This document shows positions 1 to 60,889 of a stretch of DNA of 60,889 nt, piece after piece. The translations under genes and the position numbers were made by a program. The DNA is taken from positions 1-60,889 of the IMG/VR virus record IMGVR_UViG_3300011439_000016. The stretch is one strand, 5' to 3'. Source of the stretch: a virus. Its lineage: Duplodnaviria; Caudoviricetes. Below the pieces are notes generated by a model, which was not told the DNA's origin, did not search any database, and saw nothing but the letters and a program-made list of their open reading frames with translations. Numbering within the stretch: position 1 is the stretch's first letter; each line of letters begins with the position of its first letter.

Positions 1-2
1 CC

Positions 3-407
3 CCCAGCTGTCCGATCAGCAACACGCAGCATAAGATCTCGACGTAGCCGCAGATGAAGAACGGCGCAGACGTCAACAACATTCCGCCGGCACACGACCT
101 GCGTTCGGTCATCACCGCGATCAATCGGATGGGCAGCGTGATCAACAACATCACGCGCGGTGCGCCGCAGGTGAACAACTACTACCCGACCGGCGCGAAA
201 GGCATCCCGGATCCGGCACCGCCGCCGCCATTCCCCGGTTACGACGACGTCAGCTGGAAAGAGGCGGGCCGGGAGTACGGCACCGAGGTGATCTACGCCC
301 CGCACAAGGACCACAAGGGTCAATCGATCGAGATCAAGGTCGTCAAGCAAGCGAAGTGGCGCGAGGAAATGAGCGGGCACCAGCTCGTCTACAAAGGCCG
401 GAACTGA
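3..407 (+). CDS. Tail-associated hypothetical protein, CPIS/IPxAxDL paralog 1 (5' truncated by window; in-frame TAG at 45-47 upstream of ATG 54)
   Basis: Frame 3 reads PSCPISNTQHKIST*PQMKNGADVNNIPPAHDL; shares motifs with the next two genes. Confidence 0.6.
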
Positions 408-865
408 TGCCAATCTATTTCGGAGAGGTTGCGCCGCACTGTCCGATCAGCCGCGACCAGCCAGTCGGCCCGATGCAGACGCCGTCGATCCGCGTGCGCA
501 CCAACATTCCTCGTGCGCACGACCTGGCGTCGGCGATCGCTGCCGTCAACATTCTGCGCAGCATTGTGATCCAGATCACATCGGACCGAACCATCAACAA
601 CGTCTACACCAAGTCGCCGCCGAAGCAGCCGAAGCCGGACCAGGACAAGACGATCGACAAGACCAGGCTGGCGCGCTGGGTCGAGCGCAAGGAGCTGCGG
701 GTCAAGAGAAATTACAAATACATCGGCACCGACAAGAACGGCAAAGAAGACGACGAGATCTACGCCATCATGGAACGTATCGAGGTGATGGTGTGGTACG
801 ACCGGGCCTGGAAGGGCTATCTGGTCTGGCGCTACGGCGACAAGGGTGAAGGCACACCGGCATGA
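407..865 (+). CDS. Hypothetical virion protein, CPIS/IPxAxDL paralog 2
   Basis: TGATG overlap at 405-409; APHCPIS...NIPRAHDL...TINNVY. Confidence 0.75.
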   Translation: MPIYFGEVAPHCPISRDQPVGPMQTPSIRVRTNIPRAHDLASAIAAVNILRSIVIQITSDRTINNVYTKSPPKQPKPDQDKTIDKTRLARWVERKELRVKRNYKYIGTDKNGKEDDEIYAIMERIEVMVWYDRAWKGYLVWRYGDKGEGTPA

Positions 866-1956
866 GCAACGGCAACGGCAGCGTTGCGCCGCACTGTCCG
901 ATCAGCCACAGCCAGGATCCTTCCAATCCGCGCGGCACCGCGCCGACCAGGCTGCCGGCGATCCCGATCGCGACCGACCTGCCGTCGCTGATCCGTGCCG
1001 TCAACATCATGCGCGACATTCTGCGCAACATCACGACCAGCCTGACGGTCAACAACACCTACCTGCCGAGGGCGCCACGGCAGCCCAAAGTTTACGGCGA
1101 CAGGAATTACACCATCTCGCCGTTCCCGGACTGGTACCAGGTCGAGATCGAGAACGAAGCCGGCTACGTCGGCAAGGATCCGAAGGCGCGCGGCTACGTC
1201 GAGCGTCTGCACAAGGTGGTGTTTCGCAACAACGAGCGGGACGACGACAACCTGTTCAAGTGGCTCTACAAAAAGCCGCTGACCGGCAGGGGAGAGAGTA
1301 GCGTCGAACCGTTTAAGGAGGACTTCTTCGAACGTCTCGTCAAGGTGAAGTGGAAGAAGGAAGAGCCGAAGAAGTCTTATTCCGCAACCTGGTTCTGGAA
1401 CATACACTGCATCGGCAGCAACACTCCCATTGAAAGCGGCTGCGCACCGTGGGAGCCGGTTCCACCGGGTACAGGAAATTTACTTTTTGCACCTGATGAA
1501 TTCACCAAATGGGACAACCCAAAAATTACGCAGTTCGGCCAGGCTACGAATTTTATTTTGATCGGTAAGCCGGTTGGTTCTGGCGGCGGGTCTTCTAATA
1601 ATCACACGTCAGGGTCGTTGAACCCGCACGGTGATATTTTTAACCCAGATACAATAACTGTTATTGGAGAACATATATCGGTCCCCGTAACGGCAGTCCC
1701 TCTTGAGGGACCACCCAAATGCTGGGGCAGCGGCCCCTATCCGCCGGAGGGGATTTGGGCGTATTGGCATGTGTTCTGCAAAATAGCCTTAAGTTGGGTG
1801 CGGGTGCCGATCGGGACGGTGTCCATCGATGCCAGCGGCATTTCGGCAACCACGCTGGAAGGCAGACCCCTCAAAAAAGTAAGAACCGAAATATCTGTGA
1901 GCGGTCGCGCTCAGGGGGGAGTGGTCATCGTCTCTTTCGAAGAAGAGGACGATTAA
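862..1956 (+). CDS. Hypothetical virion/tail protein, paralog 3 with extra lower-GC C-terminal domain
   Basis: ATGA overlap; APHCPIS...IPIATDL...TVNNTY; composition shift after about 1370. Confidence 0.75.
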   Translation: MSNGNGSVAPHCPISHSQDPSNPRGTAPTRLPAIPIATDLPSLIRAVNIMRDILRNITTSLTVNNTYLPRAPRQPKVYGDRNYTISPFPDWYQVEIENEAGYVGKDPKARGYVERLHKVVFRNNERDDDNLFKWLYKKPLTGRGESSVEPFKEDFFERLVKVKWKKEEPKKSYSATWFWNIHCIGSNTPIESGCAPWEPVPPGTGNLLFAPDEFTKWDNPKITQFGQATNFILIGKPVGSGGGSSNNHTSGSLNPHGDIFNPDTITVIGEHISVPVTAVPLEGPPKCWGSGPYPPEGIWAYWHVFCKIALSWVRVPIGTVSIDASGISATTLEGRPLKKVRTEISVSGRAQGGVVIVSFEEEDD

Positions 1957-1959
1957 CCC

Positions 1960-1974
1960 TTAACCATTTCTTAG
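1960..1974 (+). promoter_or_regulatory. CtrA-type box (TTAA-N7-TTAG) upstream of internal virion protein operon
   Basis: ttaa ccatttc ttag; same spacer type as boxes at 42697, 51537, 54612. Confidence 0.6.
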
Positions 1975-2034
1975 CAATTTGCTGCCACCCTGACCGAGGC
2001 TGGAGAGGTCCAGCCGTTTCCGGGGTCTATCAGC

Positions 2035-4605
2035 ATGGCAGGTTCATCCTCTAGCCAAAGCACCGGTCACAGCGAAAGCCGCTCTGACACCTACATCCCG
2101 GAATATTCCGAGAGTCCGATCCTGCGCGAGATCGCCCAGCACGCCAGGCGGATGTCTGACGTCGTCTATCAATGGGGGATGGACACCTACAACAAGAACC
2201 AGGGCAACATCGACAGCTTGATGCGCGATGCGTTGAGCTACGCTTCACCGCAGCGCATCGCCGTCGACATGGGGATGGCGGAAGCCGGCGTGATGCAGGC
2301 CGGCGAACGCGGACGCTTGAGCGCGATCCGCGATTTGGAATCCTACGGCATCGATCCCTCAAGCGGGCGATATTACAACGAAGACGCATCCAACCGCGTG
2401 ATGACCGCAGCCGCCGCAGCGGGTGCCGGCAACCAGCAGCGCATGGCGTCCCAGGCCGCCGGCAACGCGATGCGCAACCAGGCGATCTCGGCCGGCCTGC
2501 AGAACGCGCAATTCGGTGTGGCTGCCGGCGAGAGCGCCAACCGCTATCTGCAGACCGCTTCGTCGCTGAAGTACCCGCCACTGGGCCGCACCTCGGAATC
2601 GACCAGCGATCAGCAGAGCACCAGCCAGAGCCAGTCGGGCGATGGTGGCGGCGGCAGCAAATCGCAGCAGCCGAAGGAAGAGAAGCCGCAGCAAGAGAAG
2701 CAGGGCGGCGGCGGCGGCGGGCAACCGCGGCAAGCTGCCGACCGTGGCGGGGGCGAGGGCAAGGAGCCGCCGGGTCAAAGACCACCGCCACCGCGGCCAG
2801 GACAGGGGCAGGAGCCGCCGCTCGACGTGGACACTGGCGCGGGCGCGCAGTCGTTCGACGAGGAAGGCTTTATCGATCGGTATCCCGGCTCCGAGGTGTT
2901 CGACAGCGAGCAGGAGCTGCCGCAGGAGTATCCGGGGTCGGAGGTATTCGACAGCGAGCAGGAGCTGCCGCAGGAGTATCCCGGTTCTGAGGTGTTCGAC
3001 AGCGAGCAGGAACTGCCCGGTAGCGAGGCTGTTGCTGACGACGGCACCATGGACCCCAATGCGGGTATCCCGCCATCCAACGAAGTCGCTGGTGAATACA
3101 ATCCGTATGGCGGCGACGAGAACGTGGCCCCAGGGGCGTTCGATCCGAGCACCGGAATACCGACCAGCCAGTACGGCGAAGACCCGGAAGCGCAGGTCGC
3201 CGAAGCCGACCCGGCAGGCGCCGTGTACGGGTTGGGCGACGACGGCGGCTGGAGCAGCGACATCGTGCCGGCCAGCTACGAGGCTCCGCAGTTCGGCGGC
3301 GACCAGACCTGGTCGGACATCGGCCAGGGCGCCACCACCGGCGAATTCGACTCCACGTACGACGCCTACACCGACGACGCCTACGGCGACCTCGGCACCC
3401 TGGACGTGCCTCTCGATGAAGGCGCCGGTGAGTGGGACGACACCGGCTACGGCGACGAGATCGATGCTGGGTACGGCGACTTCACCGACGATTTCTACGG
3501 TGACATCGGCGACTACGACGATTGGGGCGCCGACGAAAGCTACGACGACCCGTACGCCGGCTGGGGTGAGGAGGACTACTACGACGATTGGGGCGGCGAC
3601 GAGGAATACTACGACGAGGGCGACTACGGCGAGGACTACGGCGAGAGTTACGACGACCCGTACGCCGAATGGGGCGAGGACGACTACTACGAAGACGCCT
3701 ACGGCGACGAAGGCGGCGACTACGGCGAAGAAGACTACGACTACGGCGAAGAAGACTACGACTACGGCGAGGACACCGAAGACTACGGTGACTACGAAGA
3801 CACCGACTACAGCGACACCAGCGAATACTACGAGGACACCGACTACAGCGACACCAGCGGTGGCGGTGGCGACTACGACTACCAGGACGATGGCAGCGCC
3901 GAATACGAGGACGCTGGCGGCGACTATGGCGGCGACTACGCCCGTGGTGGCCCGGTCAAAGCAAGGAGACGAAACATGCAGCGCCCCGGTGGCCCGCGCC
4001 CCCCACGCCGCCCGATGACGGGCTATCGCCCGCGCCCGCCGATGCGGCGCCGGCCCCCGCCAGGAGGCGTGCCGGCCTTTGCGCGCGGCGGCTCGATGCC
4101 GCCCCCGCCTCCGGGTGCCGGGGTGCTTACCCCACCGCCGCCGCGACCCGGTGGCCGGATGCCAAGGCCGCAGCAGGCGCCGCGCCCACAGCGCGGTGCA
4201 CCGATGCCGGCACGGGGTGGACCGCGCCCCACTCCGATCGGTCGCGGGCCGCAGATGCCCGGTAATTTCATCTCGGCCAACGGCATGCCGGCCCCGACCA
4301 CCGGCGGGATGCAGCGCCCGCAGCGCATGGCCCGAGGCGGATCGGCAGGCCGGCGCCCGGAGCCGACCCAAGGCGGGTTCGTGTCACACTCGCTGTCGCC
4401 ATCCGGCGGATCGAAGGTCGACGACGTCAACGCGCGGCTGAACGCCGGCGAGTTCGTGATCCCGAAGGACGTAGCGCATTGGAAGGGCAAAGAATTCTTC
4501 TACAAAATGATCGCCCAGGCGCGGAAGAACCGGTCGGGGGGCGGGAAACCTGAACAGGCCCAAACCGGCTACAGCGGCGCGAGCGGCATGCCGGGGGGTA
4601 TGTGA
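2035..4605 (+). CDS. Internal virion (ejection) protein 1, low-complexity D/Y-rich and R/P-rich blocks
   Basis: 856 aa; C-terminal DDVNARLNAGEFVIP motif of the kind seen in phage internal/tape-measure-like proteins; ARGG motifs; position after tail genes. Confidence 0.65.
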   Translation: MAGSSSSQSTGHSESRSDTYIPEYSESPILREIAQHARRMSDVVYQWGMDTYNKNQGNIDSLMRDALSYASPQRIAVDMGMAEAGVMQAGERGRLSAIRDLESYGIDPSSGRYYNEDASNRVMTAAAAAGAGNQQRMASQAAGNAMRNQAISAGLQNAQFGVAAGESANRYLQTASSLKYPPLGRTSESTSDQQSTSQSQSGDGGGGSKSQQPKEEKPQQEKQGGGGGGQPRQAADRGGGEGKEPPGQRPPPPRPGQGQEPPLDVDTGAGAQSFDEEGFIDRYPGSEVFDSEQELPQEYPGSEVFDSEQELPQEYPGSEVFDSEQELPGSEAVADDGTMDPNAGIPPSNEVAGEYNPYGGDENVAPGAFDPSTGIPTSQYGEDPEAQVAEADPAGAVYGLGDDGGWSSDIVPASYEAPQFGGDQTWSDIGQGATTGEFDSTYDAYTDDAYGDLGTLDVPLDEGAGEWDDTGYGDEIDAGYGDFTDDFYGDIGDYDDWGADESYDDPYAGWGEEDYYDDWGGDEEYYDEGDYGEDYGESYDDPYAEWGEDDYYEDAYGDEGGDYGEEDYDYGEEDYDYGEDTEDYGDYEDTDYSDTSEYYEDTDYSDTSGGGGDYDYQDDGSAEYEDAGGDYGGDYARGGPVKARRRNMQRPGGPRPPRRPMTGYRPRPPMRRRPPPGGVPAFARGGSMPPPPPGAGVLTPPPPRPGGRMPRPQQAPRPQRGAPMPARGGPRPTPIGRGPQMPGNFISANGMPAPTTGGMQRPQRMARGGSAGRRPEPTQGGFVSHSLSPSGGSKVDDVNARLNAGEFVIPKDVAHWKGKEFFYKMIAQARKNRSGGGKPEQAQTGYSGASGMPGGM
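2881..3021 (+). repeat. 48-bp tandem repeat x about 3 (YPGSEVFDSEQELPQE)
   Basis: Directly visible in DNA and translation. Confidence 0.95.
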
Positions 4606-7600
4606 TGATAACCGGCTACGGTGGCCCAACCGGACCCGGCACCCCGCCGGGGATCCCCTCGATCGACGGCGCCAACAGCCCTGGCAGCGGCATCGAAGGC
4701 TCGAGCGGCGGTGACTTTGGCCCCGGCATCGGTTACGCGCGCGGCGGTCCAGTGCGCCGCAAGCCGCGCCCGAGGCCGCGCCGACGCCGGTTTCGGATGC
4801 CGCGCCGCGCGCTGGCGCAGCGCCCCGGCATGATGCGCCGCCGCCGGCCGCGCCCGATGCGGCCACGGCCGCCGGGGCAACGGCCGATGCGGCCACCGAT
4901 GCGGCAACGCCGCCGTCCAACCGGCTACGCCGAGGGGGGATCAGTCAACCCTATGCTGATGTCGGTGTCGCTCGACTCGCGGTCGAAGAACCCGATGCAT
5001 TACGCCGAGGACCGTGAGGCGTTAAGCGGACGGCCGGAGGGCGCCCCCGAGGCGCCCGACGCCTACGGCTATGAAGCCGGTGGCGAAGTGCTCGATGACG
5101 ACGATTGGGAGGATGACGCCGAGGTTGCGGAAGAACCTGCCCTGCCGGAGGAGCAGGTAGAGGCGGAAGAGGCTGAACTGCCAGAGGAACCCGACGAACC
5201 CGAAGCGCCTGATGAGGCCGTCACGCAAGCCAGGGGACCGGCTGCGGAAGAGGGTGAAGAACTGGAGGAAGACGAAGCCGGTGAAGGGGGGCGGGAAACC
5301 AGCCGGGGAGCACCAGCGGAAGAGGGAGACGAAGAAGGCGGGGGCGGTGCCGGCGACGAGCGGGCGCAGCGGACCGGGTATGGGCAGGCGGCTGAAGACG
5401 AAGACGAGCAGCAAGAGGCCCCGCCGGACGACACCGGCTTCGATCAGCAGGCACCCCGGACGCCGTCCACTCCGCTCACGGAGGTGCTCGACTACACCCG
5501 CAAGCAGCTGGGCGTCGGCCAGGAGCAGCAAGGCGCCCCCGCGCCCGCACAAGCAGCCGCAGCACCGGCACCGGCGCGCGATCAACTCGCTGACGCCAGC
5601 ATGGCCTCTGCACAAGCCGCGCCGTCCGGGGTCTCCGGCACCACCGGCGGTGATCAGACCGAAGCGGTTGCGGAACCGACGCTACCGGAGCCGCCAGCAA
5701 CGCCTGAAGCGCCCGCCCCGCAGGTGCCGGCACCGCCGCGCCAGACCGCTGCGTCCACACAGCCGTCAGGCACCCAGAGCGGTCCCGGCAACATGCAGGC
5801 GGTGCAGGACTACGTGTCCGGCAAGGGCGGCATGCCGCCGGAGCAGATGACGGAGCTGCTCGACCGCACCAACCAGACCAACCCGAGCCTCGGCCAGAAC
5901 GGCGCCATCCACCAGGCGTTCAAGAACCTGGTCGACAAAGGTGACATCGACACCGCGTCCAAGTTCGTGCAGGCGCTGCGGCCGTCGTACGACAGCGTGC
6001 GCGCGCTGATGATCGCCGCCACCGAACAGGGTGACTTCGCCGGCGCGATGCAGCTGGCCGAGAAGCTGAACAACCTGATCCCGAACGGCGACGAGACGAA
6101 ATTCACGCAAGGCCCGGACGGCAGGATCGTCGCGACCATCCAGCCTGATGACAAGCCAGCGACCCAGCACGCCCTGACGCCGGAGCAATTCAAGCGTTAC
6201 GCTAATTCGCCGCTCTCGCTGTTCGACCACACCGCCGAACAGGGGCTGGACACCAACTTCACCATGTTGACCGGGCAGCCGGGGCAACCGGTGCGGCAGG
6301 GCCGGACCCAAATGGCCAGCGCGAACGGCCCGATGCCGTCCGACAGCGGGCGGCTGACGATGAACGACGCTTCGCCGGTCGGCACCGGGTACCTGAACCC
6401 GGAAGGTCCGGGCACGCCGCCGCCGAACGCTCCACCGCCGGACCCGACGATCGCCCAGCGTATGAGCGGTCCGCCTGGTCCAGAACGAACCGCGCAGGCA
6501 GCACCTTTGACGAGCGGTGCGCCGTCCGCCTCGCCGACCCGGCAAGCGTCCGTGCCCGGTTACCAGCAGATGGCCGATCCGACCCAAGTCCGGCCGGAGC
6601 ACCGGGCCTACGAAGACCAACGCGCGCGGATGCGCACTGGGTACCATCACCAGCAGGAGCTGCCGCCACCGCAAACCGGTGGGGCGCCGCAGACCGCAGC
6701 GCCAGGCAACGGCCAACAGCCACCCCGCGTGATGGGCGTCGGTGCGAGCGAGCAGGCAAACCGGCGCGGCATCACGGTTCACCCGTCCGGCTACGACCCC
6801 TCGGGTGCTCCGGCCTTCAGCACCCGGCGCGTGCCGGGTTATGGCCCTGGGCTTCGGGAGCAAATGGGTGATCCGGCTTTCTCGGATCCCAACTACAAAT
6901 ACCCCGGCGGCCAGCAGCCGGTGTATCCATCGACGACACCCGGCGGACGTATTTCAGCCGAACACGCGGTCAGAGAACGGCAAGCGCAGCCGGATATCGG
7001 CGGACGGGCGAACAACCAGTACGGCGCCGGCCAAGCTGCACCCGCGTCTCCTGGCGTGCTGCCGGAAGTCATCGACTCCCGTGGCCGGGTTATTCACCGG
7101 GGCGGACAGCCGGCTTCAGACCAGCAGGCGCTGACGAACCAAAATCTGCAGCCAGCAGCCCAAGACTCGCCGGAGATACGCGCCTGGAAACTGGACATGC
7201 ATGCCTGGAAGGCCTTCCCGTACAGCAACCAGGACAAGGAGCGCGGGAAGTACCGGCAGGCGCTCGAGCTGCAGGAGCGCAAGGCGGAAGTCACGCGCGA
7301 AGGCAACCGATTCAAGCAGACACCGGAGCAGCGTGAGCAGATTGAACGTCTCAGGCAAGACGAAAACACCCGGCGCAACAGCGACCGCGTCCAGGCACAG
7401 CGTGACGCCAACTGGCTGACCAACGTCACCCGGATGCAGTCCGCTGCGGTGCAGGCCCAGGCTCGCGATCTGGCTTCCCGGCGCAGGGCCTGGTCGGAAG
7501 ATTTGAAGAACAGCGGCAAGCCGTTCCCGATGTCGGAGGAAGACACGATATTTATCGAGCGGTTGCGAACCCTCAATGCTCCAGGCGGCGTCGACTACAC

Positions 7601-7901
7601 CCGGCCGCAAACACCAGAACCGGGTGGACAGCGCGCGCCTGCACCGGCCGCGCCCGCACCAGCGCCGCAAACACCGGGTGCAAATGGAGCGACTCCTGCA
7701 GCGGCTCGACCGCAAGCCACGCCGGCTGCAACTCCGCAGCAACCGCCACCGTGGCCGGAAGGCACCGATCCGAAGACCTACCGTGGCGACACACCTCCGG
7801 GCGGCAAGCAATTCCCGCCGGACTCTCCGTGGGTATGGAGAACCAAGAAGTCGACCAAGGAATGGTCCATCCAGCCTAAGCAACCAGCACCGGCGCAATA
7901 G
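4602..7901 (+). CDS. Internal virion (ejection) protein 2
   Basis: 1099 aa, overlap-coupled, low-complexity, YARGGPV/YAEGGSV motifs. Confidence 0.6.
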   Translation: MMITGYGGPTGPGTPPGIPSIDGANSPGSGIEGSSGGDFGPGIGYARGGPVRRKPRPRPRRRRFRMPRRALAQRPGMMRRRRPRPMRPRPPGQRPMRPPMRQRRRPTGYAEGGSVNPMLMSVSLDSRSKNPMHYAEDREALSGRPEGAPEAPDAYGYEAGGEVLDDDDWEDDAEVAEEPALPEEQVEAEEAELPEEPDEPEAPDEAVTQARGPAAEEGEELEEDEAGEGGRETSRGAPAEEGDEEGGGGAGDERAQRTGYGQAAEDEDEQQEAPPDDTGFDQQAPRTPSTPLTEVLDYTRKQLGVGQEQQGAPAPAQAAAAPAPARDQLADASMASAQAAPSGVSGTTGGDQTEAVAEPTLPEPPATPEAPAPQVPAPPRQTAASTQPSGTQSGPGNMQAVQDYVSGKGGMPPEQMTELLDRTNQTNPSLGQNGAIHQAFKNLVDKGDIDTASKFVQALRPSYDSVRALMIAATEQGDFAGAMQLAEKLNNLIPNGDETKFTQGPDGRIVATIQPDDKPATQHALTPEQFKRYANSPLSLFDHTAEQGLDTNFTMLTGQPGQPVRQGRTQMASANGPMPSDSGRLTMNDASPVGTGYLNPEGPGTPPPNAPPPDPTIAQRMSGPPGPERTAQAAPLTSGAPSASPTRQASVPGYQQMADPTQVRPEHRAYEDQRARMRTGYHHQQELPPPQTGGAPQTAAPGNGQQPPRVMGVGASEQANRRGITVHPSGYDPSGAPAFSTRRVPGYGPGLREQMGDPAFSDPNYKYPGGQQPVYPSTTPGGRISAEHAVRERQAQPDIGGRANNQYGAGQAAPASPGVLPEVIDSRGRVIHRGGQPASDQQALTNQNLQPAAQDSPEIRAWKLDMHAWKAFPYSNQDKERGKYRQALELQERKAEVTREGNRFKQTPEQREQIERLRQDENTRRNSDRVQAQRDANWLTNVTRMQSAAVQAQARDLASRRRAWSEDLKNSGKPFPMSEEDTIFIERLRTLNAPGGVDYTRPQTPEPGGQRAPAPAAPAPAPQTPGANGATPAAARPQATPAATPQQPPPWPEGTDPKTYRGDTPPGGKQFPPDSPWVWRTKKSTKEWSIQPKQPAPAQ

Positions 7902-7903
7902 CC

Positions 7904-10900
7904 ATGGCTGACACCGGCTACAGGCCATACGGGGTGCGTTGGGACCGGCTGCCGCAGGCCACGAATATTGATGACCGGCGCGGACGTCCGATCGGCACAC
8001 CAGAACAACACGCAGCCATGCAGCGTGCTGCGGAGCGTTATTGGGCCGGAGAAATAAACGGCGCGGAATACACGAACATCGTCCAGCCCATCAGAGAAGC
8101 TTTTTACCACCAGCAGCACCCCACCGCGGTCGGCAGGGCCTGGGACACCGCAACTCGAAATCTCGATAAGGGGTGGACCGCCATTGACGATGCCACGCGC
8201 AGCTGGAGCACCCCACTGTCCAGAGACGCCGGCATCGACGACATCAACATCCGGCAACAAGAGGTTCCCGTCGACACCGCAACGCTATCCGACGGCATGA
8301 ATTCAGCTCCGTCGGATTACACCGGCGACTACGAGAGCGGCGACTTCAGCAGAGAAGAGTACAGCAGCCCTTACGAGCGCAGCACCCAAGGCTATGACGA
8401 AGCCGGATTCGAGGACGAGTCGGGTGCACCCAGCTACGACGAGGCCGGGTTCGAGGAAGATGAACCTGGTTACGAATACACGGAAGATCCACAGCAATAC
8501 ACAAACCCGGTCGAGCAATCGTCCTTCGACGAGACCGGATTCCAGGAAGAACTCGAGGCGTCGAGCTACGACGAGTCCGGGTTCGAGGATGCCGAGGGTT
8601 ACGCGGAAGGCGGCGAGGTCGAGGAGGATGAGTGGGAGACCTACGTAGATCCCCCGCAGCAATACGCCCAGTCGGCGGTCGGCACCGGGACGATGACGGA
8701 CGAAAGTCCCGAGCAGCCCGCGCCCAAACCCGCAGACGAGTGGGAGACCTACGTCGAGCCGCCCGAAGAAGCACCGCGCGTGCCGTCGATGTCGGATACC
8801 GGAGACGTGTGGTCGGGACAGGAAGCGCCCCCGCCCGTCCAGCGAGCCAGCGACAACGAGTGGCAGGACTACGTCGAACCCGACACCCCGCTGGGAGCGT
8901 TCAGTCGCGAGGTTGCTAAGGGCCTAGGTCCAGCAGCTGCTGGATCTGTTCTCGGCGCAGGGACCGGAGCCGCGCTTGGTGCCGCCGGATTCAACCCGGT
9001 CACCGTGGTCGGCGGCACCCTGATCGGGGGTGTTGCTGGCGGCTTCGGCGCCGAGGCACTGCAGGAAAAGGGCCTGCGGGCGTGGGGCGCGCAAGACGAT
9101 GCCGCGATCCGCCGCGCCAACGAGGAAGCCCATCCCTGGTCGACCTACGGCGGTAAAGCCATCTCCAACATCGCGGGCGGCGCTGCCGGTTTGGGCAAGG
9201 CCGCCATAACGACCGGTGCCAGGGTGCTTGGCGGCGGTATCGGCGCGGCCTGGGAAGCCGGCGTGCAGATGTACCATGGCCGGCCAGCCAAGGAGGCGCT
9301 CCCCGCGATCGCCTCCAGCGCCGTTGGCGGCGCGGTGTTCGCTGGAAAGCGCCCGTGGAGCCAGTGGGGAGAGACACAAGGAGCGAAGATCGGCGCCCGC
9401 TTCGCGCCAGCACCGCCGCCCGCACCCGCGCCGCCGATCCAACCCGCCGCGCCACCGCCGGATCAGGGGCAGCTGCCGTTCGGAGATACCCAAGCTCCCC
9501 CACATCTCCCCAAAGCAGGCGGGCCGCAGCAAGCCCAGATCGGTGGCGGCGAGGCGCAACCCGCGCTGCCGTTCGGTCAACCGGCACAGCCAGGTCGGCC
9601 GGGGGTCAGCCGGCAGCCGGAGCTGCCGCTTGAGCCACCGCCAACCGTCGATGCGCAAGGCCAGTACGGGCTGACGCTCAACGCGCCGCACCATGCCAGC
9701 CGGCACAGCCCGGACTCCACACCGGCTGGAGCCGGTAGCGCCAAGGAGCTGCCGCCGCCACGGGAGACCCAGTGGCCGGCGGTGCCGGACAGCGCGCGGC
9801 CCAGAGAACCGAACGCGCGTCCGCACAGCGCGGTCGGCGAAGGCCTAGCGCAGGAAGCCGCCGGTGTGGCGCCGCGCACGGCGGCCGGCATCCATGTCCT
9901 GCAGCCGGGGCAGATGGATCCGACGATCCAGGCCGGACTCAGGCAACCGACGGAAACCCTGCCGGTCCCCCCGCGCACGACGTTCGAACCGCCGCGCCCG
10001 CCATCACGTACGCCACCGGCACCGGTCGTGGAGCCGCTGCCGCGCAGCCGGTCACTGACGCACCCCAACACCAGGACGACGCAAGGCGTCACCGAACCAC
10101 CAGTCCCCGGCGGACACACCCGGATGTACCAGGGCCGCGGTCAGCCGCCGCGCGAGTTCTCGACCGATCGCGCAGTCGCGCAGCGGTACGGCCAGGTGAA
10201 ATACACCGACGTCAAGAACGACAGCATGCCGTTCTTCAAGCCCGGACGGCAGCAGGGACAGTACGTCACCGACAATCCGAACTTCCGGCAGCGGGCGCAG
10301 CCGGTCGGGCAGATCCAAACACAACCGCCAGGTGGGAGGAAAGCGGCGCCTGCGCCGGACGCAACCTCGCCCGCTGCCACTTCACCACCCGCTGGCGGCG
10401 CACCGCCCGTACCACGAATGTCCACGCCGGAGATCGACGCCGCGATCACGCGGGCGGTCGGACCGGGCGCGGCAGCTGCTCCAGCTGCGCCCGCGCGCCC
10501 CGCTGCGCCGCAAGCCCGCCAGGCCATCCTGACCACCAAGGCCGGCAAGCGCCCGGTGCGCGTCTCGCCCGACCCGCCGCGCAAAGGCAAGGACGGCCGC
10601 GAGTACCAGAAGGTCACCTACAAGGGGAAAGACTACTTCGTCCCGGCCGAACAGCTGACCATGAAGCCGCCGCCGAAGACCGACGCCGCGCGACGGGAGG
10701 AGTCGTTCAAAATCCTGGCGGACATAGACGCCAGAAAGAAAGCTGGTCAGGGGCTGCCGGAGCATCCGGCAGAACCGTCCGCCGACATGAGCTTCATCGG
10801 GCGCGAGGCGCTGGCGATCGCCAAAAAGATCGAGGCAACCGGACAACCGGACGCCAAGAGTTTTGTCGCCGGCATGCGCGCCGCAGCACACACCAACCGG

Positions 10901-13900
10901 GTCACGCCGGAAAATATGAAGTTCTACGAGCAACGGCTCGCCGAGTACCAGGCGCGGGTCGGCGGCGACAAGCCGAAGGAAGGCTATTCCGCCAGGAACA
11001 TGCTGGAGCCTGCGCAGAACAAGAAACTCGACACACTGCTCAAGGACCGCAGCACGCCGGCAAAGAACGAACTCGCCACCCTGCTCGACCGGGCCGTAAC
11101 GCGCAGTCAGGCGCTGGCCGAAGAGATCAACGCCGCCGGCTGGCGCATCCGCGACATCAACAGCGGGGACGTACGCATCCCGCCCGAGATCAGGGCAGCA
11201 CGCGCAAACCTGACCGCGATCGGCGGCTCGCTGGCGCGAACGCTGAACGGCATCAAGCTGGACAGCTACACAGGCAAGAAAACCCCGAAGCAGATCGAGG
11301 CCAGGGTGAAGGCCGACGTCGCGATGCTGCGCAAGGATCTGGCCAGCCAGAAACCGGAAACAATCCCGCAGCCAAAGAGGGAGCCTGCCCCGCCCGAGAA
11401 CGTGAAATACGCCGAAGAGCAAGCCGCCAGGGGAAAGAAAGAGATCGCCGAACACGCCGCCGACGTAACGGCGCGCGCCACCGCGCCGATCGACGTCAAG
11501 CTGGCGAACACGCTTCTTAACCAACCTGCAAGGTTGCGTGAAGAGGCGGCCAAACGCGGCGTTCGGCCGGACGAACTCAAGGCGCAGGCGCAAGAAGCCG
11601 TCAAACCCAAGCCGGTGGAAACGGCGCAGGTCAAGACGTTGCCCAAACCGGGTGACGATCTCGAGATCCCGGACTTCCTCAAGCGCGCGCCGAAAGCCGA
11701 GGCGCCGGCAGCTGCGGCAGAGAAGCCGCTCTACCCGCACGCCGCAACGCCCAAGCCCAAACTGGAAGCCGCCCTCGCAAAGGCCAGAGCGGAGGGGACA
11801 AAGCTCAACGAGGAAATGATCGCAGCCGGTCGCGGCACCGAGAAGCCGACGGAGACCAGGGGCAAGACCGACGACCTGTCGCAGCGCGTCAACAAATCCC
11901 ACGAACTGGAGAGAAGCCTGCAGGAAGAGGTCAAGCGGCGGCAGCGGTACCACGGCAAGACCACCCCGATCCCGGAAGGCAGCGCGCGCGACTCGTTCAT
12001 GGCCGAAGGGTTGATCCGACCAGGCGCAACGCGCGGTGACCCCGGCGCGCGGCGTGAAGGCGGTCCGCGCCGCATCGGCCGGCGCCCCGAGAAGCTGCCG
12101 ATCGGCACCGAACAGAAGATCCTGGAGAAGGGCTACGAAAAGGCGACCGGGCCGAAGCAGGAGCCGCGCAAGCCGTACATGGAGGGTGCCGAACGCAAAG
12201 GCGCCAAGGCCAAGGTCAAGACCCACGACGACGCGGTGTTCACGGGCGCCACCGTGCACGAAGCCGCCGTGTTCGCGCGCAACGCCGGCTACAAGGCGCA
12301 TCAGATTTTCGAGATGGGTGGCAAGCCCTATTCCCCGCCGAAGGCAGCCGCGTCAACAACCCCCGCCGCTGCCAAAGCCGCGCCTGCCGTCACCGGTTCC
12401 TCCGGTGGCGGCGGGACGCCGCCTGGCCCAAAGCTGACTGCGACCCCCGCGCCGGGAACGCCACAGGCACCTCCCGGCAAGATCATGGAAGCCGTCCAAG
12501 CGGGCAGCAACAAACTGTTTGATATCGGTCACGCGGTACAGATGCTGGCCACTCCGATGGTGCGCGGCACTCAGACCAGCATGGCGCTGGCCAAGGATTT
12601 TGCCAACACGTTGCGGCGCAACCGCTGGGAATGGTCGGACATCGACACCAAGATCGAGAAGAACCACAACCCGGAACGGCGCAAGGCGATGTGGGAAGCC
12701 GCCGACGCCGAGAGCGTGGCGCAGCAGCAGGGCAAGGCGGCCGGCAGCACGCCGGAATGGAAGGCCCTGGCGCCGAAAGAGCGCGACACCCTCAACGACT
12801 TGCACGAACGCGGCAAGGATGCGTGGGAGCGCGCCCGTGCTCTCGGCATGGTCGAAGGCGAGGGGTTGCCGGCCTACACGCCGCGCATGTTGATCAACCT
12901 CGCCAGGGGCAGCAGCGAAGGCGGACCAACCAACCTCGATCCGATCGGCCTCAACCTGCGCACCACCACTCCGCAGCTGAAGCACCGCAAGCACCTGACC
13001 ACGGCAGAAACCGAAGCGGCTGCAAAGCTCAAGTTCGGTGATAAGGCCGAGGTCGTAAAGGATATCCGCACCCTGCCGCTCGTCATCGCCAGACTCGAGG
13101 ATGCGATCGCCGGCCGCACCATGGTCGATGACATCAAAAAGATCGGCAAGCGCACCGGCACCGACGTCATAGCCGAAGGCTTCAAGCCGACCGGTAGCGA
13201 CCACGAGTGGTTCACCATCGATCACCCGTCGCTCAAGACCTGGCGCAAGAGCGGCGACAATTTTGTTCAGGTGCCGATCTACGTCCGCGGTGACTTCGAA
13301 GGTCCGCTACGGGCAGTCCTAACCAAGCCGTCTGGTCCGCTTTACAACCTGATGATGGACCTCAAATCCAAGTCCATGTCGGTGATCATGAACTCGCCGA
13401 TGATCCACAACGCGGTGGAGTGGGGCCGCGCGCTGCCGGCGATGCCGGGTAAGGTTCTCACCTTCAGGGTTTACTTCGACGGCAACCGCGCCAAGCACGA
13501 TCCCGCTGTCATGCGCGAGGCGATCGACAGCGGCCTGGTGCCGATCGGCAAGCGGTTCTTCAACCAGGATGTCCATGCCCTGCTGGAAGAACCGAACCTG
13601 ACGCCGGGACGATCCTGGACCTCGCAGGTTGTAGCCTTCGTACCCGGACTGTTCAGCAAGGAACTCAGCAACAAAACCAAGCTCGCCATCGATAAGGCCG
13701 GCGACTTCTGGCACAACACCTTGCTATGGGACCGGATCGGCGATCTGCAGATGGGGCTTTACACCAATCTGCGCGAAACAATCATGGCCAAGGGCGTCGA
13801 CCGGCAGACCGCTTCGCGCACGGCCGCCCACCTGGCCAACCGCTATGCCGGCGCCATCCCGCACGAAGCGATGTCCGACGGCGCGCGCAAGCTCGCCAAC

Positions 13901-14986
13901 GGGCTGATGTTCTCGCGCTCTTTCACGCTGGGCAACATCGGCGCCATGAAGGACATGTTCAACGGCATGCCGAAGGACGTGCGGGCACAGATCGAACGCG
14001 ACGTCGGCAGTCTCGACCCGAAGGCTATGGCTTACATCAAGTCGTACGCCAGGCGCAAAGCCGTTGCCATCATCGGGTTGGACATCGCGCTGATGTACAT
14101 CGGCAACTCGCTGCTGCAGAGCGGGTTGAACGTGTTGAAGGGCGACAAGACGCTTGACGAAGAAGGCCGCGGCTACATCGAACGTATGAACAGCATGATG
14201 AAGCATGTGGAGGAGAACCCGTGGGCGCTGCTGCAGCCGTTCCATTTGATGGAGTCGTTGTCGTCGACATCGGAGAACGAACCGGGCAAGCAGGACCGTG
14301 TCAGGGTAGGTTACACCAATGACGGTCAGGCCATCTACCTTCGTAACCCGGCCGGCAAGATCGGCGAGGAATTCGTCGGCTGGGCGACCGCTCCGCTCGA
14401 CATGATGCGGCGCAAGATGAGCACGATGGCGCGTCCGGCTTGGCAAATCATGTCCAACGACAAGGGCTTCGGCCGCAAGGTCTACGATCCGAACGCCGAC
14501 TCGGTTGGAAAATACACCAAGAACATAGCCAAAATATTTGAGCACATTGCTACGGCCCAAACGCCGGAGATCCAGATCAGCGGTGCGAAGAACCTCATTA
14601 CTGGTGAGGGTGACCCGACGCTGAGTAAATTCCAAACCTTCGGTCCGCTTGTCGGCGTGACGGCATCGCGCGGCGCCCCCGGCGGTCCCGCCATGGGCGA
14701 ACTCTACAAGGGCCGCGAGAAGCACCAGTTTTCCGTCAACGAGGCGCTGCCGGAGATCCGGCGTCTGATCAAGAGCGAGAAGGAAGGCGACTTCGACAAA
14801 GCGATCGACAAGATGTCCGATCTGGGCATCCCCAAGGCGCTGCAGAAATTCTACATTCGCACCACGCAAGACCCGAGCACACGGCTGACGCCAAAGGCAG
14901 CGAAGGATTTCTATCGTTACGCTACACCAGACGAAATCAAACGCTTCGAACGCGCGCAGGAGCAGCAGCAGAGGCGGCAGCAATAA
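7904..14986 (+). CDS. Giant internal virion (ejection) protein 3
   Basis: 2360 aa; Gly/Ala-rich hydrophobic segment near aa 340-480; helical C-terminal region; last and largest of the trio, as in podoviruses. Confidence 0.7.
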   Translation: MADTGYRPYGVRWDRLPQATNIDDRRGRPIGTPEQHAAMQRAAERYWAGEINGAEYTNIVQPIREAFYHQQHPTAVGRAWDTATRNLDKGWTAIDDATRSWSTPLSRDAGIDDINIRQQEVPVDTATLSDGMNSAPSDYTGDYESGDFSREEYSSPYERSTQGYDEAGFEDESGAPSYDEAGFEEDEPGYEYTEDPQQYTNPVEQSSFDETGFQEELEASSYDESGFEDAEGYAEGGEVEEDEWETYVDPPQQYAQSAVGTGTMTDESPEQPAPKPADEWETYVEPPEEAPRVPSMSDTGDVWSGQEAPPPVQRASDNEWQDYVEPDTPLGAFSREVAKGLGPAAAGSVLGAGTGAALGAAGFNPVTVVGGTLIGGVAGGFGAEALQEKGLRAWGAQDDAAIRRANEEAHPWSTYGGKAISNIAGGAAGLGKAAITTGARVLGGGIGAAWEAGVQMYHGRPAKEALPAIASSAVGGAVFAGKRPWSQWGETQGAKIGARFAPAPPPAPAPPIQPAAPPPDQGQLPFGDTQAPPHLPKAGGPQQAQIGGGEAQPALPFGQPAQPGRPGVSRQPELPLEPPPTVDAQGQYGLTLNAPHHASRHSPDSTPAGAGSAKELPPPRETQWPAVPDSARPREPNARPHSAVGEGLAQEAAGVAPRTAAGIHVLQPGQMDPTIQAGLRQPTETLPVPPRTTFEPPRPPSRTPPAPVVEPLPRSRSLTHPNTRTTQGVTEPPVPGGHTRMYQGRGQPPREFSTDRAVAQRYGQVKYTDVKNDSMPFFKPGRQQGQYVTDNPNFRQRAQPVGQIQTQPPGGRKAAPAPDATSPAATSPPAGGAPPVPRMSTPEIDAAITRAVGPGAAAAPAAPARPAAPQARQAILTTKAGKRPVRVSPDPPRKGKDGREYQKVTYKGKDYFVPAEQLTMKPPPKTDAARREESFKILADIDARKKAGQGLPEHPAEPSADMSFIGREALAIAKKIEATGQPDAKSFVAGMRAAAHTNRVTPENMKFYEQRLAEYQARVGGDKPKEGYSARNMLEPAQNKKLDTLLKDRSTPAKNELATLLDRAVTRSQALAEEINAAGWRIRDINSGDVRIPPEIRAARANLTAIGGSLARTLNGIKLDSYTGKKTPKQIEARVKADVAMLRKDLASQKPETIPQPKREPAPPENVKYAEEQAARGKKEIAEHAADVTARATAPIDVKLANTLLNQPARLREEAAKRGVRPDELKAQAQEAVKPKPVETAQVKTLPKPGDDLEIPDFLKRAPKAEAPAAAAEKPLYPHAATPKPKLEAALAKARAEGTKLNEEMIAAGRGTEKPTETRGKTDDLSQRVNKSHELERSLQEEVKRRQRYHGKTTPIPEGSARDSFMAEGLIRPGATRGDPGARREGGPRRIGRRPEKLPIGTEQKILEKGYEKATGPKQEPRKPYMEGAERKGAKAKVKTHDDAVFTGATVHEAAVFARNAGYKAHQIFEMGGKPYSPPKAAASTTPAAAKAAPAVTGSSGGGGTPPGPKLTATPAPGTPQAPPGKIMEAVQAGSNKLFDIGHAVQMLATPMVRGTQTSMALAKDFANTLRRNRWEWSDIDTKIEKNHNPERRKAMWEAADAESVAQQQGKAAGSTPEWKALAPKERDTLNDLHERGKDAWERARALGMVEGEGLPAYTPRMLINLARGSSEGGPTNLDPIGLNLRTTTPQLKHRKHLTTAETEAAAKLKFGDKAEVVKDIRTLPLVIARLEDAIAGRTMVDDIKKIGKRTGTDVIAEGFKPTGSDHEWFTIDHPSLKTWRKSGDNFVQVPIYVRGDFEGPLRAVLTKPSGPLYNLMMDLKSKSMSVIMNSPMIHNAVEWGRALPAMPGKVLTFRVYFDGNRAKHDPAVMREAIDSGLVPIGKRFFNQDVHALLEEPNLTPGRSWTSQVVAFVPGLFSKELSNKTKLAIDKAGDFWHNTLLWDRIGDLQMGLYTNLRETIMAKGVDRQTASRTAAHLANRYAGAIPHEAMSDGARKLANGLMFSRSFTLGNIGAMKDMFNGMPKDVRAQIERDVGSLDPKAMAYIKSYARRKAVAIIGLDIALMYIGNSLLQSGLNVLKGDKTLDEEGRGYIERMNSMMKHVEENPWALLQPFHLMESLSSTSENEPGKQDRVRVGYTNDGQAIYLRNPAGKIGEEFVGWATAPLDMMRRKMSTMARPAWQIMSNDKGFGRKVYDPNADSVGKYTKNIAKIFEHIATAQTPEIQISGAKNLITGEGDPTLSKFQTFGPLVGVTASRGAPGGPAMGELYKGREKHQFSVNEALPEIRRLIKSEKEGDFDKAIDKMSDLGIPKALQKFYIRTTQDPSTRLTPKAAKDFYRYATPDEIKRFERAQEQQQRRQQ

Positions 14987-14997
14987 AGGGAGCAAAC

Positions 14998-15147
14998 ATG
15001 CCACTGACCAAGTCTGCGTCCAGAGCCGCGATCGGCCGGAACATCAAGGCCGAGATCGCGGCCGGCAAGCCGCGCAAGCAGGCGGTTGCGATCGCACTCG
15101 ATGTGGCCCGCAAGGCGGGTGGAAAAATTCCAAAGAAGGGAAAATAA
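14998..15147 (+). CDS. Small basic phage protein (MPLTKSASRAAIGRNIKAEIAAGKPRKQAVAIAL...), 49 aa
   Basis: Read manually (below ORF-track cutoff); RBS gggag; KPxKQAVAIAL motif common in phages. Confidence 0.8.
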   Translation: MPLTKSASRAAIGRNIKAEIAAGKPRKQAVAIALDVARKAGGKIPKKGK

Positions 15148-15148
15148 C

Positions 15149-15367
15149 ATGGCTGAGTCATACAACTACAAAGGCAAAGGCCCGGTCAGCTGCGGCTATG
15201 CCTCGGGTGGCCCGTCGATCACCACCCGCTCGAAATTCTTGAAGGTGCCGGACACGTTCCGCACCAGCCTGCAGAAGCAGGACTACGAGAAGAAGGGCAA
15301 GGGCGGCACGCTGTCCAAGACCGAGGGCGAGAGCAAGAAAGAGAAAGCCATCAAGCCTCGGGACTGA
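15149..15367 (+). CDS. Small basic hypothetical protein with YASGG motif
   Basis: ATG 15149 immediately after previous stop; MAESYNYKGK... Confidence 0.7.
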   Translation: MAESYNYKGKGPVSCGYASGGPSITTRSKFLKVPDTFRTSLQKQDYEKKGKGGTLSKTEGESKKEKAIKPRD

Positions 15368-18281
15368 TCACTGTAAAATCTTGCTTCGACGATCCATGCG
15401 ACGTCAACAGATCGTTGAGGACATGCGGCTGACCAAACGGGACAGTGATCTCGATGCAATATTCCTGGCCCTGCGTCCAACGTGTACCGCCACCCAAAGT
15501 GATTTTGACGTCAACGGCTTTGAAGTAACCGGCCAGCCCGTTGAAAACCTGCCGCGCCTGGATCTCCTTCTTGGCGAGAAACTCGCGCATCTCCCGCTTG
15601 GAGAACACGACCTTGCGCTGATCGCGCGCGATCTCCACGTACACCGGGCGATTATCTCCAGGCTGACGCAACACACTGACGGGCTTGTGCTTATGCTCAA
15701 AAAGTCTGTCGACCACCACTGAGTTGCCTGACCCGATGTAGAAGTTCAGGAAGCTGACCAGAGCGTGTTCGGTGTTCGCGTACGAACCACCTTCGGTGCC
15801 TTCACCGCTGCGGATGTTGCGGTTGTTGATAAACGAAATCCGTAGATGCTCTTCCATGGCCTCGATATCGAGGTTAGCCCCCAACCGGTTCGCAAGCTGC
15901 GCACCGACCAGCAACACACCGCAGCTGCCCCACCAATAATTCTCGTCACTGGTCCCTTCAACCTTCTCGCGGAATGCCTTGCAGGTGTCGGCGACCATCA
16001 GGTCGATCGCGACGTGCTCGCTGGCCAGCATCCGGGCGTACTCGGCACCGATCACGCCGTAGTTCTGCTCCAGCGCGCCGAACACCCGGCCGGCATCGAC
16101 GGCGTTGACCATGCCGATGTCATCGTCCCGCTTGTTGAACTCGATCTCGAACACGCGCCGCATGCCGGCGGTGGTCGACTTCTGCTTGCGGACCAGATAC
16201 TCGACGAACGAGGAATTCGAGCACGCCGCCAACAGGGTCTGCCACTCCAGCCGCTCCTTGTAGGTGGAGTCGGTGTTGAGCCGGCCGCCCTCCGCGCCCT
16301 GCGTGGCGACAAACATCGTGTTGAACAGCGCCTCCTGGTGCCGCTCATCTTGGATGTCGTCCCAGTAGGCGGCCAGGTTCCGGCACCGCCCCAACCGGCC
16401 CTGCACGCTCTTGGGCGTCGAGTTGAGGCTCTCGCGGGTCTGCTTGGGATGCCCGAACACGGCAGCTGCGACCTGCTGCGCGGTGGACTTGGCGGTACCG
16501 GGTTCACCCCAGAACGACAGGATGGCGCCATACAGCGTGCCGGCAAACGTCATCAAGGGAGCGGCGAAGCCGACTGCTATGATGCAGTCAAGCTCCGGCC
16601 GCTTCCTGTCGGTGAGCAGCTTGCACGCCTCCAGCCACACCTCGCGCGTGCCGGCCGGCACGTACCAAGAGCGAAAGTCACTGTCGGTTGACGCGAGCAA
16701 TGCAACGTTCGTTCCGTTCTCATGATAGAGCGTGTTGCCGTAAACGAAACCGATCCGCTTGCCCGCTTCGAAGCGCCAACCCATGGTGCCGCTATCGCGG
16801 ATTGCGGTGTCTGCTTTCAACAGTTTATCCAACCAGGCCGGAGCAAATTGTTGGACCATTTTTTCGGCCTCTCGATCGTTATTGTAGAGCACGCATTTTT
16901 CAGCCAAACGCTCCAACAGTTTGCGCCCGAAGCAATTGCTTGAACTCAGGAACACCTCGATGGTGCCAGACTTGTCGGTATCGGCGATAAACCCAACACC
17001 AAACTGGCCTTCCTGATACTGCAGTGATGGATGTCTGATGAGAGTCCTCAGACAAACCACCAACCGCGCTGGTTGGATACCGCCCTTTACTTTTTTCGCC
17101 TTGATGATCGCGCAGACTTGCCCTTTGTCGTTGAGACAGAAGCCCGCCGGGAGCCGGAGGTCTGCCGGCCGCGAGCCGCCAAGCTCTTTAAGGTCTTCGT
17201 CGACCGGGTTGGTGTACGCTTCGAAACCGATGTTGACGGGGCTTTTATCCTTGGCGCGATGCCGACATCCAGCGCAGTGAACGCTTCCAGAGTCTTCGAT
17301 CGTCTTGCAGCGCGGCCATCCGATGTTTTTGCTTTTGCGTTCTTGGTTTTTCCGCGCCCAGAGATCTTCCGTGTCTTCGTAGTCGTACGTGGGGTGCTTG
17401 TTGCCAAGTTCATGTGCGAGGTCATGTCCATTCTCCAAAAATGTTGCGATGAGGGTTGTTAGATTCCACTGCGGCTGGTCGTAATCCTTGCCTCCCGTCT
17501 CATGGGCCTCGCGCAGCCATCCGCACTCGGCCTTGATGGGTGCAAATGGTAGCGGTGGAATCTCTTTTAGAACAGTCTCAGCGAGGGGGGTGACCGGTAA
17601 TTGTTTGAATGCATCAGCGACATGTAAATTGCCAGTAAGGGGCGGTTTACCCAAAATCGCTTTGAAGGCTTCGGCATAGTTGAGCCGCTCCCCGGTGCCG
17701 TATTTCGGCAGCACGCGGACCTGAGGGGGCGGGTCATACTTGTAATTGAGGGTACCCGGCACGCGCAGCACGCGGGCGGCGTCCCCGGTGCAGCCGGCGT
17801 CGAACTTCACGCCGGCCTTTAGGGCCGCGGCCTTGACCGCGTCGGCATAGGGCTGCCACTGGGCAACCGGCAGCACGGTATCTGACAGCCAATAGACGTG
17901 CAGACCGCCACCCGTCGCGACCATCAACGACGGGCGCGGGATGCCGGCGGTATCGCAGAACTGGAGGATGGCCACGACGGCTTCCGCCAAGCTCTGGTAG
18001 TGCTTGGGGCTACCGGGCTTGATGTCGGCATCCATCGGGATGCACACGAGGCCCTGGGCGTTCTCTTTATTGCGGAGACCGTCGCCCAGCTTCTGGTGCG
18101 AGATGCAGAAGTAGATGTTGTGTTTGGTTTTGGTCTTGAGCGCGGTGACGAGAGCAAGCGCAGCATCGACCGACTGGACCGACCTCCCCAAGAATTTCTG
18201 CTTGGGGAGGTGCCAGTGTATGGAAACGTAGCCCCCCAGATCCCAGGGGACTACGCTTTCTAGAAACCCCCGTACATCCAC
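15351..18281 (-). CDS. DNA primase-helicase (RepB-like primase N-terminus + DUF927-type region/P-loop helicase)
   Basis: DAD..., TGGGLHVYW, DAARVLRVPGTLNYK primase motifs; Walker A GEPGTAKS; WDD Walker B. Confidence 0.88.
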   Translation of the reverse strand: MDVRGFLESVVPWDLGGYVSIHWHLPKQKFLGRSVQSVDAALALVTALKTKTKHNIYFCISHQKLGDGLRNKENAQGLVCIPMDADIKPGSPKHYQSLAEAVVAILQFCDTAGIPRPSLMVATGGGLHVYWLSDTVLPVAQWQPYADAVKAAALKAGVKFDAGCTGDAARVLRVPGTLNYKYDPPPQVRVLPKYGTGERLNYAEAFKAILGKPPLTGNLHVADAFKQLPVTPLAETVLKEIPPLPFAPIKAECGWLREAHETGGKDYDQPQWNLTTLIATFLENGHDLAHELGNKHPTYDYEDTEDLWARKNQERKSKNIGWPRCKTIEDSGSVHCAGCRHRAKDKSPVNIGFEAYTNPVDEDLKELGGSRPADLRLPAGFCLNDKGQVCAIIKAKKVKGGIQPARLVVCLRTLIRHPSLQYQEGQFGVGFIADTDKSGTIEVFLSSSNCFGRKLLERLAEKCVLYNNDREAEKMVQQFAPAWLDKLLKADTAIRDSGTMGWRFEAGKRIGFVYGNTLYHENGTNVALLASTDSDFRSWYVPAGTREVWLEACKLLTDRKRPELDCIIAVGFAAPLMTFAGTLYGAILSFWGEPGTAKSTAQQVAAAVFGHPKQTRESLNSTPKSVQGRLGRCRNLAAYWDDIQDERHQEALFNTMFVATQGAEGGRLNTDSTYKERLEWQTLLAACSNSSFVEYLVRKQKSTTAGMRRVFEIEFNKRDDDIGMVNAVDAGRVFGALEQNYGVIGAEYARMLASEHVAIDLMVADTCKAFREKVEGTSDENYWWGSCGVLLVGAQLANRLGANLDIEAMEEHLRISFINNRNIRSGEGTEGGSYANTEHALVSFLNFYIGSGNSVVVDRLFEHKHKPVSVLRQPGDNRPVYVEIARDQRKVVFSKREMREFLAKKEIQARQVFNGLAGYFKAVDVKITLGGGTRWTQGQEYCIEITVPFGQPHVLNDLLTSHGSSKQDFTVISPEA

Positions 18282-18305
18282 GGTATGACTGCTTGGTTGG
18301 CAGGA

Positions 18306-19346
18306 CTATTTCATCATCTTGTTCATCTTGTCGCCCATCAATTTGGCGACAGTATCATCAAGATCAGAATCGCTCTCCTCGAATGTATCCGATTCAAGCT
18401 GATCCTCCACGGGGGCTGCCTTGGTTGCAGGTCTGGCCTGCTGCGGTGGCGGATCGAACGGCGCGTTTTCGATCGTCTGAGGTACCGCCCGATCCTTCGC
18501 GGGCCGGCCGCGCCGCGCTGGCGTGGATTGCCCATTGCCTCTGGCCTCAGGTTCGGCGCCGAACGCCTCCAGCAGACCGGTATCAACTTTCTCCTTGGCA
18601 GGCGCTGCAGCGGGCGGTGCGAGGGCACGCGCATCCGGCACCGTGCCCAGGATTGTTCTGGTCTGGCCGTTATCCAGCAGCGGCAGCACCACCTCGGCTT
18701 CTTTGTTGCTGAGATACTGGGCTATCTCGAACGCCATTTCGAACTGCTTGTTTGGTGTGAACGACACCCGCGTCACCACCGAGGGGTACGGAGTGTTCTC
18801 GTTCTGCAGGGCGTCCGAGTACTTCTTCAGTGACCTGAAGCTGCCGGGAGGAATCTTGAGATGCACCGGCTCCATCAACGGTGCGCCCAGCATCTTCTTG
18901 GTCATGGTCGGCATCAGCAGAAGCGCCATCCGCTTATGTTCCTGGCACTCCTTGCTGCGGCCCCCATCAGCCTTTGTGAACCACTCGTTGCGCGGACAAA
19001 TGCCGCAGGACGGCGACTGCCGATCCGGCACACCGGGGTCGGGCACTTCGCCGTCGACCGCGTAACAGATCGGTGGCGAAGCCGATTCCTCACTCCAGAC
19101 GCCACCGAAATACGCCCTGGACACATGCGGGTTGACCCCCACAATGACGCCGTCGATGTAGCTCAACGGAGTACCGTCGTCGTCACGCTTAAACGGGTAA
19201 GCGGTGCCGCCGTACATTAGATTCCAGAATTTCCCCTTGTAGCGGATGGACGGGAAACTGGGAGCAATGCCGTCAGCCAGCCCTTTGCGCGGGTCAAGGT
19301 GCCGGAAAGCGGTAGCGACTTTGTTAGCTCTGGGTGCATCAGTCAT
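18306..19346 (-). CDS. Putative single-stranded DNA-binding/replication protein
   Basis: Replication-module position; CxxCPxN motif; acidic C-terminal tail. Confidence 0.55.
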   Translation of the reverse strand: MTDAPRANKVATAFRHLDPRKGLADGIAPSFPSIRYKGKFWNLMYGGTAYPFKRDDDGTPLSYIDGVIVGVNPHVSRAYFGGVWSEESASPPICYAVDGEVPDPGVPDRQSPSCGICPRNEWFTKADGGRSKECQEHKRMALLLMPTMTKKMLGAPLMEPVHLKIPPGSFRSLKKYSDALQNENTPYPSVVTRVSFTPNKQFEMAFEIAQYLSNKEAEVVLPLLDNGQTRTILGTVPDARALAPPAAAPAKEKVDTGLLEAFGAEPEARGNGQSTPARRGRPAKDRAVPQTIENAPFDPPPQQARPATKAAPVEDQLESDTFEESDSDLDDTVAKLMGDKMNKMMK

Positions 19347-19753
19347 GCTCGAGTCACTCCTATGGTTCGCATGCTGTTAATTTTGACGCCGGGTGGTAAC
19401 ACGCCGTCGTGGGCTTCAGCGTAGTCCCGGCACGCGACACCGTTCGCCCGCCGGTCGATCAAGTCGCGAAGGTTGTGTTCGAACACAAAATCCATGAACC
19501 GATCTGGATCGGTGCAGACCCCTGTGTGCCGGACCGAAATTCGGATCGAACCTGCTGTGGTCTTCGCGCTTTTCAGTCCGTTGCCATCGAGGAATTCCAG
19601 CAGTTCGCCGGTCAGCCGTTCCTTGGCCTTGACGAACGGCTTCAGCTCCTGCCGATGTCGCTCTTCGATCGCCTCGATTTCGTCGCGGATCATGACGTAT
19701 TGCGCGACCCGCTTGTCGATTTGGATGTTTGGTTTAACGTCAGATTTCATCAT
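19343..19753 (-). CDS. Conserved phage replication-module hypothetical protein
   Basis: Coupled ORF, RBS GGAG; coiled-coil N-terminus, KSAKTTAGS. Confidence 0.7.
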   Translation of the reverse strand: MMKSDVKPNIQIDKRVAQYVMIRDEIEAIEERHRQELKPFVKAKERLTGELLEFLDGNGLKSAKTTAGSIRISVRHTGVCTDPDRFMDFVFEHNLRDLIDRRANGVACRDYAEAHDGVLPPGVKINSMRTIGVTRA

Positions 19754-21323
19754 GTTCGAGTTCTCCATTGGACGCTGATGTTTTGATCATTTCTAAAAAC
19801 GCATCTTGAGTGCGCTGTTTCCGTCGCAGCATGTCATACACCTTGCGTTCGATCTGGGTCGATTGCAGATGTAAAAACAGCTGTTTCTCTTTTTGCCCAA
19901 CTCTCCTGATCCGGGCATTGGCTTGCTCGTAAATATCCAAACTGCATACCGGGCTGTACCAGATAATGGTCGAGGCCGCGGTCAACGTAAGACCGTGATG
20001 GATGCATTGCGGGTGAGCAAGCAGGACACGGTACTGCGTCGTATTTTGGAATGCATTAAAAATCTGCTCTCGCTTTTTTACATCCCCATGAACCACAGCA
20101 TGATCTATCTTTTCATCCGTCAGCAATGCTGACAGGCCCTCGATCAAATGCCGCCAGGGTGCGAACACAATCACCTTGTGTGGTGCTGCCTCAATCAGAT
20201 CCAACAACATCTGCTTACGTGGCTCTGCATCCAACACAACATGTAGCGGGTTCTGGCTGTACAGGTAGCCAGCACCGACCTGCAGCAGCTTGCCCATGGC
20301 AACTCCAGCGTTGGCTGCGGTGATGACCTGGTTCCGCAATAGGATTGCAAACTCATTTGCCAGCTTGCGGTAGGTGGTGGCCTGCTCCTCCGTCATTTCG
20401 ACGTCGATGGTCCGGTAGATGGCCTCCGGCAGCTCGACCACGTCGTCCAGCGAATAGCGCACCGAGGGCTGCATCCAGGTCAGCGCGGTGTCGATCGCAT
20501 CGGTCTTGGGCACCCACTTGTACTGGCTGACCTGGAGCATCAGCTGGCTGCGGGCGTGGCGGAAGTACTTCGGAATGGTGCCGGGGGTCAGGATCTTGCA
20601 CTGGTTCCAGACGTCGGTCGGGGCGTTCGGCATCGGCCGGCCGGTCAGCCCCCAGACCCAGGTAAACCGTTGGGCGAACTCGCGCATCCGCTTGGACCGC
20701 AGGCTGTTGTTACGGTAAACCGCCAGTTCGTCGAGGATCATGGCGTCGATGTCGGTCCGAGAATGTAAATCCTCGATAATCGACTTCAGACCGTCGTGGT
20801 TGATGATGTAAACGTCGGCGTCCTGGTCGAGCAATTTTAGACGTTTCTGCCGGGTACCGAACAATACAACTGTCTTAATTTCGGGCATTGTAAGGTGCAA
20901 TTCCCGTAACCAGACGAATTTCATGGTCGAAAGCGGGCAAACCACGAGTAATTTTTTGGCGGCCCCCGAATTGTAAAGGAACCGCCAGGACCAGATCGCA
21001 CTTTTAGTCTTGCCCGTGCCCATATCATTCAGAACGTAGGCCCGCAGATGACTAGTCGCCAAAGAGGCAGTGTTCTTTTGAACCTGAAACGGAATGGCTC
21101 CGTCACCACTGGGCCAGTCATAGTGAAACAGGATGGGGGCTGGCACCTCAATCCCGGCGCCGCGGAGCTGCATCTGGGTAGCTGGAGTGTGCGGCAGTAC
21201 GGCAAAGGTCTTGTGCTGATGCTCGATGGTTTTGACTTCATCGGTGATGAGCGTTTCAAGGCTATTGTTGTAGGGCACCAGGACGTGCCCGGTGGCGCGG
21301 GAGATGATCACTGAAGAGGTCAC
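19740..21323 (-). CDS. SNF2-family DNA helicase
   Basis: DMGTGKT, ILDE, LTGRP, HGLTLTAA, QANARIRRVGQ motifs; start uncertain. Confidence 0.92.
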   Translation of the reverse strand: MTSSVIISRATGHVLVPYNNSLETLITDEVKTIEHQHKTFAVLPHTPATQMQLRGAGIEVPAPILFHYDWPSGDGAIPFQVQKNTASLATSHLRAYVLNDMGTGKTKSAIWSWRFLYNSGAAKKLLVVCPLSTMKFVWLRELHLTMPEIKTVVLFGTRQKRLKLLDQDADVYIINHDGLKSIIEDLHSRTDIDAMILDELAVYRNNSLRSKRMREFAQRFTWVWGLTGRPMPNAPTDVWNQCKILTPGTIPKYFRHARSQLMLQVSQYKWVPKTDAIDTALTWMQPSVRYSLDDVVELPEAIYRTIDVEMTEEQATTYRKLANEFAILLRNQVITAANAGVAMGKLLQVGAGYLYSQNPLHVVLDAEPRKQMLLDLIEAAPHKVIVFAPWRHLIEGLSALLTDEKIDHAVVHGDVKKREQIFNAFQNTTQYRVLLAHPQCIHHGLTLTAASTIIWYSPVCSLDIYEQANARIRRVGQKEKQLFLHLQSTQIERKVYDMLRRKQRTQDAFLEMIKTSASNGELEHDEI

Positions 21324-21597
21324 GCGCTTTCTCCAAACTGTCGACCACAAATACCAAACCGCCTGCTGCACGGATTCGTGCAGCAGTAATGTCTTGCATC
21401 AGCGTAGGCACCTCACCAGGAGCCTTAGTTTCAACCGCGAAATACAAACCTCGATAGCAACCGATGCAGTCTAGTGTTCGTTCGCCAATCCCCCACTGCA
21501 CCGGCCAGTGTTGATAGGCGCCTATTTCCTTAAGGCGTTTTTTCACCGCCGTTTTGATCGTCTTCTCGAGTATCTTCGACGTTGCGGCTGATCGCAT
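21262..21597 (-). CDS. VRR-NUC domain nuclease
   Basis: EKTI...LDCIGC...AVETKAPG...PTLMQ...AGGLVFVVDS. Confidence 0.85.
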   Translation of the reverse strand: MRSAATSKILEKTIKTAVKKRLKEIGAYQHWPVQWGIGERTLDCIGCYRGLYFAVETKAPGEVPTLMQDITAARIRAAGGLVFVVDSLEKARDLFSDHLPRHRARPGALQQ

Positions 21598-21790
21598 AGT
21601 TCGCCCACATGACTGTCGTGCGGAACTGCCTGAACGTGTGTGCCTTGTCCGGCCCGGTCGGCAGCGCCCGCTCCATGGTCTCGGCAAATATTCGTGCTGC
21701 CGCGCGTACAGCTTTTATCCGCGCCTCTTGGCTGTCGGTAGACTTGATGGTCTCGTACGACGCCGGGTCGGTCCAGTTTTTATCGGCCAT
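21530..21790 (-). CDS. Acb2/Tad1-like helical-hairpin protein (putative immune-signal sponge)
   Basis: Q..RI..VR.AA..FA......LP.GPDK......RTTVMWANYAI pattern. Confidence 0.6.
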   Translation of the reverse strand: MADKNWTDPASYETIKSTDSQEARIKAVRAAARIFAETMERALPTGPDKAHTFRQFRTTVMWANYAISRNVEDTREDDQNGGEKTP

Positions 21791-21802
21791 TATGTGATTT
21801 CC

Positions 21803-22144
21803 TCACGTTGGAAGCGGACATCCGTCCCACCCGCAATCATCAGTAATTTGTTTTCCACGGACAAAATGATCAACCAAAGCTTCGTTGAATACTCCCTCCC
21901 AAAAATCACGAAGCATGGACTGTTGTTCTTTAGTCGGTGTTGCAGTCCAACTCACAGCAAGCGCGCCCTTATGATCATAAAGTCCAGTAACACGCGCCGT
22001 TTGCTTTAAAAAAATATACTCGTGGTAAAACAAAATTCGCCGCAACAAATCCAACCGTTTTAAACGCCACGGTTCATCGTCGTGCGCGCGATTAGCATCA
22101 ATGAATACGGGTCCAAGTTGGATGTCTTTGAGTTCACTTACCAT
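21803..22144 (-). CDS. Hypothetical protein
   Basis: ORF in operon; lower GC. Confidence 0.6.
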   Translation of the reverse strand: MVSELKDIQLGPVFIDANRAHDDEPWRLKRLDLLRRILFYHEYIFLKQTARVTGLYDHKGALAVSWTATPTKEQQSMLRDFWEGVFNEALVDHFVRGKQITDDCGWDGCPLPT

Positions 22145-22817
22145 TGTACTCACACGATTTAACCGGGCACCATTTCCGGCAGAACCGCCCCGGTACGGGT
22201 GGGAAGTTGTCGGCGGTGTGCGCGTTTTCCAGCCGCTTGACCCGCGGCGTGATATCGGCCCAGTAGTCCGCAGCCTCGTTGCGATAGACCACCTGGGTGG
22301 ATTGCGAATCCTCCTGCAGCCAGACGAAATCCGCCCGGACGCATTGCAGGTCGGGGAATTGCAGGAATGCCATCAATGATGTCAGCAGCAGCTGCACCGG
22401 GTCGCCGTTCAGGCTCTTGCCGGTCTTCCAGTCGACCACCAGGGCCGCCGGCACGTCGAGCTTGACGGCATCGGCGACGGTGCGAAGCCAGACGTTCTTG
22501 GCAAACCAGGCGCACGGCTGCAGCTCGCGGGTGACCGCCCACTGGCACTCGTCCTCGACCAGCAGTTCGCCCTCGGTGCGGGCAACCTTGTCGACCCACT
22601 GCTGGTATTGCTTGAACTTGGTCGGCAGCGGAGTGTTGGTCCGCAGCGCCGTCGCCATGGCCTTGTGGACGGCATCGCCGAAATCCAGCATGGGGGACGA
22701 TTCTTCCGGCCAAGCGTCCTTCTTGACCATCGTCTCGTGATAGCGCCGAGGACAGTCCTCGAACGCTTTCAAGCGGGAGAACGACCAGGAGAAACTCTTG
22801 GGTTCGACGTCCAGCAT
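22134..22817 (-). CDS. PD-(D/E)XK Cas4/RecB-like exonuclease
   Basis: SWSFSRLKAFEDCPRRY, VVDWKTGK, C-terminal CRKWCPVKSC. Confidence 0.88.
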   Translation of the reverse strand: MLDVEPKSFSWSFSRLKAFEDCPRRYHETMVKKDAWPEESSPMLDFGDAVHKAMATALRTNTPLPTKFKQYQQWVDKVARTEGELLVEDECQWAVTRELQPCAWFAKNVWLRTVADAVKLDVPAALVVDWKTGKSLNGDPVQLLLTSLMAFLQFPDLQCVRADFVWLQEDSQSTQVVYRNEAADYWADITPRVKRLENAHTADNFPPVPGRFCRKWCPVKSCEYNGK

Positions 22818-22846
22818 TGGCGTTTCTCTTTTAGAACTTCGTAAAT

Positions 22847-23260
22847 CTAGCTAGCCGGAGGGGCAATATCAATAGGCTTGTTGTGGTCGATCTCCCCGGT
22901 CGGCAGAACAATGTTGCCGGCCTCGCGCACGTCCAACTTAATCGCCAACGCTACGGCGCGTTCTGCGGTGGCTCCGGGCGATCGCTCCCAACCCGGCAGC
23001 AGCAGCACCAGCTGGGCGTTATCCATGATCCACAAGATCTCGTCGCGCAGCGCCTGGTTGCGTGCTGTCTTGCGGGTGGCCGGGTCCAGCTTCAGGACGT
23101 TCTCCAGCGAACCGTGGCTATCAATGAGGTGCTCTGCAGGGCTGAACACCTCACAGCCCTCATCACGCAGCTTCTTGGCCACGTAGTCGAACAGCGGCAT
23201 GTTCCAGTTGCCGCCCACCGACTCCATCGGGCCAGCGATATAAACGCGAAGTCCTTTCAT
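22847..23260 (-). CDS. DUF4406 / nucleoside 2-deoxyribosyltransferase-like protein
   Basis: VYIAGPM...FSPAE...LLPGWERSPGATAE. Confidence 0.8.
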   Translation of the reverse strand: MKGLRVYIAGPMESVGGNWNMPLFDYVAKKLRDEGCEVFSPAEHLIDSHGSLENVLKLDPATRKTARNQALRDEILWIMDNAQLVLLLPGWERSPGATAERAVALAIKLDVREAGNIVLPTGEIDHNKPIDIAPPAS

Positions 23261-23520
23261 TATAAACCTCCAAATAGTGATGTACGAAACTGGTAGAGCG
23301 AATCCCGTCGATTAAGAACTACATAATCCAGTCGTCCTTCCAGCCGGAGTGCCCGCAAGATACGGCCAGGAGAATCGGGGGCGATCTCTGGCGCTCGATC
23401 GCGCACGAACGTACGCAGATCCTCGGCATGAAAGGCAGTGCCGGCGTGGTCCTCGTAGAATTCCATGATAATCGGAGCAATCTTGGAATAGACCCGTGCC
23501 CGTTCCTCTCTGTCGCTCAT
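23260..23520 (-). CDS. Hypothetical small DNA-binding (wHTH-like) protein
   Basis: APDSPGRILRALR; in operon. Confidence 0.6.
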   Translation of the reverse strand: MSDREERARVYSKIAPIIMEFYEDHAGTAFHAEDLRTFVRDRAPEIAPDSPGRILRALRLEGRLDYVVLNRRDSLYQFRTSLFGGL

Positions 23521-23529
23521 CGATTTCCC

Positions 23530-25383
23530 CTATTTGCAGGCTCCGTAGTTCGGTCCGACATGAAGCTCCACAGCCAGCGGCAACCCCGGCAACCAGTCCG
23601 GCGTTCGTGTCATCTCAAGCTCGACGGCGCCCCACGCCTCCCCCACATCGTCGTGCGGAACAACGAACACAAGCTCATCATGCGCTTGTAAGACAAAGCG
23701 CAGCCCATGCTGCTGTGCCAAACGCACGGCAGCCTGCATCACCACAATACGGGCCAGCGCCTGGGTAATGTTTTCCAGGAGCTTGGCACCGTAAAGATAT
23801 TCGTCCTTTTTATCGTAACGCAACGTCATCTTGTTGGGTAGTACAATTTGGCCGGATTTGAACACCACCGGCCCCCAAGGGGCTTGCTGAGTCTCGTTAG
23901 GGCTGTTGATGACGTTAGCCAGCAGGCGATCCAGTTCCCGCCAAGCCGCCGGAATGCACGAAAACAGCGCCCGGTAGGTGTTGACGGTGGAGTGCGCGAT
24001 CCCCTCGTCGAACAGTCCCTCCAATGGGATGCCGGCAGCCCGCGCTTGGGTGACCACCATCTGATAAAACCGGTCAGGACCGCAGCCATAGCCCAACCCC
24101 AGGATCGCGGTTTTCCCTAGAAATCTTTCGTGCGGGTTCTTGCTCTTGGTGATGGTGCGCCCGAATACGATCGAAGCGAAGTGGGCATAGACGTCATCGC
24201 CGCGGGCAAAGTGCTCGACCAGATCCGCCTGCCCGCACAGCACCGCGACGATGCGGGCTTCGATCTGGGCGAGGTCTGCCGTGATCATGGCGTGCTCCGG
24301 CGGGGCCACCAGCGCCTCACGCAGCCGGCTCTTGTCCTTGTCGCGCGGCAGGTTCTGCGGGTTCATCTTCCACTCACCGGACAGGCGATGGGTGTGCGCG
24401 CCGCCGTAGCGCAGCGCGATCGGCAGCAGCGCGCCGTTGGCCTTACCGTTTGATTTCCATGGCAGCTTGGCGATGTTGACGAACCGCTCCGCGCGGGTCT
24501 CCTCGATCGTGCTCTTGTGTGACAGCCGCGCCGCGGCCAGCGTTTGCACCTGGTAATTGGTGTCGTCGTTGGGCGACTCGGCGTACTCCAGCAGGTCGGC
24601 CATGAATGGATCGGACTTGGAGAACTGCGGGATCCATTTGCCCGTCGGCGACAGCTTGCTCTTGATCTCGACGCCCAGGCGCTCGAGCGCCTTCTTGAAA
24701 TGCGCGGTCGACATCAGCGCCGCCTTGTCGTAGCCGCACTCGCGGATCAACCGTGACTTGCGCGCCCGCAGCTCGACCAGATGCTTCTCAAGCAGCTCGA
24801 CGTTGGCGTGCAGCGTAGGCTGCACCGCTGCGCGCAGCACCAGATCCATGACCAGACGCTCCTCCTGCGGCATCTCGCGGTTGAGCTTGTTGTAAATCAT
24901 GAAGCAGTCGAGCACGTCCTGCATGGCGTAGGTGCAGAACTCCGGCCACAGACCGGCCCGCTTGATGTCGTCGGCCCGCATCCCCCTGACCTTGTGGACG
25001 GTGTCGCCCTTGGTGTCGGCACCGAACAATTCCTTCTTGACCGCGCCCAGACTGTTGCGTTTGTACTTCCGCAACGCCCGCGCCATACCCAGCGTGTCGG
25101 CTAGTCGTGCCGCCACCCAGTCGTAGCGCCAGGACAGGATCGACAGGTCGAACAGCGCGTTGTGGCTGCAGCACGCTGTTTCCGCCGGATCGTACTTGTC
25201 CAAAAATTTGGGGATGTTCTCCGGCGAGATGATCTTGGGCGCATCCCAGCGCGGGTCGTACGCCGCCATCAGCAGCGTTTCGAACCGCTCGTCCAGAATG
25301 TATTCCGGCGGGCTTAGATGCCGCAGACTAAATTCGGGGTCGTAATACGATTCGAAATCAACAAACAGAAATTTCTTGATCAT
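23530..25383 (-). CDS. DNA polymerase family A with 3'-5' exonuclease
   Basis: DFESY, HNALFD, NPQNLPR, DLAQIEAR, RFLGKTAILGLGYG, AHDE motifs. Confidence 0.95.
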   Translation of the reverse strand: MIKKFLFVDFESYYDPEFSLRHLSPPEYILDERFETLLMAAYDPRWDAPKIISPENIPKFLDKYDPAETACCSHNALFDLSILSWRYDWVAARLADTLGMARALRKYKRNSLGAVKKELFGADTKGDTVHKVRGMRADDIKRAGLWPEFCTYAMQDVLDCFMIYNKLNREMPQEERLVMDLVLRAAVQPTLHANVELLEKHLVELRARKSRLIRECGYDKAALMSTAHFKKALERLGVEIKSKLSPTGKWIPQFSKSDPFMADLLEYAESPNDDTNYQVQTLAAARLSHKSTIEETRAERFVNIAKLPWKSNGKANGALLPIALRYGGAHTHRLSGEWKMNPQNLPRDKDKSRLREALVAPPEHAMITADLAQIEARIVAVLCGQADLVEHFARGDDVYAHFASIVFGRTITKSKNPHERFLGKTAILGLGYGCGPDRFYQMVVTQARAAGIPLEGLFDEGIAHSTVNTYRALFSCIPAAWRELDRLLANVINSPNETQQAPWGPVVFKSGQIVLPNKMTLRYDKKDEYLYGAKLLENITQALARIVVMQAAVRLAQQHGLRFVLQAHDELVFVVPHDDVGEAWGAVELEMTRTPDWLPGLPLAVELHVGPNYGACK

Positions 25384-25631
25384 ACCGCCATCCGTGAACG
25401 GCCGCGTTTACGCGCGGGCGCCCACAGATTGTAGCCGGCATGCGTGAGTAGCCCCGCCTCACACATGGCATTGAGGTGATACCAAGCCTGATCCCATTGG
25501 CCGATCTCGCAAGCCTGCTCGTTGGAGATGATGCCGGCCTTGCGAGCATGCTTCAGCACCCGCTGGCGCGAGATGCTGGTGTCCAGGCGCTTGCGCGTAC
25601 GCTTGAGGTGGCCGTTCTTCTTCCTTCTCAT
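25380..25631 (-). CDS. Hypothetical basic wHTH-like protein
   Basis: Coupled ORF (ATGA overlaps). Confidence 0.6.
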   Translation of the reverse strand: MRRKKNGHLKRTRKRLDTSISRQRVLKHARKAGIISNEQACEIGQWDQAWYHLNAMCEAGLLTHAGYNLWAPARKRGRSRMAV

Positions 25632-25957
25632 TGCAGTCCCTCTAAAAATGTTGCCGGAGTGGCCCCATACGTTTTTCCATCATAGGTGTAGCCGCGACCG
25701 TTCTCCCACGCAATGTTGGTGCAGTCCCCACCGTCAACAATCTTAACGCCAACCGTAAGGCCGGAGTGTGCGCTTACATTGTTGCAACACCGGTAAAACT
25801 CCCGCGCGGCCTCCACAGCGTCGACCCACCGGCACACCGGTACGATTTCGCCACCAAGCATCGTGCACCAGACGGAGAACTCCTCCCGGCGCGATACGGC
25901 TTTGTCTCCTGTAAACTCTAGCTCGTCCATCTTATCCTCGATCTGTTCCAGCGCCAT
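25628..25957 (-). CDS. Hypothetical protein
   Basis: ORF in operon. Confidence 0.6.
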   Translation of the reverse strand: MALEQIEDKMDELEFTGDKAVSRREEFSVWCTMLGGEIVPVCRWVDAVEAAREFYRCCNNVSAHSGLTVGVKIVDGGDCTNIAWENGRGYTYDGKTYGATPATFLEGLQ

Positions 25958-26469
25958 AGCATTGCTCCCGCTATCAGCAGGATTGCAAACATGGCGATCA
26001 TTGTTCCGCTCCGTTGTTCAACCACCGGCCAAACATCGGGTTCCCTGTTCGGGAATGTTGTAAATATTGGGCCGCGTTCATCCTCATGCAAGGTCGCCCT
26101 GGCGTCGGCCACCCAGGCCCATTGCGGCGTGTCCAGGATCGACCGCGGCACCGCCTCGGACATGTAAGGCGGCGTCAGCCCGTACGGCAGAACTACCGGC
26201 GCGGGCGGCGCGGGTGGCGCAGGCGCAACAGCTGGTGCAACCGCTGCAGGTGCCGGGATATTTCTCTCAGGTGCCACAGCGCGACCTTGTCGGCGTAAAC
26301 GCCGATCGCCCCAGCAGCGTTGCCCGTTCGGCCCGCCGGACCAATAGAGGTACGCTTTCGGACCGTACGCCAGACGCGCTTCCTGACGGGTCGGACAGGC
26401 TTTCGATGCATCCGCTGCTTCAAGTGTACCTCCCAACAGCACCAGCACTCCCAGTGCGATATGAATCAT
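25918..26469 (-). CDS. Hypothetical membrane-anchored exported protein
   Basis: N-terminal signal peptide, Pro/Ala linker, C-terminal TM helix. Confidence 0.6.
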   Translation of the reverse strand: MIHIALGVLVLLGGTLEAADASKACPTRQEARLAYGPKAYLYWSGGPNGQRCWGDRRLRRQGRAVAPERNIPAPAAVAPAVAPAPPAPPAPVVLPYGLTPPYMSEAVPRSILDTPQWAWVADARATLHEDERGPIFTTFPNREPDVWPVVEQRSGTMIAMFAILLIAGAMLWRWNRSRIRWTS

Positions 26470-26843
26470 GACCCATCGAACACCGGCTCTGGTTTGTCAC
26501 GGACCAACGGTTCGGCCTCGATGTCGAACGCTCGCAGCATCGCATTGATCGACCGTAACACCGATTTGCTTTGTTCAGCCTCGGCGACCTTCTCGTCGCG
26601 CACCAGCATCGCAGACTGTACGCGGCTCTCCAGCTGAGTGTTGTTCAGTTCGGCCACGTCGAGCATGGCCTTGAGGCCGGCGATCGTGGTGTCACGTTCC
26701 GCAAGGGTTTTGCGAAGCATGTCGCGATCGTGGGCGATCTCCTGGTGGATGCGTTCGGCTTGAACAATGAGAGCTTCGCGAGCGGGCGGCAGGTTGCCGT
26801 TGGTGGGAGTCTGGCCTTCGTCAACTAGGGTTTCCGTTGTCAT
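26466..26843 (-). CDS. Hypothetical coiled-coil protein
   Basis: RBS GAGGAG; heptad pattern. Confidence 0.7.
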   Translation of the reverse strand: MTTETLVDEGQTPTNGNLPPAREALIVQAERIHQEIAHDRDMLRKTLAERDTTIAGLKAMLDVAELNNTQLESRVQSAMLVRDEKVAEAEQSKSVLRSINAMLRAFDIEAEPLVRDKPEPVFDGS

Positions 26844-27048
26844 GATTGCTCCTCACAATGCGAAGCGAAGGGCGAGCCTCGGCTTCTATTTGTTCTGCGA
26901 TCTTGGCGGCTATGAAATTCTCGATTGTCAGCTGAATTTCCAAAGCTAGCTCGTCACAGGTTCGGTCCGTGTTGATAGCCGGTTCATCCTCCAGAAAGAC
27001 CTCGGCTAAATCGAGGCACTTGGGGTCAAAGTCTTTTTTGTATGCCAT
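26821..27048 (-). CDS. Hypothetical protein
   Basis: RBS AAGGGA; ORF track. Confidence 0.65.
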   Translation of the reverse strand: MAYKKDFDPKCLDLAEVFLEDEPAINTDRTCDELALEIQLTIENFIAAKIAEQIEAEARPSLRIVRSNHDNGNPS

Positions 27049-27069
27049 GACAGTCCCTTAGATCACCGT

Positions 27070-27120
27070 AAAACCCCCCGGCTGCGTCCAACGGAGAACG
27101 AAGTCCGCAGGCCGGGGGGC
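27070..27120 (-). terminator. GC-rich hairpin + U4 (intrinsic terminator / sRNA 3' end)
   Basis: minus: ccccccggcctgcg...cgcagccgggggg tttt. Confidence 0.55.
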
Positions 27121-27311
27121 TGCACCCCGCCCGTGTGCTGCCGGACAGGGATACAACGCTTGTACGCTACACGACTCAACGCTTACGGGGATGTAAAATT
27201 GCGGATTGTGAGTCCGCCGTCAACCCTGCTATGTTGACAACAGCGCGTCGGGGTTGTCTGGGCATCAACTAGACCTCGTTCCCCTTGTACCGGGCGGTCC
27301 CGGCGCGCACG

Positions 27312-27398
27312 TCAATCCACTTGCGTGCAGCTGAATGTTGCGGCCAGCGCGAACGTCGCCAAGGCCAGCGCAAAAACAAAAAGACTGTTTCTGGTCAT
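27312..27398 (-). CDS. Small hydrophobic peptide (MTRNSLFVFALALATFALAATFSCTQVD)
   Basis: Read manually; RBS GAGGA; single TM/signal-like. Confidence 0.45.
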   Translation of the reverse strand: MTRNSLFVFALALATFALAATFSCTQVD

Positions 27399-27586
27399 TT
27401 GGCTTTCCTCGCCCGGTATTCCCGCTTCTTCATCGTAACATAGGCGCGGTTCGCTGCCTGCCAGTCCTTGGCGTAATTAGGGTTGCGTTTACGCCATAGG
27501 GCCTGAGCAGCCCGCTGACGTCTCGTTGCCTCGGCTTTGGTAAGCCGCTTACGCGGGGGTTAAGGCTCCTCAATGCGATATCGCAA
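27395..27586 (-). pseudogene. Basic helical ORF interrupted by in-frame TAA (27560-27562)
   Basis: MRYRIEEP*PPRKRLTKAEATRRQRAAQALWRKRNPNYAKDWQAANRAY...; ATGA-coupled to next ORF. Confidence 0.4.
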
Positions 27587-27622
27587 AAAAGCGATACTGC
27601 ACCGGAGACTGCCCTAACCAGC

Positions 27623-28021
27623 TTACGATGTCGTTAGCTGCTTTTTAGACATGAGTGGCACCACATTGACGTGTTCGGCCACGAACTCCGGGTGCTGTTT
27701 TTTCATGTGGGTCGCCATGTTGGAGAACGTGCGCCGGCAGCACGGGCAGGTGCCGGCAGCGGTGCGCTTCTGCAATCGCTTCTCGCGCTGTTCGGCTTTC
27801 TTGACCAGCTTGCGCTGCTCCTCGCGCTCATCGATGACGCGGGACATTTGCTGGCGCAGGCTGTCGCGCTCCTGGCGCAGCTGGTCGGTGATTGATTTCA
27901 CGAACGCCTGCTGGTGTCCGTTCGGGCACCAGAACGATTCCTTGTCCTCGCGCCGGCTCTTGAGCCAATGCTCCGGCACGCCAAACACGACGCCGCAACG
28001 GAAGCAGGTGATGCTATCCAT
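27623..28021 (-). CDS. Hypothetical Zn-finger/coiled-coil protein
   Basis: CFRC, CPNGH, C-terminal CPCC...HMKKQH. Confidence 0.75.
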   Translation of the reverse strand: MDSITCFRCGVVFGVPEHWLKSRREDKESFWCPNGHQQAFVKSITDQLRQERDSLRQQMSRVIDEREEQRKLVKKAEQREKRLQKRTAAGTCPCCRRTFSNMATHMKKQHPEFVAEHVNVVPLMSKKQLTTS

Positions 28022-28226
28022 CCTTGGCCCCCTCAGGCCCATGCCCCAGCAGAATGGCGACGGTGTTCTCGGCCCAAGGGTTGTCGCCGCCGCGCGAGCG
28101 CAGCCACGCCATCAGGCTATCGCGGTCCAGGTGTGCGATATCGGCGTTGGCCCACGCCCCCTCGTATTCGGCGCGGACGTAGATGCCGGTCTTGGGTTCT
28201 AATAACCGCTCGGGATCGACCTTCAT
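28014..28226 (-). CDS. Hypothetical protein
   Basis: Coupled ORF. Confidence 0.65.
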   Translation of the reverse strand: MKVDPERLLEPKTGIYVRAEYEGAWANADIAHLDRDSLMAWLRSRGGDNPWAENTVAILLGHGPEGAKDG

Positions 28227-28582
28227 AGCCGCTCCCAATATTTGATTTCTTCCGACTTGCTGTTGAACACCTCGACAGCGGCCTCGCCAATGGTGAAGCC
28301 CAGCGATTGCGCCATCAAGTCGAGGTAGACGAACGTGTCGCCAAGCTCGCGGCGCAGGGCCACGCGCAGTTCCTCATCGGTCTGCTTGTTACCCGGCACC
28401 CCGTCGCGGCTGCGGTTGAGCTTCTTGACGATGTTGGCGGCCTCGCCAATCTCGCCCACGACAGCCGTCATCCAGTCGGATGTCGACCATTCGTCGAGCC
28501 TGTGGTTGAAGCCGTGCGGGTGTTCGCAGCGCCGGCGGTTGGCCTCGCTGAACGTGCTGAACCTGAATGCGTATGGTGTCAC
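28223..28582 (-). CDS. MazG-like nucleotide pyrophosphohydrolase
   Basis: GEIGEAANIVKKL...ELGDTFVYL...FNSKS. Confidence 0.85.
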   Translation of the reverse strand: MTPYAFRFSTFSEANRRRCEHPHGFNHRLDEWSTSDWMTAVVGEIGEAANIVKKLNRSRDGVPGNKQTDEELRVALRRELGDTFVYLDLMAQSLGFTIGEAAVEVFNSKSEEIKYWERL

Positions 28583-28676
28583 AGTTCCCTCCAGTCAAAA
28601 CAATAAGCGCCGTACCAAACCTCCAGAATGCAGATGGACATGAGCGATAGTCCCATCGGCCATGTCCCCTCATCCG

Positions 28677-28973
28677 TCATTTACGAGTCTTAGATCTAAA
28701 TTTAGAAGACTGCAAGAGCGCGGCCTGCTTGACGGCAGCCAGTTCGGCCTTGTCCGCCGCGGCCTTGGCCCGCATCGCCTCGAACCGGGGACGGTCGCGC
28801 TCCCGGCGCAAGGCCTTGTCGTACTCCTTGGATGCACGGTAGGCCTTCTCGGTTTCGGTCAGTTCGCGACCGCTGAACGATTGCGCCGCCTTGGGTGGGT
28901 TGCGCTTCCAGGCCTCGGCGCGGACCTCTGCCGGGATGCGGAGAAAATCTGGAATATCCATATCGTCAGACAT
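28677..28973 (-). CDS. Early protein with N-terminal FtsZ-tail-like peptide (DDMDIPDFLR)
   Basis: RBS AACGGAG; own promoter at 29008-29036. Confidence 0.7.
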   Translation of the reverse strand: MSDDMDIPDFLRIPAEVRAEAWKRNPPKAAQSFSGRELTETEKAYRASKEYDKALRRERDRPRFEAMRAKAAADKAELAAVKQAALLQSSKFRSKTRK

Positions 28974-29011
28974 AAAAAGACTCCGTTGTGTTTTCATTCA
29001 CAAACGGAGTC
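28974..29011 (-). terminator. Hairpin + U5 overlapping RBS of the 28973 gene
   Basis: minus gactccgtttgtg-aatgaaaa-cacaacggagtc-ttttt-ATG. Confidence 0.6.
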
Positions 29012-29036
29012 TAGCACAGATTGGCCTATGTGTCAA
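29008..29036 (-). promoter_or_regulatory. sigma70-type promoter TTGACA-N17-TAGACT with TAGGCCAATCTGT operator in spacer
   Basis: Direct reading of minus strand. Confidence 0.7.
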
Positions 29037-29049
29037 AACGACCCATTTC

Positions 29050-29295
29050 TTATTTTACATCTTTGTAGAATTGCTCGAACCGTTCCAGCATGTTCTTGAC
29101 CGTGAACTCCATGATCTCATCGTGATTGTCGAAGTAGCGCGTACCATATAGCTCGTGCACAATGCGCCAGCGTTTGTCGGCCGGCGCATCGTCGTTGACG
29201 CTGATCGACCAGCCGCTCGTTGTCAGGCTGTAGGCCTTGTAGCCATCGCCAACGTCTCGCCCCCGAAAACCGTTGTCACCCCGATTACCTTTCAT
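29050..29295 (-). CDS. Hypothetical protein
   Basis: ORF in operon. Confidence 0.65.
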   Translation of the reverse strand: MKGNRGDNGFRGRDVGDGYKAYSLTTSGWSISVNDDAPADKRWRIVHELYGTRYFDNHDEIMEFTVKNMLERFEQFYKDVK

Positions 29296-29632
29296 GATTG
29301 GCTCTCCATTTCACGCTCGCCTTCACCAGCAAATCCTTGACCCGGCGCACGGTAGCCTTGTGGCCGGTCTCGGCATCGTCCCACGACGAATAGCGCCAGC
29401 ACATATCGCTGTCCTCCATGTTGATGCCGAACACCATGGTCTCGAACAACAGCGGCGGACCCCGATCACCAAAGCGGTGATCGAGGCCCAGGAATACGGT
29501 GCTGACCAGGACGTCGGGATCGAAGCGAGTGTGCTGCACGATGCGGTCGCCGGTTTCGAACCATGTCGCCCATTCCATCAAGCCGCACTGCACGATGCGA
29601 TGCTGGTCATCCAGCTTGTAATATTTGATCAT
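29285..29632 (-). CDS. Hypothetical conserved phage protein
   Basis: VSTVFLGLDHRFG..PPLLFETMVFG motif. Confidence 0.75.
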   Translation of the reverse strand: MIKYYKLDDQHRIVQCGLMEWATWFETGDRIVQHTRFDPDVLVSTVFLGLDHRFGDRGPPLLFETMVFGINMEDSDMCWRYSSWDDAETGHKATVRRVKDLLVKASVKWRANHER

Positions 29633-29645
29633 TCTTCCAGGATCA

Positions 29646-29912
29646 TCAGCACACCATCAAATAGTGCAGGCGTTGCGGGTCGGTGTTGCACACGCACGGG
29701 TTCGGCTCGCCGGTCCGAAACGCCGTCTCGGGCGCAATGGTCCAGCCATGATCGAGTCCGGTCGGATGCTCCAGGTTGGTGTTGTATACGATGTCCGCGA
29801 CCGGCATCTCTTTCGGCACGCAGACAGAGCAATGCACCAGCCCGAACCGATAGACGGTCACGCCCATCGCTCTGGCCTCTTCGCATGGCGTGCTGATGAT
29901 GGTGTCGATCAT
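29646..29912 (-). CDS. Hypothetical Cys-rich protein
   Basis: Coupled ORF. Confidence 0.6.
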   Translation of the reverse strand: MIDTIISTPCEEARAMGVTVYRFGLVHCSVCVPKEMPVADIVYNTNLEHPTGLDHGWTIAPETAFRTGEPNPCVCNTDPQRLHYLMVC

Positions 29913-30160
29913 GCGGCATCCTTCATGGCTTCGATCCGGCGGTGATATTTACGTCCCAACGCCTCGATATGCTTGGGCTTCAATTTGAACTTCAGCATCA
30001 TCTCGACGATCAGCGCGACGTGATAGGGCGCACCCTCGGTGGCCCAGCGTCTGCCGGAGCGATCGGACTTGCCGTTGAACAGCCAAGCCGCGCGGGCCTG
30101 CGTCAGTTCGTAGTGCTTCAGCACCGCGCGGTATTCCTTTTTAGTCATCGGGTATAGCAT
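29909..30160 (-). CDS. HTH DNA-binding protein (Cro/XRE-like)
   Basis: LTQARAAWLFNGKSDRSGRRW; RBS GAGGAG. Confidence 0.65.
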   Translation of the reverse strand: MLYPMTKKEYRAVLKHYELTQARAAWLFNGKSDRSGRRWATEGAPYHVALIVEMMLKFKLKPKHIEALGRKYHRRIEAMKDAA

Positions 30161-30273
30161 TTGGTCTCCTCGTTAAAATTAGGCGGCAGGGACCAATCTA
30201 GAACCGTCGTTCCGATTGATCGAGGCGCTAGCACCCCTTCTGGCCCTGCCGTAGCATGCTCCAGACGCGCATC

Positions 30274-30474
30274 TCAGTAGTCGCCGCCGCGCTCCGCGCG
30301 GTCGGCGCACGAATTGCAGATGGCGTAGCTGGGGCGCAGCTTGACCTTGCGCCCGCAGCCTTTGCATTTCTTCACAACGCTCTCGCGCTGGACCTGCTGG
30401 TAGAACGCCACGTTGTCGGGGTCGTCCATGTCGTGCCAGCAGCCAAAGTTATCGTCGTAATAAGATTTTGGCAT
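30274..30474 (-). CDS. Small Zn-ribbon protein
   Basis: CKGC...CNSC. Confidence 0.65.
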   Translation of the reverse strand: MPKSYYDDNFGCWHDMDDPDNVAFYQQVQRESVVKKCKGCGRKVKLRPSYAICNSCADRAERGGDY

Positions 30475-30475
30475 T

Positions 30476-30787
30476 TCAGTCCATCCTGCAAACTTCGAAA
30501 GCGCCGGTCGGTTGCAGGACCAACACCCAAGAACACGGATAGACCAGGACAAGCTCCTCGCGAAGCTGCATCATGGCCAGCGGTTTCATCGACGGGTCGC
30601 CAGGATACTTGAGCGTGAGCCGGTCCTGGTCGAACGTGAAGCCGTCGAACGGACGCCAGCCGCCGCCATGCGGATAGCCAGTGTCCAGTTGCTCGCGAGC
30701 GGGACGCGGGTCGACATGGTCCAGCATGCCGGGGATCATGCCGACATCGTCGGGCCGTCCGCCATTGATGAGGCGACAAACCATCAT
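30476..30787 (-). CDS. Hypothetical protein
   Basis: RBS GAGGAGGA; ORF track. Confidence 0.7.
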   Translation of the reverse strand: MMVCRLINGGRPDDVGMIPGMLDHVDPRPAREQLDTGYPHGGGWRPFDGFTFDQDRLTLKYPGDPSMKPLAMMQLREELVLVYPCSWVLVLQPTGAFEVCRMD

Positions 30788-30789
30788 GG

Positions 30790-30963
30790 CTAGTCCTCCT
30801 CGATGGCTTCATCAGCCCAGTAGTTGGGATCGGTCAGCACGTCGGGCCGGAAGCCCGCCAGTTTCTCGTCGTGGCACTTGTCGCAGGTCCGGCATAGCTC
30901 GATGCCACGGGCATCGAACTGCCACTCGCTCTCCAGGCCGGAACCACAGGAACATAGGCGCAT
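30790..30963 (-). CDS. Small Cys-rich protein (MRLCSCGSG...CDKC...), 57 aa
   Basis: Read manually; RBS AACGGAG; first gene after promoter at 31021. Confidence 0.7.
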   Translation of the reverse strand: MRLCSCGSGLESEWQFDARGIELCRTCDKCHDEKLAGFRPDVLTDPNYWADEAIEED

Positions 30964-30983
30964 GAGTTTTCTCCGTTGCTCAA

Positions 30984-31021
30984 TAGGCCATTATGTACAC
31001 TAGGCCAATGTGGCCTGTCAA
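30984..31021 (-). promoter_or_regulatory. Early promoter (TTGACA) with two TAGGCCA-type direct repeats 17 bp apart
   Basis: Near-identical architecture at 33774-33811. Confidence 0.75.
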
Positions 31022-31185
31022 ATCCGCCGGTACCAGGAATAATCGACGCCGCGGTAGGACCACTGGCCGCCCATTCCTGGCTTGCGGTAGATCACCATGC
31101 ACAGCCACTTCCACTCCATCGAAAGCAGCCGCACCGGGTACCAAGCAAACCAAGGTTTCCATTCGCCATAGGTGTGTTGGTTCAT
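31018..31185 (-). CDS. Small Trp-rich hypothetical protein
   Basis: WKPWFAWYPVR motif; coupled. Confidence 0.6.
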   Translation of the reverse strand: MNQHTYGEWKPWFAWYPVRLLSMEWKWLCMVIYRKPGMGGQWSYRGVDYSWYRRI

Positions 31186-31451
31186 TGCTTCCCCCGTTGC
31201 ATTGCCTGCCACGCCTCGCGCACCCTTTGCACTGCCGGATCGCGGCCCAGCATCGCGATTTCGTCGGAGCTTGGCTTGCGAAGCATGTCGTTGAAACCCA
31301 ACACGCTGAATTCACCACACTCGATGCACAACGTGATGTCACCCGGTTTCATGCGCGGCTCGACGGCAGGCGCTGGATGCTTGACAAGAGCGGCGGCACG
31401 GTCGTGCTCGTGGCCGCAGAACGGGCAAACCGTAAAATTGACACGGCTCAT
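31182..31451 (-). CDS. Hypothetical Zn-binding protein
   Basis: CPFC, CIEC. Confidence 0.65.
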   Translation of the reverse strand: MSRVNFTVCPFCGHEHDRAAALVKHPAPAVEPRMKPGDITLCIECGEFSVLGFNDMLRKPSSDEIAMLGRDPAVQRVREAWQAMQRGKQ

Positions 31452-31627
31452 CGCAAGTCACCGCTGCCGCCATTCAAGTAATTGACATAGGCCGCAGCCT
31501 CCCGCTCCGTGCGGAAATCCTTCATAGCAATCCAGTATTGCTCGGAAGAGGATTCTTCGTAACCTTGCATCTTGTAATGGCCAACGGTCCAGAGCGCCCC
31601 ATCGCGAATTGATTTGTATGTGTGCAT
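31448..31627 (-). CDS. Hypothetical protein
   Basis: EREAAAYVNYLNGG; RBS GAGGTGG. Confidence 0.65.
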   Translation of the reverse strand: MHTYKSIRDGALWTVGHYKMQGYEESSSEQYWIAMKDFRTEREAAAYVNYLNGGSGDLR

Positions 31628-31628
31628 A

Positions 31629-31883
31629 TCAGTCCACCTCGATTGTGATGCGATAAATTGGTTCGTCAGCGTCGACGAATTTGTCGGCTGGCACGTTGGT
31701 GCGAATGTAAACCTGTTCGCCAACGCTGCCCTTGTCCAACGCGGTGCGCCAATAGTCCGGGCCAGCGATTGAAAACAAATCGCCGGGCTTCAGATCGCGC
31801 CCCAGGACTTGCACCGCAGTGATCTTGACCTCGGGCTTCGACAGATAGTGCTCTGTCGTGCCGTCGGGATTATGAATGCTCAT
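31629..31883 (-). CDS. Hypothetical protein
   Basis: RBS GGAGG; coupled. Confidence 0.65.
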   Translation of the reverse strand: MSIHNPDGTTEHYLSKPEVKITAVQVLGRDLKPGDLFSIAGPDYWRTALDKGSVGEQVYIRTNVPADKFVDADEPIYRITIEVD

Positions 31884-32122
31884 CGGTCCTCCACAAAGTT
31901 GAAATAGAATCGCGGATGGTGGGTGAATTCGAGCGAGCCTTTCTTGCGGTCGCTCTTGCGGATTGCGACACAAAACGGTGCCATAAATCCTATGATCTCG
32001 AACGCATCGCGAACCTCATTGTGGTCCCAGCGTTCTTTGGCTTGCGCCAGATCGGCTTGCGGCTGCCCGGTCTCCAGCATGTGCCGGCGAACGGATTCGG
32101 TTTCGTCAAAGTGTTGGCTCAT
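31880..32122 (-). CDS. Hypothetical protein
   Basis: FMAPF...KGSLEFTHHPRFYF. Confidence 0.7.
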   Translation of the reverse strand: MSQHFDETESVRRHMLETGQPQADLAQAKERWDHNEVRDAFEIIGFMAPFCVAIRKSDRKKGSLEFTHHPRFYFNFVEDR

Positions 32123-32309
32123 GTTTGAATGCTCCTTCTTTGTCGTTGTAGTCGAACACCAGATCGTTGACGGACCGGTAAGCCGTCACCTTGGTTTTGA
32201 ATAGCTCGGACAGGTCCAGCTGACCCTCCAGCCACGTTGCGGCCTCCTCCAGGTTGTTCTGAAAGTCATGGTCGACGTCGACCACAAACAGCCATCGCGT
32301 CATTGGCAT
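32106..32309 (-). CDS. Hypothetical protein
   Basis: RBS GAGGAGG. Confidence 0.6.
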   Translation of the reverse strand: MPMTRWLFVVDVDHDFQNNLEEAATWLEGQLDLSELFKTKVTAYRSVNDLVFDYNDKEGAFKHEPTL

Positions 32310-32497
32310 GGCTCGTCCTCCTCGCAAACAACCTCCCACTGGTACTCGGCACGCGCGCAGCGCGGACAATCGTCCAAAGCGACCATCTCGCGCTTCCAGC
32401 ATCGCGCCGCGCGTTCAGCGGTGGCCTCGTTGGCATAGCGCCCCGGCAGCGTGCCGCAGGCGTGGTTGATGCTCCAGTCGATGCGATAGCGGCTCAT
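32300..32497 (-). CDS. Hypothetical protein
   Basis: RBS GGAGG; coupled. Confidence 0.6.
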   Translation of the reverse strand: MSRYRIDWSINHACGTLPGRYANEATAERAARCWKREMVALDDCPRCARAEYQWEVVCEEDEPCQ

Positions 32498-32703
32498 GGC
32501 CTGCCCTCCAGCACGCGACCGGCAGGCATCGGCTCGACCGGCGTCACCTCGAACTTGATCCAGCCGCCCACGCCAAGATTGCGCTCGACGTGATTCTTGG
32601 CGATGGCCTCGGCGTCGGCAGGCGTGCCAGCCTCCACGAATAGAACGTGCGTTGTGTTGTATGCCGTTGGGCATTTGGTCCATTGGACTCTGTATTCGTT
32701 CAT
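32494..32703 (-). CDS. Hypothetical protein
   Basis: Coupled ATGA. Confidence 0.6.
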   Translation of the reverse strand: MNEYRVQWTKCPTAYNTTHVLFVEAGTPADAEAIAKNHVERNLGVGGWIKFEVTPVEPMPAGRVLEGRP

Positions 32704-32891
32704 CGCTTGCAATCCTCGAGCAGCTTGAGCGCATTGCGAAGCATGGCGGCGCGACATTCGTCGTCCCATGCGGTGTCTGGCGCGTCGTTCTCCCGCGCGT
32801 GTTGCGCGTCGGCCTCGGCCCAAATGATCAGGGTTTCGATGTCCCTACACACGGTGGCGAGCATGCCGTTGGTGGTCTCGGCTAGGCGCAT
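32700..32891 (-). CDS. Hypothetical protein
   Basis: RBS AGGAGG. Confidence 0.6.
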   Translation of the reverse strand: MRLAETTNGMLATVCRDIETLIIWAEADAQHARENDAPDTAWDDECRAAMLRNALKLLEDCKR

Positions 32892-33133
32892 TGGGCAGCC
32901 TCCTTTGCCTCGGCCTCTTCCGCTTCGAAGTGCAGCCAGCCGCGATTGAGCAGCAGCGACGGGTCGATGTCGTTCTGCCGTGCGAGATGCAATAGGTCCG
33001 CAATCAGATCGCCGATTGCCTCCTCGATGCCCTCCTCGGAGTCGAGCGGCGAGCCTTGGCACACGTTGCGAAACTCCTGCACGGCGCGGAACGCCCACAC
33101 CGCGCGGTCGTCGTTGGTTGGTTCTTTGAACAT
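32882..33133 (-). CDS. Hypothetical conserved protein (DLIADLLHL motif)
   Basis: ORF track; recurrent phage motif. Confidence 0.7.
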   Translation of the reverse strand: MFKEPTNDDRAVWAFRAVQEFRNVCQGSPLDSEEGIEEAIGDLIADLLHLARQNDIDPSLLLNRGWLHFEAEEAEAKEAAQCA

Positions 33134-33226
33134 GGTTTTAGCCCTTCGTAATCGGCTCCAGGTGGCCGCCCATGCGTTGGGATGCTCGGACCCTAGTCCG
33201 GTTGCCCCAACGCATAAGCTGCCATC

Positions 33227-33514
33227 TCAGACGCTGGCGAAGCGCGGTAGGAAGCAATCCTTGAGACGTGGGGAATCGCCGTCCTCCAGGTGGCGATGGA
33301 TGCCGCCCACGTCATGGGCGAAGTTAGAATCGTCCGCGTCCAGGAACGCGGACAGGCGCAACGGCACGATGCGGCTGTGAACGGTCATGATCTCATGCGC
33401 GATGCCAGCGCGTGCGAAGCGCAGATCGGCATCGGTCAGGTGGCCCAGCCGCTCATACAAACCGCAAGCGCGGTCGGCGATGGCGTGGATGATCCTGATA
33501 TCGGCAGCGGTCAT
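33227..33514 (-). CDS. DUF6874-like protein
   Basis: PLRL..FLDADDSNFAHDVGGIHRHL...CFLPRF. Confidence 0.7.
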   Translation of the reverse strand: MTAADIRIIHAIADRACGLYERLGHLTDADLRFARAGIAHEIMTVHSRIVPLRLSAFLDADDSNFAHDVGGIHRHLEDGDSPRLKDCFLPRFASV

Positions 33515-33753
33515 TGGTCTCTCCCGTTGGTTCCGTTGATTGCAATCCAGGCTTCCAGCGCGGCAATGGCTTGCGCGTATTGGCCACGCTTGAAGGTCTG
33601 GCCGGTGATCTCGCCAGCGGCAGCCAGCATGCGCGTCGGCGTATAGGCGCGGTTTGGCTGCATGCCACAGGCGGCATACATCTTGAGGCCGTGCTTGATG
33701 ACAATGGCGCGGTAGGTATCGACCCCGGCCTTGCCCTCGAAAACGATAGTCAT
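33511..33753 (-). CDS. Hypothetical protein
   Basis: RBS GGGAG; first gene after promoter at 33811. Confidence 0.7.
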   Translation of the reverse strand: MTIVFEGKAGVDTYRAIVIKHGLKMYAACGMQPNRAYTPTRMLAAAGEITGQTFKRGQYAQAIAALEAWIAINGTNGRDQ

Positions 33754-33773
33754 TGGGTTCTCCCGTTTGTTGG

Positions 33774-33811
33774 TAGGCCAATCTGTACGATAGGCCATTA
33801 TGTGCTGTCAA
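33774..33811 (-). promoter_or_regulatory. Early promoter (TTGACA) with two TAGGCCA-type direct repeats 17 bp apart
   Basis: Matches 30984-31021. Confidence 0.75.
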
Positions 33812-34062
33812 GCCCCAGCCTCGCAGGCCTTGCTGCAATAAAAGAATGATTTGCCCGCCTCCGGGCCATCACCCCACGAAAGCACCGCGTTGCCGGTCAA
33901 CGGCACGCCGCACTTGGCGCAACTCAACATTGCGGGGCCATCGATCTCCAGGTGCCGTTCGAATTCAAACCCGCGCACAAGCTGCACAATGCGGGTCGCC
34001 CCATATTCCTGGACCAGCGCCCGCAAGCAGTCGGATTCAAAGTCAGTCAGAGTCTTGTCCAT
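33808..34062 (-). CDS. Hypothetical Zn-binding protein
   Basis: CAKC...YCSKAC; RBS GAGG. Confidence 0.65.
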   Translation of the reverse strand: MDKTLTDFESDCLRALVQEYGATRIVQLVRGFEFERHLEIDGPAMLSCAKCGVPLTGNAVLSWGDGPEAGKSFFYCSKACEAGA

Positions 34063-34183
34063 TGTTGCTTTCCTCATTTCAGTAGAGACACGACATAGAG
34101 CGCGCCGCCGCCATAGACGGCGATTCCAAGCAGCCAAGTCCACAGCGTATTGACCGCGAAAAATTTAGGGTTGTGGTGCTTCC

Positions 34184-34579
34184 TCATAGCCGCACCCGTG
34201 GCGGGCCAGACATGGCGCTAACGTGCTTGCGGGCGTCACGGATGGCCTCGCGCACCATGTCGGAGAAGTAGCCCCCGGCACCCGTGCCAGCGGTGCCGTA
34301 GTGCTCGCGCGCGAAGTCCGCCGGGTCCGCATAGACGCTATTGCCAAGCGATTGCTCGACAATGCGCGCGCCGTCCAGGAAGACGGCCACGCGAAACGTG
34401 CAATTGATCCATTCACCGGATTCAATTTTGCGATGGTCCGCCGCGTCCATCCAGGACAAATCGGCGAATTGTTCCGGCTCCCATTGGAGCTTCACGACGA
34501 ATCGCTTGGTTGCAAACCGTCGAATCGTTGTCCAGTGGCCCTTGCGCTTGCGAAAGGGATTCGGCCGTTCGTGGCTCAT
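34184..34579 (-). CDS. Hypothetical protein (N-terminal RPNPFRKRKG)
   Basis: Coupled ORF. Confidence 0.7.
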   Translation of the reverse strand: MSHERPNPFRKRKGHWTTIRRFATKRFVVKLQWEPEQFADLSWMDAADHRKIESGEWINCTFRVAVFLDGARIVEQSLGNSVYADPADFAREHYGTAGTGAGGYFSDMVREAIRDARKHVSAMSGPPRVRL

Positions 34580-34778
34580 GCGACCACCTCGCCGCGCGTA
34601 TCGATCACGCCCGCAACGATCAGGCCCGGATGCAGGGACACGGCTAGGTGCTCCGCTTCGCCAGCATCGGCAGCGGCATAGGATTCCGCGAAACGCTGGT
34701 AATCGTCCTCATAGACTCCGACCACCAGGAACACGAATTGATTGCCGCCCTTGCGCTTGCGAAAGGGATTCGGCCGTT
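34538..34778. repeat. Exact 32-bp direct repeat (34538-34569, 34747-34778)
   Basis: gcccttgcgcttgcgaaagggattcggccgtt twice. Confidence 0.95.
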
Positions 34779-34800
34779 TGTTGACGGGGTCCAGGCTCAT
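34576..34800 (-). CDS. Hypothetical protein (N-terminal RPNPFRKRKG)
   Basis: RBS GGAGGACTCG. Confidence 0.7.
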   Translation of the reverse strand: MSLDPVNKRPNPFRKRKGGNQFVFLVVGVYEDDYQRFAESYAAADAGEAEHLAVSLHPGLIVAGVIDTRGEVVA

Positions 34801-34886
34801 TGCGAGTCCTCCATTGGGTTGATGAGAAACCAAACAAACCAAGCGAAACAAACGAGATAGAATCCGATTAGAATCCATTCCATTTT

Positions 34887-35105
34887 TTAGCCCTCCTGTT
34901 TTGCGTAGTGGTTTTGCAACGCCATAGCGGCATCGGCCTTGCAGTCGACAACGTCCGCCGGTTCATGCGGAATATTTACGATCCAATATCCGCTTTTGGT
35001 TTCGTAGGCGGACCCGCTCAAAGAGAACGCCCGTTCGCGTGGCCGGTAGACCAGCAAACGCGCTAGGCCATCGGTTAACTTGCTTTCGCGAATCGATACT
35101 TTCAT
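34887..35105 (-). CDS. Hypothetical protein
   Basis: Coupled ORF. Confidence 0.6.
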   Translation of the reverse strand: MKVSIRESKLTDGLARLLVYRPRERAFSLSGSAYETKSGYWIVNIPHEPADVVDCKADAAMALQNHYAKQEG

Positions 35106-35371
35106 GATTCAGGCCTTTCGATTTTGCTGATGCGATAGCATTCTGCCAGCCGGTCCTCGGCTGCGATGTCGGCATCGCGTTGCGCTTCCGTTGGCTCTGG
35201 CGCTTGCAGCCAAGCGCCAGCAATGGCCGCCTCTGGCGAAGCGTAGGCAATGGGCAAGCCCGCGCGATTGGTGACGGTGTGCCATTGTTCGCCAGCGTAG
35301 AATCTGCCGTGCCATGTCGGCTTGCCAGCGTAGGGTTTCGCGGGCGTTGCTTTCACTTTTGGTTCATGCAT
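35102..35371 (-). CDS. Hypothetical protein
   Basis: RBS AAGGATTCG. Confidence 0.65.
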   Translation of the reverse strand: MHEPKVKATPAKPYAGKPTWHGRFYAGEQWHTVTNRAGLPIAYASPEAAIAGAWLQAPEPTEAQRDADIAAEDRLAECYRISKIERPES

Positions 35372-35385
35372 GGGTCGAATCCTTT

Positions 35386-36048
35386 TCAATGTTTGTGATA
35401 GGAAACATTCTTGACGCGCGGGTTCCAGCATGCGCGGCAATCACCGCATGCGTTGTCCTGGCTTGGCGCGGGACAGGTCCGGCCTTGCGCTTTGCTGGCA
35501 TGGTGCACGGTTGACGTTGTGGCCCATGCTTTCGTTGCAGGACCGTCGACCATGGTTGCGCTAACGCGAATAACCAAATTGCGCGGCACTACGCCCCCGG
35601 CGGCTTGATACGCTTTCACGAACGCAAGCTCGCGAGTCGGCAGCCAATGCTTTATTTTGGGCGTTAAGCGCGCCACCTCGCAGATTTTGGCAAGATGGTC
35701 CACCGATTGCAGGTCGCCCGAGTCGTGCCAACGATGGAATCCGACGTCGATTGACTCGCCTAACCGGTTTTTGCCGCGCGCATGCGATACGGTGATAATC
35801 TTGACCATGGCCGCGACCCAATGCGGGGAGTCGAGGTTCGACTCGCGCTTGGCGTGCGCGACCTGGACGCTAGGATAAATATAATTCCCCTTAAGCGCAT
35901 AGCAGCCAAAGCAAACACTGCCGGGAATCTTCGCCAGTTTGCCGCCGGTTAGGCAATGCGTTGCGCTTATGCCGTAGGAGGTTCCTGGCATTTTGCTAGG
36001 GAATCCAATTGTCCCGGCTATCGCGGTTGCTTGTTTCAGAGTGTCCAT
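35386..36048 (-). CDS. GP88-like (radical-SAM-related Cys-motif) phage protein
   Basis: SKMPG...C..G.KL...GSVCFGCYA..G; RWHDSGD; CGDCRACW. Confidence 0.75.
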   Translation of the reverse strand: MDTLKQATAIAGTIGFPSKMPGTSYGISATHCLTGGKLAKIPGSVCFGCYALKGNYIYPSVQVAHAKRESNLDSPHWVAAMVKIITVSHARGKNRLGESIDVGFHRWHDSGDLQSVDHLAKICEVARLTPKIKHWLPTRELAFVKAYQAAGGVVPRNLVIRVSATMVDGPATKAWATTSTVHHASKAQGRTCPAPSQDNACGDCRACWNPRVKNVSYHKH

Positions 36049-36085
36049 TGTCCGAGTCCTTGTTCTAGGCTTGTTCTTTCCATAC

Positions 36086-36113
36086 TCTTATTTTAGAACA
36101 TTGTAAAATAAGA
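36086..36113. promoter_or_regulatory. 10-bp inverted repeat (TCTTATTTTA-N8-TAAAATAAGA) within a probable leftward promoter
   Basis: Perfect arms; TTGCAA on minus at 36115-36120. Confidence 0.55.
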
Positions 36114-36118
36114 ATTGC

Positions 36119-36148
36119 AAAAAACCGGGCGTTAATTAACGCCCGGTT
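36119..36148 (-). terminator. Perfect palindrome hairpin + U-tract
   Basis: aaccgggcgttaattaacgcccggtt followed by tttt on minus. Confidence 0.7.
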
Positions 36149-36157
36149 AATTGCGGC

Positions 36158-36439
36158 TTAGACTTGCGAGCCTGCGAAGACTCCAACGTGAAACGAGTCG
36201 CGCGAGTCTTGCGGGTCCATGACCCATGCGGTTTCGCCGCTTGGCAATCCGCCGCCGACCCATGCCCCGGACCATTTGAATTTACGGGCCAGCGCATGCG
36301 CGGCAATGCGGTGATTATCGCCAGCGTTTAGCGCATCATCCCAATTTAGCGTTAAGCTTCCGGCTTGTGCGGTTGCCTTGACGCGCGACCCGCGAACATT
36401 CGACGGGCCTAGATATTTTGTAACAATTGCTTGCGGCAT
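36158..36439 (-). CDS. Hypothetical conserved phage protein
   Basis: QAIVTKYLGPSNVRGSRVKA; RBS AAGGATTCG. Confidence 0.75.
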   Translation of the reverse strand: MPQAIVTKYLGPSNVRGSRVKATAQAGSLTLNWDDALNAGDNHRIAAHALARKFKWSGAWVGGGLPSGETAWVMDPQDSRDSFHVGVFAGSQV

Positions 36440-36515
36440 GGTTCGAATCCTTGTTTTCCGGTTGCGGCATGATTGCCGGTAATGGCGCGCGGGTTAGGCG
36501 CGCCATTGGCTGCAA

Positions 36516-37064
36516 TCACTCGAGTCCTATTTTGTTGATGCATTCCGGGCCGAAACCCTGCCCGACACTGCTAGGAACGGTTAGCTTGCGGCCACAGCGG
36601 CCACAGTTTGACTCATGCCATACCTCGCAATGGTCCGGCATGGTGCCGCGCATGAGCGCGCGCCAAGCGTACGCAAAGGCCTTAGAGCTTGGCGCGTCCG
36701 GGCCGATATCACCTGGACGCGGCACCTTGCGACCCGGCCAGAATATGCCGCGCGACAATCGGCCTAGATATTTATAATCTTGCGTATTGTCCGGGCCGTT
36801 TAGCAGCGCGACAAAGTATGCCGCGCCATCGGGCGCGGCGGATATGCGATAGGTGAATCGCGTGCCAGTCTTTTCGCTAACAAGGGTTAGCGTTGCCTTC
36901 CCGGCTAGGATGTAGCGGTTAGCGGCAGCGGCATCGATTAGGCGTCCGCTCAAATTGACCGGCTCGCGGACATGGTTCCAATTAACCCCCGGCGCGTCCA
37001 GGTTCGACTCCAGGTCCGGGATGGCCGACTCCAGGTCCGCCAAAAATGCGTTTTCCCGGCTCAT
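36516..37064 (-). CDS. DUF6011-like Zn-binding protein
   Basis: CGRCGRKLTVPSSV..GFGPEC. Confidence 0.8.
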   Translation of the reverse strand: MSRENAFLADLESAIPDLESNLDAPGVNWNHVREPVNLSGRLIDAAAANRYILAGKATLTLVSEKTGTRFTYRISAAPDGAAYFVALLNGPDNTQDYKYLGRLSRGIFWPGRKVPRPGDIGPDAPSSKAFAYAWRALMRGTMPDHCEVWHESNCGRCGRKLTVPSSVGQGFGPECINKIGLE

Positions 37065-37342
37065 TGGCGCACCTGCGAAAGGCGCGGGCAACGGCGGACA
37101 AGGTTTCGATCGGACGAGTCGGTTAGGTGGGTTTCGGGCAGGGTCCGAAAATAGTCCGAATGCCGTCCGGCATGCCGCGCGATAAATGCGGGCGCGTCGG
37201 AGTCTTCCTCGAGGTAGAGAATCCCTAGCTTGCGGTTGATGTAGGAATAACCGCTAAAATCGCCGATTGCCGCGCCGACGTCGGCTAGGTCCGCAAAGCT
37301 AACCGCAAGCCAGCCGTGGCCCGCATCTGTAATCCAACGCAT
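37061..37342 (-). CDS. Hypothetical conserved protein, first early gene
   Basis: DAGHGWLAV...YLEEDSDA; RBS AAGGACTCG. Confidence 0.75.
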   Translation of the reverse strand: MRWITDAGHGWLAVSFADLADVGAAIGDFSGYSYINRKLGILYLEEDSDAPAFIARHAGRHSDYFRTLPETHLTDSSDRNLVRRCPRLSQVRQ

Positions 37343-37377
37343 GTTCGAGTCCTTTCGTTTTTGGGTTTAGTACTTTT

Positions 37378-37422
37378 TGGCCTACAGAATTTTTGCATAG
37401 CGGTCAAGTATTTTTTGGCCTA
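37378..37422 (-). promoter_or_regulatory. Leftward early promoter (TTGACC) flanked by two TAGGCCAAAAA sites
   Basis: tggccta at 37378 and 37416; ggtcaa at 37402. Confidence 0.55.
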
Positions 37423-37476
37423 TTCTATAGGAAGACATTCCACCAGTCTTTTCAATGGGTTAGCGGTGGCCGGTTT

Positions 37477-37725
37477 TCACTAGCTCAAAATCCGACAATC
37501 CGGCAGGCAATGACGCAAAAACAGAATCAAAAAAAAATACTGTCGGAAAAGAACAAATCAGTAGCTCACTATCAAGAAAACAATAATAATATCATATACT
37601 TAGTAAATATATATATTCTAAATCTCTTTTCGAGCTTGTGCAGTTTTACCGGCTTTTGAGATTGCAAAAGAGCTTGTGCAGTTTTTGATTGATCGGTGCC
37701 GGATAGCCGGATTTTGAGCTAGTGA
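37477..37725. other. Putative replication origin / terminus-associated element
   Basis: 29-bp inverted repeat (27/29) enclosing AT-rich core and two 16-bp direct repeats. Confidence 0.5.
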
Positions 37726-38315
37726 CCAGCCGAATCGGCCTAACTCATTGGAATCGTTAGAGTCGGTTGAAATCTCATTATCCAAACGCAAGCCAGACAA
37801 TCGATTTAGTGGAATCCAAGGAATCGGCTCCTATCGGCCTTTTGGCCCTGGACCTGGACCGGCCAAGCTTCCCATATGCTTCCCAATGTGGCCAAGCCAA
37901 TGGAATGATATTGATATCATTAGAGAATATGCTTTAGACCCTCTGTTTACTAGACAGAGGGTCCAGCCATTAACCATAGAAGGAGGCCCCCCTCCCCCCC
38001 TCCGGGGGGGAGGCTGGACAGGCCGGGGGCCTGGTCGTCAACACTTGCATGGACCCACAAATATGCATGACTAGCTTTTGGAAATACAACCCTAGATTTT
38101 ATTTCCATACGCCATAAATACCGCGGGTATTTATTTAAAGGCCGCAGCGATTAATTAAATTCTTTGTTTCGCCACAATAATTAACACCCCCGGACTTTCC
38201 TCTTCGCGGGCGGCGCCGCACGCTGTGCCGGCACCGCGCGCCGCCGTGCGCGCCCCCGTCCACACCCGCATGTTACGCTAATTGACACCCCAGGCACCGC
38301 GGGCCACATACCGGG

Positions 38316-38385
38316 GGTTCGAGTCCATTACTCCTGACGGCCGGCCGCAACGCCCCCCAGCTTCGATGGCCGGCCGTCTTCTTTT
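38316..38385 (+). ncRNA. Candidate small RNA (about 70 nt)
   Basis: TTGACA at 38282; 11-bp perfect stem 38336-46/38368-78 followed by ttctttt; 5' end complementary to early RBSs. Confidence 0.4.
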
Positions 38386-38420
38386 GCCAAACCCTTTGAA
38401 CTGCTGTACTTCTGGCAGCC

Positions 38421-38927
38421 GTGGCAGGCCCTCTACCCCTTGAGACGGTAGCCGTCCGCCTTGCGGATGAAGGGGTACCCTTGCGGGCGATCGCGCGCGC
38501 CACCGGCACGCCGTCGGACGCTTTGCGCGAGCGCCTTACAGAGGCGAAAACCAACGGGATCCTGGTCGATCTGCCCAAGGAGGACTGGCCCCCCGGCTTC
38601 CCCAGGGACCAGCGCGCGCTGCAGCTCTCGAGAATGGTCGCCGACGACAAGGCGGCGGTCGAGCTGGCGCTCCAGCAGGTGTTCCACCTGACCTCGACCG
38701 AAGTCGGGCTGATGCTGCTGTTGATGGCCAACCCGTCGGTTCCGAAGGAGCGCATCAACATGGTGCACCGGACCATCGATGTGCACATCTGCAACATCCG
38801 GCGCCGCTTGGCGCCGTTCGACGTTTCGGTGGGGACGTTGTGGGGCTACGGCTACCAGTTGACCGCGGCGGCGCGGCAGAAGATCATGGAGCTGATCCTG
38901 GCTCATGCCGCAGAACGCCATGCCTAG
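38421..38927 (+). CDS. OmpR/PhoB-type winged-helix regulator, CtrA-like DNA-binding domain, no receiver domain
   Basis: HLTSTE...TIDVHICNIRRRL...TLWGYGYQL; N-terminal HTH-like segment. Confidence 0.8.
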   Translation: MAGPLPLETVAVRLADEGVPLRAIARATGTPSDALRERLTEAKTNGILVDLPKEDWPPGFPRDQRALQLSRMVADDKAAVELALQQVFHLTSTEVGLMLLLMANPSVPKERINMVHRTIDVHICNIRRRLAPFDVSVGTLWGYGYQLTAAARQKIMELILAHAAERHA

Positions 38928-39036
38928 TCCAGACCCGCCTAAATCGATCAAGCAGCAGGCCGAAGCGTGGTGGGACCGGCCGTTCATCGTCGACCCGCTG
39001 AAGCCGGCGCGCTGGCGGATCGGCTGGGCCGACGAG

Positions 39037-39444
39037 CTAGAGTACGATCGGTATCCGGTCGTTCTTGACCAGGATGACGGTCGTCCATTTGGCGCCCAAA
39101 CGGCCGTCTAGGCCGGCCTGCGCCACCTTCTTGATGTCCGAGAAGTAGGGTTCCTCGCGCCAGCGCAGCGGATAGTCCGGGTCGACCACGAACAATACGA
39201 AGGTATGGTCGGCTTCGATCTTGGTATCGACGATGATCCTGGCGGTCTTCGGATACCAGTAGTCCAGGAACCGCTCGTCCTTCAGCCATTGGCAGTTGAA
39301 GTCGCGGCAGCGGCCGGGGCGGGTTTCGTAGATCTTGCACCCCGTGCCGGGGGTACAATGAGGACACCACTTGTAGTCTTCCTTGACCTCGGGAACGCCC
39401 ATTACCCGGCAGCAGAGCGTGCAGCTTCCACATTCTCGAGGCAT
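39037..39444 (-). CDS. YkgJ-like CxxCxxCC metal-cluster protein
   Basis: CGSCTLCC...CPHC...CKIYETRPGRCRDFNCQW. Confidence 0.8.
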   Translation of the reverse strand: MPRECGSCTLCCRVMGVPEVKEDYKWCPHCTPGTGCKIYETRPGRCRDFNCQWLKDERFLDYWYPKTARIIVDTKIEADHTFVLFVVDPDYPLRWREEPYFSDIKKVAQAGLDGRLGAKWTTVILVKNDRIPIVL

Positions 39445-39602
39445 GAGTGCCTGGGTAGCATGTCCGGCAGGCCTTGGCAGCCGAACATGGTCATCACCGG
39501 AAAGCCGTCGTCGGCCAGTTTTCGGACGTGCGGACAGTTCGCGGCGTGCATCATGTGGCTGCCGTCGCGCTCTTCGGCCATCGCCAGGTCGTAAAGTTTC
39601 AT
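39402..39602 (-). CDS. Hypothetical protein
   Basis: ORF track; HAANCPH, HSC. Confidence 0.55.
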   Translation of the reverse strand: MKLYDLAMAEERDGSHMMHAANCPHVRKLADDGFPVMTMFGCQGLPDMLPRHSCLENVEAARSAAG

Positions 39603-39607
39603 GTGAA

Positions 39608-39668
39608 AGGCCGGAAATTAGACCGGCTAAGGCCGGAAACTAAATTTAGGCCGGAAACTAAGTTTCCG
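39608..39668. repeat. Three AGGCCGGAAAYTA repeats plus palindrome
   Basis: Copies at 39608, 39630, 39648; cggaaact-a-agtttccg. Confidence 0.85.
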
Positions 39669-39672
39669 ACCG

Positions 39673-39921
39673 TCACTTGACCGTGGTCGCGGCCTTCACG
39701 GCCCACATCGCCGCCTCTTCGTAGGCGGTCATAGCGAGCCGGCACAGCCGGGTCTGCTCGCCGGCCGACGGGTAGGCGGCGTCGGCCTTCTCGAGTTCTT
39801 GACATAGATCAATCAGGTCGGCGGTGAACCGCTTGATCTTGTCGACCATGTTGGACTCGGAAGGGTTGAAGCTCTCTCGGACCCGGAAGGCTCCGAGGCT
39901 GCGGCCGTCTGGCGTGCTCAT
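39673..39921 (-). CDS. Acb2/Tad1-like helical-hairpin protein (putative sponge)
   Basis: LG..RV..SFNPS....VDKIK...ADLID...LAMTAYEEAAMWAVKAAT. Confidence 0.65.
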   Translation of the reverse strand: MSTPDGRSLGAFRVRESFNPSESNMVDKIKRFTADLIDLCQELEKADAAYPSAGEQTRLCRLAMTAYEEAAMWAVKAATTVK

Positions 39922-40148
39922 GCGACTATAATCCCCCAGTCGTCGGACAACAGGTCGGTCTGGCTGGCGAGCCACGGCACCAGGTTGTCGTCGGCTGTTT
40001 TCATGAAAATGTAGGGCAGCGTCATCTTGGAGTTGTCGTCCGGGCTTTGCAGCTCGAGCCACATCCCTTTGCCGTTCCAGCCGGCGCGCGCGACCCGGTG
40101 TCCAAGCTTCAGCTCTGTCAGGGCTTCGCCAAAATCCATCCTGTCCAT
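39918..40148 (-). CDS. DUF2829 / Tad2-like anti-Thoeris sponge protein
   Basis: MDFGEAL..LK.G.RVARAGWNGKGMW...PYI.MKT...VPWLASQTDLLSDDW. Confidence 0.88.
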   Translation of the reverse strand: MDRMDFGEALTELKLGHRVARAGWNGKGMWLELQSPDDNSKMTLPYIFMKTADDNLVPWLASQTDLLSDDWGIIVA

Positions 40149-41605
40149 CAGGTCCATCCCGCTGCGGTGACCTGGCTCGAGACCGCCCTCCGTGGCCTCG
40201 GCGTCAACCGGCGGGCGAATTCTGTCATCAGTCCGCCGTGCACCACAAGCGCGACGTACTGCAGGCAGTCGGCAACATGTGAAAAACCCTCTTTATCGAA
40301 CTTCTCCGGGATGGCGCGCAGCCCGCCGTCCTTGTGCTTTTTGTAACGGTAGCCGCCCGACATTGCCCTGGTTAGCCACGGGCAATGGGTGCCGTTGATG
40401 ATCAGGGTCGGCCCTCCGTTGGTTTGCCGGCCCAGTAAGGCCTCGACCGCGCGCAGCCGCGGCGGGATGTCGTTGGTCGGCGCCGGGAAAGCGGGAAATC
40501 CTTTGCGCCGCAGGGCTTCGAAGCAGGTTTCCTCGGCGATGCTGCCCTTGTTGATGCCGGAGGGGTCGCCGACCAGGATCACCTTGGAGCCGATGAACTT
40601 GTTGGACAGCAGCGCCGGCCGTAGGTTCTCATCGATGTGCTTCTCCAGGCCCATGTTGGTGGCGGCGACCTCCTGATGGATGATCAGACGCCCCATGTGG
40701 TCGACCTGGGCGATGAGGGACCATGGGTTCCGGCCGAAATCCTGGCCGACAATGAGTGGATAGCCAGGAATCACAAGGGTTTCCGGGACCACATGGAAGC
40801 TTGGCTTAAACGTCGACTTGAAAACGGCCTCCCCGGAGGGATCGTCGCCGTACTGGGCATAGACGTAGCGTTTCACCCAGGGGTGATCGGACCCGTACAT
40901 CTGAAGGAACTGCTCATAGTACTTGCGTCCCTGCGCGACCCGGAGTGGATGGTTGAAGGTCAGGCCCTTGGTCTGTTCGGTCTGGAGAAGATAGTTGAGG
41001 TTTTCGGCCTGGGGGGACATGCCGGAGGGCTGGATGAAGACCTGCCAGTTGGGCGGGGGTTCGGTCATGAACTTGTGCCAGTCGCTGAGTTCGACTGGCA
41101 TGTTGGTGTCCGCGATGATCCCATACCAACTCGGCACACCCTGGTTGGCGGACGGATAACGGCCGATACGACCGCTGACCGGAGCCAGCACGTCAAAATT
41201 CATCTCAATGGCTTCCGAAAGCCAGGCGCCGGTCAGCTGCATGGAGAGCAACCGGGCTTGATCTTCCGCGTTCTCGAGGGGGATGAAGACGAGTTCTGAT
41301 TTGACGTCCGCGAATTCGAGGTAGTAGCAGTTTTCCGAGATCACCCAGCGCCCCAGCCCCGCGAACCATGCCTGAGCGTCCTTCAGAACGGTATCTTTCA
41401 GCTGCTTCAAGGTCTGCCGGACGATCGCCCACCTGGTGTATCGATATCCGTCAGGTGCTTTCGCCTGCGCCATCGAGCGGCGCAGGATCTCGATCAGGCA
41501 AGCTGTGGTTTTCCCTGATCCGACCGGGCCGGCGGCAACGCGGCCGAAGGCCTCGCTTTTCATGAACGAGGCCAACGTCGGCGGTGCGTCGAAAATGACG
41601 GGCAT
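40148..41605 (-). CDS. terL: Terminase large subunit
   Basis: GPVGSGKT Walker A, WLSE Walker B, DTN motif, GQDFG nuclease, SHVADCLQY. Confidence 0.93.
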   Translation of the reverse strand: MPVIFDAPPTLASFMKSEAFGRVAAGPVGSGKTTACLIEILRRSMAQAKAPDGYRYTRWAIVRQTLKQLKDTVLKDAQAWFAGLGRWVISENCYYLEFADVKSELVFIPLENAEDQARLLSMQLTGAWLSEAIEMNFDVLAPVSGRIGRYPSANQGVPSWYGIIADTNMPVELSDWHKFMTEPPPNWQVFIQPSGMSPQAENLNYLLQTEQTKGLTFNHPLRVAQGRKYYEQFLQMYGSDHPWVKRYVYAQYGDDPSGEAVFKSTFKPSFHVVPETLVIPGYPLIVGQDFGRNPWSLIAQVDHMGRLIIHQEVAATNMGLEKHIDENLRPALLSNKFIGSKVILVGDPSGINKGSIAEETCFEALRRKGFPAFPAPTNDIPPRLRAVEALLGRQTNGGPTLIINGTHCPWLTRAMSGGYRYKKHKDGGLRAIPEKFDKEGFSHVADCLQYVALVVHGGLMTEFARRLTPRPRRAVSSQVTAAGWT

Positions 41606-41923
41606 TTAGGTCCAGCCCGGATTCTTCCAGCTGACCACTTCGGTGCGCAGGGCGAGCGGCGATTCACACGCCAGTTCGACCACCCGGTGGTCCAGCACAT
41701 GGTCGTCCAGGTCGAGCGGGCCTCCGGTGTGCGAGCACATGCCCCACGCCGCGAAGCAGTGATCGCAGCGCGGCGGTCCCAGCACGCGGGTGCGCACCTG
41801 GACGATGACGTTCTCCGGCACCAGCAGCGGCTGGATTGGCATCAGCGAGGACGCGCGCACGATCGCGGGCGCCGCGAACGCGGCGATCAAGCCTCCGAGA
41901 AATGAGCGTCGAATTAGGTGCAT
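41606..41923 (-). CDS. Small protein with twin-arginine-like N-terminus
   Basis: IRRSFLGGLIAAFAAPAIVRASSLMP; CDHC. Confidence 0.6.
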   Translation of the reverse strand: MHLIRRSFLGGLIAAFAAPAIVRASSLMPIQPLLVPENVIVQVRTRVLGPPRCDHCFAAWGMCSHTGGPLDLDDHVLDHRVVELACESPLALRTEVVSWKNPGWT

Positions 41924-42166
41924 CTATTCCTCCTCTGGCTCGTGGTACTCGTCGGATCGTTTCTTAGCAGCTTCCACCGCCTCATCCACAGTCGAATAAC
42001 TGGGCGTTTCGGGTAGCTGCTCCCCAGCTTTGGGAGTTTTTTTGCCGTAGACATTGATCCACTCCCCCTTCTCGTTCTGGATCGTCTCAGACTGCTCGTG
42101 GTGCGCGACCAGCGAACCGAACTGGCGGTCGCTCTTGGCGTAGTCGCGGGTGTCGGAGCGCGCCAT
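41924..42166 (-). CDS. Hypothetical protein
   Basis: ORF in terminase operon. Confidence 0.65.
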   Translation of the reverse strand: MARSDTRDYAKSDRQFGSLVAHHEQSETIQNEKGEWINVYGKKTPKAGEQLPETPSYSTVDEAVEAAKKRSDEYHEPEEE

Positions 42167-42169
42167 AAA

Positions 42170-42673
42170 TCACCCAGGCGGCGTGGTTGATTTATGGGTG
42201 ATTTGCGCGAGGTTGACGTCGTTTGCGTCGGGCGCCACCGACTTGTCGAAGTGCTCGATCACCGGTTTGCCGTCGACATCGGCGCCCAGGTTGATGGTGA
42301 TCACAAACCGTTCGGACGCCGACTGCGGGTTGGCCTTGGTGTCCCCGATGCCGGCGACCTTGGCCATGAACTTGGCGCTCTCAATCACCTCGGCGAGCGG
42401 CGTGGTGGCGTCGAGCGCACGGCGCGCGACCACCGGCATGATCACCTCGATGCCGGCGGCGCCCTGCAGGCGGATCCGGTCCTGGGTCGAGGTGGTGGCG
42501 TTCCACTCCAGCGTGAAGTGATCCTTGATCCGTTTGTAGGTCTCGTTCTTGGCGATCTCGTAGTAGTCCTCCTCGTCGATGCCGAAGTCGGCGAAGATCA
42601 GTTTGTAGTTGCGGATGCCCATGACCATCTCGCGCGCGAGGGCGGCCATCTCGTTTTCGGTGAGGTCTGCCAT
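42170..42673 (-). CDS. Putative terminase small subunit
   Basis: First gene of terL operon; helical; C-terminal RFVITINLG strand. Confidence 0.65.
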   Translation of the reverse strand: MADLTENEMAALAREMVMGIRNYKLIFADFGIDEEDYYEIAKNETYKRIKDHFTLEWNATTSTQDRIRLQGAAGIEVIMPVVARRALDATTPLAEVIESAKFMAKVAGIGDTKANPQSASERFVITINLGADVDGKPVIEHFDKSVAPDANDVNLAQITHKSTTPPG

Positions 42674-42696
42674 TCGGTCACCGTACTCCCGATAGC

Positions 42697-42711
42697 TTAA
42701 CGATTCCTTAA
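42697..42711. promoter_or_regulatory. CtrA-type box TTAA-N7-TTAA centred between divergent terS and portal
   Basis: ttaa cgattcc ttaa; 24 nt from each box edge to each ATG. Confidence 0.75.
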
Positions 42712-42734
42712 GAAATTTACCCTTTGATGGGTGA

Positions 42735-45044
42735 ATGGCACTCGGCGAAGCAAACGTCCTGCAAGTGGTCCCGCCTGCGGCGCTGGAAGCGCATCTGCAG
42801 GAGCAGGAGGCGGCGAGATCCGCGGCTGCGGCGCCGCAGGACAACGCGCCGCCGGTGCCTGAGCTGGTCGGCTACATTCGCGGCCAGTTCGAGATCATGC
42901 GCAACCATCGCAACACCGCCTCCGGGTGGTCGGGCCGGCTGATCGAGGCGTTGCGCGTTTTCAACGGCCAGTATTCCCCCGACAAGATGCGAGAGGTGAC
43001 CAAATTTGGCGGTTCGCAGATTTATGCGCGTCTTACAGCGCAGAAGTGCCGCGCTGCTTCTTCGCTATTACGGGATGTCTACCTTGGCGGCGACCGTCCC
43101 TGGGCGATCCGTCCGCCGGCCGACCCGGACATCCCGGACGAAATCCTTCAGAAAATCGACGCGCTGATCAAGAACGAAGCGCAGATGGTGGCGCAGACCA
43201 CCGGCCAGCATCCCCCCGAAGACGCCACGCTGAAGCGCAAGATCGCGCTGCTCGAGTCCGCATTCGAGGCTGCCAAGAAGAAAGCCGCCAAGCAGGCCAA
43301 GCTTGCGGAGGATCGCATCGAGGAGATCCTGCGTGGCGGGATGTACTATCACGCGCTAGCGGAGTTCATCGTCGACCTGCCGATCTTCCCGTTTGCCTGC
43401 CTCAAGGGGCCGATGGTCAAGATCATGCCCGAGGTGGTATGGCCGCCGGGAGGCGGGCAGCCGACGGTCCAGCAGATCCCGAAGATGATCTGGGGCCGCA
43501 TATCGCCGTTCGACGTCTGGTGGACGCCCGGTGTCGCCGACATAGCGAATGCAAATGTGATCGAGAAGTCCCGCCTTACACGGGCAGAGTTGAACGACCT
43601 GCTCGATCTCCCCGGCTTCAATCAGGACGAGGTACGGAAAGTACTCGAGGAATATGGTCGGGGTGGGCTGTACGACAACTGGGATACGACCGACGCTGAG
43701 AGAGCGGTGCTCGAGAGTCGCGAAAACCCGGCCTGGAACCGATCCGGGTTGATCTCCCAGATGGAGTTTCATGGCAATGTACAGGGAGCAGTGCTGCAAG
43801 AATACGGAATGCCTGGAGTCTCTGATCCACTGAGGGACTACCATATCGACGCCTATTGCATCGGCTCTCATTGCATCAAAGCCAGCCTATCTCCGTCACC
43901 CCGCGCACGGCACAACTATTTCATTACAAGTTTCGAAAAGGTACCGGGCACGCCGATCGGCAACGGCCTGTCCGACATGATCAGCGATCTGCAGGACGTC
44001 GCCAACGCCACGCTGCGTTCTCTCGTCAACAACATTTCAATTTCCAGTGGTCCGCAGGTCGTGGTCAACGACGATCGCTGCCGCCCGGAGGAGAACACCG
44101 ACGAGCTGTTCCCGTGGAAACGCTGGCACGTCACCAACGATCCGGTCGGCAACAATTCCAAGCCGCCGGTCGAGTTCTTTCAGCCGCAGAGCAACGCCAA
44201 CGACTTGCTGACGGTTTTCAAGGCGTTCGTCGATCTCAGCGACGACGTGTCGGCGATCCCGAAGTACATCGGCGGTCAGGCGTCGGGCGGCGCCGGCCGC
44301 ACCTCGTCCGGCCTCGCCATGCTGATGGCCAACGCGAGTAAGATCTTGCAAACAGTGGCCTCCAACATCGATCGCGATGTGGTCGACGTGTCGCTGATCC
44401 AGCTGTCCGATCTGGTGATGCTCACCGATACGACAGGGATACTGACGGGTACGGAGGATATTTACGTTCAGGGCGTCAACGTCGCGGTGCAGCGCGAGAC
44501 GCAGCGCCAGCGTCAGCTCGAGTTCCTGCAGCACACCGCCAACCCAATCGACATGGACATCATGGGCATCACCGGTCGTGGCACCGTGCTGCGTTCTGTG
44601 TCGCAAACGATTGGTCTGGACGGCGACAAGGTGGTGCCATCCGACGAAGAGCTGATGAAGAAGCAGGAAGCCAAGGAGAAGGGCAAACAGAACCAGGACA
44701 TCAGCGAGCAGGTCGACAAAGGTATTCAGGAGGGCGTCAATCAAGGCGTGCAGAGAATTACCGCCGAACTCACCTCCGGTTTCCTCGCGTCGAAGGCCAA
44801 GATGCCTGGCGACGAAGGGCCGGTTGGCGACGGGCCAGATCCTGCAGGGCCTCCGGGTCAGCCAGGAACACCGCCCGGTGGGCCGCCGCCTGGTGGAAAT
44901 GTTGAGCAGTTCCGGCGCATGCAGGGCGCACAGCCTTCGCGCATGAACAATCAGCAGACGCAACCGGTGGATATGACCGGCAATCAGCCAAGGCCGCCTG
45001 GTCCCGGTGGGCGTCCACGTCCCATCATCGGCGGACCGGGCTAG
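42735..45044 (+). CDS. Portal protein
   Basis: 769 aa; size, position next to terminase, DLQDVANATLRSLVNN and RTSSGLAMLM podoviral portal-like motifs. Confidence 0.88.
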   Translation: MALGEANVLQVVPPAALEAHLQEQEAARSAAAAPQDNAPPVPELVGYIRGQFEIMRNHRNTASGWSGRLIEALRVFNGQYSPDKMREVTKFGGSQIYARLTAQKCRAASSLLRDVYLGGDRPWAIRPPADPDIPDEILQKIDALIKNEAQMVAQTTGQHPPEDATLKRKIALLESAFEAAKKKAAKQAKLAEDRIEEILRGGMYYHALAEFIVDLPIFPFACLKGPMVKIMPEVVWPPGGGQPTVQQIPKMIWGRISPFDVWWTPGVADIANANVIEKSRLTRAELNDLLDLPGFNQDEVRKVLEEYGRGGLYDNWDTTDAERAVLESRENPAWNRSGLISQMEFHGNVQGAVLQEYGMPGVSDPLRDYHIDAYCIGSHCIKASLSPSPRARHNYFITSFEKVPGTPIGNGLSDMISDLQDVANATLRSLVNNISISSGPQVVVNDDRCRPEENTDELFPWKRWHVTNDPVGNNSKPPVEFFQPQSNANDLLTVFKAFVDLSDDVSAIPKYIGGQASGGAGRTSSGLAMLMANASKILQTVASNIDRDVVDVSLIQLSDLVMLTDTTGILTGTEDIYVQGVNVAVQRETQRQRQLEFLQHTANPIDMDIMGITGRGTVLRSVSQTIGLDGDKVVPSDEELMKKQEAKEKGKQNQDISEQVDKGIQEGVNQGVQRITAELTSGFLASKAKMPGDEGPVGDGPDPAGPPGQPGTPPGGPPPGGNVEQFRRMQGAQPSRMNNQQTQPVDMTGNQPRPPGPGGRPRPIIGGPG

Positions 45045-45053
45045 GAGAGCGCG

Positions 45054-45245
45054 ATGCCAACCTTTTACGTTCGATATCGCAAGAAAGGTCCGACCGGGGT
45101 TTTCAGCGTGATCGCTGCGAACGTCGATGTTGCCAAATCGATGGTAAGAAAATCGGCCGCGGCCGGCGAGGAATTCGATATCCTGGACGCCAACACCGCC
45201 GGTTACGAAATCGCCAGCACGACCGGACCCACCGGAACAGGGTAA
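45054..45245 (+). CDS. Small paralog A (MPTFYVRYRKKGP...)
   Basis: RBS GGAG; homologous to next two. Confidence 0.7.
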   Translation: MPTFYVRYRKKGPTGVFSVIAANVDVAKSMVRKSAAAGEEFDILDANTAGYEIASTTGPTGTG

Positions 45246-45261
45246 CCCAAGGAGAAGACCA

Positions 45262-45462
45262 ATGGCTTCGTTCTACGTTACCGCGCGCAAGACCTCGCCG
45301 ATCACGCCTGTCACCGTCGAGGCCGAGAGCCGCGAGCTGGCGATCCAGCAAGTTCTGGACACCAAAGGTGAGGGCGAGGAAATCGAAGTCCTGCAGTGCA
45401 CCGAAGTGCTAGCAGAGCCGCCCACGGCTCCGGTCACTGCTTCCAAAGCCGAGAAAAAGTAA
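45262..45462 (+). CDS. Small paralog B (MASFYVTARKTSP...)
   Basis: RBS AAGGAG. Confidence 0.75.
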   Translation: MASFYVTARKTSPITPVTVEAESRELAIQQVLDTKGEGEEIEVLQCTEVLAEPPTAPVTASKAEKK

Positions 45463-45473
45463 GGAACAGGCCA

Positions 45474-45662
45474 ATGCCGGTATTTCGAGTAAAGTCCCGC
45501 AAGATCGGGCCGGTTACGCTTGGCGATGTCGAGGCCGACTCGCGCGAGCACGCCATCAACCTGGCGCTCGAGCGTGCCGGCGAGGGTGAGTCGATCGAAG
45601 TGCTGGACGCCCAGCAGCTGACGCCTGACATGGTCGATGTCGGTGAAACCAGGAAAAAATGA
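45474..45662 (+). CDS. Small paralog C (MPVFRVKSRKIGP...)
   Basis: RBS AAGGA; VEADSRE.AI...GEGE.IEVL shared. Confidence 0.75.
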   Translation: MPVFRVKSRKIGPVTLGDVEADSREHAINLALERAGEGESIEVLDAQQLTPDMVDVGETRKK

Positions 45663-47668
45663 AGCTGGTATGGAATGCGATCGTCAAAAACGAAAGCGCG
45701 GTGATCGAACGCTGCGTTAAGTCACTATTGCCTCACATCGACGGCGCCGTCGTGGTCGACACCGGGTCGACCGACGGTACGCCGGAAAAGCTCAAGGAGC
45801 TGTTCGAAGCGGCTGGCAAGCCGCTCGAGATCACGCCTGCGCCGTTCAAGAACTTTGAACAGGCCCGCAACGAAGCCTTGCGGTGTGCGCGGTTGTCGCG
45901 GATGGAGTGGGACTACCTGCTGCTCGCTGACGCCGACATGGAGCTGCAGGTCACCAAGCAACCTTGGTTGAACGGCGAGAAGGGACTGTCTTATGACGTC
46001 CGACAAGTCGCCGGAACACTTGGATACTTTAATCGCCGACTTCTCAGCCGCGATGCTACTGGCTGGTACGTTGGGGTTACGCATGAATATCTGGATGTGG
46101 CAAGCGCCGGCCACCTGGATGGCGCAGAGTTCATCGATCATGCTGACGGGGCTAACCGACCCGACAAGATCAGCCGCGATATTGCCCTTCTGGAGGAAGC
46201 CCTCCAGACCGAAACTCGTTCAGGACTGATCGAGCGGTATCATTTTTATTTGGCGGGTTCGTATTATGACTTGGGCAATTGGGCAAAGGCTGCGGAGCAT
46301 TACGCAAAGCGTACGACGTTGGGCGGCTACGCCGAGGAGTGCTGGTACGCTCAGATGCGGCTCGCGCTGTGTCGCAAGCAGATGGGTGACCTCCCAGGTT
46401 TTCTGTCAAACATGCTCGCTGCCTATCGGATGCGACCCCAGCGTGCAGAAGTGCTGTACGAACTCGCTCGATATTATCGTGAGCAAGGGGACAATTTTAC
46501 CAGTCTGCTATTTTCTGAAGCAGGTCTGCAGGTGCCGCATGCCAAGACCGATTTACTGTTCGTCAATGATTGGGCTTACAAGTCCGGTATAAAGGAAGAG
46601 TTCTCGATCTGCGCCTACTACGACGAGCGCAAGCGCGCTGCCGGCGCCAAGATGTGCAACGAGCTGGCGCTAGCCGGCAGCGAGCAGGCCCGCGGCAATC
46701 TGTATTGGTATCTTAAGTCGCTGCGTGAGCACGTTCCGTCGTTTGTGCCGAAGCAGATTCCGTTCACCCCGCCGGAAGGTTACGTCGCGACCAATCCGTC
46801 GGTGGTCAATTGCGTTGCGTGCGGCGAGATCCCGATGATCCTGGTGCGGACGGTCAACTACACCATCACGCCGGAGGGACAATATGTCATTCAGGGAACC
46901 GATGGGACTTGCAATAACAGCAACCCTATTAATACTCGTAATTATGTACTTCGTGTTCGGGATGATGTTTTAGAGACGCACGAGCTGGGGCTGCCGAGAA
47001 ACTGGCCCGAACCATTGTATCCGCTGGTGCGCGGGTTCGAGGACAGCCGGCTGTTCTTGTTGAACAACCGGCCGTGGACGTCGTCCACGGTGCGCGAGCT
47101 AACGTCCGAGGGTTGGTGCGAACAGGTGCTGGCGCCGATCACCGTCAACGAGTCGTTGGCCGCCGACATGCCCAACTGGCGCTATGGCACCAACTATTAT
47201 CGCGTTCTGCCCAAGGTTCGCCAGCACGAGAAGAACTGGATGCCGTGGGTGCAGAAGAGCGGCAGGCTGCTGTTCGTATACCGGCTTGGCACGCTGATCG
47301 ACGAAACCGGCGAGATCGTTCGCAACCACGATGTCGACTTCGATGTCAGCCGCATCAGCGGCGGGTCGCAGGTCATCGAGGTGATGGGCAACTACATCGC
47401 GGTGGTGCATGAGGCGCGGCATATCCCCGGACGGCCTTACAACCGCTTCTACCAGCACCGGTTTGTGCGGTTCAGTGACGCCGGCGAGGTGATGGGGATC
47501 TCGCCAGCGTTCTATCTGCACGACAAGCAGATCGAGTTCGTGGCGGGCCTCGCTTACTTCCCGAAGAGCAAGCAGCTGATGATCAGCTACGGGGTGCGCG
47601 ACTGCGAGGCGTGGACCGCAACCATGGACCCCGACGAGGTGCTTAATTTTATAGAAAGCGGATCATGA
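45659..47668 (+). CDS. GT2-family glycosyltransferase + TPR repeats + C-terminal beta-propeller-like domain
   Basis: IVKNE...VVDTGSTDGT, ARN, DAD motif, VTHE; TPR helices; FEDSRL/EKNWMP motifs. Confidence 0.88.
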   Translation: MKLVWNAIVKNESAVIERCVKSLLPHIDGAVVVDTGSTDGTPEKLKELFEAAGKPLEITPAPFKNFEQARNEALRCARLSRMEWDYLLLADADMELQVTKQPWLNGEKGLSYDVRQVAGTLGYFNRRLLSRDATGWYVGVTHEYLDVASAGHLDGAEFIDHADGANRPDKISRDIALLEEALQTETRSGLIERYHFYLAGSYYDLGNWAKAAEHYAKRTTLGGYAEECWYAQMRLALCRKQMGDLPGFLSNMLAAYRMRPQRAEVLYELARYYREQGDNFTSLLFSEAGLQVPHAKTDLLFVNDWAYKSGIKEEFSICAYYDERKRAAGAKMCNELALAGSEQARGNLYWYLKSLREHVPSFVPKQIPFTPPEGYVATNPSVVNCVACGEIPMILVRTVNYTITPEGQYVIQGTDGTCNNSNPINTRNYVLRVRDDVLETHELGLPRNWPEPLYPLVRGFEDSRLFLLNNRPWTSSTVRELTSEGWCEQVLAPITVNESLAADMPNWRYGTNYYRVLPKVRQHEKNWMPWVQKSGRLLFVYRLGTLIDETGEIVRNHDVDFDVSRISGGSQVIEVMGNYIAVVHEARHIPGRPYNRFYQHRFVRFSDAGEVMGISPAFYLHDKQIEFVAGLAYFPKSKQLMISYGVRDCEAWTATMDPDEVLNFIESGS

Positions 47669-48384
47669 TCGTCGCCATCACCGCGTACGTTCCGATCCCC
47701 GGTCATCCGCGATCGGCTGACGAGTACCATCGTCTGGGTGGGCCGCTGATCAATCTTGCGTTCGAGGCGCCGCTGTTGTCGCGGCAGGCAAAGCTCGAGG
47801 ATTGCTGGCTGTATAAGTTCATCGATCGGGCTTACGAAGATCCTGACGTCGTCACGCATTCGGTGTCCGATAACCCAAAGAAGAATTCGCTCGCCTACCA
47901 TATCGTGCAGGCGCAGAAGACCGAGTTTCTGGTCGACGCGGCGAAAGCCTGCGAAATGAAGCCGGACGTCTACGTCTGGATCGACTACGGCATCTTGCAT
48001 GTCCCCGGTGTGACGCCGGAGATCATTAAGGAATTCCTGAAGCGCGCCGACGGCGAGCAGGCGATCGCGATCCCCGGCTGCTGGGGGACGGACTACACCT
48101 ACAATGACGAGCACCCGTGCTGGCGGTTTTGCGGCGGCGTGATGGTGGTGCCGCGCGAGCATTTGATCGCGTTCGACGAGGCAATGAAGCGCGAGTACAC
48201 CCGATGGCTCTACCGGCACAACCATGTGACGTGGGAGGTCAACACGTTGGCGCGGGTTGAGCGGCGTGAGGAGCTGCCGATCTGGTGGTACAAGGCCGAT
48301 CACAACGAATCGTTGTTCACCAATTATCAGGCTTCGTATTACGCCGATGCCCGTGCGCGGGAGGGAATTCACCTCCATGGCTGA
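47665..48384 (+). CDS. HtrL/WlaTC-like glycosyltransferase
   Basis: KTEFL...YVWIDYGI...WRFCGG...TWEVN. Confidence 0.7.
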   Translation: MIVAITAYVPIPGHPRSADEYHRLGGPLINLAFEAPLLSRQAKLEDCWLYKFIDRAYEDPDVVTHSVSDNPKKNSLAYHIVQAQKTEFLVDAAKACEMKPDVYVWIDYGILHVPGVTPEIIKEFLKRADGEQAIAIPGCWGTDYTYNDEHPCWRFCGGVMVVPREHLIAFDEAMKREYTRWLYRHNHVTWEVNTLARVERREELPIWWYKADHNESLFTNYQASYYADARAREGIHLHG

Positions 48385-49582
48385 CTGGCGGGTGGCACAT
48401 TCGCTGGAAAAGCTGCGCTCGCAGATCAACACGGCACGCCCCAAACGATCCAAGTCGAGCGACGGCTCGATCGGTGACGCCGCCCACGCCTCGAGGTCCA
48501 GCGATCACAATCCGTGGATTTCAGACGGCACCATGGGCGTGGTGTCGGCGATCGATCTTACTCACGATCCGAAAGGGGGGTTCGACAGCTATGCATGCGC
48601 GGAAATGTTGCGCACCAAGAAGGACAAGCGGATCAAGTACGTCATCAGTAATAAGCGGATCTTCAGCTCGACCACGCAGCCTTGGGTCTGGCGCGCTTAT
48701 ACGGGGTCGAATCCACATTCACAGCATGTCCACGTTAGCGTTATGTCGACCAAGTCGCAGTTCGACAACGTGGCGGAATGGGATCTGGGCGATCTGTTCA
48801 GCGGTGAAGCCCCGACTGGGCCGCCGACGGTGGAGACACCGATCCTGCGCCGCGGCGACAAGGGGCCGGACGTCGCGGCGTTGCAGGCGATGCTGGGGAT
48901 CGAAGATGACGGCTACTTCGGACCCGACACTGAGGCGGCTGTTACGCTATTTCAGCGCCAGCGCGGGCTGGAAGCCGACGGCATTGTCGGTGGCTACACC
49001 TGGGCCGAACTGGAGAAGCAGTCGGAGTCGCCAGAGCCGATCAACAACCAGGTGATGACCAACATCGTCTGCACCATGTTCGGTGGGTCGGCCGACCCGA
49101 ACACCTCGGCCTACGACGAGAATCACGTCATTTCCGATGCCGAACTGGGATGCGCGCTGCCGTACCGCTTCCCAGGCGCGCGGCCCAAGGTGAAGATCAC
49201 CAACCGAGCCAACGACAAGGTGGTGGTCTGCGACATCGTCGATGTCGGGCCGTGGAACATCAACGACAATTACTGGACGCTGCCGAAGGGCCGCCCCCAG
49301 GCCGAAACCGGCTGGGACATGAAGGGCCGCAAGACCAATCTGGCCGGCATCGACATCACGCCAGCGGCCAACAAGGCGATCGCGCTGAACGGCTTCGGCC
49401 GGGTCGATTGGGAATTCCAGCAGCCGCCCGACGGCACGGTGCCGGCACCGGACTACGACACGATGGCGCGTGCGGTTGAAGAGGTGGCGAAATGCTCTAA
49501 GGCGGTTGCTGATGCTTCAGCTGCCCTAGCGTCAGCGACTGCTGCACTTAACGAGATATTGGCAGCAGTCAGTAAGCCGTAA
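48377..49582 (+). CDS. Multidomain endolysin (Zn-peptidase-like + PG-binding + RlpA-like double-psi beta-barrel)
   Basis: SDHNP...AID...HxxHVHVS; LRRGDKG...DGYFGPDT...DGIVG; DVGPW...IDITPA. Confidence 0.8.
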   Translation: MADWRVAHSLEKLRSQINTARPKRSKSSDGSIGDAAHASRSSDHNPWISDGTMGVVSAIDLTHDPKGGFDSYACAEMLRTKKDKRIKYVISNKRIFSSTTQPWVWRAYTGSNPHSQHVHVSVMSTKSQFDNVAEWDLGDLFSGEAPTGPPTVETPILRRGDKGPDVAALQAMLGIEDDGYFGPDTEAAVTLFQRQRGLEADGIVGGYTWAELEKQSESPEPINNQVMTNIVCTMFGGSADPNTSAYDENHVISDAELGCALPYRFPGARPKVKITNRANDKVVVCDIVDVGPWNINDNYWTLPKGRPQAETGWDMKGRKTNLAGIDITPAANKAIALNGFGRVDWEFQQPPDGTVPAPDYDTMARAVEEVAKCSKAVADASAALASATAALNEILAAVSKP

Positions 49583-49933
49583 ATGGCGCCGATGAAGGCG
49601 ACGGTCGAGGAGACGTCGAAGCAGGTCGGCGTCTTCATGTCCATTATGAAGGACCAGCCGCTCAGTCTCGCGCTGGTCCTGATGAACTTTCTGCTGATGT
49701 TTTTCTTGTTTTACTCAGGGTCCGGGCGCAAAGACACGGTTAACATGATTGTAAAATGGCAGCAGGAAACCGATAAGCTGATGGCGTCGTGCGTCAGCGT
49801 CGACGTGATGAAGCTCGTGTTGGACTCGTCGCAGAAGGTCATCGAAGCTGAGAACACGATGCGCAAGCTCTTGCTGGAGCACGACAAGACCAGGGCCGGC
49901 ACGCCGCGAGAGGCACCGGAAACCGCTAGGTAA
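49583..49933 (+). CDS. Membrane protein, possible holin/spanin-like lysis accessory
   Basis: One TM helix; directly after endolysin. Confidence 0.5.
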   Translation: MAPMKATVEETSKQVGVFMSIMKDQPLSLALVLMNFLLMFFLFYSGSGRKDTVNMIVKWQQETDKLMASCVSVDVMKLVLDSSQKVIEAENTMRKLLLEHDKTRAGTPREAPETAR

Positions 49934-49944
49934 GGAGCAGTGAC

Positions 49945-50151
49945 ATGGCTGACGATGTTGAACAGATCAAAGTTCTGATGACTAAGGGGTTCGAGGAGGC
50001 GTTTATGAAGTCAATCGTGAATCTTTTTGGGGTTTACAGCGCCAACGTGGGGGTTACCGAGGGCCAGGCGGAACGCACCAAAAAGGGCATCGAAAACTCG
50101 GTCGAGGCGTATAGACTGGCTATGGAAGCTGTAAATTCATGGGATGGGTGA
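49945..50151 (+). CDS. Hypothetical protein
   Basis: RBS AAGGAG. Confidence 0.7.
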   Translation: MADDVEQIKVLMTKGFEEAFMKSIVNLFGVYSANVGVTEGQAERTKKGIENSVEAYRLAMEAVNSWDG

Positions 50152-50726
50152 TGTTGGATCATTCTGCAAGCAGCGGGCAGCACTCTTACAAAGATCGTGG
50201 GCCGGACTGCTACGAGACGCCGCCGGAGGCGGTGCACGCGCTGCAGAAGGTCGAGCATTTGCCGCCCAGGATCTGGGAGCCGGCATGCGGACCCGGCAGC
50301 ATCGTGAAGGTGTTACGTGCTGTTGGGCACGAGGTTTATGCGTCGGACTTGCATGCTTACGATGAGGCCCACGCCCAGCTGGATTTTTTGAAGGTTAAGT
50401 TTGAAGTCGATTTTCCGGGCGTGATTTTGACCAACCCGCCGTATCAGCACGCCCAGGCGTTCGTCGAGAAGGCGCTCGAGCTGTGTCCGAAGGTAATCAT
50501 GCTGCTTCGGCTGGCATTCCTTGAAAGCAACAAACGAACCAAAATCCTCGAGCAAAGCGGTTTGGTCCGCGTTCACGTTTTCCGTAACCGGCTGCCGATG
50601 ATGCACAGGAGGGGTTGGAATGGACCAAAAGCCAGCAGTGCCATCCCGTTCGCCTGGTTCGTCTGGGAACGGGGTTACAAAGGACCAATCGCCCTCGATC
50701 GAATTTCGTGGGAGCCATCCCCGTAG
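50151..50726 (+). CDS. SAM-dependent DNA amino-methyltransferase
   Basis: YETP, WEPACGPG, NPPY, LLRLAFLES, FAWFVW. Confidence 0.85.
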   Translation: MLDHSASSGQHSYKDRGPDCYETPPEAVHALQKVEHLPPRIWEPACGPGSIVKVLRAVGHEVYASDLHAYDEAHAQLDFLKVKFEVDFPGVILTNPPYQHAQAFVEKALELCPKVIMLLRLAFLESNKRTKILEQSGLVRVHVFRNRLPMMHRRGWNGPKASSAIPFAWFVWERGYKGPIALDRISWEPSP

Positions 50727-50808
50727 GATGAGCCGCGAAGCCAGCCGGCATTACCCGTATAACCGGCTGTATTATTACTACCGGGGACGGAAACACTAGG
50801 AGGCTGTC

Positions 50809-50979
50809 ATGGGCTTTGGGCTGATCTTCTGGATTCTGATGCTGCTGTGGCTGGTGTACAGCGCGTGGGGCTGGTGGGCGCCGGGTCAGCCGAATTGGAT
50901 CTACGGCAACAGCGCATTCCTGTTCATTCTGTTTCTGCTGATCGGATGGCGGGTGTTTGGAGCACCAGTTCATCCATGA
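50809..50979 (+). CDS. Small two-TM membrane protein (holin candidate), 56 aa
   Basis: Read manually; RBS AGGAGG; MGFGLIFWILMLLWLV...FLFILFLLIGW. Confidence 0.7.
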   Translation: MGFGLIFWILMLLWLVYSAWGWWAPGQPNWIYGNSAFLFILFLLIGWRVFGAPVHP

Positions 50980-50989
50980 GGCGTGACGT

Positions 50990-51277
50990 TTGATTGCGTA
51001 TCCATCTTTGATCGTGCCGCCCAGCGCGTTCACGGTGTTGGGCAACGAATTGTTGCCCGAGACTTTGCCGGACGGCGCGGCGGTATTCCGCATGCAGCTA
51101 GCCTGCACCTGCGGCAAGCACCCGTATATTTGCGTTGTCGTAGACGATGTTGCCGCGTTTAAGCGTGTGGCGTTCTGGCAGGAGCTTTGGAAGCATATGT
51201 ACGCGCACGAAAAGGCGGAATGCCAGCGCGAGGGTAGGGAGTTCACTCCCGATCTGGCATGGGAGCCGCTGCCGTGA
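50990..51277 (+). CDS. Hypothetical protein
   Basis: ORF track; TTG start. Confidence 0.5.
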   Translation: MIAYPSLIVPPSAFTVLGNELLPETLPDGAAVFRMQLACTCGKHPYICVVVDDVAAFKRVAFWQELWKHMYAHEKAECQREGREFTPDLAWEPLP

Positions 51278-51540
51278 ACGACATTCTGGACGACCTGCGC
51301 GACTTGTATCTGCAGGCGACCACCGAACGCAGCCACTACTACGTTGCCGGTGTCGTCGAGCGAGCGATCGCGGAAATCGAGCGTTTGCGCGGGTTGCGCG
51401 GGCCGTATTTTACCAAGGTGCAGTGGTTTGACCTGCCACTGGCGCTTCGGAAGCGGTGGTGGGAGGAGACCGGATACGGCAGCGCGGTGCCGTCCCCCGA
51501 ATTGCTGGCAACAATTAAAGCCGCCCTCAAACACACTTAA
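51274..51540 (+). CDS. Hypothetical protein
   Basis: GTGA-coupled; AIAEIERLR. Confidence 0.6.
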   Translation: MNDILDDLRDLYLQATTERSHYYVAGVVERAIAEIERLRGLRGPYFTKVQWFDLPLALRKRWWEETGYGSAVPSPELLATIKAALKHT

Positions 51541-51568
51541 CATTTCCTTAAGAATTAGCGGCTAGCCT
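51537..51568 (+). promoter_or_regulatory. CtrA-type box + GCTAGCCT -10-like element (head operon promoter)
   Basis: ttaa catttcc ttaa N9 gctagcct. Confidence 0.75.
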
Positions 51569-51604
51569 CCTTCCACAGTCCCCAGGTCTGTTAGGAGGAT
51601 TCAT

Positions 51605-51832
51605 ATGGTCGCGCCGACGAAGACCAAAGAAGCCCAGCACAACGTGACGTTCGCCGAGGGCGGCGACACCGCGATGTTCGGCAAGCAATCTGCAGGCCCG
51701 GACAAGCCCGGTAACACCGGTAAAGACACATCCGCAGCGCCTGGCCCGAAGTACGCGGCCGGCGGCTCGCACAAGATGTTCGGCTTTAACGGGTCGCAGC
51801 CCGCCAAGGCAGGCCAGACAGGCGCACGCTGA
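51605..51832 (+). CDS. Small Gly-rich head-module protein (FAEGG, YAAGG)
   Basis: RBS AGGAGG. Confidence 0.75.
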   Translation: MVAPTKTKEAQHNVTFAEGGDTAMFGKQSAGPDKPGNTGKDTSAAPGPKYAAGGSHKMFGFNGSQPAKAGQTGAR

Positions 51833-52053
51833 TGCCTCCTCGCATGGGCCAACCGTTGCGGTCGATGCGCCGGGTGTCGGGTCCGAAGCCTAAGCCGATG
51901 GACCCGTCCAAGGCGGTGCTGGCTGCGCCTCGCATCAAGGCCACCAGCACGCGCGAATACGGCAAGGGCGGCACGCCGTACTCCGGCGGCCCGGATGTGG
52001 GCGTCCGCGGTGCCGGGATCGGCTACGGAGGGTATGACCCCAATGTTTCATAG
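51832..52053 (+). CDS. Small basic hypothetical protein
   Basis: TGATG coupling. Confidence 0.6.
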   Translation: MPPRMGQPLRSMRRVSGPKPKPMDPSKAVLAAPRIKATSTREYGKGGTPYSGGPDVGVRGAGIGYGGYDPNVS

Positions 52054-52318
52054 CAAGCCATTCAAGAAGGACATCACGCCGTTCGCCAAGGGCGGCAAGG
52101 TGGTCAAGCACATCGGCAAGGGCGCGCGCGAGCAAACGCGCAGCTCCGGCGGGTACGAGACGCTGACCGGCGCCGACACGCTGGCGCGGGCGGCAAACAA
52201 TTATCCGAAGTCAGCGCCGGAGGCCCCGGCGGCGCCGGCGCCACCGGTTCCGATGGGTTCGCGCGGTGGCAGTGCTCCAACCGCGATGATGCCCCCGTCG
52301 ATCGGGGAGGAAGAGTGA
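52043..52318 (+). CDS. Small head-module protein (FAKGGKV)
   Basis: RBS GGAGG. Confidence 0.65.
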   Translation: MFHSKPFKKDITPFAKGGKVVKHIGKGAREQTRSSGGYETLTGADTLARAANNYPKSAPEAPAAPAPPVPMGSRGGSAPTAMMPPSIGEEE

Positions 52319-52527
52319 ATTCGACCGATAATCTGAAGACCAAAGCTCGTTTTCTACGGAATGCTGCACCACGGGCTTACGACGATTTTTTCGGTGCTTT
52401 CGCTGAGTACACCGCGAACACGATCGATGTTTTGACCGAAGTGACCGAGAACCTGTCGCTGTATCAGGGCCATGCGCAGCAGTGCAAAAAACTCATGAAA
52501 GTGCTCGAGGAGGTTAAAAATGGTTGA
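52315..52527 (+). CDS. Hypothetical protein
   Basis: Coupled; YQGHAQ motif typical upstream of scaffold genes. Confidence 0.7.
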   Translation: MNSTDNLKTKARFLRNAAPRAYDDFFGAFAEYTANTIDVLTEVTENLSLYQGHAQQCKKLMKVLEEVKNG

Positions 52528-53551
52528 CGTCGTCGTCGATCAGGTGCCCAAGGAAAAGCTGCCGTACGACCCCAACGACATCCCCGAGGCTGTCAGGAAG
52601 CGGGTCGCGCAGGTCGAATCCCTGTACACGCCGTCGGGTGATCCGCCGGCTCCACCCCCCACCCTTGAGTCTCCCCCGCAGGCGCAGGCAACGCCGGCCT
52701 CGCCCTCCGTTGCGCCGGCGGTACCTCCCGCTCCTGCCGCGCCTGCGGACTTAACCGACGAGAACGATCTGACGTGGAAGACCCGGTTCCTGGCGATGCA
52801 GGGGCGCTACGCCGCAACCCAGAAGACGATCGGCGAGATGCAGGAGCAGATGTCGCAGCTGGGCAACGAGCTGATGCACGCCCAGCAACAGAAGCCGCCG
52901 CAACCCAAACAGCGCCGGCAAGCGCAGAACTATCTGACCGATCAGGACGTCGAGAACTACGGACCCGAGCTGGTCGACCTGACCCAGCGCGCCGCGCTGC
53001 AGGCGGTGCAGCCGCAGATCCAAGAGGTCGAGCAGCAGAACGCCGCGCTGCGCAAGCAGCTCGCGATCGAAGCACGACGCCGGATGGACCAGGCTGTCGA
53101 GTTGGGCGTGCCGAACTACAAAGAGATCGATCGCAATCCGCGCTGGCACCGCTGGCTGTTGGGCGTTGACGTTTTGTCTGGACGTGTTAGACAGCAGTTG
53201 TTGAACGACGCTATCTCCGGCGGCTCTGCCCCCAGAGTGATATCGTTCTTCAAAGGCTTCCTCCAGGAGGAAGCAGCTACGGGTCACATCGAGCCAGCGC
53301 AGCAAGCCCCGGCAACAAGCGTTCCCAGGGAAGCGGCGGTACCACTGGCCTCTTTGGCGGCTCCTGGCAGGGCAAGGCCGGCGACTGGTGGCGACACCGG
53401 GGTGCCGCCCGACAAACCCATTTACACACGCGCTCAGATCGCGCAGCTGTATCGTATGCACCAAAAAGGTGCGTACACCGGCCGTGAGGCCGAGTGGGCA
53501 CGTCAAGACGCCGATATCATTGCAGCTGGTCGAGAAGGGCGCATCCGGTAA
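52520..53551 (+). CDS. Capsid scaffolding protein
   Basis: Pro-rich N-terminus, coiled coil, ends IIAAGREGRIR; precedes MCP. Confidence 0.75.
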   Translation: MVDVVVDQVPKEKLPYDPNDIPEAVRKRVAQVESLYTPSGDPPAPPPTLESPPQAQATPASPSVAPAVPPAPAAPADLTDENDLTWKTRFLAMQGRYAATQKTIGEMQEQMSQLGNELMHAQQQKPPQPKQRRQAQNYLTDQDVENYGPELVDLTQRAALQAVQPQIQEVEQQNAALRKQLAIEARRRMDQAVELGVPNYKEIDRNPRWHRWLLGVDVLSGRVRQQLLNDAISGGSAPRVISFFKGFLQEEAATGHIEPAQQAPATSVPREAAVPLASLAAPGRARPATGGDTGVPPDKPIYTRAQIAQLYRMHQKGAYTGREAEWARQDADIIAAGREGRIR

Positions 53552-53607
53552 CCGGGGGCTGCTCGATCGCGAACGCGCGGTAGTCCCCAAGCACAAGGGG
53601 CTATCAG

Positions 53608-54615
53608 ATGCCTGTTCCAACCGCTGGTTATCCCATTGCAACAGTGGGATCGACGACGCCGCTGACGCCTGTCGGCTCGACGGCCAATACCCTCCAAGCG
53701 ACCGGATTTATCCCGGAAATTTGGAGCGCGAAAATGGTCGAGAAGTTCTACGCCTCCACCGTCCTGTCGGCGATCTCCAACACCGACTATGAGGGCGAAA
53801 TCCAGAACATGGGCGATCGGGTCAAGATCCGAACCAAGCCCACCATCACCATCAAGGACTACCAGGCCGACGGTCTGCTTGGCCTCGACCGCCCGTCCGG
53901 CGGCTCGATCGAGCTGTACATCGGCATCGGCAAGTACTTCTCGCTGATCCTCGACGACGTGATGGAGATCCAGAGCGATCTCAATCTGCTCTCGATGTGG
54001 TCGGACGACGCGGCGCAGCAACTCAAGATCACGGTCGATCGCGATGTGCTGGGCGGCCTGGTCGGCGGCGCGCACGCCAAGAACAAGGGTGCGACGGCTG
54101 GTCTGATCTCCGGCAACCTCAACCTCGGCATCAAGGGCACCCCGGTGACGGTGGTGAAGGCGGCGCCGACGGCGGGTCAGGCGGACATCCTGGAAGTGCT
54201 GCTCCGTCTCGGCCAGTGCATGGACGAGCAGAACATCCCGGAAACCGGGCGTTGGGTGGTCATGTCGGCTGCTCTCGGGCGCTACCTCAAGCAGTCCGAG
54301 TTGAGGCAGGCTTACCTGTCCGGCGATCCGGTCTCGATGCTGCGCAACGGCCGGCTGGGCATGGTGGATCGGTTCACGATCTACATTTCCAACCTGCTGC
54401 CGTCTGCAGCGACCGACGCGACCAACTTCGCAGCCGGCGAGCAGCCGGTGTTTGCCGGACACGCGCACGGACTGACGTTCGCCTCGCAGATCTCCAAGGT
54501 GGAGACGCTGCGCAGCGAGCTGACCTTCGGGCAGATTTTGCGTGGCTTGCAGGTCTACGGTTACCAGATCGTCGACCCGACGGCGCTCTGCGAAGCCAAG
54601 GTCATTTTGGCTTAA
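53608..54615 (+). CDS. Major capsid protein
   Basis: FIPEIWS...NTDYEGEI..GDRVKI; RGLQVYG; P22-coat-like podoviral MCP motifs. Confidence 0.93.
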   Translation: MPVPTAGYPIATVGSTTPLTPVGSTANTLQATGFIPEIWSAKMVEKFYASTVLSAISNTDYEGEIQNMGDRVKIRTKPTITIKDYQADGLLGLDRPSGGSIELYIGIGKYFSLILDDVMEIQSDLNLLSMWSDDAAQQLKITVDRDVLGGLVGGAHAKNKGATAGLISGNLNLGIKGTPVTVVKAAPTAGQADILEVLLRLGQCMDEQNIPETGRWVVMSAALGRYLKQSELRQAYLSGDPVSMLRNGRLGMVDRFTIYISNLLPSAATDATNFAAGEQPVFAGHAHGLTFASQISKVETLRSELTFGQILRGLQVYGYQIVDPTALCEAKVILA

Positions 54616-54643
54616 CCATTCCTTAAGAATCGACCCCTAGACT
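54612..54643 (+). promoter_or_regulatory. CtrA-type box + CCTAGACT -10-like element (neck/tail operon promoter)
   Basis: ttaa ccattcc ttaa N9 cctagact. Confidence 0.75.
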
Positions 54644-54670
54644 CCTCCTGCAACGGAGGAGCCTAGGGCG

Positions 54671-55120
54671 ATGCCGACGTCTGCCAGCTATCACGGGAAT
54701 TTCAGCCACCGGGATCAGCCCACCTACAACAGTGTGGCCGATTACGTTGCTGACGCCCGAGTGATTCTGCAGGATTTGGTCCCAGACTATCGCTACGACG
54801 ACCCCAGCATGTTGATGGCGCTCAATGCGGCGCTGATCGAAGCGCGCCGGATCAAGCCGGAGCTGTTCGTTTACAATTTGGATACCGGCGGGCAGGTGCA
54901 GTCGTTCGAGGCGATCGACGACACCTACGTTGAAATTGAAACACAATTTCGGTTGGCCATCGTCCACGGAATCGTCGCTCACGCGCTTGAGCGTGATCAG
55001 GAGGATTACCAGGACCAGCGAGCGACAGCGTTCCTGGCGCTGTTCACGCAGGGGTTGGTCGGCAAGGCGCTAGGCGCCATAGTCGGCGGCTCGCCGCCGA
55101 AAGGTAAAGGTGGCGGATGA
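54671..55120 (+). CDS. Putative head-tail adaptor/neck protein
   Basis: Position after MCP; AR.ILQD...RY.D...LN.A...RIKPELF. Confidence 0.6.
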   Translation: MPTSASYHGNFSHRDQPTYNSVADYVADARVILQDLVPDYRYDDPSMLMALNAALIEARRIKPELFVYNLDTGGQVQSFEAIDDTYVEIETQFRLAIVHGIVAHALERDQEDYQDQRATAFLALFTQGLVGKALGAIVGGSPPKGKGGG

Positions 55121-55761
55121 AGAAGAACGAATTCAACGCCTACTGGGGCAAATTGATTGGTCAGGCCAAAGTCGGCCTGATTGGTTCTTCCGACGCCCAG
55201 TTGCGAGTCCAACTGTACGACGTGCTGCATGAATTCTTCGACCAGTCGTGCTGCTGGACCGAGAGCATCAAGTTCACCGCCATCCCGGAAACGCTCGACT
55301 ATCCGCTACAGGTGACCCAGGGGCGCATCCTGCGGCTCGAGGCGGTGCTCAACCAGCACAATCTGCCTGAAGCGGCGCTGATGCCGGACATCGGCACGGT
55401 GCATTTCCTCTATCCGTTCTCTCAGATCCAGCCGATGACGGCGATCGTCGTCAAGACGGTCACCGATCCGATGAATTGCTATCCGCCCAACATCCCGGAC
55501 TGGATCCTGCCGAAGCACTCCCAGGTGCTGCTTCACGGCCTTCTTGGCCACATGATGATGATCCCGGCGCAGAGCTACACCAACCCGCAGCTGGCGCAGT
55601 TCTACATGGGGAAATTCAACGACGGCACCACCGGAGCGTACGTGGCGTCCCTGAAGGCCAACACCATCGGCACGCAGAGCTGGATGTTTCCGCAGAGCCA
55701 CCGGACCTCCACCCAGCGCGGCGGCATCAGCACCTACAACGTCCACCCATCACCGAGATAG
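55117..55761 (+). CDS. Putative neck/tail tubular protein
   Basis: Position; EFFDQS..W, P..YTNPQLA.FY. Confidence 0.55.
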   Translation: MKKNEFNAYWGKLIGQAKVGLIGSSDAQLRVQLYDVLHEFFDQSCCWTESIKFTAIPETLDYPLQVTQGRILRLEAVLNQHNLPEAALMPDIGTVHFLYPFSQIQPMTAIVVKTVTDPMNCYPPNIPDWILPKHSQVLLHGLLGHMMMIPAQSYTNPQLAQFYMGKFNDGTTGAYVASLKANTIGTQSWMFPQSHRTSTQRGGISTYNVHPSPR

Positions 55762-55764
55762 CCG

Positions 55765-56166
55765 ATGAGCAATTGGGCCAACCATAGCCAGACGGCGTCA
55801 CGGCAGGATCTCAAGATCAGCAACAACGTGACCTGGCAGGATGCCTTCCAGTTTACTCCAGACGCCACCGACTGGACGCTGGAGGGCCAGATGTTCGAAC
55901 TCGACGTGCAGCGTAACCCCTACGACGCTTCGCCGCTGCTGTCGCTGTCCTCTGCCGAAAACGAAATCATCATCGCCGACGTGATCAAGCGGGTCGTCTA
56001 CATGAACGTGGACGCGCAGGCGATCCAAGAGAGTCTTTCACCAGGCATCTACGTCTACGACCTCGTCATGATCGCCGGCAACGACCCGGCGCCTCCCGCA
56101 GTTCGCGTGGCGTTGATGTACGGCACTCTGGAGGTCGTGCAGGGCGTCACCTATCCGCCAGTTTAA
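55765..56166 (+). CDS. Virion structural protein (Ig-like/baseplate-upper-like)
   Basis: LSPGIYVYDLVM...GTLEVVQGVT. Confidence 0.6.
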   Translation: MSNWANHSQTASRQDLKISNNVTWQDAFQFTPDATDWTLEGQMFELDVQRNPYDASPLLSLSSAENEIIIADVIKRVVYMNVDAQAIQESLSPGIYVYDLVMIAGNDPAPPAVRVALMYGTLEVVQGVTYPPV

Positions 56167-56178
56167 AGGGTCGCCCCG

Positions 56179-57186
56179 ATGCCCGTCGTCGACAACGAAC
56201 CTGCACCCATAGCGGCAAGGCCGGTCGTTGTCGTTCGCGAAGGCGTGGTGATCGAGGGACATACCGGTCCCACCGGGCCGGCGGTGCCGGGTGCCACCGG
56301 GCCGACCGGCGTGACGGGTTCGCCGGGAGCGGGACCGACGGGTCCGACCGGAGCCGGCGCGTTCACGGGGCCGACCGGGATCCGCGGTTTGACGGGTCCG
56401 CCGGGATCGGCGGGTCCGACTGGCGATAACTCGACGGTGACCGGACCGACCGGACCGCCTGGCACCGGACCGACTGGGCCGACCGGCGTGCCGGGGCTAG
56501 CCACCAACACCGGCGCCACCGGACCATCCGGTCCGGCCGGCGGGCCGACCGGCAGCAGCGGGCCGACCGGCAGCAGCGGGCCGACCGGTGCAACCGGCAA
56601 CACCGGACCGCTGGGCACTGGGCCAACCGGTAATACCGGACCGACCGGCAACACCGGACCGACCGGACCGCTGGGCACGGGACCGACTGGAATCACAGGC
56701 TCGACCGGCATCACCGGGCCAAGCGGGCCGACCGGCGCTGTCGGCGTACCGGGTTTTGCCACCAACACCGGCGCCACCGGACCAACCGGTCAGCAAGGCG
56801 TCGATGGATTCTTCGGCGGCACCGGACCGACCGGACCGACCGGATCGGTTGGTCTGCAGGGCATACCGGGGTTCGCGGCCAATACCGGCGCGACCGGGCC
56901 GACTGGTCAGCAGGGTCAAGGCGGTGACATCGGACCGCTGGGCGATCAGGGACCGATCGGTCCGATCGGACCAATCGGTCCGACCGGTTCGTTGGGACCG
57001 ACCGGCAGCACCGGACCGACTGGCATGACCGGATCGACCGGGCCAACCGGCATGACCGGGACACCCGGCACCGCGGTCAACACCGGCGCGACCGGACCCG
57101 AAGGTCACTGGGTGCAGCTGACGCAGGCTGCTTACGATGCTCTAAGCCCGCCGAACCCGAGCATCCTTTACATCGTGGTGGGGTGA
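56179..57186 (+). CDS. Collagen-like (Gly-Pro-Thr) fibre protein
   Basis: Extensive GPT/GxT triplets; C-terminal [10 protein letters not shown]....LYIV motif. Confidence 0.9.
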
Positions 57187-57386
57187 TGCTGCTCAACGAA
57201 GCGGACGCGATTTATCTGGGCAGTGCCGCAGCCGACAAAGCCTACCTCGGTGAGGTGCTGGTGTGGCCGATGCCGGTCATGGTTCTGCAGCTCTCTAAAA
57301 ATTACGTTTATGGCAACGCCAGGCTTGTTGGGTTGTTCTCAACGACGGGCGGCCTAGCGCCATACACCTACACGTTGGAGGAGTGA
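57183..57386 (+). CDS. Small fibre-associated protein
   Basis: AIYLG....[10 protein letters not shown]. Confidence 0.65.
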
Positions 57387-57387
57387 G

Positions 57388-58377
57388 ATGGGCGTGTTGT
57401 TTCAGGCCGCCGAGTTGGAAGATTGGGCCGTCAATTACGGTTGCGTGAACAACACGGGCGCATACTTCAATCCTGCAAATGCCAGGGCGAACGTGTTTGC
57501 TTCGCTTGGATCTGATTTTACCTATGGGGTTCAAAGCTTTCCGTTTTCAGCCAATGAATTCTGGTCTTCGTTTGTAATTCATGCTTCCGCAACCGGTAGC
57601 ACTCCATCGAAATTTTTTACGTTGGAGGCCGGTGGAATTAAAAGAATCGCTATTTCTCAGTCTGCAGCCGCTTCAACAATGCTGCGTGCTTTTCAGTGGA
57701 ATGGTTCGGCGTGGGACACCACCGTCACAGCCGGACTTAATTCCATGGCGCAGGCTGCCGTGCGCACCAAATACGACGTGTTTGTAAAACTTGGGAATCC
57801 TGGGATTCTTCGCGTCTATAAAGATGGGCTTCCGGTTATAGCGGTAACCCCGGATTATTCTTTTGGTGGGTTGGCAAATTTAGACACCATGGGCCTGTGG
57901 GGTTCATCGGCGGCTGGCGGCACCACCACATATTTTTCGGAAGCTATCGTTGCAACTTGGAACACGATCGGGGCCAAGCTGGTGACCCGCGTTCCAGACG
58001 CCAACGGAAATTACACTGCGTGGACCGGGGGTGGGTTTGGCGCGGTCGATGAAGTCATCCTCGGCACGGATTTTCTTACGAGCGCAGCTGCGGACCAAAG
58101 AGTTTCATTTTCTTTGACGGATTTCCCAGCACTCGTTGCTGGTGAAGTGATCAACACCGTCGGCATTAATTCGTTTGCTTCCCGTGACGGCGGCGGGCCG
58201 TCGCAAATGAATCATTTTACCCGGATTGGTTCGACCGACTACGACGCAGCCAACAAAACCCTTTCTGTCGCGCAGGCTGCCGTCCGTACAAATTTTGATG
58301 TTTCTCCAGCCACTGGGATCGCTTGGACTATTGCGGAACTCAATGCGGCTCAATTCGGGATGAGGTCGCGTACCTGA
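57388..58377 (+). CDS. Putative tail/receptor-binding protein
   Basis: beta-rich, lower GC; PATGIAWT..ELNAAQFG ending. Confidence 0.65.
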   Translation: MGVLFQAAELEDWAVNYGCVNNTGAYFNPANARANVFASLGSDFTYGVQSFPFSANEFWSSFVIHASATGSTPSKFFTLEAGGIKRIAISQSAAASTMLRAFQWNGSAWDTTVTAGLNSMAQAAVRTKYDVFVKLGNPGILRVYKDGLPVIAVTPDYSFGGLANLDTMGLWGSSAAGGTTTYFSEAIVATWNTIGAKLVTRVPDANGNYTAWTGGGFGAVDEVILGTDFLTSAAADQRVSFSLTDFPALVAGEVINTVGINSFASRDGGGPSQMNHFTRIGSTDYDAANKTLSVAQAAVRTNFDVSPATGIAWTIAELNAAQFGMRSRT

Positions 58378-60416
58378 TGGCCATCCTCGACACCTACAGT
58401 AACGTCACTGCAGCATGGTCGATGGATCGTGTGTTGGTTGGCGCTTACGGTGGCGCCAAGTACAACGTGGCGACCGGTGTCTCATCCTTAAACGACCAGA
58501 CTGGAAATGCCAGGCATTTGGCGCAGGCCACGGCTGCAGCGCAGCCGGTGGTCAGCACTGGCGGCTTGCAGAGCAGGGCTTGCGCCAATTTCGATGGCAC
58601 CGATGACATTTTGATCGGGCCGGCGTTTTCCAATTTTATCACGGTGAGCACCGGGTATTTTGTTTTTGCTGCCCTTCCAATCGCCGTGACAACAAACAGC
58701 GGCAACGCGCACTTCAACGATGCGGTTTTCGGAGATTCGTCACAAGCGTGCGGGCTTTATTTTAGATCCGAGCCGGCAGCCGGCGCGTTCTTGTTGTCGA
58801 GTTCGAACCGCGTCACTCCAGAAATTATGCCGATAGTGAACGGTCCGCTTTACGTTCTTGAATGGAAGCACGAATCCGGCGTGCTTGGGTTCCGGGCCAA
58901 CGGTGAAACTTGGTTGAATGTTGCTGCCCCTAATATGAATACTGTAGCGGGGCTTATTCGGATTGCTGCTACGTTTTCAGGCGCTGCCGTCTTTACACAG
59001 CTGTCCTTGTTTGAAGGCGTGGCCTTCAACGTCATCCCGTCAGTCGCGCAGCAGAATGCGCTCGTTGCGGACATGCTGGCGCATTATTCCGCGCCAAAAA
59101 CCTATGCAAACAAACTCCTCGCTTCGGCGGTGTACCAGCAAACCAACGCCATCATCGATTTTGTGTCCGTCAACAAGGCGATTGTTTCTGCGGTGTATCA
59201 AAGTCAGTCGTTCTACCTTGACGATGAAGTTTTGCGTGCCGGTGTTCCGGTCGTCGGTCTTGCTCCCGGCATTCAGCCGTTGCTTATCCGCACCACCGAT
59301 GCGGAAAACATTTTCATCGAAGAAGCAGTAAATATTTACGTTCTTGAGGCGGGCGCACCGGCTTTGTATTCGCAGAAAGCTTTTCCGACCTCTTCAACGA
59401 CGGCGGATCTGGCTGTCACGACCACCGGCACCACGGGCACGATCTATTGGGTGGTGACACCAAGTAAGATCCAACCGACCGGGGCGCAGATCGTTGCAGG
59501 CCAGGATGAAACCTCTGCAGCGGCTGTAGCCTCGGGGTCTATTGCTGTTGGGTCGTCGGGTGAAAAGACCGCCGTCGCGTCCGGGTTGCCCGGTGGTACT
59601 TGCTGGGTACATTTTTATCAGGTCGCCGGCGACAGCAAAGTTTCCAATGTTGCAACTTGTCTTCGGACGGACGTTGTGGCGCCGGTCGTTCCTATTCTTG
59701 ATGAATACGGAGCCAACATCACGTCAGCCTGGTCGTTGTCGAGAGATCTTGTCAGTGGCTTTGGTGGCTCAAAATACGTCGATATTGCCGGCGAGATCAC
59801 AACGATTACGAACCAAAAAGCTGTTGCTGCCAGAAATTTTACTGACGCCGCGGCGGCAACGCGCCGCCCTGCTTTGGCAACCGCCAGTCCGAACAGTCGC
59901 GCGTGTGCTGATTTTGGCGGGGCTGGTTCCGGTGACGGTCTGGTGACCACGTCGATCGCAAGCAATCACGTCACTGCGAGTTCCGGGTTTATGGCCGTGT
60001 CGGTCATCATCGATGCGTTCACGCTTAACCCCGTTAACTGTTTTGATTCCGATTGCATCCTGGGGGACGCTTTAAAATATCTGGGGCTGTTCGGCACAAC
60101 GAACGGCGGCGGGACGATCTTTGGATACAACTGGGATTCGAACAAAGACGAAAGCTTTGGTTATTTAGCACCGGCAACGCCAGCTGTTCTTCATTGGCGG
60201 CACCACAACGGTCTTGTTTACCTTGGCATTAACGGGGCTGAGAGGTCGGCTCCGAGCGGAAACACCTTTAACCTCAATGGTGCTTTAAATCTTGGTTCGA
60301 TCGGTGGTTCTGCGCAAAATTCAAATATGAAATTCTTTGAGGGCTTCACGTCGTCCGACGGCTCTCACCCTTACGACAATGCTATTTCAGCTATGATGAC
60401 TCATATCGGGGCATGA
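58377..60416 (+). CDS. Tail fibre/receptor-binding protein with duplicated lectin/LamG-like domains
   Basis: ILDxY..xT.AWS..R.LV..xGGxKY and SRACAxF repeated at N- and C-terminal halves. Confidence 0.65.
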
Positions 60417-60889
60417 CGGGCATGGCATTGAACATCCCAGCTCCGATCATGGCCCAACCGGTGGTGGTTGTCGGCGGACCGACCGGTCCGTCCGGCGGAC
60501 CGACCGGACCGACTGGTCCGATCGCGGAGGCGAGTGTTGGACCGCAAGGAATACCCGGTCCGACTGGACCAATCGGCACCGGACCGACCGGGCCGCAAGG
60601 GCACACCGGCACCGACGGGCCGAAAGGTTTGACGGGACCGCCGGGATCGTTCGGGCCTGTCGGATCTACCGGTCCGACCGGTTCGGAGGGGCCGCCCGGT
60701 GTGACGTCCATGGCGTTCAAGACCGCCATTGTTGGCGGTCCTTATGGACCGGTCGGTACGGCGGTAACCCTGATCGGCCTTAACCTGTCGCACATTGTCG
60801 TCGGTGCCGACGCGCAGCTCGCGATCGAGATCTCCGGCATGGTGCGCACTTCGGTCCCCGGAGGTGGCGGCGGTGGCGTCAATCTTTCC
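60413..60889 (+). CDS. Second collagen-like (GPT) fibre protein, 3' truncated by window
   Basis: Read manually: M...[28 protein letters not shown]...; no stop before window end. Confidence 0.85.

What the first reader, a model, noticed from the sequence alone, without database searches (positions are those of the whole stretch)
1960..54643. CtrA-type TTAA-N7-TTAA boxes mark the late (virion) operon starts
Seen: ttaa-ccatttc-ttag (1960), ttaa-cgattcc-ttaa (42697), ttaa-catttcc-ttaa (51537), ttaa-ccattcc-ttaa (54612). All are intergenic, have near-identical spacers and precede the ejection, portal/terminase, head and neck/tail operons. Two are followed 9 nt later by GCTAGCCT/CCTAGACT. Established: TTAA-N7-TTAA is the site of the alphaproteobacterial cell-cycle regulator CtrA, and it overlaps the -35 region of activated promoters. 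Inference: late transcription is gated by host CtrA~P or by the phage's own CtrA-like protein, which also implies an alphaproteobacterial host.
Basis: partly seen in the sequence, partly recalled or inferred. Interest (0 to 1): 0.85.

Follow-up and report, generated by a model that had tools for sequence, protein, structure and literature searches.

The report
CtrA-type boxes at phage late promoters
An uncultured relative of Rhizobium phages starts each of its virion-gene operons from a promoter built around the binding motif of the alphaproteobacterial cell-cycle regulator CtrA, and it also carries its own truncated regulator of the same protein family, so it is not yet clear whether host or phage switches these genes on.

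Summary
The window holds four oriented boxes of the form CTTAAC-N5-CTTAAG (TTAA-N7-TTAA; the 1960 copy ends in TTAG). Shuffled sequence gives about none. Each box lies 11 nt upstream of a -10-like hexamer and ahead of a virion operon.

The 42697 box sits exactly midway between two divergent ATGs, portal and terS-like. This implies two leaderless transcripts from one box.

The boxes are conserved at the same places in uncultured relatives. Thirty of 31 loci with MCP at least 78% identical have a perfect box just after the MCP gene. A box with at most one mismatch lies before the portal gene in 13 of 14 complete genomes.

The protein at 38421 is an OmpR/PhoB-type winged helix without a receiver domain, so it is not a CtrA orthologue. 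All 13 complete relatives searched carry it. Rhizobium phage RHph_TM3_14A has neither the protein nor the boxes.

The promoter reading is strong. The identity of the activator is open: I put host CtrA~P at about 0.45 and the phage protein at about 0.35. CtrA sites in alphaproteobacterial phages are already published (Mascolo 2022), but not at late operons. I rate this a new variant of a known kind.

The parts
1960..1974 (+). Box 1, TTAACCATTTCTTAG (one mismatch), promoter of the 2035-14986 operon of large virion proteins
   Evidence: 29.7 bits. The same TTAG variant with a similar downstream GCTG(C/T)CACC(C/T)TG lies before the orthologue in G001, and a TTAG variant with a different downstream sequence lies before the orthologue in G002.
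1986..1991 (+). Predicted -10 hexamer CACCCT, 11 nt after box 1
   Evidence: Read. Prediction only; no transcription start is mapped.
2035..14986 (+). Operon of three large proteins (856, 1099 and 2360 aa), putative internal or ejection proteins
   Evidence: phrog_8003, virion structural protein, 3.7e-22, for the first protein. No Pfam match for the two larger proteins.
38421..38927 (+). Gene of a 168-aa regulator (P0001): N-terminal three-helix domain, conserved DWPPG linker, C-terminal OmpR/PhoB-type winged helix, no receiver domain
   Evidence: Pfam PF00486, 4.2e-7. AF2 model with pLDDT 83. Foldseek best matches are the AdeR, SaeR, ArlR and PhoB DNA-binding domains, all with E above 0.07. 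Present in all 13 of the 13 complete relatives searched.
40148..42673 (-). Leftward packaging operon: terS-like gene 42170-42673, two small ORFs, large terminase 40148-41605
   Evidence: phrog_2, 2.9e-22; phrog_36773, 1.2e-14.
42680..42685 (-). Predicted -10 hexamer TACGGT (read on the - strand), 11 nt from box 2 and 6 nt before the terS-like ATG at 42673
   Evidence: Read. The same layout occurs in G002.
42697..42711 (+). Box 2, TTAACGATTCCTTAA, shared by the divergent portal and packaging promoters; its centre (42704) is 31 nt from each ATG
   Evidence: In G002 the box is a near-palindrome, CTTAAGAATTTCTTAAG. A box with at most one mismatch lies before the portal gene in 13 of 14 genomes.
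42723..42728 (+). Predicted -10 hexamer TTTGAT, 11 nt after box 2 and 6 nt before the portal ATG at 42735 (implies a leaderless mRNA)
   Evidence: Read. G001 has TAACCA and G002 has TAACCC, each with 7 nt before the ATG.
42735..51540 (+). Portal operon: portal, glycosyltransferase-like protein, endolysin-domain protein and small ORFs
51537..51551 (+). Box 3, TTAACATTTCCTTAA, promoter of the head operon
   Evidence: 31.9 bits. A perfect box lies 1.8-3.6 kb upstream of the MCP gene in 28 of 48 relatives' loci that reach that far.
51563..51568 (+). Predicted -10 hexamer TAGCCT (inside GCTAGCCT)
51605..54615 (+). Head operon, small ORFs, scaffold-like protein 52520-53551 and MCP 53608-54615
   Evidence: phrog_267, 2.7e-50.
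54612..54626 (+). Box 4, TTAACCATTCCTTAA, overlapping the MCP stop codon; promoter of the neck/tail operon
   Evidence: 35.3 bits. Thirty of 31 relatives with MCP at least 78% identical have a perfect box within 1.1 kb after the MCP gene, 20 of them at the stop codon.
54638..54643 (+). Predicted -10 hexamer TAGACT (inside CCTAGACT)
54671..60889 (+). Neck/tail operon (structural proteins, collagen-like tail fibre 56179-57186); runs off the window end

Best explanation
The four boxes are the activator sites of the phage's late promoters.

Each promoter has three parts:
- a 22-bp tandem repeat, CTTAAsmATTw twice, which contains TTAA-N7-TTAA;
- a -10 hexamer of the TAnnnT type placed 11 nt downstream;
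- no usable -35 hexamer.

Host sigma-70 RNA polymerase therefore needs a protein bound to the box, at a predicted -38 to -24, to start transcription. This is how class-II activators of the OmpR/PhoB family work.

I take host CtrA~P as the most likely reader of the box. Under this reading, virion-gene transcription depends on the CtrA state of the infected alphaproteobacterial cell.

Box 42697 serves two divergent promoters at once. It sits 31 nt from each ATG, so both the portal and the packaging transcripts would be leaderless.

Shown: the boxes, their orientation, the fixed spacing to -10-like hexamers, their positions before the virion operons, and their conservation.

Inferred: the transcription starts, the activation itself, and the identity of the activator.
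For: - The motif is far above chance.
- The consensus of 42 distinct promoter sequences from relatives is gCTTAACcaTTTCTTAAGAATTnncccCTAGgCTCC. Information is concentrated in the two TTAA cores and in the TA of the -10.
- The boxes are conserved at orthologous places.
- The core equals the published CtrA consensus, and the first half equals the published ungapped CtrA variant TTAACCAT (PMC6180460, passages; PMC11527210, passages).
- Published CtrA full motifs that activate have their 5' base near -35, and at -39 for ctrA P2 (PMC4287350, passages).
- A single CtrA site activating two divergent promoters is documented in Rhodobacter sphaeroides (PMC6180460).
- Leaderless AUG-initiated mRNAs are documented in Sinorhizobium meliloti, 171 of them (PMC3616915, passages).
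- Host CtrA binding to and regulating phage promoters is documented, including in two Rhizobium podophages (PMC9437464, abstract and sections 20 and 22).
- The TTAA cores stay constant while the putative recognition helix of the phage protein changes: RTIDVHICNIRRRL in the window, KTIDVHMYWLRQRM in G002 (whose boxes are nearly identical), and KMVDVMICKLRKKL in the sister clade. A conserved host reader fits this better.
Against: - Nothing here shows binding, and no transcription start was mapped (one search gave only fragments).
- Host CtrA is present before infection. Alone, it gives no obvious delay for late genes.
- The phage keeps an OmpR/PhoB-type DNA-binding protein in every complete relative searched (13 of 13). 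The relative that lacks the boxes, RHph_TM3_14A, also lacks that protein.
- The spacer (TTTC) and the 3' flank (GAATT) are conserved beyond what the published TTAA-N7-TTAA consensus requires.
- The host is unknown.
- G008 keeps the protein but has only one box with at most one mismatch in 63.7 kb.
Confidence: 0.45

Rival explanations
1. The phage's own receiver-less winged-helix protein (38421-38927) is the late activator. It is made from the rightward 36.4-39.7 kb block. It binds the tandem TTAA repeats without needing phosphorylation and recruits RNA polymerase. Late transcription would then be timed by the phage rather than by the host cell cycle. Host CtrA might bind the same boxes as well.
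For: - The C-terminal domain is an OmpR/PhoB effector domain. By recall, this family binds direct repeats one helical turn apart and activates from the -35 position.
- The protein and the boxes occur together: 13 of 13 complete relatives carry the protein, and RHph_TM3_14A has neither.
- Orthologues in the sister clade rank the NCBIfam CtrA model first in 3 of 4 cases.
- TTAA-N7-TTAA is enriched around the gene in 80 loci: 71 copies against 13 for the control AATT-N7-AATT.
- A phage-encoded activator gives the usual early-to-late delay.
- The family is large: 162 clusters at 50% identity with E up to 1e-30.
Against: - The window's copy is no closer to CtrA than to other regulators: PhoB 4e-6, CtrA 0.019. 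Of 23 family members, 20 match a PhoB model, 19 match TctD and 12 match CtrA.
- The recognition helix varies at central positions (C/F/Y and N/R/K/H/W) while the TTAA cores do not change.
- G008 keeps the protein but has almost no boxes.
- Two cultured phages with distant OmpR-like proteins, RHph_X2_30 and RDJL3, have no perfect box.
Confidence: 0.35
2. The boxes are promoter-linked operators where binding represses or delays rather than activates. One version: the phage protein competes with CtrA at the box to hold late genes back. Another: a different host factor reads the box.
For: - CtrA sites can repress as well as activate (PMC11264516, passages; PMC4287350).
- The box overlaps the region where a -35 hexamer would lie.
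Against: - No usable -35 hexamer is present, so an unassisted promoter would be weak.
- The box does not overlap the -10, which is the published position of CtrA repression.
Confidence: 0.1
3. The boxes are not transcription signals at all. They might be packaging or recombination sites, or simply inherited sequence.
For: None specific. They are short AT-rich islands in a genome of 61% G+C.
Against: - All four have one orientation matching the downstream genes, and a fixed distance to a -10-like hexamer and to start codons.
- The sequence between box and -10 is free to vary while both elements are kept.
- The boxes recur at four separate operon starts and in genomes with only about 62-66% portal protein identity (tblastn; box table).
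Confidence: 0.05

Closest known systems
CtrA 'full-motif' activated promoters of Caulobacter and other Alphaproteobacteria (fliQ, ccrM, ctrA P2; R. sphaeroides fliL2p-fliF2p)
   Same: The TTAA-N7-TTAA core and the TTAACCAT first half are the same. The motif overlaps the -35 region, with its 5' base at a predicted -38 against the published -39 for ctrA P2. One site serves divergent promoters.
   Different: - These are phage virion operons, not cell-cycle or flagellar genes.
- The boxes are closer to the ideal than many host sites and carry extra conserved spacer and flank positions.
- Binding is untested.
CtrA-binding-site clusters in alphaproteobacterial phages ('lytic deferment', Mascolo et al. 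2022, PMC9437464)
   Same: These are phages of Alphaproteobacteria, including Rhizobium podophages, that carry functional CtrA sites in promoter regions.
   Different: - There, many sites are packed into one region (terminal repeats or a gap region) upstream of genes of unknown function.
- Here, a single site sits at each of four dispersed late promoters ahead of named virion genes, and the phage also encodes its own OmpR-type protein.
- The passages I read do not mention late or structural operons as targets ('late gene' occurs 0 times).
- The supplementary tables listing the phages analysed could not be seen.
PhoB/OmpR-type class-II activation (pho box in place of the -35 hexamer)
   Same: A tandem direct repeat with an 11-bp period lies about 10 nt upstream of the -10, and there is no -35 hexamer (recalled, not from a call).
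   Different: The repeat sequence is TTAA-type, not a pho box. The candidate phage activator lacks a receiver domain.
Phage-encoded late activators (for example RinA of staphylococcal phages, seen only as a search listing; Mu C and P2 Ogr, recalled)
   Same: A small phage DNA-binding protein encoded outside the late region, and late promoters that share one operator placed before terS or the portal gene.
   Different: The fold differs (OmpR/PhoB winged helix plus an N-terminal three-helix domain). The operator is identical to a host master-regulator site.

Membership tests
CtrA-activated full-motif promoter | TTAA-N7-TTAA motif | tested here: met
   Three perfect copies and one with a single mismatch.
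CtrA-activated full-motif promoter | Motif overlaps the -35 region, with its 5' base about -35 to -39 from the transcription start | tested here: inconclusive
   The predicted position is -38, counted from the -10-like hexamers. No start was mapped, and the RNA run held only fragments.
CtrA-activated full-motif promoter | Bound and activated by CtrA~P | not testable with these tools
   Needs EMSA, footprinting or reporter assays.
CtrA-activated full-motif promoter | Host encodes CtrA (an alphaproteobacterium) | tested here: inconclusive
   The host is unknown. The nearest cultured phages infect Rhizobium at 64% MCP identity. No prophage copy of the regulator was found in 185,579 species genomes.
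CtrA response regulator (for protein 38421-38927) | N-terminal receiver domain with a phospho-acceptor Asp | tested here: not met
   The protein is 168 aa. Pfam finds only Trans_reg_C at residues 90-147. In the AF2 model the N-terminus is a three-helix bundle at residues 7-44.
CtrA response regulator (for protein 38421-38927) | Scores above the NCBIfam CtrA equivalog cut-off | tested here: not met
   14.7 bits against a cut-off of 350, and the best model is PhoB. Sister-clade orthologues reach 26-35 bits, with CtrA first in 3 of 4.
OmpR/PhoB-type effector (winged-helix) domain | Trans_reg_C domain with recognition helix and wing | tested here: met
   PF00486 at 30.4 bits, above the cut-off of 26.2. 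The model shows helix 116-133 and a hairpin at 137-147. Foldseek probability is 1.00 to the AdeR, SaeR and ArlR DNA-binding domains, though E is above 0.07.
Phages with clustered CtrA sites (low positional entropy, Mascolo 2022) | CtrA sites concentrated in one genomic region | tested here: not met
   The four sites are dispersed at 1960, 42697, 51537 and 54612. Entropy was not computed. Relative G009 does show a cluster at 42.7-44.7 kb.

The most novel reading that the evidence does not exclude
This phage family captured a CtrA-type DNA-binding domain, dropped the receiver, and uses it as a phosphorylation-independent CtrA mimic. The mimic fires all virion operons from perfect CtrA boxes and could also mis-fire the host CtrA regulon.

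The window also has a 4-kb early region packed with GANTC, the CcrM methylation site. Taken together, the phage's early-to-late programme might copy the order of the host cell-cycle circuit: methylation/GcrA first, then CtrA.
Probability: 0.3. Interest if true: 0.8.

Novelty: new variant of a known kind. Interest (0 to 1): 0.6.

Why it matters
If host CtrA drives all virion operons, particle production in a large family of uncultured soil and sediment phages would be coupled to the host cell cycle. One search found 451 MCP relatives in IMG/VR. That would extend 'lytic deferment' from a few genes of unknown function to the whole late programme.

If the phage protein is the activator instead, it defines a large uncharacterised family of late regulators (162 clusters at 50% identity) that reads a host master-regulator site. 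That would be a ready tool and a possible route of host take-over.

Either way, the promoters are compact, well defined and directly testable. They include a symmetric bidirectional leaderless pair.

Tried and rejected
- **Box 36136.** I rejected it as a member of the class. It is a palindromic hairpin followed by a T-run on the - strand.
- **A first misreading, later corrected.** I first concluded that the sister clade lacks boxes: the clade-A matrix gave 0 hits in G008 and G003. Inspection at orthologous promoters showed one-mismatch boxes with other spacers.
- **A phage-encoded RNA polymerase reading a long conserved promoter.** There is no Pfam match in the 2360-aa or 1099-aa proteins. Conservation is bipartite with a free spacer.
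- **Either half-site acting as a -35 hexamer.** The spacings to the -10 would be about 10 and 21 nt (read). These are too short and too long.
- **Obtaining a real CtrA sequence for direct comparison.** This failed. The PDB searches listed no CtrA chain. The word-index search returned only phage proteins. The profile search of 1.84 billion representatives returned only family members among its best 150. The control genomes give no loci. My statement that the sister-clade helix resembles the CtrA helix is therefore recall, plus the NCBIfam ranks.
- **Covariation between helix variants and half-sites.** None was seen.
- **RNA evidence.** One metatranscriptome run (X24) held only eight short pieces, mostly inside the MCP gene. 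It gives no start or end information.
- **Leader hairpins after the -10 elements.** They are not more stable than shuffles (z from -0.35 to -0.86).
- **tRNA and Rfam scans of the window.** Both were empty.
- **Protein Atlas.** It added only that the family is viral.
- **Scan of 185,579 species genomes for the regulator.** It found one unrelated actinobacterial OmpR-type hit. No host could be named.
- **Literature.** Searches for prior description of CtrA boxes at phage late operons and for the RHph_TM3_14A group (0 papers) found nothing beyond Mascolo 2022.

Full report
**What is in the sequence**

- Perfect TTAA-N7-TTAA occurs 4 times against 0.05 expected.
- The 20-nt consensus CTTAACNNTTYCTTAAGAAT with up to 3 mismatches finds only the four sites against 0.01 expected.
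- A weight matrix trained on 42 distinct promoter sequences from relatives, not the window, gives exactly four hits of at least 20 bits against none in 100 shuffles.
- TTAA is itself under-represented in the window, 68 against about 93.

One perfect match, at 36136, is a different thing. It is the centre of a palindromic terminator-like hairpin.

**Anatomy of the promoters**

Each box is really a tandem repeat with an 11-bp period: CTTAAC-c-ATT-t followed by CTTAAG-a-ATT-a. Eleven nucleotides after the second TTAA lies a hexamer of the TAnnnT type:

| Box | Hexamer | Coordinates |
|---|---|---|
| 51537 | TAGCCT | 51563-51568 |
| 54612 | TAGACT | 54638-54643 |
| 1960 | CACCCT | 1986-1991 |
| 42697 | TTTGAT | 42723-42728 |

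Neither half-site sits where a -35 hexamer should. The gaps to the -10 are about 10 and 21 nt. The architecture is therefore that of a promoter that needs a bound activator in place of -35 recognition. With the -10 at -12 to -7, the box spans -38 to -24.

Box 42697 lies between the portal gene (ATG at 42735, + strand) and a terS-like gene (ATG at 42673, - strand). On the - strand a second hexamer, TACGGT (42685-42680), lies 11 nt from the box. Each hexamer is followed by 6 nt and then the ATG. The box centre (42704) is 31 nt from both start codons. Both mRNAs would thus be leaderless.

In relative G002 the box at this place is a near-palindrome, CTTAAGAATTTCTTAAG, with the same two-sided layout. 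In G001 the portal side is kept.

The boxes at 51537 and 54612 overlap the stop codons of the preceding + strand genes. They are followed by leaders of about 20-30 nt with Shine-Dalgarno sequences.

The genes downstream are virion genes by PHROG and Pfam. The label 'ejection' for 2035-14986 is inference from size and position.

**Conservation**

The nearest cultured phages are the Rhizobium phage RHph_TM3_14A group, with 64% MCP identity. IMG/VR holds 451 MCP relatives, of which the best 80 loci were fetched. These hold 79 perfect boxes in 924 kb.

- Of 31 loci with MCP at least 78% identical and enough downstream DNA, 30 have a perfect box within 1.1 kb after the MCP gene, 20 of them at the stop codon.
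- Of 40 loci below 78%, only 2 do.
- A perfect box lies 1.8-3.6 kb upstream of the MCP gene in 28 of 48 loci that reach that far.

I also compared 14 complete genomes: the window plus G001-G013, with portal proteins 62-84% identical to the window's. A box with at most one mismatch lies within the 160 nt examined at:

| Place | Genomes with a box |
|---|---|
| Portal start | 13 of 14 |
| First head gene | 10 of 14 |
| First large virion gene | 7 of 14 (an undercount; G005 has one that the extrapolated start missed) |
| After the MCP gene | 11 of 14 |

Only 0.3-5% of 160-nt bins hold such a box genome-wide. In the sister clade the second half-site is often TTAG and the spacers differ (GGAGTTT, GTAGTTT). 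The -10-like hexamer keeps its 11-12 nt distance.

RHph_TM3_14A has no such boxes: 4 one-mismatch matches in the whole genome against 12 for the reversed control, none near its portal, terminase or capsid genes.

**The phage's own regulator**

ORF 38421-38927 encodes a 168-aa protein with a Pfam Trans_reg_C domain at residues 90-147 (4.2e-7).

An AlphaFold2 model (pLDDT 83) shows:
- a three-helix N-terminal domain (residues 7-44);
- a disordered linker holding the family-invariant D-W-P of the conserved DWPPG motif;
- a C-terminal winged helix, with recognition helix 116-133 and wing 137-147;
- a final helix.

Foldseek ranks OmpR/PhoB-family DNA-binding domains first (AdeR, SaeR, ArlR, PhoB), though with E above 0.07 for the two-domain query.

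There is no receiver domain, so this is not a CtrA orthologue. Its best NCBIfam model is PhoB (4e-6), with CtrA at 0.019. Orthologues in the sister clade rank the CtrA model first in 3 of 4 cases, with E from 1.6e-8 to 3.7e-6. Over 23 family members, 20 match a PhoB model, 19 TctD and 12 CtrA.

All 13 of the 13 complete IMG/VR relatives searched carry the protein. It is absent from one 87%-complete contig and from RHph_TM3_14A. It is not found in prophage form in 185,579 species genomes. The family is large in metagenomes, with 162 clusters at 50% identity at E up to 1e-30.

**Who reads the box?**

The data do not decide.

For host CtrA:
- The box is an ideal CtrA site, including the published TTAACCAT variant.
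- The geometry equals that of published activating full motifs.
- One site for divergent promoters has a CtrA precedent.
- CtrA control of phage promoters is established.
- The TTAA cores do not change while central positions of the phage protein's recognition helix do.

For the phage protein:
- It belongs to the right structural family.
- It co-occurs with the boxes.
- It sits outside the late region.
- It would supply the temporal delay that a pre-existing host factor does not.

I give 0.45 to host CtrA as the activator, 0.35 to the phage protein, and the rest to mixed or other schemes.

**Comparison with what is known**

Mascolo et al. 2022 (PMC9437464; I read the abstract, sections 20 and 22, and passages) describe dense clusters of CtrA sites in terminal repeats or gap regions, upstream of genes of unknown function. 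Their examples include Rhizobium phages Pasto and Palo.

Here the pattern differs. There is one near-ideal site per late promoter, at four dispersed operon starts ahead of named virion genes, together with a family-wide phage-encoded OmpR-type protein. My searches found no description of this arrangement.

I therefore rate it a new variant of a known kind, with an interest of 0.6.

Noticed in passing
window 34001-38000: GANTC, the CcrM methylation site, is under-represented overall: 145 copies against about 208 in shuffles. Yet 45 of the 145 lie in this 4-kb early or regulatory region, 11 per kb against 1.8 per kb elsewhere. Part of this comes from a repeated 13-mer, GTTCGA(G/A)TCCTT, present in 5 copies, that looks like the ribosome-binding region of - strand genes.
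   Followed up: partly
G005-G007 and G009-G013 (whole contigs, loci L117-L120 and L130-L157): Eight sister-clade genomes of about 66 kb hold only 0-3 GANTC sites each. G003, G004 and G008 hold 29-58, and the window, G001 and G002 hold 144-165. This is near-total avoidance in one clade. It may reflect a GANTC-specific restriction system or methylation-sensitive regulation in their hosts.
   Followed up: partly
window 36117-36154: A palindromic hairpin, GCAAAAAACCGGGCGTTAA / TTAACGCCCGGTTAATTGC, which holds a perfect TTAA-N7-TTAA. With the T-run on the - strand it looks like a terminator between two leftward genes, not a CtrA-type promoter.
   Followed up: yes
G009 42700-44700 (locus L119): A cluster of seven box-like matrix hits of at least 9 bits (three are perfect TTAA-N7-TTAA boxes scored on both strands) lies 1-3 kb upstream of the regulator gene. 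One abuts three tandem AAATGTCC units, which look like iterons. This resembles the clustered pattern of Mascolo 2022 and might mark an origin or an early control region.
   Followed up: no
sister-clade loci, just after the MCP gene (e.g. L042, L049, L053): After the MCP gene, a one-mismatch box (TAAA-N7-TTAA) is followed by a G+C-rich hairpin with a T-tail. The loop of the hairpin carries the -10-like TAATGC. Terminator and promoter therefore overlap.
   Followed up: partly
window 38075-38420: A 350-nt stretch with no convincing ORF lies upstream of the regulator gene. It holds an AT-rich block (38050-38200), a C/G homopolymer hairpin (37985-38015) and a T-arm-like GGTTCGAGTCC at 38316-38326 (coordinates read). 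ARAGORN and Rfam find nothing.
   Followed up: partly
window, whole: CTAG is strongly avoided, 54 copies against about 205 in shuffles. Yet two of the late -10 regions use it (GCTAGCCT, CCTAGACT), and the relatives' consensus is CTAGGCT.
   Followed up: no
window 50497-51543: A 348-aa - strand ORF overlaps + strand ORFs (50139-50726, 51259-51540), and its nominal ATG lies inside box 51537. G002 has a 34% match to its C-terminal half and a 67% match to + ORF 50139-50726. The - ORF is probably an antisense artefact, but this was not settled.
   Followed up: partly
window 53637-54379 and 45586-45736: A freshwater-sediment metatranscriptome run (X24) holds five short contigs with no mismatches to the window here. 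This is compatible with MCP expression or with carried-over DNA.
   Followed up: yes

Follow-up and report, generated by a model that had tools for sequence, protein, structure and literature searches.

It is already known that phage proteins can stop the division of their host. Lambda Kil, T7 Gp0.4, P1 Icd, Rac KilR and DicB are small early or moron-like proteins which block cytokinesis; according to the abstracts of these studies, the phage division inhibitors studied so far, in enterics or Bacillus, have FtsZ itself as their target or work through ZipA or MinC, and none of the proteins listed is described there as copying the tail of FtsZ (PMC3961180, PMC4944311, PMC11897509, PMC12482147). 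This tail, the C-terminal conserved peptide (CTC or CCTP), reads DYLDIPAFLRKQAD in E. coli and L[DE]IPAFLRRQ[AS]N in alphaproteobacteria. According to PMC4117426, its I, F and L residues are needed for the binding of FtsA, ZipA and MinC, and these receptors compete for it.

The locus described here belongs to an uncultured phage (Caudoviricetes; IMG/VR record IMGVR_UViG_3300011439_000016), whose 60,889 nucleotides are referred to below as the window. The phage is best explained as lytic and podovirus-like, and it probably infects an alphaproteobacterium. Judged by the capsid protein, its closest cultured relatives are Rhizobium phages (63.7% amino acid identity), and no DNA match to the phage was found in the cultured-phage collection. 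The CtrA elements mentioned in the initial annotation are borne out as an enrichment of CtrA-box-like sites: four TTAA-N7-TTAA are present, for 0.05 expected. FtsA was found in 23 of the 25 Hyphomicrobiales genomes searched for it. No tRNA genes were found.

P0001 is a 98-residue protein encoded on the minus strand at 28677..28973 (stop codon included), and the translation of 28973..28677 begins with MSDDMDIPDFLRIP. The gene is real: the family is under purifying selection (pN/pS of 0.07–0.25; for P0001 itself, 0.15 against its relative L144 and 0.25 against L145), six close homologues are known, and 36 cluster representatives are recovered at E ≤ 1e-3. M1 and S2 are unchanged across the seven closest sequences, and an in-frame ATG at 28997, upstream of the start codon, is missing in L144. 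The family is located in replication/recombination modules; genes for DNA polymerase, helicase, Sak4 and Cas4-like proteins are seen as its neighbours.

P0001 has no sequence relation to Kil, Gp0.4, Icd, KilR or DicB: it matches no Pfam, PHROG or NCBIfam family, and tblastn against 50,697 phage records left it unmatched. The same type of search in the cultured-phage collection also left unmatched the giant protein P0043 described below, P0085 and P0054. In the PDB, the sequence of P0001 retrieves nothing and the family profile only coiled-coil-like noise (E 1.8–4.9). The exact sequence is present in the ESM Atlas, with no usable feature match. A pattern scan of bacterial genome contigs gave 261 pattern matches with no relative among them, and the family profile matched none of the 401 Hyphomicrobiales genomes searched, a result which is limited to these genomes and does not show absence; as a positive control, the profile recovered the phage's own record (5e-42).

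The best-conserved part of the family is the N-terminal (L)DIPxFLR, a sequence identical to the core of the FtsZ tails of alphaproteobacteria, L[DE]IPAFLRRQ. In P0001, it is carried by the peptide DMDIPDFLR, which covers residues 4–12 (28938..28964, minus strand) and lies near the N-terminus. Across 42 sequences, the conservation of P8, F10 and L11 reaches at least 90%, and these three residues form the only invariant columns in 24 family members. P0001 has MDIPDFLR where its 93%-identical relative has LDIPAFLR. The FtsZ-tail core, [DE]-[IV]-P-x-F-[LIM]-[RK] preceded by acidic residues, is found in full in DDMDIPDFLR, and the I, P, F, L and R equivalent to those of the E. coli tail are kept. 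The contigs covering the region contain only one informative natural variant, in which codons 4, 7 and 10 are altered synonymously only, and positions 5 and 9 change residue (decoded by hand).

The comparison with FtsZ is based on 28 complete, unselected tails, obtained from 29 examined loci after a search of 41 alphaproteobacterial genomes. Their consensus is L[DE]IP[ATS]FLRRQ, with P, F and R in every tail, I in 26 of the 28 and L in 27. Alignment of the P0001 family with these tails by hhalign gives a probability of 95% (P of 4e-8 and 6.5e-8, over 10–11 columns). With a 10-column FtsZ-tail weight matrix, P0001 ranks third of 90,545 six-frame positions, behind one match in a non-coding frame. 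An HMMER profile of the 28 tails is too short to reach significance: among 1175 frames, that of P0001 comes out first, but with an E value of 0.21. The pattern [DE]IP.FL[RK] occurs twice in the 66 called proteins of the phage (17,443 residues), for 0.0013 expected analytically from composition. The N-terminus, which the initial annotation had called an FtsZ-tail mimic, does copy the conserved peptide of FtsZ from the likely host class.

An SSB-tail mimic (DDDIPF) was also considered. It was dropped after an hhalign control in which 30 SSB tails fitted the family poorly (probability 2.5–5%, P of 0.018 and 0.007).

As judged from its sequence, P0001 is a mimic of the FtsZ tail and not a member of the FtsZ family. 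It resembles the FtsZ peptide in the D-I-P-x-F-L-R core and the acidic residues before it, but the phage proteins which carry the peptide lack the GTPase domain: Pfam detects no tubulin/FtsZ GTPase domain in P0001 and no FtsZ_C in the phage record. The copy in P0001 is N-terminal, whereas that of FtsZ is C-terminal. The variable x is D, E or A in the phage family and A, T or S in FtsZ. After the core, the P0001 family has I, V or L and then P, S or T, instead of the basic and polar R/K-Q and the C-terminus (R-Q-A-N and a stop) of FtsZ. Some family members even alter positions that are critical in FtsZ (FCR, FLV and FLL; GFPLFLL in the relative L006).

The second copy of the motif, DDLEIPDFLKR, is located at 11654..11686 on the plus strand, at about residues 1251–1261 of the 2360-residue protein P0043 (ORF 7904..14986), a probable internal or ejected virion protein. 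Of the 90,545 positions, it has the highest score with the FtsZ-tail matrix, 15.4 bits, which lies some 7 sd over the mean, and the HMMER profile ranks its frame fifth of 1175 (E 2.8). It sits in a low-complexity, probably disordered stretch rich in P, A and K. The position of the two phage copies may be terminal or disordered, like that of the FtsZ peptide. The resemblance extends to the flanks (DD-LEIP-FL-KR; FLKRAPK). In 12 viral relatives, recovered through the C-terminal part of the giant protein, the homologues have only about 1200 residues and lack the peptide region, and 5 of these 12 phages lack the P0001 small-protein family. The middle region of the protein has no relative in the viral contigs searched. 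The peptide copy was not found in Rhizobium phage RHph_TM3_14A, and the C-terminal part of P0043 is unrelated to the 2307-residue protein of that phage.

In P0001, the peptide is only the first half of a longer module. Residues 13–28, IPAEVRAEAWKRNPPK (28890..28937, minus strand), have no counterpart in FtsZ. The family pattern is DIPxFLRI[PST]xExRxxxW, about 27 residues in length; the module extends about 15 residues past FLR ([PST]xExRxxxW, then NPPK or GRKLT), and R18 and W22 are at least 90% conserved. The residue which follows FLR is hydrophobic (I, V or L) without exception in an alignment of 14 rows, whereas FtsZ has R or K there; in the phage family, the core is followed by this hydrophobic residue and a conserved extra helix. 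A 27-residue module profile gave matches in 6 of the 401 Hyphomicrobiales genomes (E 6e-4 to 9e-3, 18–22 bits), which is about the level of chance over 401 genomes, and in none of the 401 at the class level.

Since the module extends beyond the FtsZ peptide and has this hydrophobic residue, its partner may recognise something other than an FtsZ tail. The module could then be a helix-pair or mini-domain which binds a phage protein, or a host protein of replication, transcription or the chaperone type. Its likeness to FtsZ, in which an amphipathic IPxFL turn comes after an acidic run, would be convergent. The neighbouring replication genes, the marginal HMMER scores of the motif and the case of L006, which retains the second half of the module (AWERNPPK) while its FtsZ-like half is degenerate, are all consistent with this explanation. 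It is nonetheless rather doubtful. Nine consecutive positions match the FtsZ tail of the host class, including all the residues known to matter for partner binding, and the copy in the giant protein is FtsZ-like even in its flanks, without the module continuation. The SSB tail, which is the nearest alternative tail tested, fits poorly. In addition, the phages which carry the peptide span G+C contents from 31% to 65% and have differing polymerase types, as would be expected of a conserved target in the host more than of one specific to a phage.

The module is not confined to small proteins. A 42-residue N-terminal profile retrieves 65 proteins of 75–1309 residues (E ≤ 1, among 7999 scored candidates), and of the 58 new proteins found in this way, 55 have the start of the motif among their first 29 residues. 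The longer, fused forms are seen only with this N-terminal profile; a search with the whole of P0001 scored none of 1043 candidates. They include giant LysM proteins (P0068, P0079 and L157, up to 1309 residues), an AAA_25 ATPase (L158), and P0054, P0075 and L006, which end in DUF3489 (PF11994), a small C-terminal domain of about 68 residues which P0001 lacks (E 2.2e-14 for L006 and 1.9e-8 for P0054). We take DUF3489 to be winged-helix-like, from weak co-matches to Trans_reg_C and GerE in relatives. The DNA-binding and ATPase fusions, together with the replication-gene neighbours, point to DNA transactions rather than division.

The peptide could accordingly be a docking tag and not an inhibitor, which brings cargo to FtsA or to other tail receptors at the membrane or the division site. 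Candidate cargoes are phage DNA bound by winged-helix partners, an ATPase, or ejected virion proteins; in the case of P0001 the cargo would be the basic C-terminus or a bound partner, and slowed division would be a side effect. The presence of the same N-terminal peptide at the head of the DUF3489, AAA_25 and LysM proteins agrees with this proposal, as do the location of the family in replication/recombination modules and the fact that the closest FtsZ-like copy is on the phage's own giant, probably ejected, protein. On the other hand, P0001 itself has no recognisable cargo domain, and docking would in any case entail competition with FtsZ, which makes the proposal overlap with inhibition. We consider a docking tag in place of an inhibitor unlikely, even if a docking or tethering role of the P0001 peptide is as plausible as pure inhibition.

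The gene is preceded by a sigma-70-type promoter-like site, at 29008..29036 on the minus strand (TTGACA at 29036..29031, a spacer of 17 nt, and TAGACT at 29013..29008). Its hexamers score 10 of 12, a TG is found before the -10, and CATAGGCCAA lies within the spacer. By the criteria used, it is one of only two such sites in the window and the only one with a perfect -35. In another scan, promoter-like sites as such are not enriched (3 seen for 2.3 ± 1.7 expected, in 6 kb).

The -10 overlaps the 5′ arm of a predicted hairpin located at 28978..29012 on the minus strand. By folding, the hairpin consists of 13 pairs, with one bulged U and an 8-nt loop; its arms read AGACUCCGUU-U-GUG and CAC-AACGGAGUCU, and it is followed by the U-run UCUUUUUAUGU and then by the AUG. 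Its folding energy is -19.6 kcal/mol (z -4.4), a value which one of 200 shuffles equals, and the larger context gives -30.3 kcal/mol (z -4.3). A stable, G+C-rich stem-loop with a U-rich tract right behind it, here UUUUUAUGU, is what defines an intrinsic terminator, and termination is predicted; the hairpin may simply end the upstream transcription unit. A simple terminator scan did not list it, which we attribute to the one-base bulge, as the scan requires an ungapped stem. Rfam gives no match in 28400-29400.

The 3′ arm of the hairpin holds the Shine-Dalgarno (SD) sequence, GGAG, at 28981..28984 on the minus strand and 7 nt upstream of the ATG. The full hairpin has this sequence in paired form. 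The RNA from the predicted start at about 29001 folds weakly, at only -3.2 kcal/mol (z +0.9), so that the SD would be free. The geometry of the promoter and hairpin is the one that had been described at the outset, with an SD predicted to be masked in the long RNA and accessible in the RNA from the predicted start.

The promoter, the hairpin and the gene are retained as a unit in the two relatives L144 and L145. Apart from one change in L144, not a letter differs in the -35, -10, stem core, SD and U-run, whereas synonymous sites differ by 23–31% and the upstream genes are different. Equivalent hairpins fold in L144 (-22.1 kcal/mol) and L145 (-20.9 kcal/mol). Within the stem core, a single substitution is seen, of A by G in L144; it keeps a G-U pair but weakens the -10. 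The hairpin is supported by only three sequences, with no compensatory double change.

Described terminators which overlap a downstream promoter and leaders which sequester an SD share with this locus the G+C-rich stem and U-run, the promoter within, and an SD which is paired in the long RNA only. The difference is that the hairpin of P0001 would serve all three jobs at once, because its -10 (TAGACT-CC) complements the SD region (GGAGTCT). We know of no named precedent for this exact overlap of terminator, -10 and SD mask.

Downstream of P0001, a 33-residue ORF (28579..28680, minus strand) has an ATG which overlaps the stop codon of P0001 (ATGA), and its own stop codon overlaps the GTG of a MazG-like gene (GTGA). 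Its C-terminus, YCFDWRE[LI] followed by the stop, is kept in L144, and it is probably translationally coupled. The middle of this ORF looks hydrophobic when read by eye. These stop/start overlaps suggest that the promoter probably drives the whole downstream unit. They also show that the layout was over-read in the initial annotation, which saw P0001 as a tightly insulated toxic gene: its reading stands for the peptide, the promoter and hairpin and the CtrA-box-like sites, but not for the tight insulation. The role of toxic division inhibitor which it assigned to P0001 is itself a conjecture from sequence.

It is very improbable, and already disfavoured, that all this is a chance resemblance in an ordinary small phage protein with a hairpin which only terminates the upstream gene: short motifs recur at random, the whole genome had been scanned for striking features and the promoter-like sites are not enriched, but no part of this family, which is under purifying selection, is better conserved than the motif, and the motif is seen twice where 0.0013 is expected and is found again at the head of dozens of proteins with no other relation to each other.

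The reading that we prefer, to which we give a probability of roughly 40%, is that P0001 is an early protein directed at the division machinery, whose tail mimic competes with FtsZ for its anchors, and whose expression relies on the terminator, promoter and SD-mask layout. The gene would be the first cistron of an early or middle transcription unit read by the host RNA polymerase (sigma-70-type). The protein would comprise three parts: a short linear motif exposed at the N-terminus, D-[LMI]-D-I-P-x-F-L-R, which would be a copy of the FtsZ C-terminal peptide of the host; a short, conserved helical continuation; and a charged, coiled-coil-like C-terminal half with a basic end. The peptide would dock in the pocket through which the membrane anchors and regulators of FtsZ take its tail, the candidate receptors being foremost FtsA in alphaproteobacteria, and MinC and FzlC where present. 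Oligomerisation via the C-terminal half might provide an avidity that a lone tail peptide lacks, and competition with FtsZ for the anchors would delay cytokinesis during infection. The hairpin and U-run would terminate the upstream unit and mask the ribosome-binding site in read-through RNA; since the embedded promoter would begin the RNA inside the 5′ arm, only promoter-initiated RNA would be translatable. P0001 thus probably plugs into the host division machinery or jams it, through a predicted partner. The cellular antagonists MinC and SlmA attack the same interface between the FtsZ tail and the receptor pocket, but they bind the tail, whereas P0001 would imitate it, and would do so in alphaproteobacteria rather than in the enterics where Kil, Gp0.4, Icd, KilR and DicB operate.

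A broader proposal, which we put forward tentatively and consider doubtful, is that the FtsZ-tail copy is a portable address label which many unrelated phages have on very different proteins (small early proteins, DNA-binding DUF3489 proteins, an AAA_25 ATPase and giant LysM-bearing virion proteins), and for which the FtsZ-tail receptors, FtsA foremost, are both a division brake and a landing pad. In the literature searched, we found no description of a host takeover in which the FtsZ-tail receptors have these two functions. This phage would have two labelled proteins at once, and the label would be used by alphaproteobacterial phages, probably also by phages of other hosts, and it would be injected proteins and the DNA of the phage that land on the receptors.

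The receptor pocket of FtsA is a sought-after antibacterial target. If P0001 does imitate the FtsZ tail, this phage would attack the interface from the opposite side, at the conserved pocket with which FtsA and its relatives receive the tail, and a natural ligand of the pocket carried by many proteins would be a source of ready-made probes. With such a ligand, one could also test directly what loss of free receptor a cell tolerates before it fails to divide. As for the regulatory layout, it is compact: one hairpin would act as an upstream terminator, as part of a promoter and as a mask for the ribosome-binding site. Finally, the copy in the giant protein and the DNA-binding fusions raise the possibility that the anchors of the divisome may serve phages as a landing pad.

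P0001 is a protein of 98 amino acids encoded on the minus strand (ORF 28973..28677), whose sequence starts with MSDDMDIPDFLRIP. Judged from its sequence, the gene is real; its pN/pS is 0.15 and 0.25 against the relatives encoded on the metagenome contigs L144 and L145, and 0.07 between these two. P0001 matches nothing in PHROG, NCBIfam or Pfam (apart from a 9-bit chance match) and has no relative in the PDB. Of the 27 candidates from a word-index search, six proteins reached E ≤ 0.01; an exhaustive search returned 36 cluster representatives at E ≤ 1e-3, 11 of them at ≤ 1e-10. A profile search of 401 Hyphomicrobiales genomes, which found its positive control, gave no match to the family, and a scan of bacterial genome contigs found no member. 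The neighbourhoods of homologues on six viral contigs include two PHROG types of DNA polymerase, an SNF2-type helicase, another helicase, Sak4 and a Cas4-type exonuclease; one of the six also carries an integrase.

The positions conserved in at least 90% of 42 aligned family members are P8, F10, L11, R18 and W22. In a cleaner set of 24, only P8, F10 and L11 are invariant, and I7 reaches at least 90%. For comparison, FtsZ tails were sampled without selection on the motif: all 41 alphaproteobacterial genomes searched had FtsZ, and of the 29 loci read (one unpublished genome being excluded) 28 gave complete tails. These tails have L[DE]IP[ATS]FLRRQ, with P, F and R invariant, I in 26 of the 28 and L in 27. 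A pattern scan of 120 loci found EIPAFLRRQ at 119 in-frame places, 113 of which end exactly two residues ahead of the stop, including those of Rhizobium, Ensifer and Agrobacterium. P0001 has DDMDIPDFLR and its closest relatives DDLDIPAFLR, compared to EDDQLEIPAFLRRQSN in Rhizobium FtsZ.

Alignment of the family with the FtsZ tails by hhalign gives a probability of 95% over 10–11 columns (P of 4.2e-8 for the conserved 27-column N-terminal module and 6.5e-8 for the whole family). Mimicry of the SSB tail (LDDEIPF) was also considered, and was dropped because hhalign against 30 alphaproteobacterial SSB tails gives a probability of 2.5–5% over 3–4 columns (P of 0.018 and 0.007). The initial annotation described the peptide as an FtsZ-tail mimic, which is well founded as far as sequence and conservation go; the binding partner, the division effect and the toxicity that went with it are presumptive. 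That P0001 acts as a competitive brake on host division is a tentative reading, to which we give a probability of about 0.4.

A second copy of the peptide, DDLEIPDFLKR, occurs at about residues 1251–1261 of a 2360-residue protein (ORF 7904..14986, plus strand), in a Pro/Ala/Lys-rich stretch. A 10-column weight matrix made from the 28 FtsZ tails was run over the window in all six frames (90,545 positions; mean −30.9, sd 6.6 bits): LEIPDFLKRA of this giant protein ranks first (15.4 bits) and MDIPDFLRIP of P0001 third (7.9 bits), the second rank being in a non-coding frame. A plain HMMER search with the full alignment of 28 tails gives weak scores: of 1175 frames, that of P0001 comes first (E 0.21) and that of the giant protein fifth (E 2.8). 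The giant ORF comes after the tail genes, behind two further large ORFs of 856 and 1099 aa, a position which suggests that its product is an internal or ejected virion protein. No Pfam or PHROG family matches it. Its first half (about 1200–1450 aa) is mostly low-complexity and contains acidic repeats as well as P/A-rich runs. Twelve relatives, 54–58% identical over the C-terminal 860 aa, are only 1163–1356 aa long and have neither the motif-bearing region nor the extension; a search with the middle region found no relative. The Rhizobium phage RHph_TM3_14A has no such motif, and its giant protein is unrelated.

Several features of the family argue against simple mimicry. The residue that follows FLR is hydrophobic throughout, whereas it is R or K in FtsZ, and the module continues with a conserved [PST]xExRxxxW that FtsZ does not have. 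One member (L006) retains the second half of the module but has a degenerate FtsZ-like half (GFPLFLL), other members have FCR, FLV or FLL, and the genomic neighbours are replication and recombination genes. The module might therefore bind another partner, which we consider somewhat unlikely given the match to the FtsZ tails.

The N-terminal peptide is portable. A profile of the first 42 residues retrieved 65 proteins of 75–1309 aa at E ≤ 1 among 7999 scored candidates; in 55 of the 58 new ones [IVLM]P.[FWYL] falls inside the N-terminal 29 residues, and the remaining three have FPDFLRI. The carriers fall into three groups: the P0001 type (...AWxRNPPK); the DLDIP[TAD]FLRIPQEVRRESWRGRKLT type, mostly of 75–96 aa, with fusions to DUF3489 (P0054) and to an AAA_25 ATPase (L158) as well; and the M[YH][DN]IPDFLRI[PT]xEM type, which stands at the start of LysM-bearing proteins up to 1309 aa long. 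A Pfam scan of 29 of the 65 gave matches for four (two DUF3489, two LysM) and none for the other 25. On a contig of 31% G+C (L157 121-7763), three large ORFs of 1051, 543 and at least 923 aa follow one another; the third begins with MYDIPDFLRIPAE and includes a LysM domain. Over the first 60 residues or so, more than 20 related giants, up to 1309 aa long, are nearly identical. The module also stands alone on three metagenome contigs (L153 572-646, L154 2401-2475 and L155 4899-4973), where ...ESWRGRCC-stop is reached after about 25–30 aa and relatives go on ...WRGRKLTKP. These short forms are either truncated alleles or the result of a frame change; an identical RGRCC is present in P0086 (246 aa), which continues beyond it. 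The second copy and this portability strengthen the FtsZ-tail mimic reading. The peptide could also be a docking tag carried by diverse proteins, which seems rather unlikely to us. A chance resemblance is very improbable, as [DE]IP.FL[RK], a pattern chosen after the first copy had been seen, occurs twice in the 66 called proteins compared to 0.0013 expected by composition.

The ORF, N-terminal peptide, promoter and hairpin of the initial annotation are all found in the window sequence. The promoter-like site TTGACA-17-TAGACT (29036..29008, minus strand; score of 10/12, TG before the −10) begins 13 bases past the stop of the upstream gene. Only two sites in the whole window pass a stricter promoter rule of our own, and that of P0001 is the sole one with a perfect −35; promoter-like sites as a class are not above chance (3 in 6 kb, versus 2.3 expected). 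The hairpin (29012..28978, minus strand) folds at −19.6 kcal/mol (z −4.4), compared to −3.2 kcal/mol (z +0.9) for RNA from the predicted start near 29001. Its 3′ arm contains GGAG (28984..28981, minus strand), with a U-run and then the AUG downstream. The proposed geometry of promoter, hairpin and ribosome-binding site is thus right, the start site and termination at the hairpin being predictions; a terminator scan did not list this bulged stem.

L144 and L145 encode proteins 92–94% identical to P0001, downstream of genes that differ from that of the window and from each other. The stretch from the −35 to the ATG is kept, with no difference in TTGACACATAGGCCA, GTGCTAG and AACGGAGTCTTTTTATG and a single change in the stem core (A to G in L144), which retains a G–U pair but weakens the −10. 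Since the gene itself has diverged by 23–31% at synonymous sites, this non-coding stretch is under constraint. The equivalent hairpins have folding energies of −22.1 and −20.9 kcal/mol. As the comparison covers three sequences, none with a double compensatory change, the conservation of the hairpin is support for the predicted structure, not proof.

The spacer of the P0001 promoter contains CATAGGCCAA, and in L144 and L145 the −35 is flanked by two copies of ATAGGCCA. Further early-type promoter-like regions with TTGACA or TTGACC as −35 lie on the minus strand at about 31022-30975, 33811-33765 and 37408-37370, with paired TGGCCTA/TAGGCCA motifs 17 nt apart at two sites and 38 nt at the third. 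A phage regulator may use such pairs as its operator; the 10-mer, with two mismatches allowed, is not enriched in the window overall (46, versus 41 expected).

The initial annotation took the gene to be tightly insulated, but its stop shares bases with the ATG start of a 33-aa ORF (28579-28680, minus strand; ATGA), and the stop of that ORF with the GTG start of a MazG-like gene (GTGA), so the promoter probably serves the whole unit. The middle of the 33-aa product appears hydrophobic by eye, and its C-terminal YCFDWRE[LI]-stop is retained in L144 ahead of a different downstream gene.

The 60,889 bp record is complete-looking (about 92% complete) and has a G+C content of 60.7%. Its plus strand carries structural genes (PHROG matches to portal/adaptor, major head protein, tail fibre and endolysin), and its minus strand a long array that has the terminase at one end, then about 40 small genes of unknown function, and at the other end DNA polymerase, exonuclease, SNF2-type helicase and primase/helicase. 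The closest cultured relatives by capsid protein are the Rhizobium phages RHph_TM3_14A, TM27A, TM27B and TM29 (63.7% amino acid identity). RHph_TM3_14A (MN988472.1) is also exactly 60,889 bp long, which we take to be a coincidence: the genomes are clearly different, with this capsid identity, unrelated giant proteins and no megablast match. DNA of the window is present in metagenomes from freshwater sediment, groundwater, sediment and soil; the listed runs that carry it include no RNA dataset. TTAA-N7-TTAA, which we read as CtrA-box-like, occurs four times versus 0.05 expected (36136-36150, 42697-42711, 51537-51551 and 54612-54626). Three of the four sites share TTAAC.ATTCCTTAA, and two lie directly upstream of plus-strand structural genes (the portal/adaptor gene at 42735 and, at 54671, the gene after the major head protein). 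This enrichment and placement suggest an alphaproteobacterial host, and also that late genes may be driven by a host cell-cycle regulator.

A literature search found no paper in which a phage protein is described as imitating the FtsZ tail. P0001 would take its place among the known phage modulators of host division.

Follow-up and report, generated by a model that had tools for sequence, protein, structure and literature searches.

The timing of gene expression in virulent phages is usually attributed to promoters, sigma factors and proteins such as RegA and RegB of T4. RegA is a translational repressor and RegB is an endoribonuclease that cleaves Shine-Dalgarno (SD) sequences, and both shut off early messages via a feature shared by the initiation regions. 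Control of a phage's own early genes by RNA is documented mainly in temperate phages, with one or two targets. The c4 RNA of P1 and P7, and its kin, the CI RNA of P4 and the CA RNA of N15, block the ribosome-binding regions of the phage's own genes with short exposed segments. These RNAs are cut from the transcript of the operon that they control, serve immunity in temperate phages and satellites, and have one or two target sites. The specificity of c4 is different in P1 and P7, the seed and target of which differ together. Hfq-type small RNAs, such as the prophage RNA DicF, have a 5' seed and a Rho-independent terminator and act on host genes. The sar RNA of P22 and the OOP RNA of lambda, both of them short phage transcripts with an intrinsic terminator, act by pairing to inhibit a phage gene (PMC5415839). 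In Cluster K mycobacteriophages, some of the non-structural genes have an asymmetric repeat, SAS, a few bases before their starts (Pope et al. 2011, PMC3203893). It lies 3-7 bp before the start codons of genes of different families, in a single orientation, and contains an SD core together with conserved bases that cannot pair with 16S rRNA; four genomes also contain one copy in the reverse orientation that is not associated with a gene start, and whether the SAS binder is RNA or protein was left open by the authors in 2011 (PMC3203893).

The window analysed here, i.e. the whole stretch of 60,889 nucleotides from an uncultured soil phage, contains at 38282-38385 on the plus strand a unit in which a TTGACA box is followed by the 11-mer GGTTCGAGTCC and then by a GC hairpin of 11 bp and its T-tract. 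This phage probably makes an RNA of about 70 bases that mirrors a short tag located where ribosomes land on its first genes, and the unit is rather likely to be the gene of a trans-acting small RNA that is directed against start sites and represses the translation of early genes. Like c4, it would specify a phage RNA directed against the phage's own start sites, with seed and tag differing together. Unlike c4, it has its own promoter-like site and terminator, lies on the strand opposite to the target operon, matches five to nine start sites, and belongs to a phage in which neither integrase nor resolvase is found. Having no Rfam match in sequence or structure, it does not belong to the C4/CI/CA family. 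The sar and OOP RNAs are cis-encoded and overlap a single target, whereas the window RNA matches several targets, at a distance of about 1 kb or more from its own gene. In its predicted order of parts, namely a 5' hairpin that is optional, an unpaired seed and a terminator hairpin ending in a U-tail, the unit resembles Hfq-type small RNAs, but its predicted targets are the early genes of the phage itself. Its proposed effector is an RNA, whereas those of the T4 system are proteins. As with SAS, a repeat with an SD core precedes the starts of a subset of genes in one orientation, both in the window and in its relatives. The SAS consensus, GGGATAGGAGCCC, differs from the window tag, as do the host and the phage type, and no partner RNA was proposed for SAS in that report; in contrast, a candidate partner RNA is identified for the window, and the tags vary between related lineages. 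Because the SAS consensus itself is absent, the window tags are an analogue of SAS and not a member. The features of the locus are as follows.

38282 to 38287, plus strand: -35-like box TTGACA (P1), read from the sequence
38305 to 38310, plus strand: weak -10-like element CACATA, 17 nt 3' of the -35 box, read from the sequence
38313 to 38385, plus strand: small RNA as predicted, about 70 nt long, with a presumed 5' end and with the T-tract as its 3' end
38316 to 38336, plus strand: seed region, GGTTCGAGTCC with its conserved continuation ATTACTCCTG, complementary to the tagged start sites
38336 to 38346 and 38368 to 38378, plus strand: 11-bp arms of an intrinsic terminator, followed by the T-tract TTCTTTT at 38379 to 38385
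38384 to 38412, plus strand: second promoter-like site TTGCCA-N17-TACTTC, with invariant blocks, ending 8 nt before the GTG of the next gene
38421 to 38927, plus strand: gene with a GTG start for a 168-aa winged-helix DNA-binding protein (Pfam Trans_reg_C, phrog_731)

The TTGACA box, the 11-mer and the 11-bp stem with its T-tract had been named in the first-pass annotation, and all of them are found where it placed them. In an alignment of the three closest genomes (the window, L007 and L008), the -35 block ATTGACACC at 38281-38289 is identical, and the spacer stretch at 38290-38316 is variable, with 4 of its 27 positions invariant. TTGACA is rarer in the window than expected (10 found, 22.3 expected), and its combination with a -10-like element at N17 occurs at two sites in the whole window, P1 being one of them. 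The counterparts of the -10-like element are CACATA in L007, CACAAA in L008 and CACATT in L005. A sigma-70 consensus scan of the window did not call P1, the -35 box of which is perfect and the -10 box of which is weak. The seed would be truncated if transcription started after about 38318.

Downstream of the variable spacer, the block GTTCGAGTCCATT[A/G]CTCCTG at 38317-38336 is invariant at 19 of 20 positions in the window, L007 and L008. The 11-mer at 38316-38326, which had been taken as the seed, is present there as the sole exact copy in the window, but its first G (38316) is not conserved in L007 and L008, so that only the remainder belongs to the conserved block. The seed is mostly unpaired in the predicted folds. 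As expected of a trans-acting small RNA, therefore, the seed is conserved, accessible and complementary to several mRNAs in silico. The 3' end of the unit has the intrinsic terminator expected of an independent small-RNA gene. The hairpin folds with -33.5 kcal/mol (z -3.1), and none of 200 shuffled sequences folds equally well. One stem pair has changed in a compensatory manner: the window has G-C, L008 has G-U and L007 has A-U. About 23 of the 30 relatives have a hairpin with a T-tract immediately before the regulator gene, and the stem sequences are unrelated. A self-contained unit that runs from a putative promoter to a terminator, as initially proposed, is supported in silico, and its position is kept across relatives.

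The unit contains no ATG, and comparison of the window with its closest relatives gives no conserved ORF on either strand at 38282-38385. Among the three closest genomes, a minus-strand ORF that begins in the seed differs in length, with 16, 9 or more than 35 codons. The unit is therefore regarded as non-coding, because the length of this ORF varies and no ORF is conserved. No Rfam family reaches the gathering score in the window, and in a relaxed Rfam scan of 38200-38450 all matches have E above 1 and are to unrelated families.

The complementary tag, aAGGAyTCGaaC, is located directly before the ATG of five promoter-proximal and two distal genes on the minus strand. These sites are as follows.

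37343 to 37352, minus strand: tag GGACTCGAAC, start reads aaAGGACTCGAAC-ATG, of the 93-aa ORF 37342, with which the leftward operon opens; 10 Watson-Crick pairs with the seed, duplex -19.1 kcal/mol
36440 to 36450, minus strand: tag GGATTCGAACC, start reads aAGGATTCGAACC-ATG, of gene 36439 (93 aa, phrog_3199); 11 pairs, one G-U among them, duplex -22.2 kcal/mol
36050 to 36059, minus strand: tag GGACTCGGAC, start reads aAGGACTCGGACA-ATG, of gene 36048 (220 aa, Pfam GP88); 10 pairs, one G-U among them, duplex -18.6 kcal/mol
35375 to 35382, minus strand: tag GGATTCGA, start reads aAGGATTCGACCC-ATG, of gene 35371 (89 aa); duplex -18.7 kcal/mol
34803 to 34809, minus strand: tag GGACTCG, start reads GGAGGACTCGCA-ATG, of gene 34800 (74 aa); duplex -17.9 kcal/mol
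19754 to 19761, minus strand: distal tag ACTCGAAC, start reads GGAGAACTCGAAC-ATG, of gene 19753 (136 aa, weak Mu Gam-like match); duplex -16.1 kcal/mol
19347 to 19355, minus strand: distal tag GACTCGAGC, start reads GGAGTGACTCGAGC-ATG, of gene 19346 (346 aa); duplex -22.0 kcal/mol

Thus, a tag antisense to the seed and shared by early genes, as claimed in the first-pass annotation for 37342, 36439, 36048, 35371 and 34800, is seen at all five, and complementary tags are also present at 19753 and 19346, where it had noted weaker matches. The six best-pairing tagged sites (-22.2 to -17.9 kcal/mol) have the top duplex energies among the 26 minus-strand starts tested, with an AAUGGAC-type site at 32674 (-19.2 kcal/mol) within the range of the tagged sites. 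The distal tagged site 19753 (-16.1 kcal/mol) is just weaker than the untagged site 34579 (-16.5 kcal/mol), and the remaining untagged starts range from -15.0 to -7.6 kcal/mol. A-rich tracts are present upstream of the targeted start sites.

The bare motif GGAYTCG occurs in the window at the frequency expected by chance (24 found, 24.7 expected). Six of these 24 copies are on the minus strand within 34803-37352, where about 0.5 is expected (Poisson P about 1e-5, by our own arithmetic from the counts), and five of these six directly precede a start codon. Three runs of at least 10 pairs with at most one G-U are observed in the window against a mean of 0.18, and 2 of 300 seed shuffles reach three. 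With the same limits, the own-genome counts are 3, 2 and 4 and the cross-genome counts are 0, 0, 0, 2, 0 and 0. In a uniform 7-mer test, in which the RNA body, defined as the 50 nt before the hairpin, is compared with candidate start sites and with 400 shuffles, the window gives 16 matches versus 6.5 (reached by 1 of 400 shuffles), G001 gives 11 versus 2.9 (0 of 400) and G002 gives 18 versus 6.1 (0 of 400). L026 gives 3 versus 0.5 (4 of 400) and L028 gives 4 versus 1.2 (20 of 400); no enrichment is detected by this test in L019, L020, L021 and L023, which are four of the nine testable relatives. When all windows of the genome are ranked, the RNA body is among the top 28 of 4868 in the window, the top 6 of 1406 in G001 and the top 12 of 2335 in G002, and it is the single best-matching 50-nt window in none of the genomes.

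The complementarity is not significant when only Watson-Crick runs are counted in the window alone, either at a length of at least 8 (2 versus 0.46, reached by 40 of 500 shuffles) or of at least 9 (1 versus 0.14, 65 of 500). A G-U-tolerant weighted helix score, which was run over 324, 105 and 213 loosely defined start sites, does not separate real from shuffled seeds (140 of 300 for the window, 187 of 300 for G001 and 20 of 300 for G002). Specificity is limited to long runs: at a length of at least 9, the G001 RNA also matches five candidate sites in the window and six in G002. A nine-by-nine cross matrix with 70-nt bodies is noisy, with own-genome rates of 0 to 0.25 per TIR set and off-diagonal rates that average 0.038 and reach 0.5. 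Duplex-folding scans with long windows are uninformative, the top matches being dominated by GC-rich coding sequence.

Thirty loci related to the regulator locus were found. In G001 (L005) and G002 (L006), the promoter, linker and terminator are laid out as in the window and the linker sequences are different. Each linker is complementary to the start-site tag shared by the early genes of its own phage (GATCATGA and CTAGCAATG), and these tags differ between G001 and G002. The G002 linker UUCAUUGCUAGGG pairs with the L006 starts 1199, 1922, 3259, 3223 and 265 and with the L036 starts 19653 and 18730, and the G001 linker GUCGUUCAUGAUCAUU pairs with the L005 starts 4459, 2164, 3399, 3686 and 2397. 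In the predicted folds of both, the linker is unpaired and lies between a 5' hairpin and the terminator. Weaker cases of seed and tag matching are L028 and L026. Covariation of seed and ribosome-binding site, which had been suggested as a check of the small-RNA proposal, is therefore seen as the same matching logic with different sequences, and it is seen in related phages outside the window's own subgroup, the contigs of L007 and L008 being too short to include the early genes. These matching pairs of RNA and tag suggest an RNA brake on early protein synthesis.

Tag and gene are not inherited together among orthologues. A tag is present on the DUF6011 gene in G001 only, on the 19753 and 19346 genes in the window only, and on the G002b_19635 family in G002 only; those genes that carry tags are for the most part small and accessory, with no orthologue in G001 or G002. 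In the L006 group, a family-wide linker motif, TCCATTGCT, is conserved; a search of the window for a shared target of this motif gives 7 near-matches versus 5.0 expected, with no enrichment. TTGAC is not a -35 box in every case, since in L019 it corresponds, as reverse complement, to the start site of a 73-aa ORF on the minus strand.

The small-RNA unit is located just upstream of the regulator gene, the product of which is of the OmpR/PhoB type (Trans_reg_C, E 4.2e-07, 30.4 bits versus a cut-off of 26.2). The elements TTTTGCCAA and GAACTGCTGTA of the second promoter-like site are invariant in the window, L007 and L008, and a TAnnnn box is present 5-8 nt before the regulator start in most relatives, as judged by eye. 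No SD sequence is visible at the regulator start. Two 16-nt repeats are present at 37632-37647 and 37670-37685. Because the second promoter-like site ends 8 nt before the GTG, the sequence suggests that the regulator mRNA is leaderless or near-leaderless.

According to the mechanism that we propose, transcription by host RNA polymerase probably begins a few nt beyond the weak -10-like element, at about 38313-38317, and would stop at the hairpin and T-tract at 38336-38385 to give an RNA of about 70 nt. This RNA would consist of an unstructured 5' part (GGUUCGAGUCCAUUACUCCUG) followed by the terminator hairpin. The 5' part would pair with the tag aAGGAyUCGaaC between the SD sequence and AUG of the mRNAs for the genes at the head of the leftward early operon and for two genes further downstream. 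Pairing across the SD sequence and the spacer would keep 30S subunits away, and might also promote mRNA decay, so that a single RNA would turn down the tagged subset of early proteins. Related phages would have the same type of gene at the same place, every lineage with its own seed and matching tag. We infer from the sequence that the RNA is produced, that it pairs in vivo and that it is repressive, and likewise its start point and its time of action. An early-to-late switch with the neighbouring gene as a "late regulator", as put forward in the first-pass annotation, may be a further part of this mechanism.

Other explanations of the locus have to be weighed against this one. The seed may be another minus-strand copy of the start-site tag, and its plus-strand complementarity a by-product; a leftward transcript would then begin at or to the right of the hairpin, which would form a stabilising 5' structure, and a small ORF would be translated. 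All copies of the tag, including the copy in the seed, are on the minus strand, and the minus strand reads as an SD sequence, a proper spacer and ATG in L006, L030 and L010 (GGAAaccctAGCA-ATG, GGACgtctAGCA-ATG and AAGGttAGCA-ATG, respectively), with a frame in L010 that is open for 98 codons, into a zinc-ribbon-like ORF. However, the window tag is separated from the next ATG by 7 extra bases, the alternative AGGAG-ta-ATG in the window has a spacer of 2 nt only, and the SD sequence is absent in L005. The length of the ORF is also inconstant, from 9 to more than 35 codons in the closest relatives and 25 in L030 versus 98 in L010. In every relative the T-tract belongs to the plus strand, the conserved -35 box points rightward, and the sigma-70 consensus scan called no promoter-like site on the minus strand to the right of the seed. 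This explanation, the main rival, is considered unlikely. Quite unlikely as well is a real promoter and terminator with a transcript that has no trans function and insulates or tunes the regulator promoter by occlusion or as a roadblock, the complementarity to start sites being fortuitous or compositional. It accounts for the overlap of the terminator T-tract with the -35-like box of the second promoter-like site, for the retention of the hairpin where no complementarity is detectable (L019-L023), and for L014 and L032, in which TTGACA is only 26 nt before the hairpin and almost no RNA body is left. An insulator does not need the linker, however, which is the best-conserved non-coding stretch (19 of 20 positions in the close relatives, and TCCATTGCT in the L006 group), and in G001 and G002 there is complementarity again, between other sequences, with P below about 0.01 in each.

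It is very improbable that the unit serves the regulator gene as a leader or attenuator by which early mRNA is sensed, such that pairing of the tagged mRNAs with the leader alters termination and thereby couples regulator synthesis to early expression. The order of promoter, terminator and gene is the classic layout of an attenuator, and the seed is directly 5' of the left arm of the hairpin, but the start codon is preceded, downstream of the hairpin, by a separate conserved promoter-like site, and the regulator gene has no SD sequence, which fits its own leaderless transcription. Moreover, the complementarity to the tag stops short of the hairpin arm, and neither MFE nor centroid predictions give an alternative antiterminator fold. 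There is little probability, too, that the tags are sites for a protein, such as a RegA-like repressor or a RegB-like endoribonuclease, or boundary sequences for the swapping of cassettes by recombination, the copy next to the terminator being one more such site. Early start sites of T4 are under protein-based control, the tags of the present phages are lineage-specific, and most tagged genes are accessory; this explanation does not account for the further copy that four or five lineages have in the linker, itself unpaired, of a rightward promoter-terminator unit, and a search that was not systematic identified no candidate RNA-binding protein. Finally, GGTTCGAGTCC resembles the consensus of the tRNA T-arm, and might be a T-arm fragment that marks attP, or a tRNA remnant. 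This is almost certainly not the case: ARAGORN finds no tRNA gene in the window, there is no Rfam tRNA match, no tyrosine integrase or serine recombinase is found in G000 and G002 (searched for as PF00589 and PF00239, G002 being a complete relative), the bases that close the T-arm stem are absent, and the first G of the 11-mer is not conserved.

If the small-RNA reading is correct, the window contains a multi-target RNA regulon within a lytic phage, in which a compact RNA, transcribed independently, serves five to nine tagged starts, and seeds and tags differ together across at least three lineages. It would also give start-associated repeats such as SAS of Cluster K a mechanism and a testable partner, and its short orthogonal pairs of RNA and tag might be used as translational switches. 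A broader reading, which we advance tentatively and regard as rather unlikely, is that a family of virulent soil phages has a private RNA address code, by which a lineage-specific small RNA silences the tagged early genes jointly, the set of tagged genes changes and the RNA gene adjoins the gene of a winged-helix regulator. Seeds and tags would then diversify together among lineages, like the c4 specificities of P1 and P7, and could decide which co-infecting relatives a phage silences and which of them it escapes.

An exact search of viral contigs with the conserved 20-mer of the window's seed gives no match. A search of genome contigs with a profile of the regulator gives 106 pattern matches, none of which is a relative, and a search with the conserved DUF6011 early protein gives 10 loci, 8 of them new, none of which encodes the regulator. 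Neither megablast of 37000-40000 against phage records nor tblastn with the regulator protein against named phages gives a match. The named phages closest in TerL are the Rhizobium phages RHph_TM3_14A, TM27A/B and TM29, with 49.7% identity.

The candidate small-RNA unit lies at 38282-38385 on the plus strand. Its elements, as well as the start-site tags described below, are located where the first-pass annotation had placed them.

38282-38287, plus strand: -35-like box TTGACA of the putative promoter P1, from sequence
38316-38326, plus strand: seed 11-mer GGTTCGAGTCC, its sole exact copy in the window
38336-38346 and 38368-38378, plus strand: arms of an 11-bp GC hairpin followed by TTCTTTT, a terminator by sequence and fold

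Relatives were searched with the protein encoded directly downstream of this unit (the regulator), and 30 loci were obtained, three viral and 27 from metagenome contigs. The closest relatives by regulator identity are the L007 (86%) and L008 (77%) loci. When these two loci and the window are compared, the DNA to the left of the -35 box is diverged, the -35 block ATTGACACC does not vary, the 27 positions after it include only 4 invariant ones, and the stretch 38317-38336 (GTTCGAGTCCATT[A/G]CTCCTG) is invariant at 19 of its 20 positions. One pair of the terminator stem differs among the three: G-C (window), G-U (L008) and A-U (L007). Such invariant blocks and a compensated stem pair would be expected of a promoter, an unpaired RNA segment with a function and a structural hairpin. 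The unit contains no ATG, and the seed region does not encode a conserved peptide, because the minus-strand ORF that starts inside the seed varies in length among the three closest genomes (16, 9 and more than 35 codons). The stretch 38282-38385 is probably a small-RNA gene.

TTGACA is depleted throughout the window, with 10 copies found versus 22.3 expected and at least 10 in all of 100 shuffles, and the phage appears to avoid stray -35 boxes. TTGACA-N17-(-10-like) sites occur only twice in the window, at P1 and, leftward, at 29036 before a gene. The -10 box of P1 (CACATA) is weak, and P1 was not called by a consensus promoter scan. About 23 of the 30 loci have a GC hairpin with a plus-strand T-tract a short way upstream of the regulator gene, and their stem sequences are wholly different. 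A second group of loci (L006/L004, L010, L030, L026 and L011) retains TTTGACT, GGTCAAGGA, TCCATTGCT, the hairpin and the T-tract; its -35 box and the box downstream of it make up an inverted repeat, TTGAC-N17/18-GTCAA, possibly an operator. In the L019 locus, TTGACTCC read in reverse complement gives GGAGTCA-ATG, the start site of a leftward ORF of 73 aa that looks real. The TTGAC boxes of distant relatives therefore cannot all be read as promoters.

Several ORFs adjoin the unit in the relatives. An extra ORF of about 157 codons, which is located directly upstream of the small-RNA promoter in L003 (3366-3838, plus strand) and is also present in L004 and L006, looks like a homing-endonuclease-type insertion; its stop codon in L003 overlaps the TTGAC box. 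Small zinc-ribbon-like ORFs (CxxC ... FCSxxCR..HR), assigned by motif, adjoin the unit in either orientation in several relatives, and a related DUF6011 motif is present at the C-terminus of the protein encoded at 36516-37064 of the window.

L007 424-700, plus strand: zinc-ribbon-like ORF
L010 23-220, minus strand: zinc-ribbon-like ORF
L019 about 4170-4392, minus strand: zinc-ribbon-like ORF

Seven start sites of the window carry aAGGAyTCGaaC-ATG or near variants, and this tag is complementary to the seed. GGAYTCG is not enriched window-wide (24 copies versus 24.7 expected). However, 6 of the 24 copies cluster in a 2.55-kb stretch of the minus strand where the leftward operon begins and where about 0.5 are expected, and five of these six stand immediately before a start codon. 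The tag is thus a real, local feature. When duplex energies were calculated between the seed and 26 minus-strand start sites, most tagged sites rank at the top, the six best-pairing ones at -22.2 to -17.9 kcal/mol, and the best three form 10-11 contiguous pairs. The 32674 site, which matches the AAUGGAC portion of the seed complement, gives -19.2 kcal/mol. The distal tagged 19753 site (-16.1 kcal/mol) is slightly weaker than the untagged 34579 site (-16.5 kcal/mol), and the remaining untagged sites range from -15.0 to -7.6 kcal/mol. The small RNA probably pairs with the tagged early start sites. A second seed segment, GUCCAUU, can pair with the AATGGAC found at or close to three starts, 34062 (minus strand), 32674 (minus strand) and 36048, and its CCAUU is located in the loop of a weak 4-bp hairpin in the alignment fold. 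A-rich tracts are present immediately upstream of the targeted start sites; that they are chaperone or S1 sites is speculation.

The first-pass annotation had proposed looking for covariation of seed and ribosome-binding site in related phages. Among the relatives with enough flanking sequence, to which this comparison was limited, such covariation is found: G001 (the genome of L005) and G002 (the complete 68-kb genome of L006, with L036 at its other end) have seeds of their own that match their own tags. The RNA body of G002 differs from that of the window. Its linker UUCAUUGCUAGGG is unpaired in the predicted fold, as is the linker GUCGUUCAUGAUCAUU of G001. The targets by complementarity are as follows.

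L006 1199: G002 target GGAGTCTAGCA-ATG-AA
L006 1922: G002 target GGAATCCCTAGCA-ATG-G
L006 3259: G002 target GAGGTAACCTAGCA-ATG-A
L006 3223 and 265: weaker G002 targets
L036 19653 (14 nt) and 18730: G002 targets at the opposite contig end
L005 4459: G001 target GGACAAAACGATC-ATG-AATGAC (13 nt)
L005 2164: G001 target GGACTAACGATC-ATG-AA
L005 3399: G001 target GGACTCT-ATGATCATGG
L005 3686 and 2397: further G001 targets

Thus, three phages have three seeds and three different common start-site tags. In L026, CUCCGUUG of the RNA matches two start sites that have GCCGCAACGGAG in common. The distant L028 group has a promoter-like TTGCGC-N17-TATGTT and, downstream of it, a 5' hairpin, a linker containing UUGGGUGUG and then a terminator. 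In L028, (C)ACACCCAA is located beside five of eight early start sites, and GGAGCAAC, which consists of the SD and four fixed bases, is common to six of the eight (4635, 3262, 3034, 2095, 1817 and 949). This is a second, still more uniform start-site tag system.

Orthologous early genes do not share tags, when the early proteins of the window, G001 and G002 are compared by BLAST. The best target of G001, the DUF6011 protein gene, carries no tag in the window or in G002. Tags on the Gam-like gene 19753 and on the adjacent gene 19346 occur in the window alone, and tags on the G002b_19635 family in G002 alone. BLAST detects no orthologues of the window's five proximal tagged genes in G001 or G002. 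The tags are acquired rather than inherited, so that each lineage has put its own tag on its own choice of genes, which fits selection to match a lineage-specific partner.

When runs of at least 10 pairs with at most one G-U were counted for RNA bodies defined by hand, the own-genome counts are 3 for the window, 2 for G001 and 4 for G002, whereas the six cross-genome counts are 0, 0, 0, 2, 0 and 0. The own-genome counts are reached by 2, 9 and 2 of 300 shuffles, respectively. Runs of at least 9 have poor specificity, the G001 RNA matching 5 candidate sites of the window and 6 of G002. In a uniform test, the RNA body was taken as the 50 nt before the hairpin, and Watson-Crick runs of at least 7 were counted at every SD-bearing start of a minus-strand ORF with 50 codons or more, with 400 composition-preserving shuffles.

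Uniform test of complementarity (genome or locus; observed; shuffle mean; shuffles reaching observed)
Window; 16; 6.5; 1/400
G001; 11; 2.9; 0/400
G002; 18; 6.1; 0/400
L026; 3; 0.5; 4/400
L028; 4; 1.2; 20/400

The counts for L019 (0), L020 (0), L021 (1) and L023 (1) are not significant in this test, and L011 and L016 have 0 candidate start sites. When the RNA body is compared with all 50-nt windows from the two strands of its own genome, it is equalled or beaten by 28 of 4868 (window), 6 of 1406 (G001) and 12 of 2335 (G002). Its rank is high in all three genomes without being unique. For the window by itself, Watson-Crick-only runs do not reach significance, and a G-U-tolerant weighted score failed altogether. 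The case is therefore built on a feature that recurs in several lineages at a syntenic place specified in advance, and not on the window's numbers alone.

The most serious alternative is that the seed is another copy of the minus-strand start-site tag within a leftward message. Every copy, including the seed, is on the minus strand, the minus-strand reading has an SD, a spacer and an ATG in L006, L030 and L010, and the frame in L010 is open for 98 codons, its zinc-ribbon ORF probably beginning at an internal Met. However, the window has the wrong spacing, L005 has no SD, and the ORFs vary in length. In addition, every T-tract is on the plus strand, the conserved -35 box points rightward, and the promoter scan shows no leftward promoter-like site to the right. 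If the unit were an insulator without trans function, the conserved linker would be unnecessary. If the tags were protein-binding sites or recombination boundaries, the placement of a copy inside a promoter-terminator unit would be left unexplained.

That the unit is an attenuator sensing early mRNA is weakened by a promoter-like site of the regulator itself, TTGCCA-N17-TACTTC (38384-38421 stretch, plus strand), which ends 8 nt before the regulator GTG. Both boxes are invariant among the closest relatives, TTGCCA overlaps the end of the small-RNA T-tract, and a TAnnnn box 5-8 nt before the regulator start recurs across the family, in most related loci. The regulator start lacks a Shine-Dalgarno sequence. 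The regulator seems to be driven by its own promoter, and the sequence suggests that its mRNA is leaderless, like that of lambda cI, which is leaderless when transcribed from PRM. This arrangement speaks against a simple leader or attenuator and favours two rightward units in tandem, the putative small RNA and then the predicted leaderless regulator mRNA.

For a trans-acting small RNA, host polymerase would most likely make an RNA of about 70 nt from P1, and its unpaired 5' segment would pair with the SD-to-AUG region of the tagged messages, so that initiation would be blocked. Repression is the expected outcome of pairing, and we hold this reading as a whole with moderate confidence. We infer the timing, the sign of the effect and any link to the regulator; P1 may be constitutive, in which case the accumulating RNA would be a timer, or may be controlled by the regulator. 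The early-to-late switch and the late-regulator role of the neighbouring gene, both put forward in the first-pass annotation, are hypothetical.

The c4 RNA of phages P1 and P7, P4 CI and N15 CA are short RNAs of phages or their satellites that base-pair at ribosome-binding regions, and seed and target of c4-type RNAs co-vary between related phages. These are the closest cases in mode of action, but differ in that the candidate RNA is not processed from the target operon and its phage does not look temperate. The window also matches no Rfam family at gathering score, and membership of the candidate in the c4/CI/CA family is rejected on these three grounds. T4 RegA and RegB, proteins acting on early messages, are protein-based analogues. 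The candidate would be a multi-target, independently transcribed, co-evolving anti-start-site RNA of an apparently virulent phage family; this arrangement was not found among the papers listed on phage small RNAs acting at early-gene ribosome-binding sites, though it may still be published. P22 sar and lambda OOP are cis-antisense RNAs with single targets (PMC5415839), unlike the candidate. Among described patterns, the tags most resemble the start-associated sequence of Cluster K mycobacteriophages. This asymmetric repeat lies a few bases ahead of the start codon in some of the non-structural genes, with one reverse-oriented copy per genome in four phages, and its partner was left open as 'either RNA or protein' (PMC3203893).

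The window (60,889 bp) is an entire IMG/VR virus record with an estimated completeness of 92%. The nearest named phages are Rhizobium phages RHph_TM3_14A, TM27A/B and TM29, with a TerL identity of only 49.7%, and the host is perhaps a Rhizobiales-like soil bacterium. The phage looks virulent, because neither a tyrosine integrase nor a serine recombinase is present in the record or in G002. A tRNA-derived attP is excluded for practical purposes, the window containing neither such enzyme and 0 tRNA genes. The leftward block 15351-37342 codes for DNA polymerase A, a DUF927 primase-helicase-like protein, an SNF2 helicase and a PD-(D/E)XK nuclease; small genes of unknown function lie ahead of these. 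A non-coding stretch of about 1 kb, with the small-RNA unit at its right end, separates the first leftward gene (ATG 37342) from the rightward regulator gene (38421-38927, plus strand; 168 aa, winged-helix, Pfam Trans_reg_C match). Other features of the window are as follows.

37632-37647 and 37670-37685: two copies of a 16-nt direct repeat, GAGCTTGTGCAGTTTT, 38 nt apart in an AT-rich region and overlapping a leftward promoter-like site, TGCACA-N16-TAGAAT; may be early promoters or regulator binding sites
37937-37963: 10-bp hairpin GACCCTCTGT...ACAGAGGGTC, then a G/C-run palindrome at 37982-38015; both also in L002, L007 and L008 with sequence changes; possibly an origin, packaging or end sequence
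39673-40062, minus strand: 129-aa ORF adjoining the large terminase gene, Pfam Acb2/Tad1 hairpin domain PF24729 (E 3.9e-11, 43.4 bits, cut-off 27); likely an anti-CBASS/Thoeris nucleotide sponge
7904-14986, plus strand: one ORF of 2360 codons within the structural block
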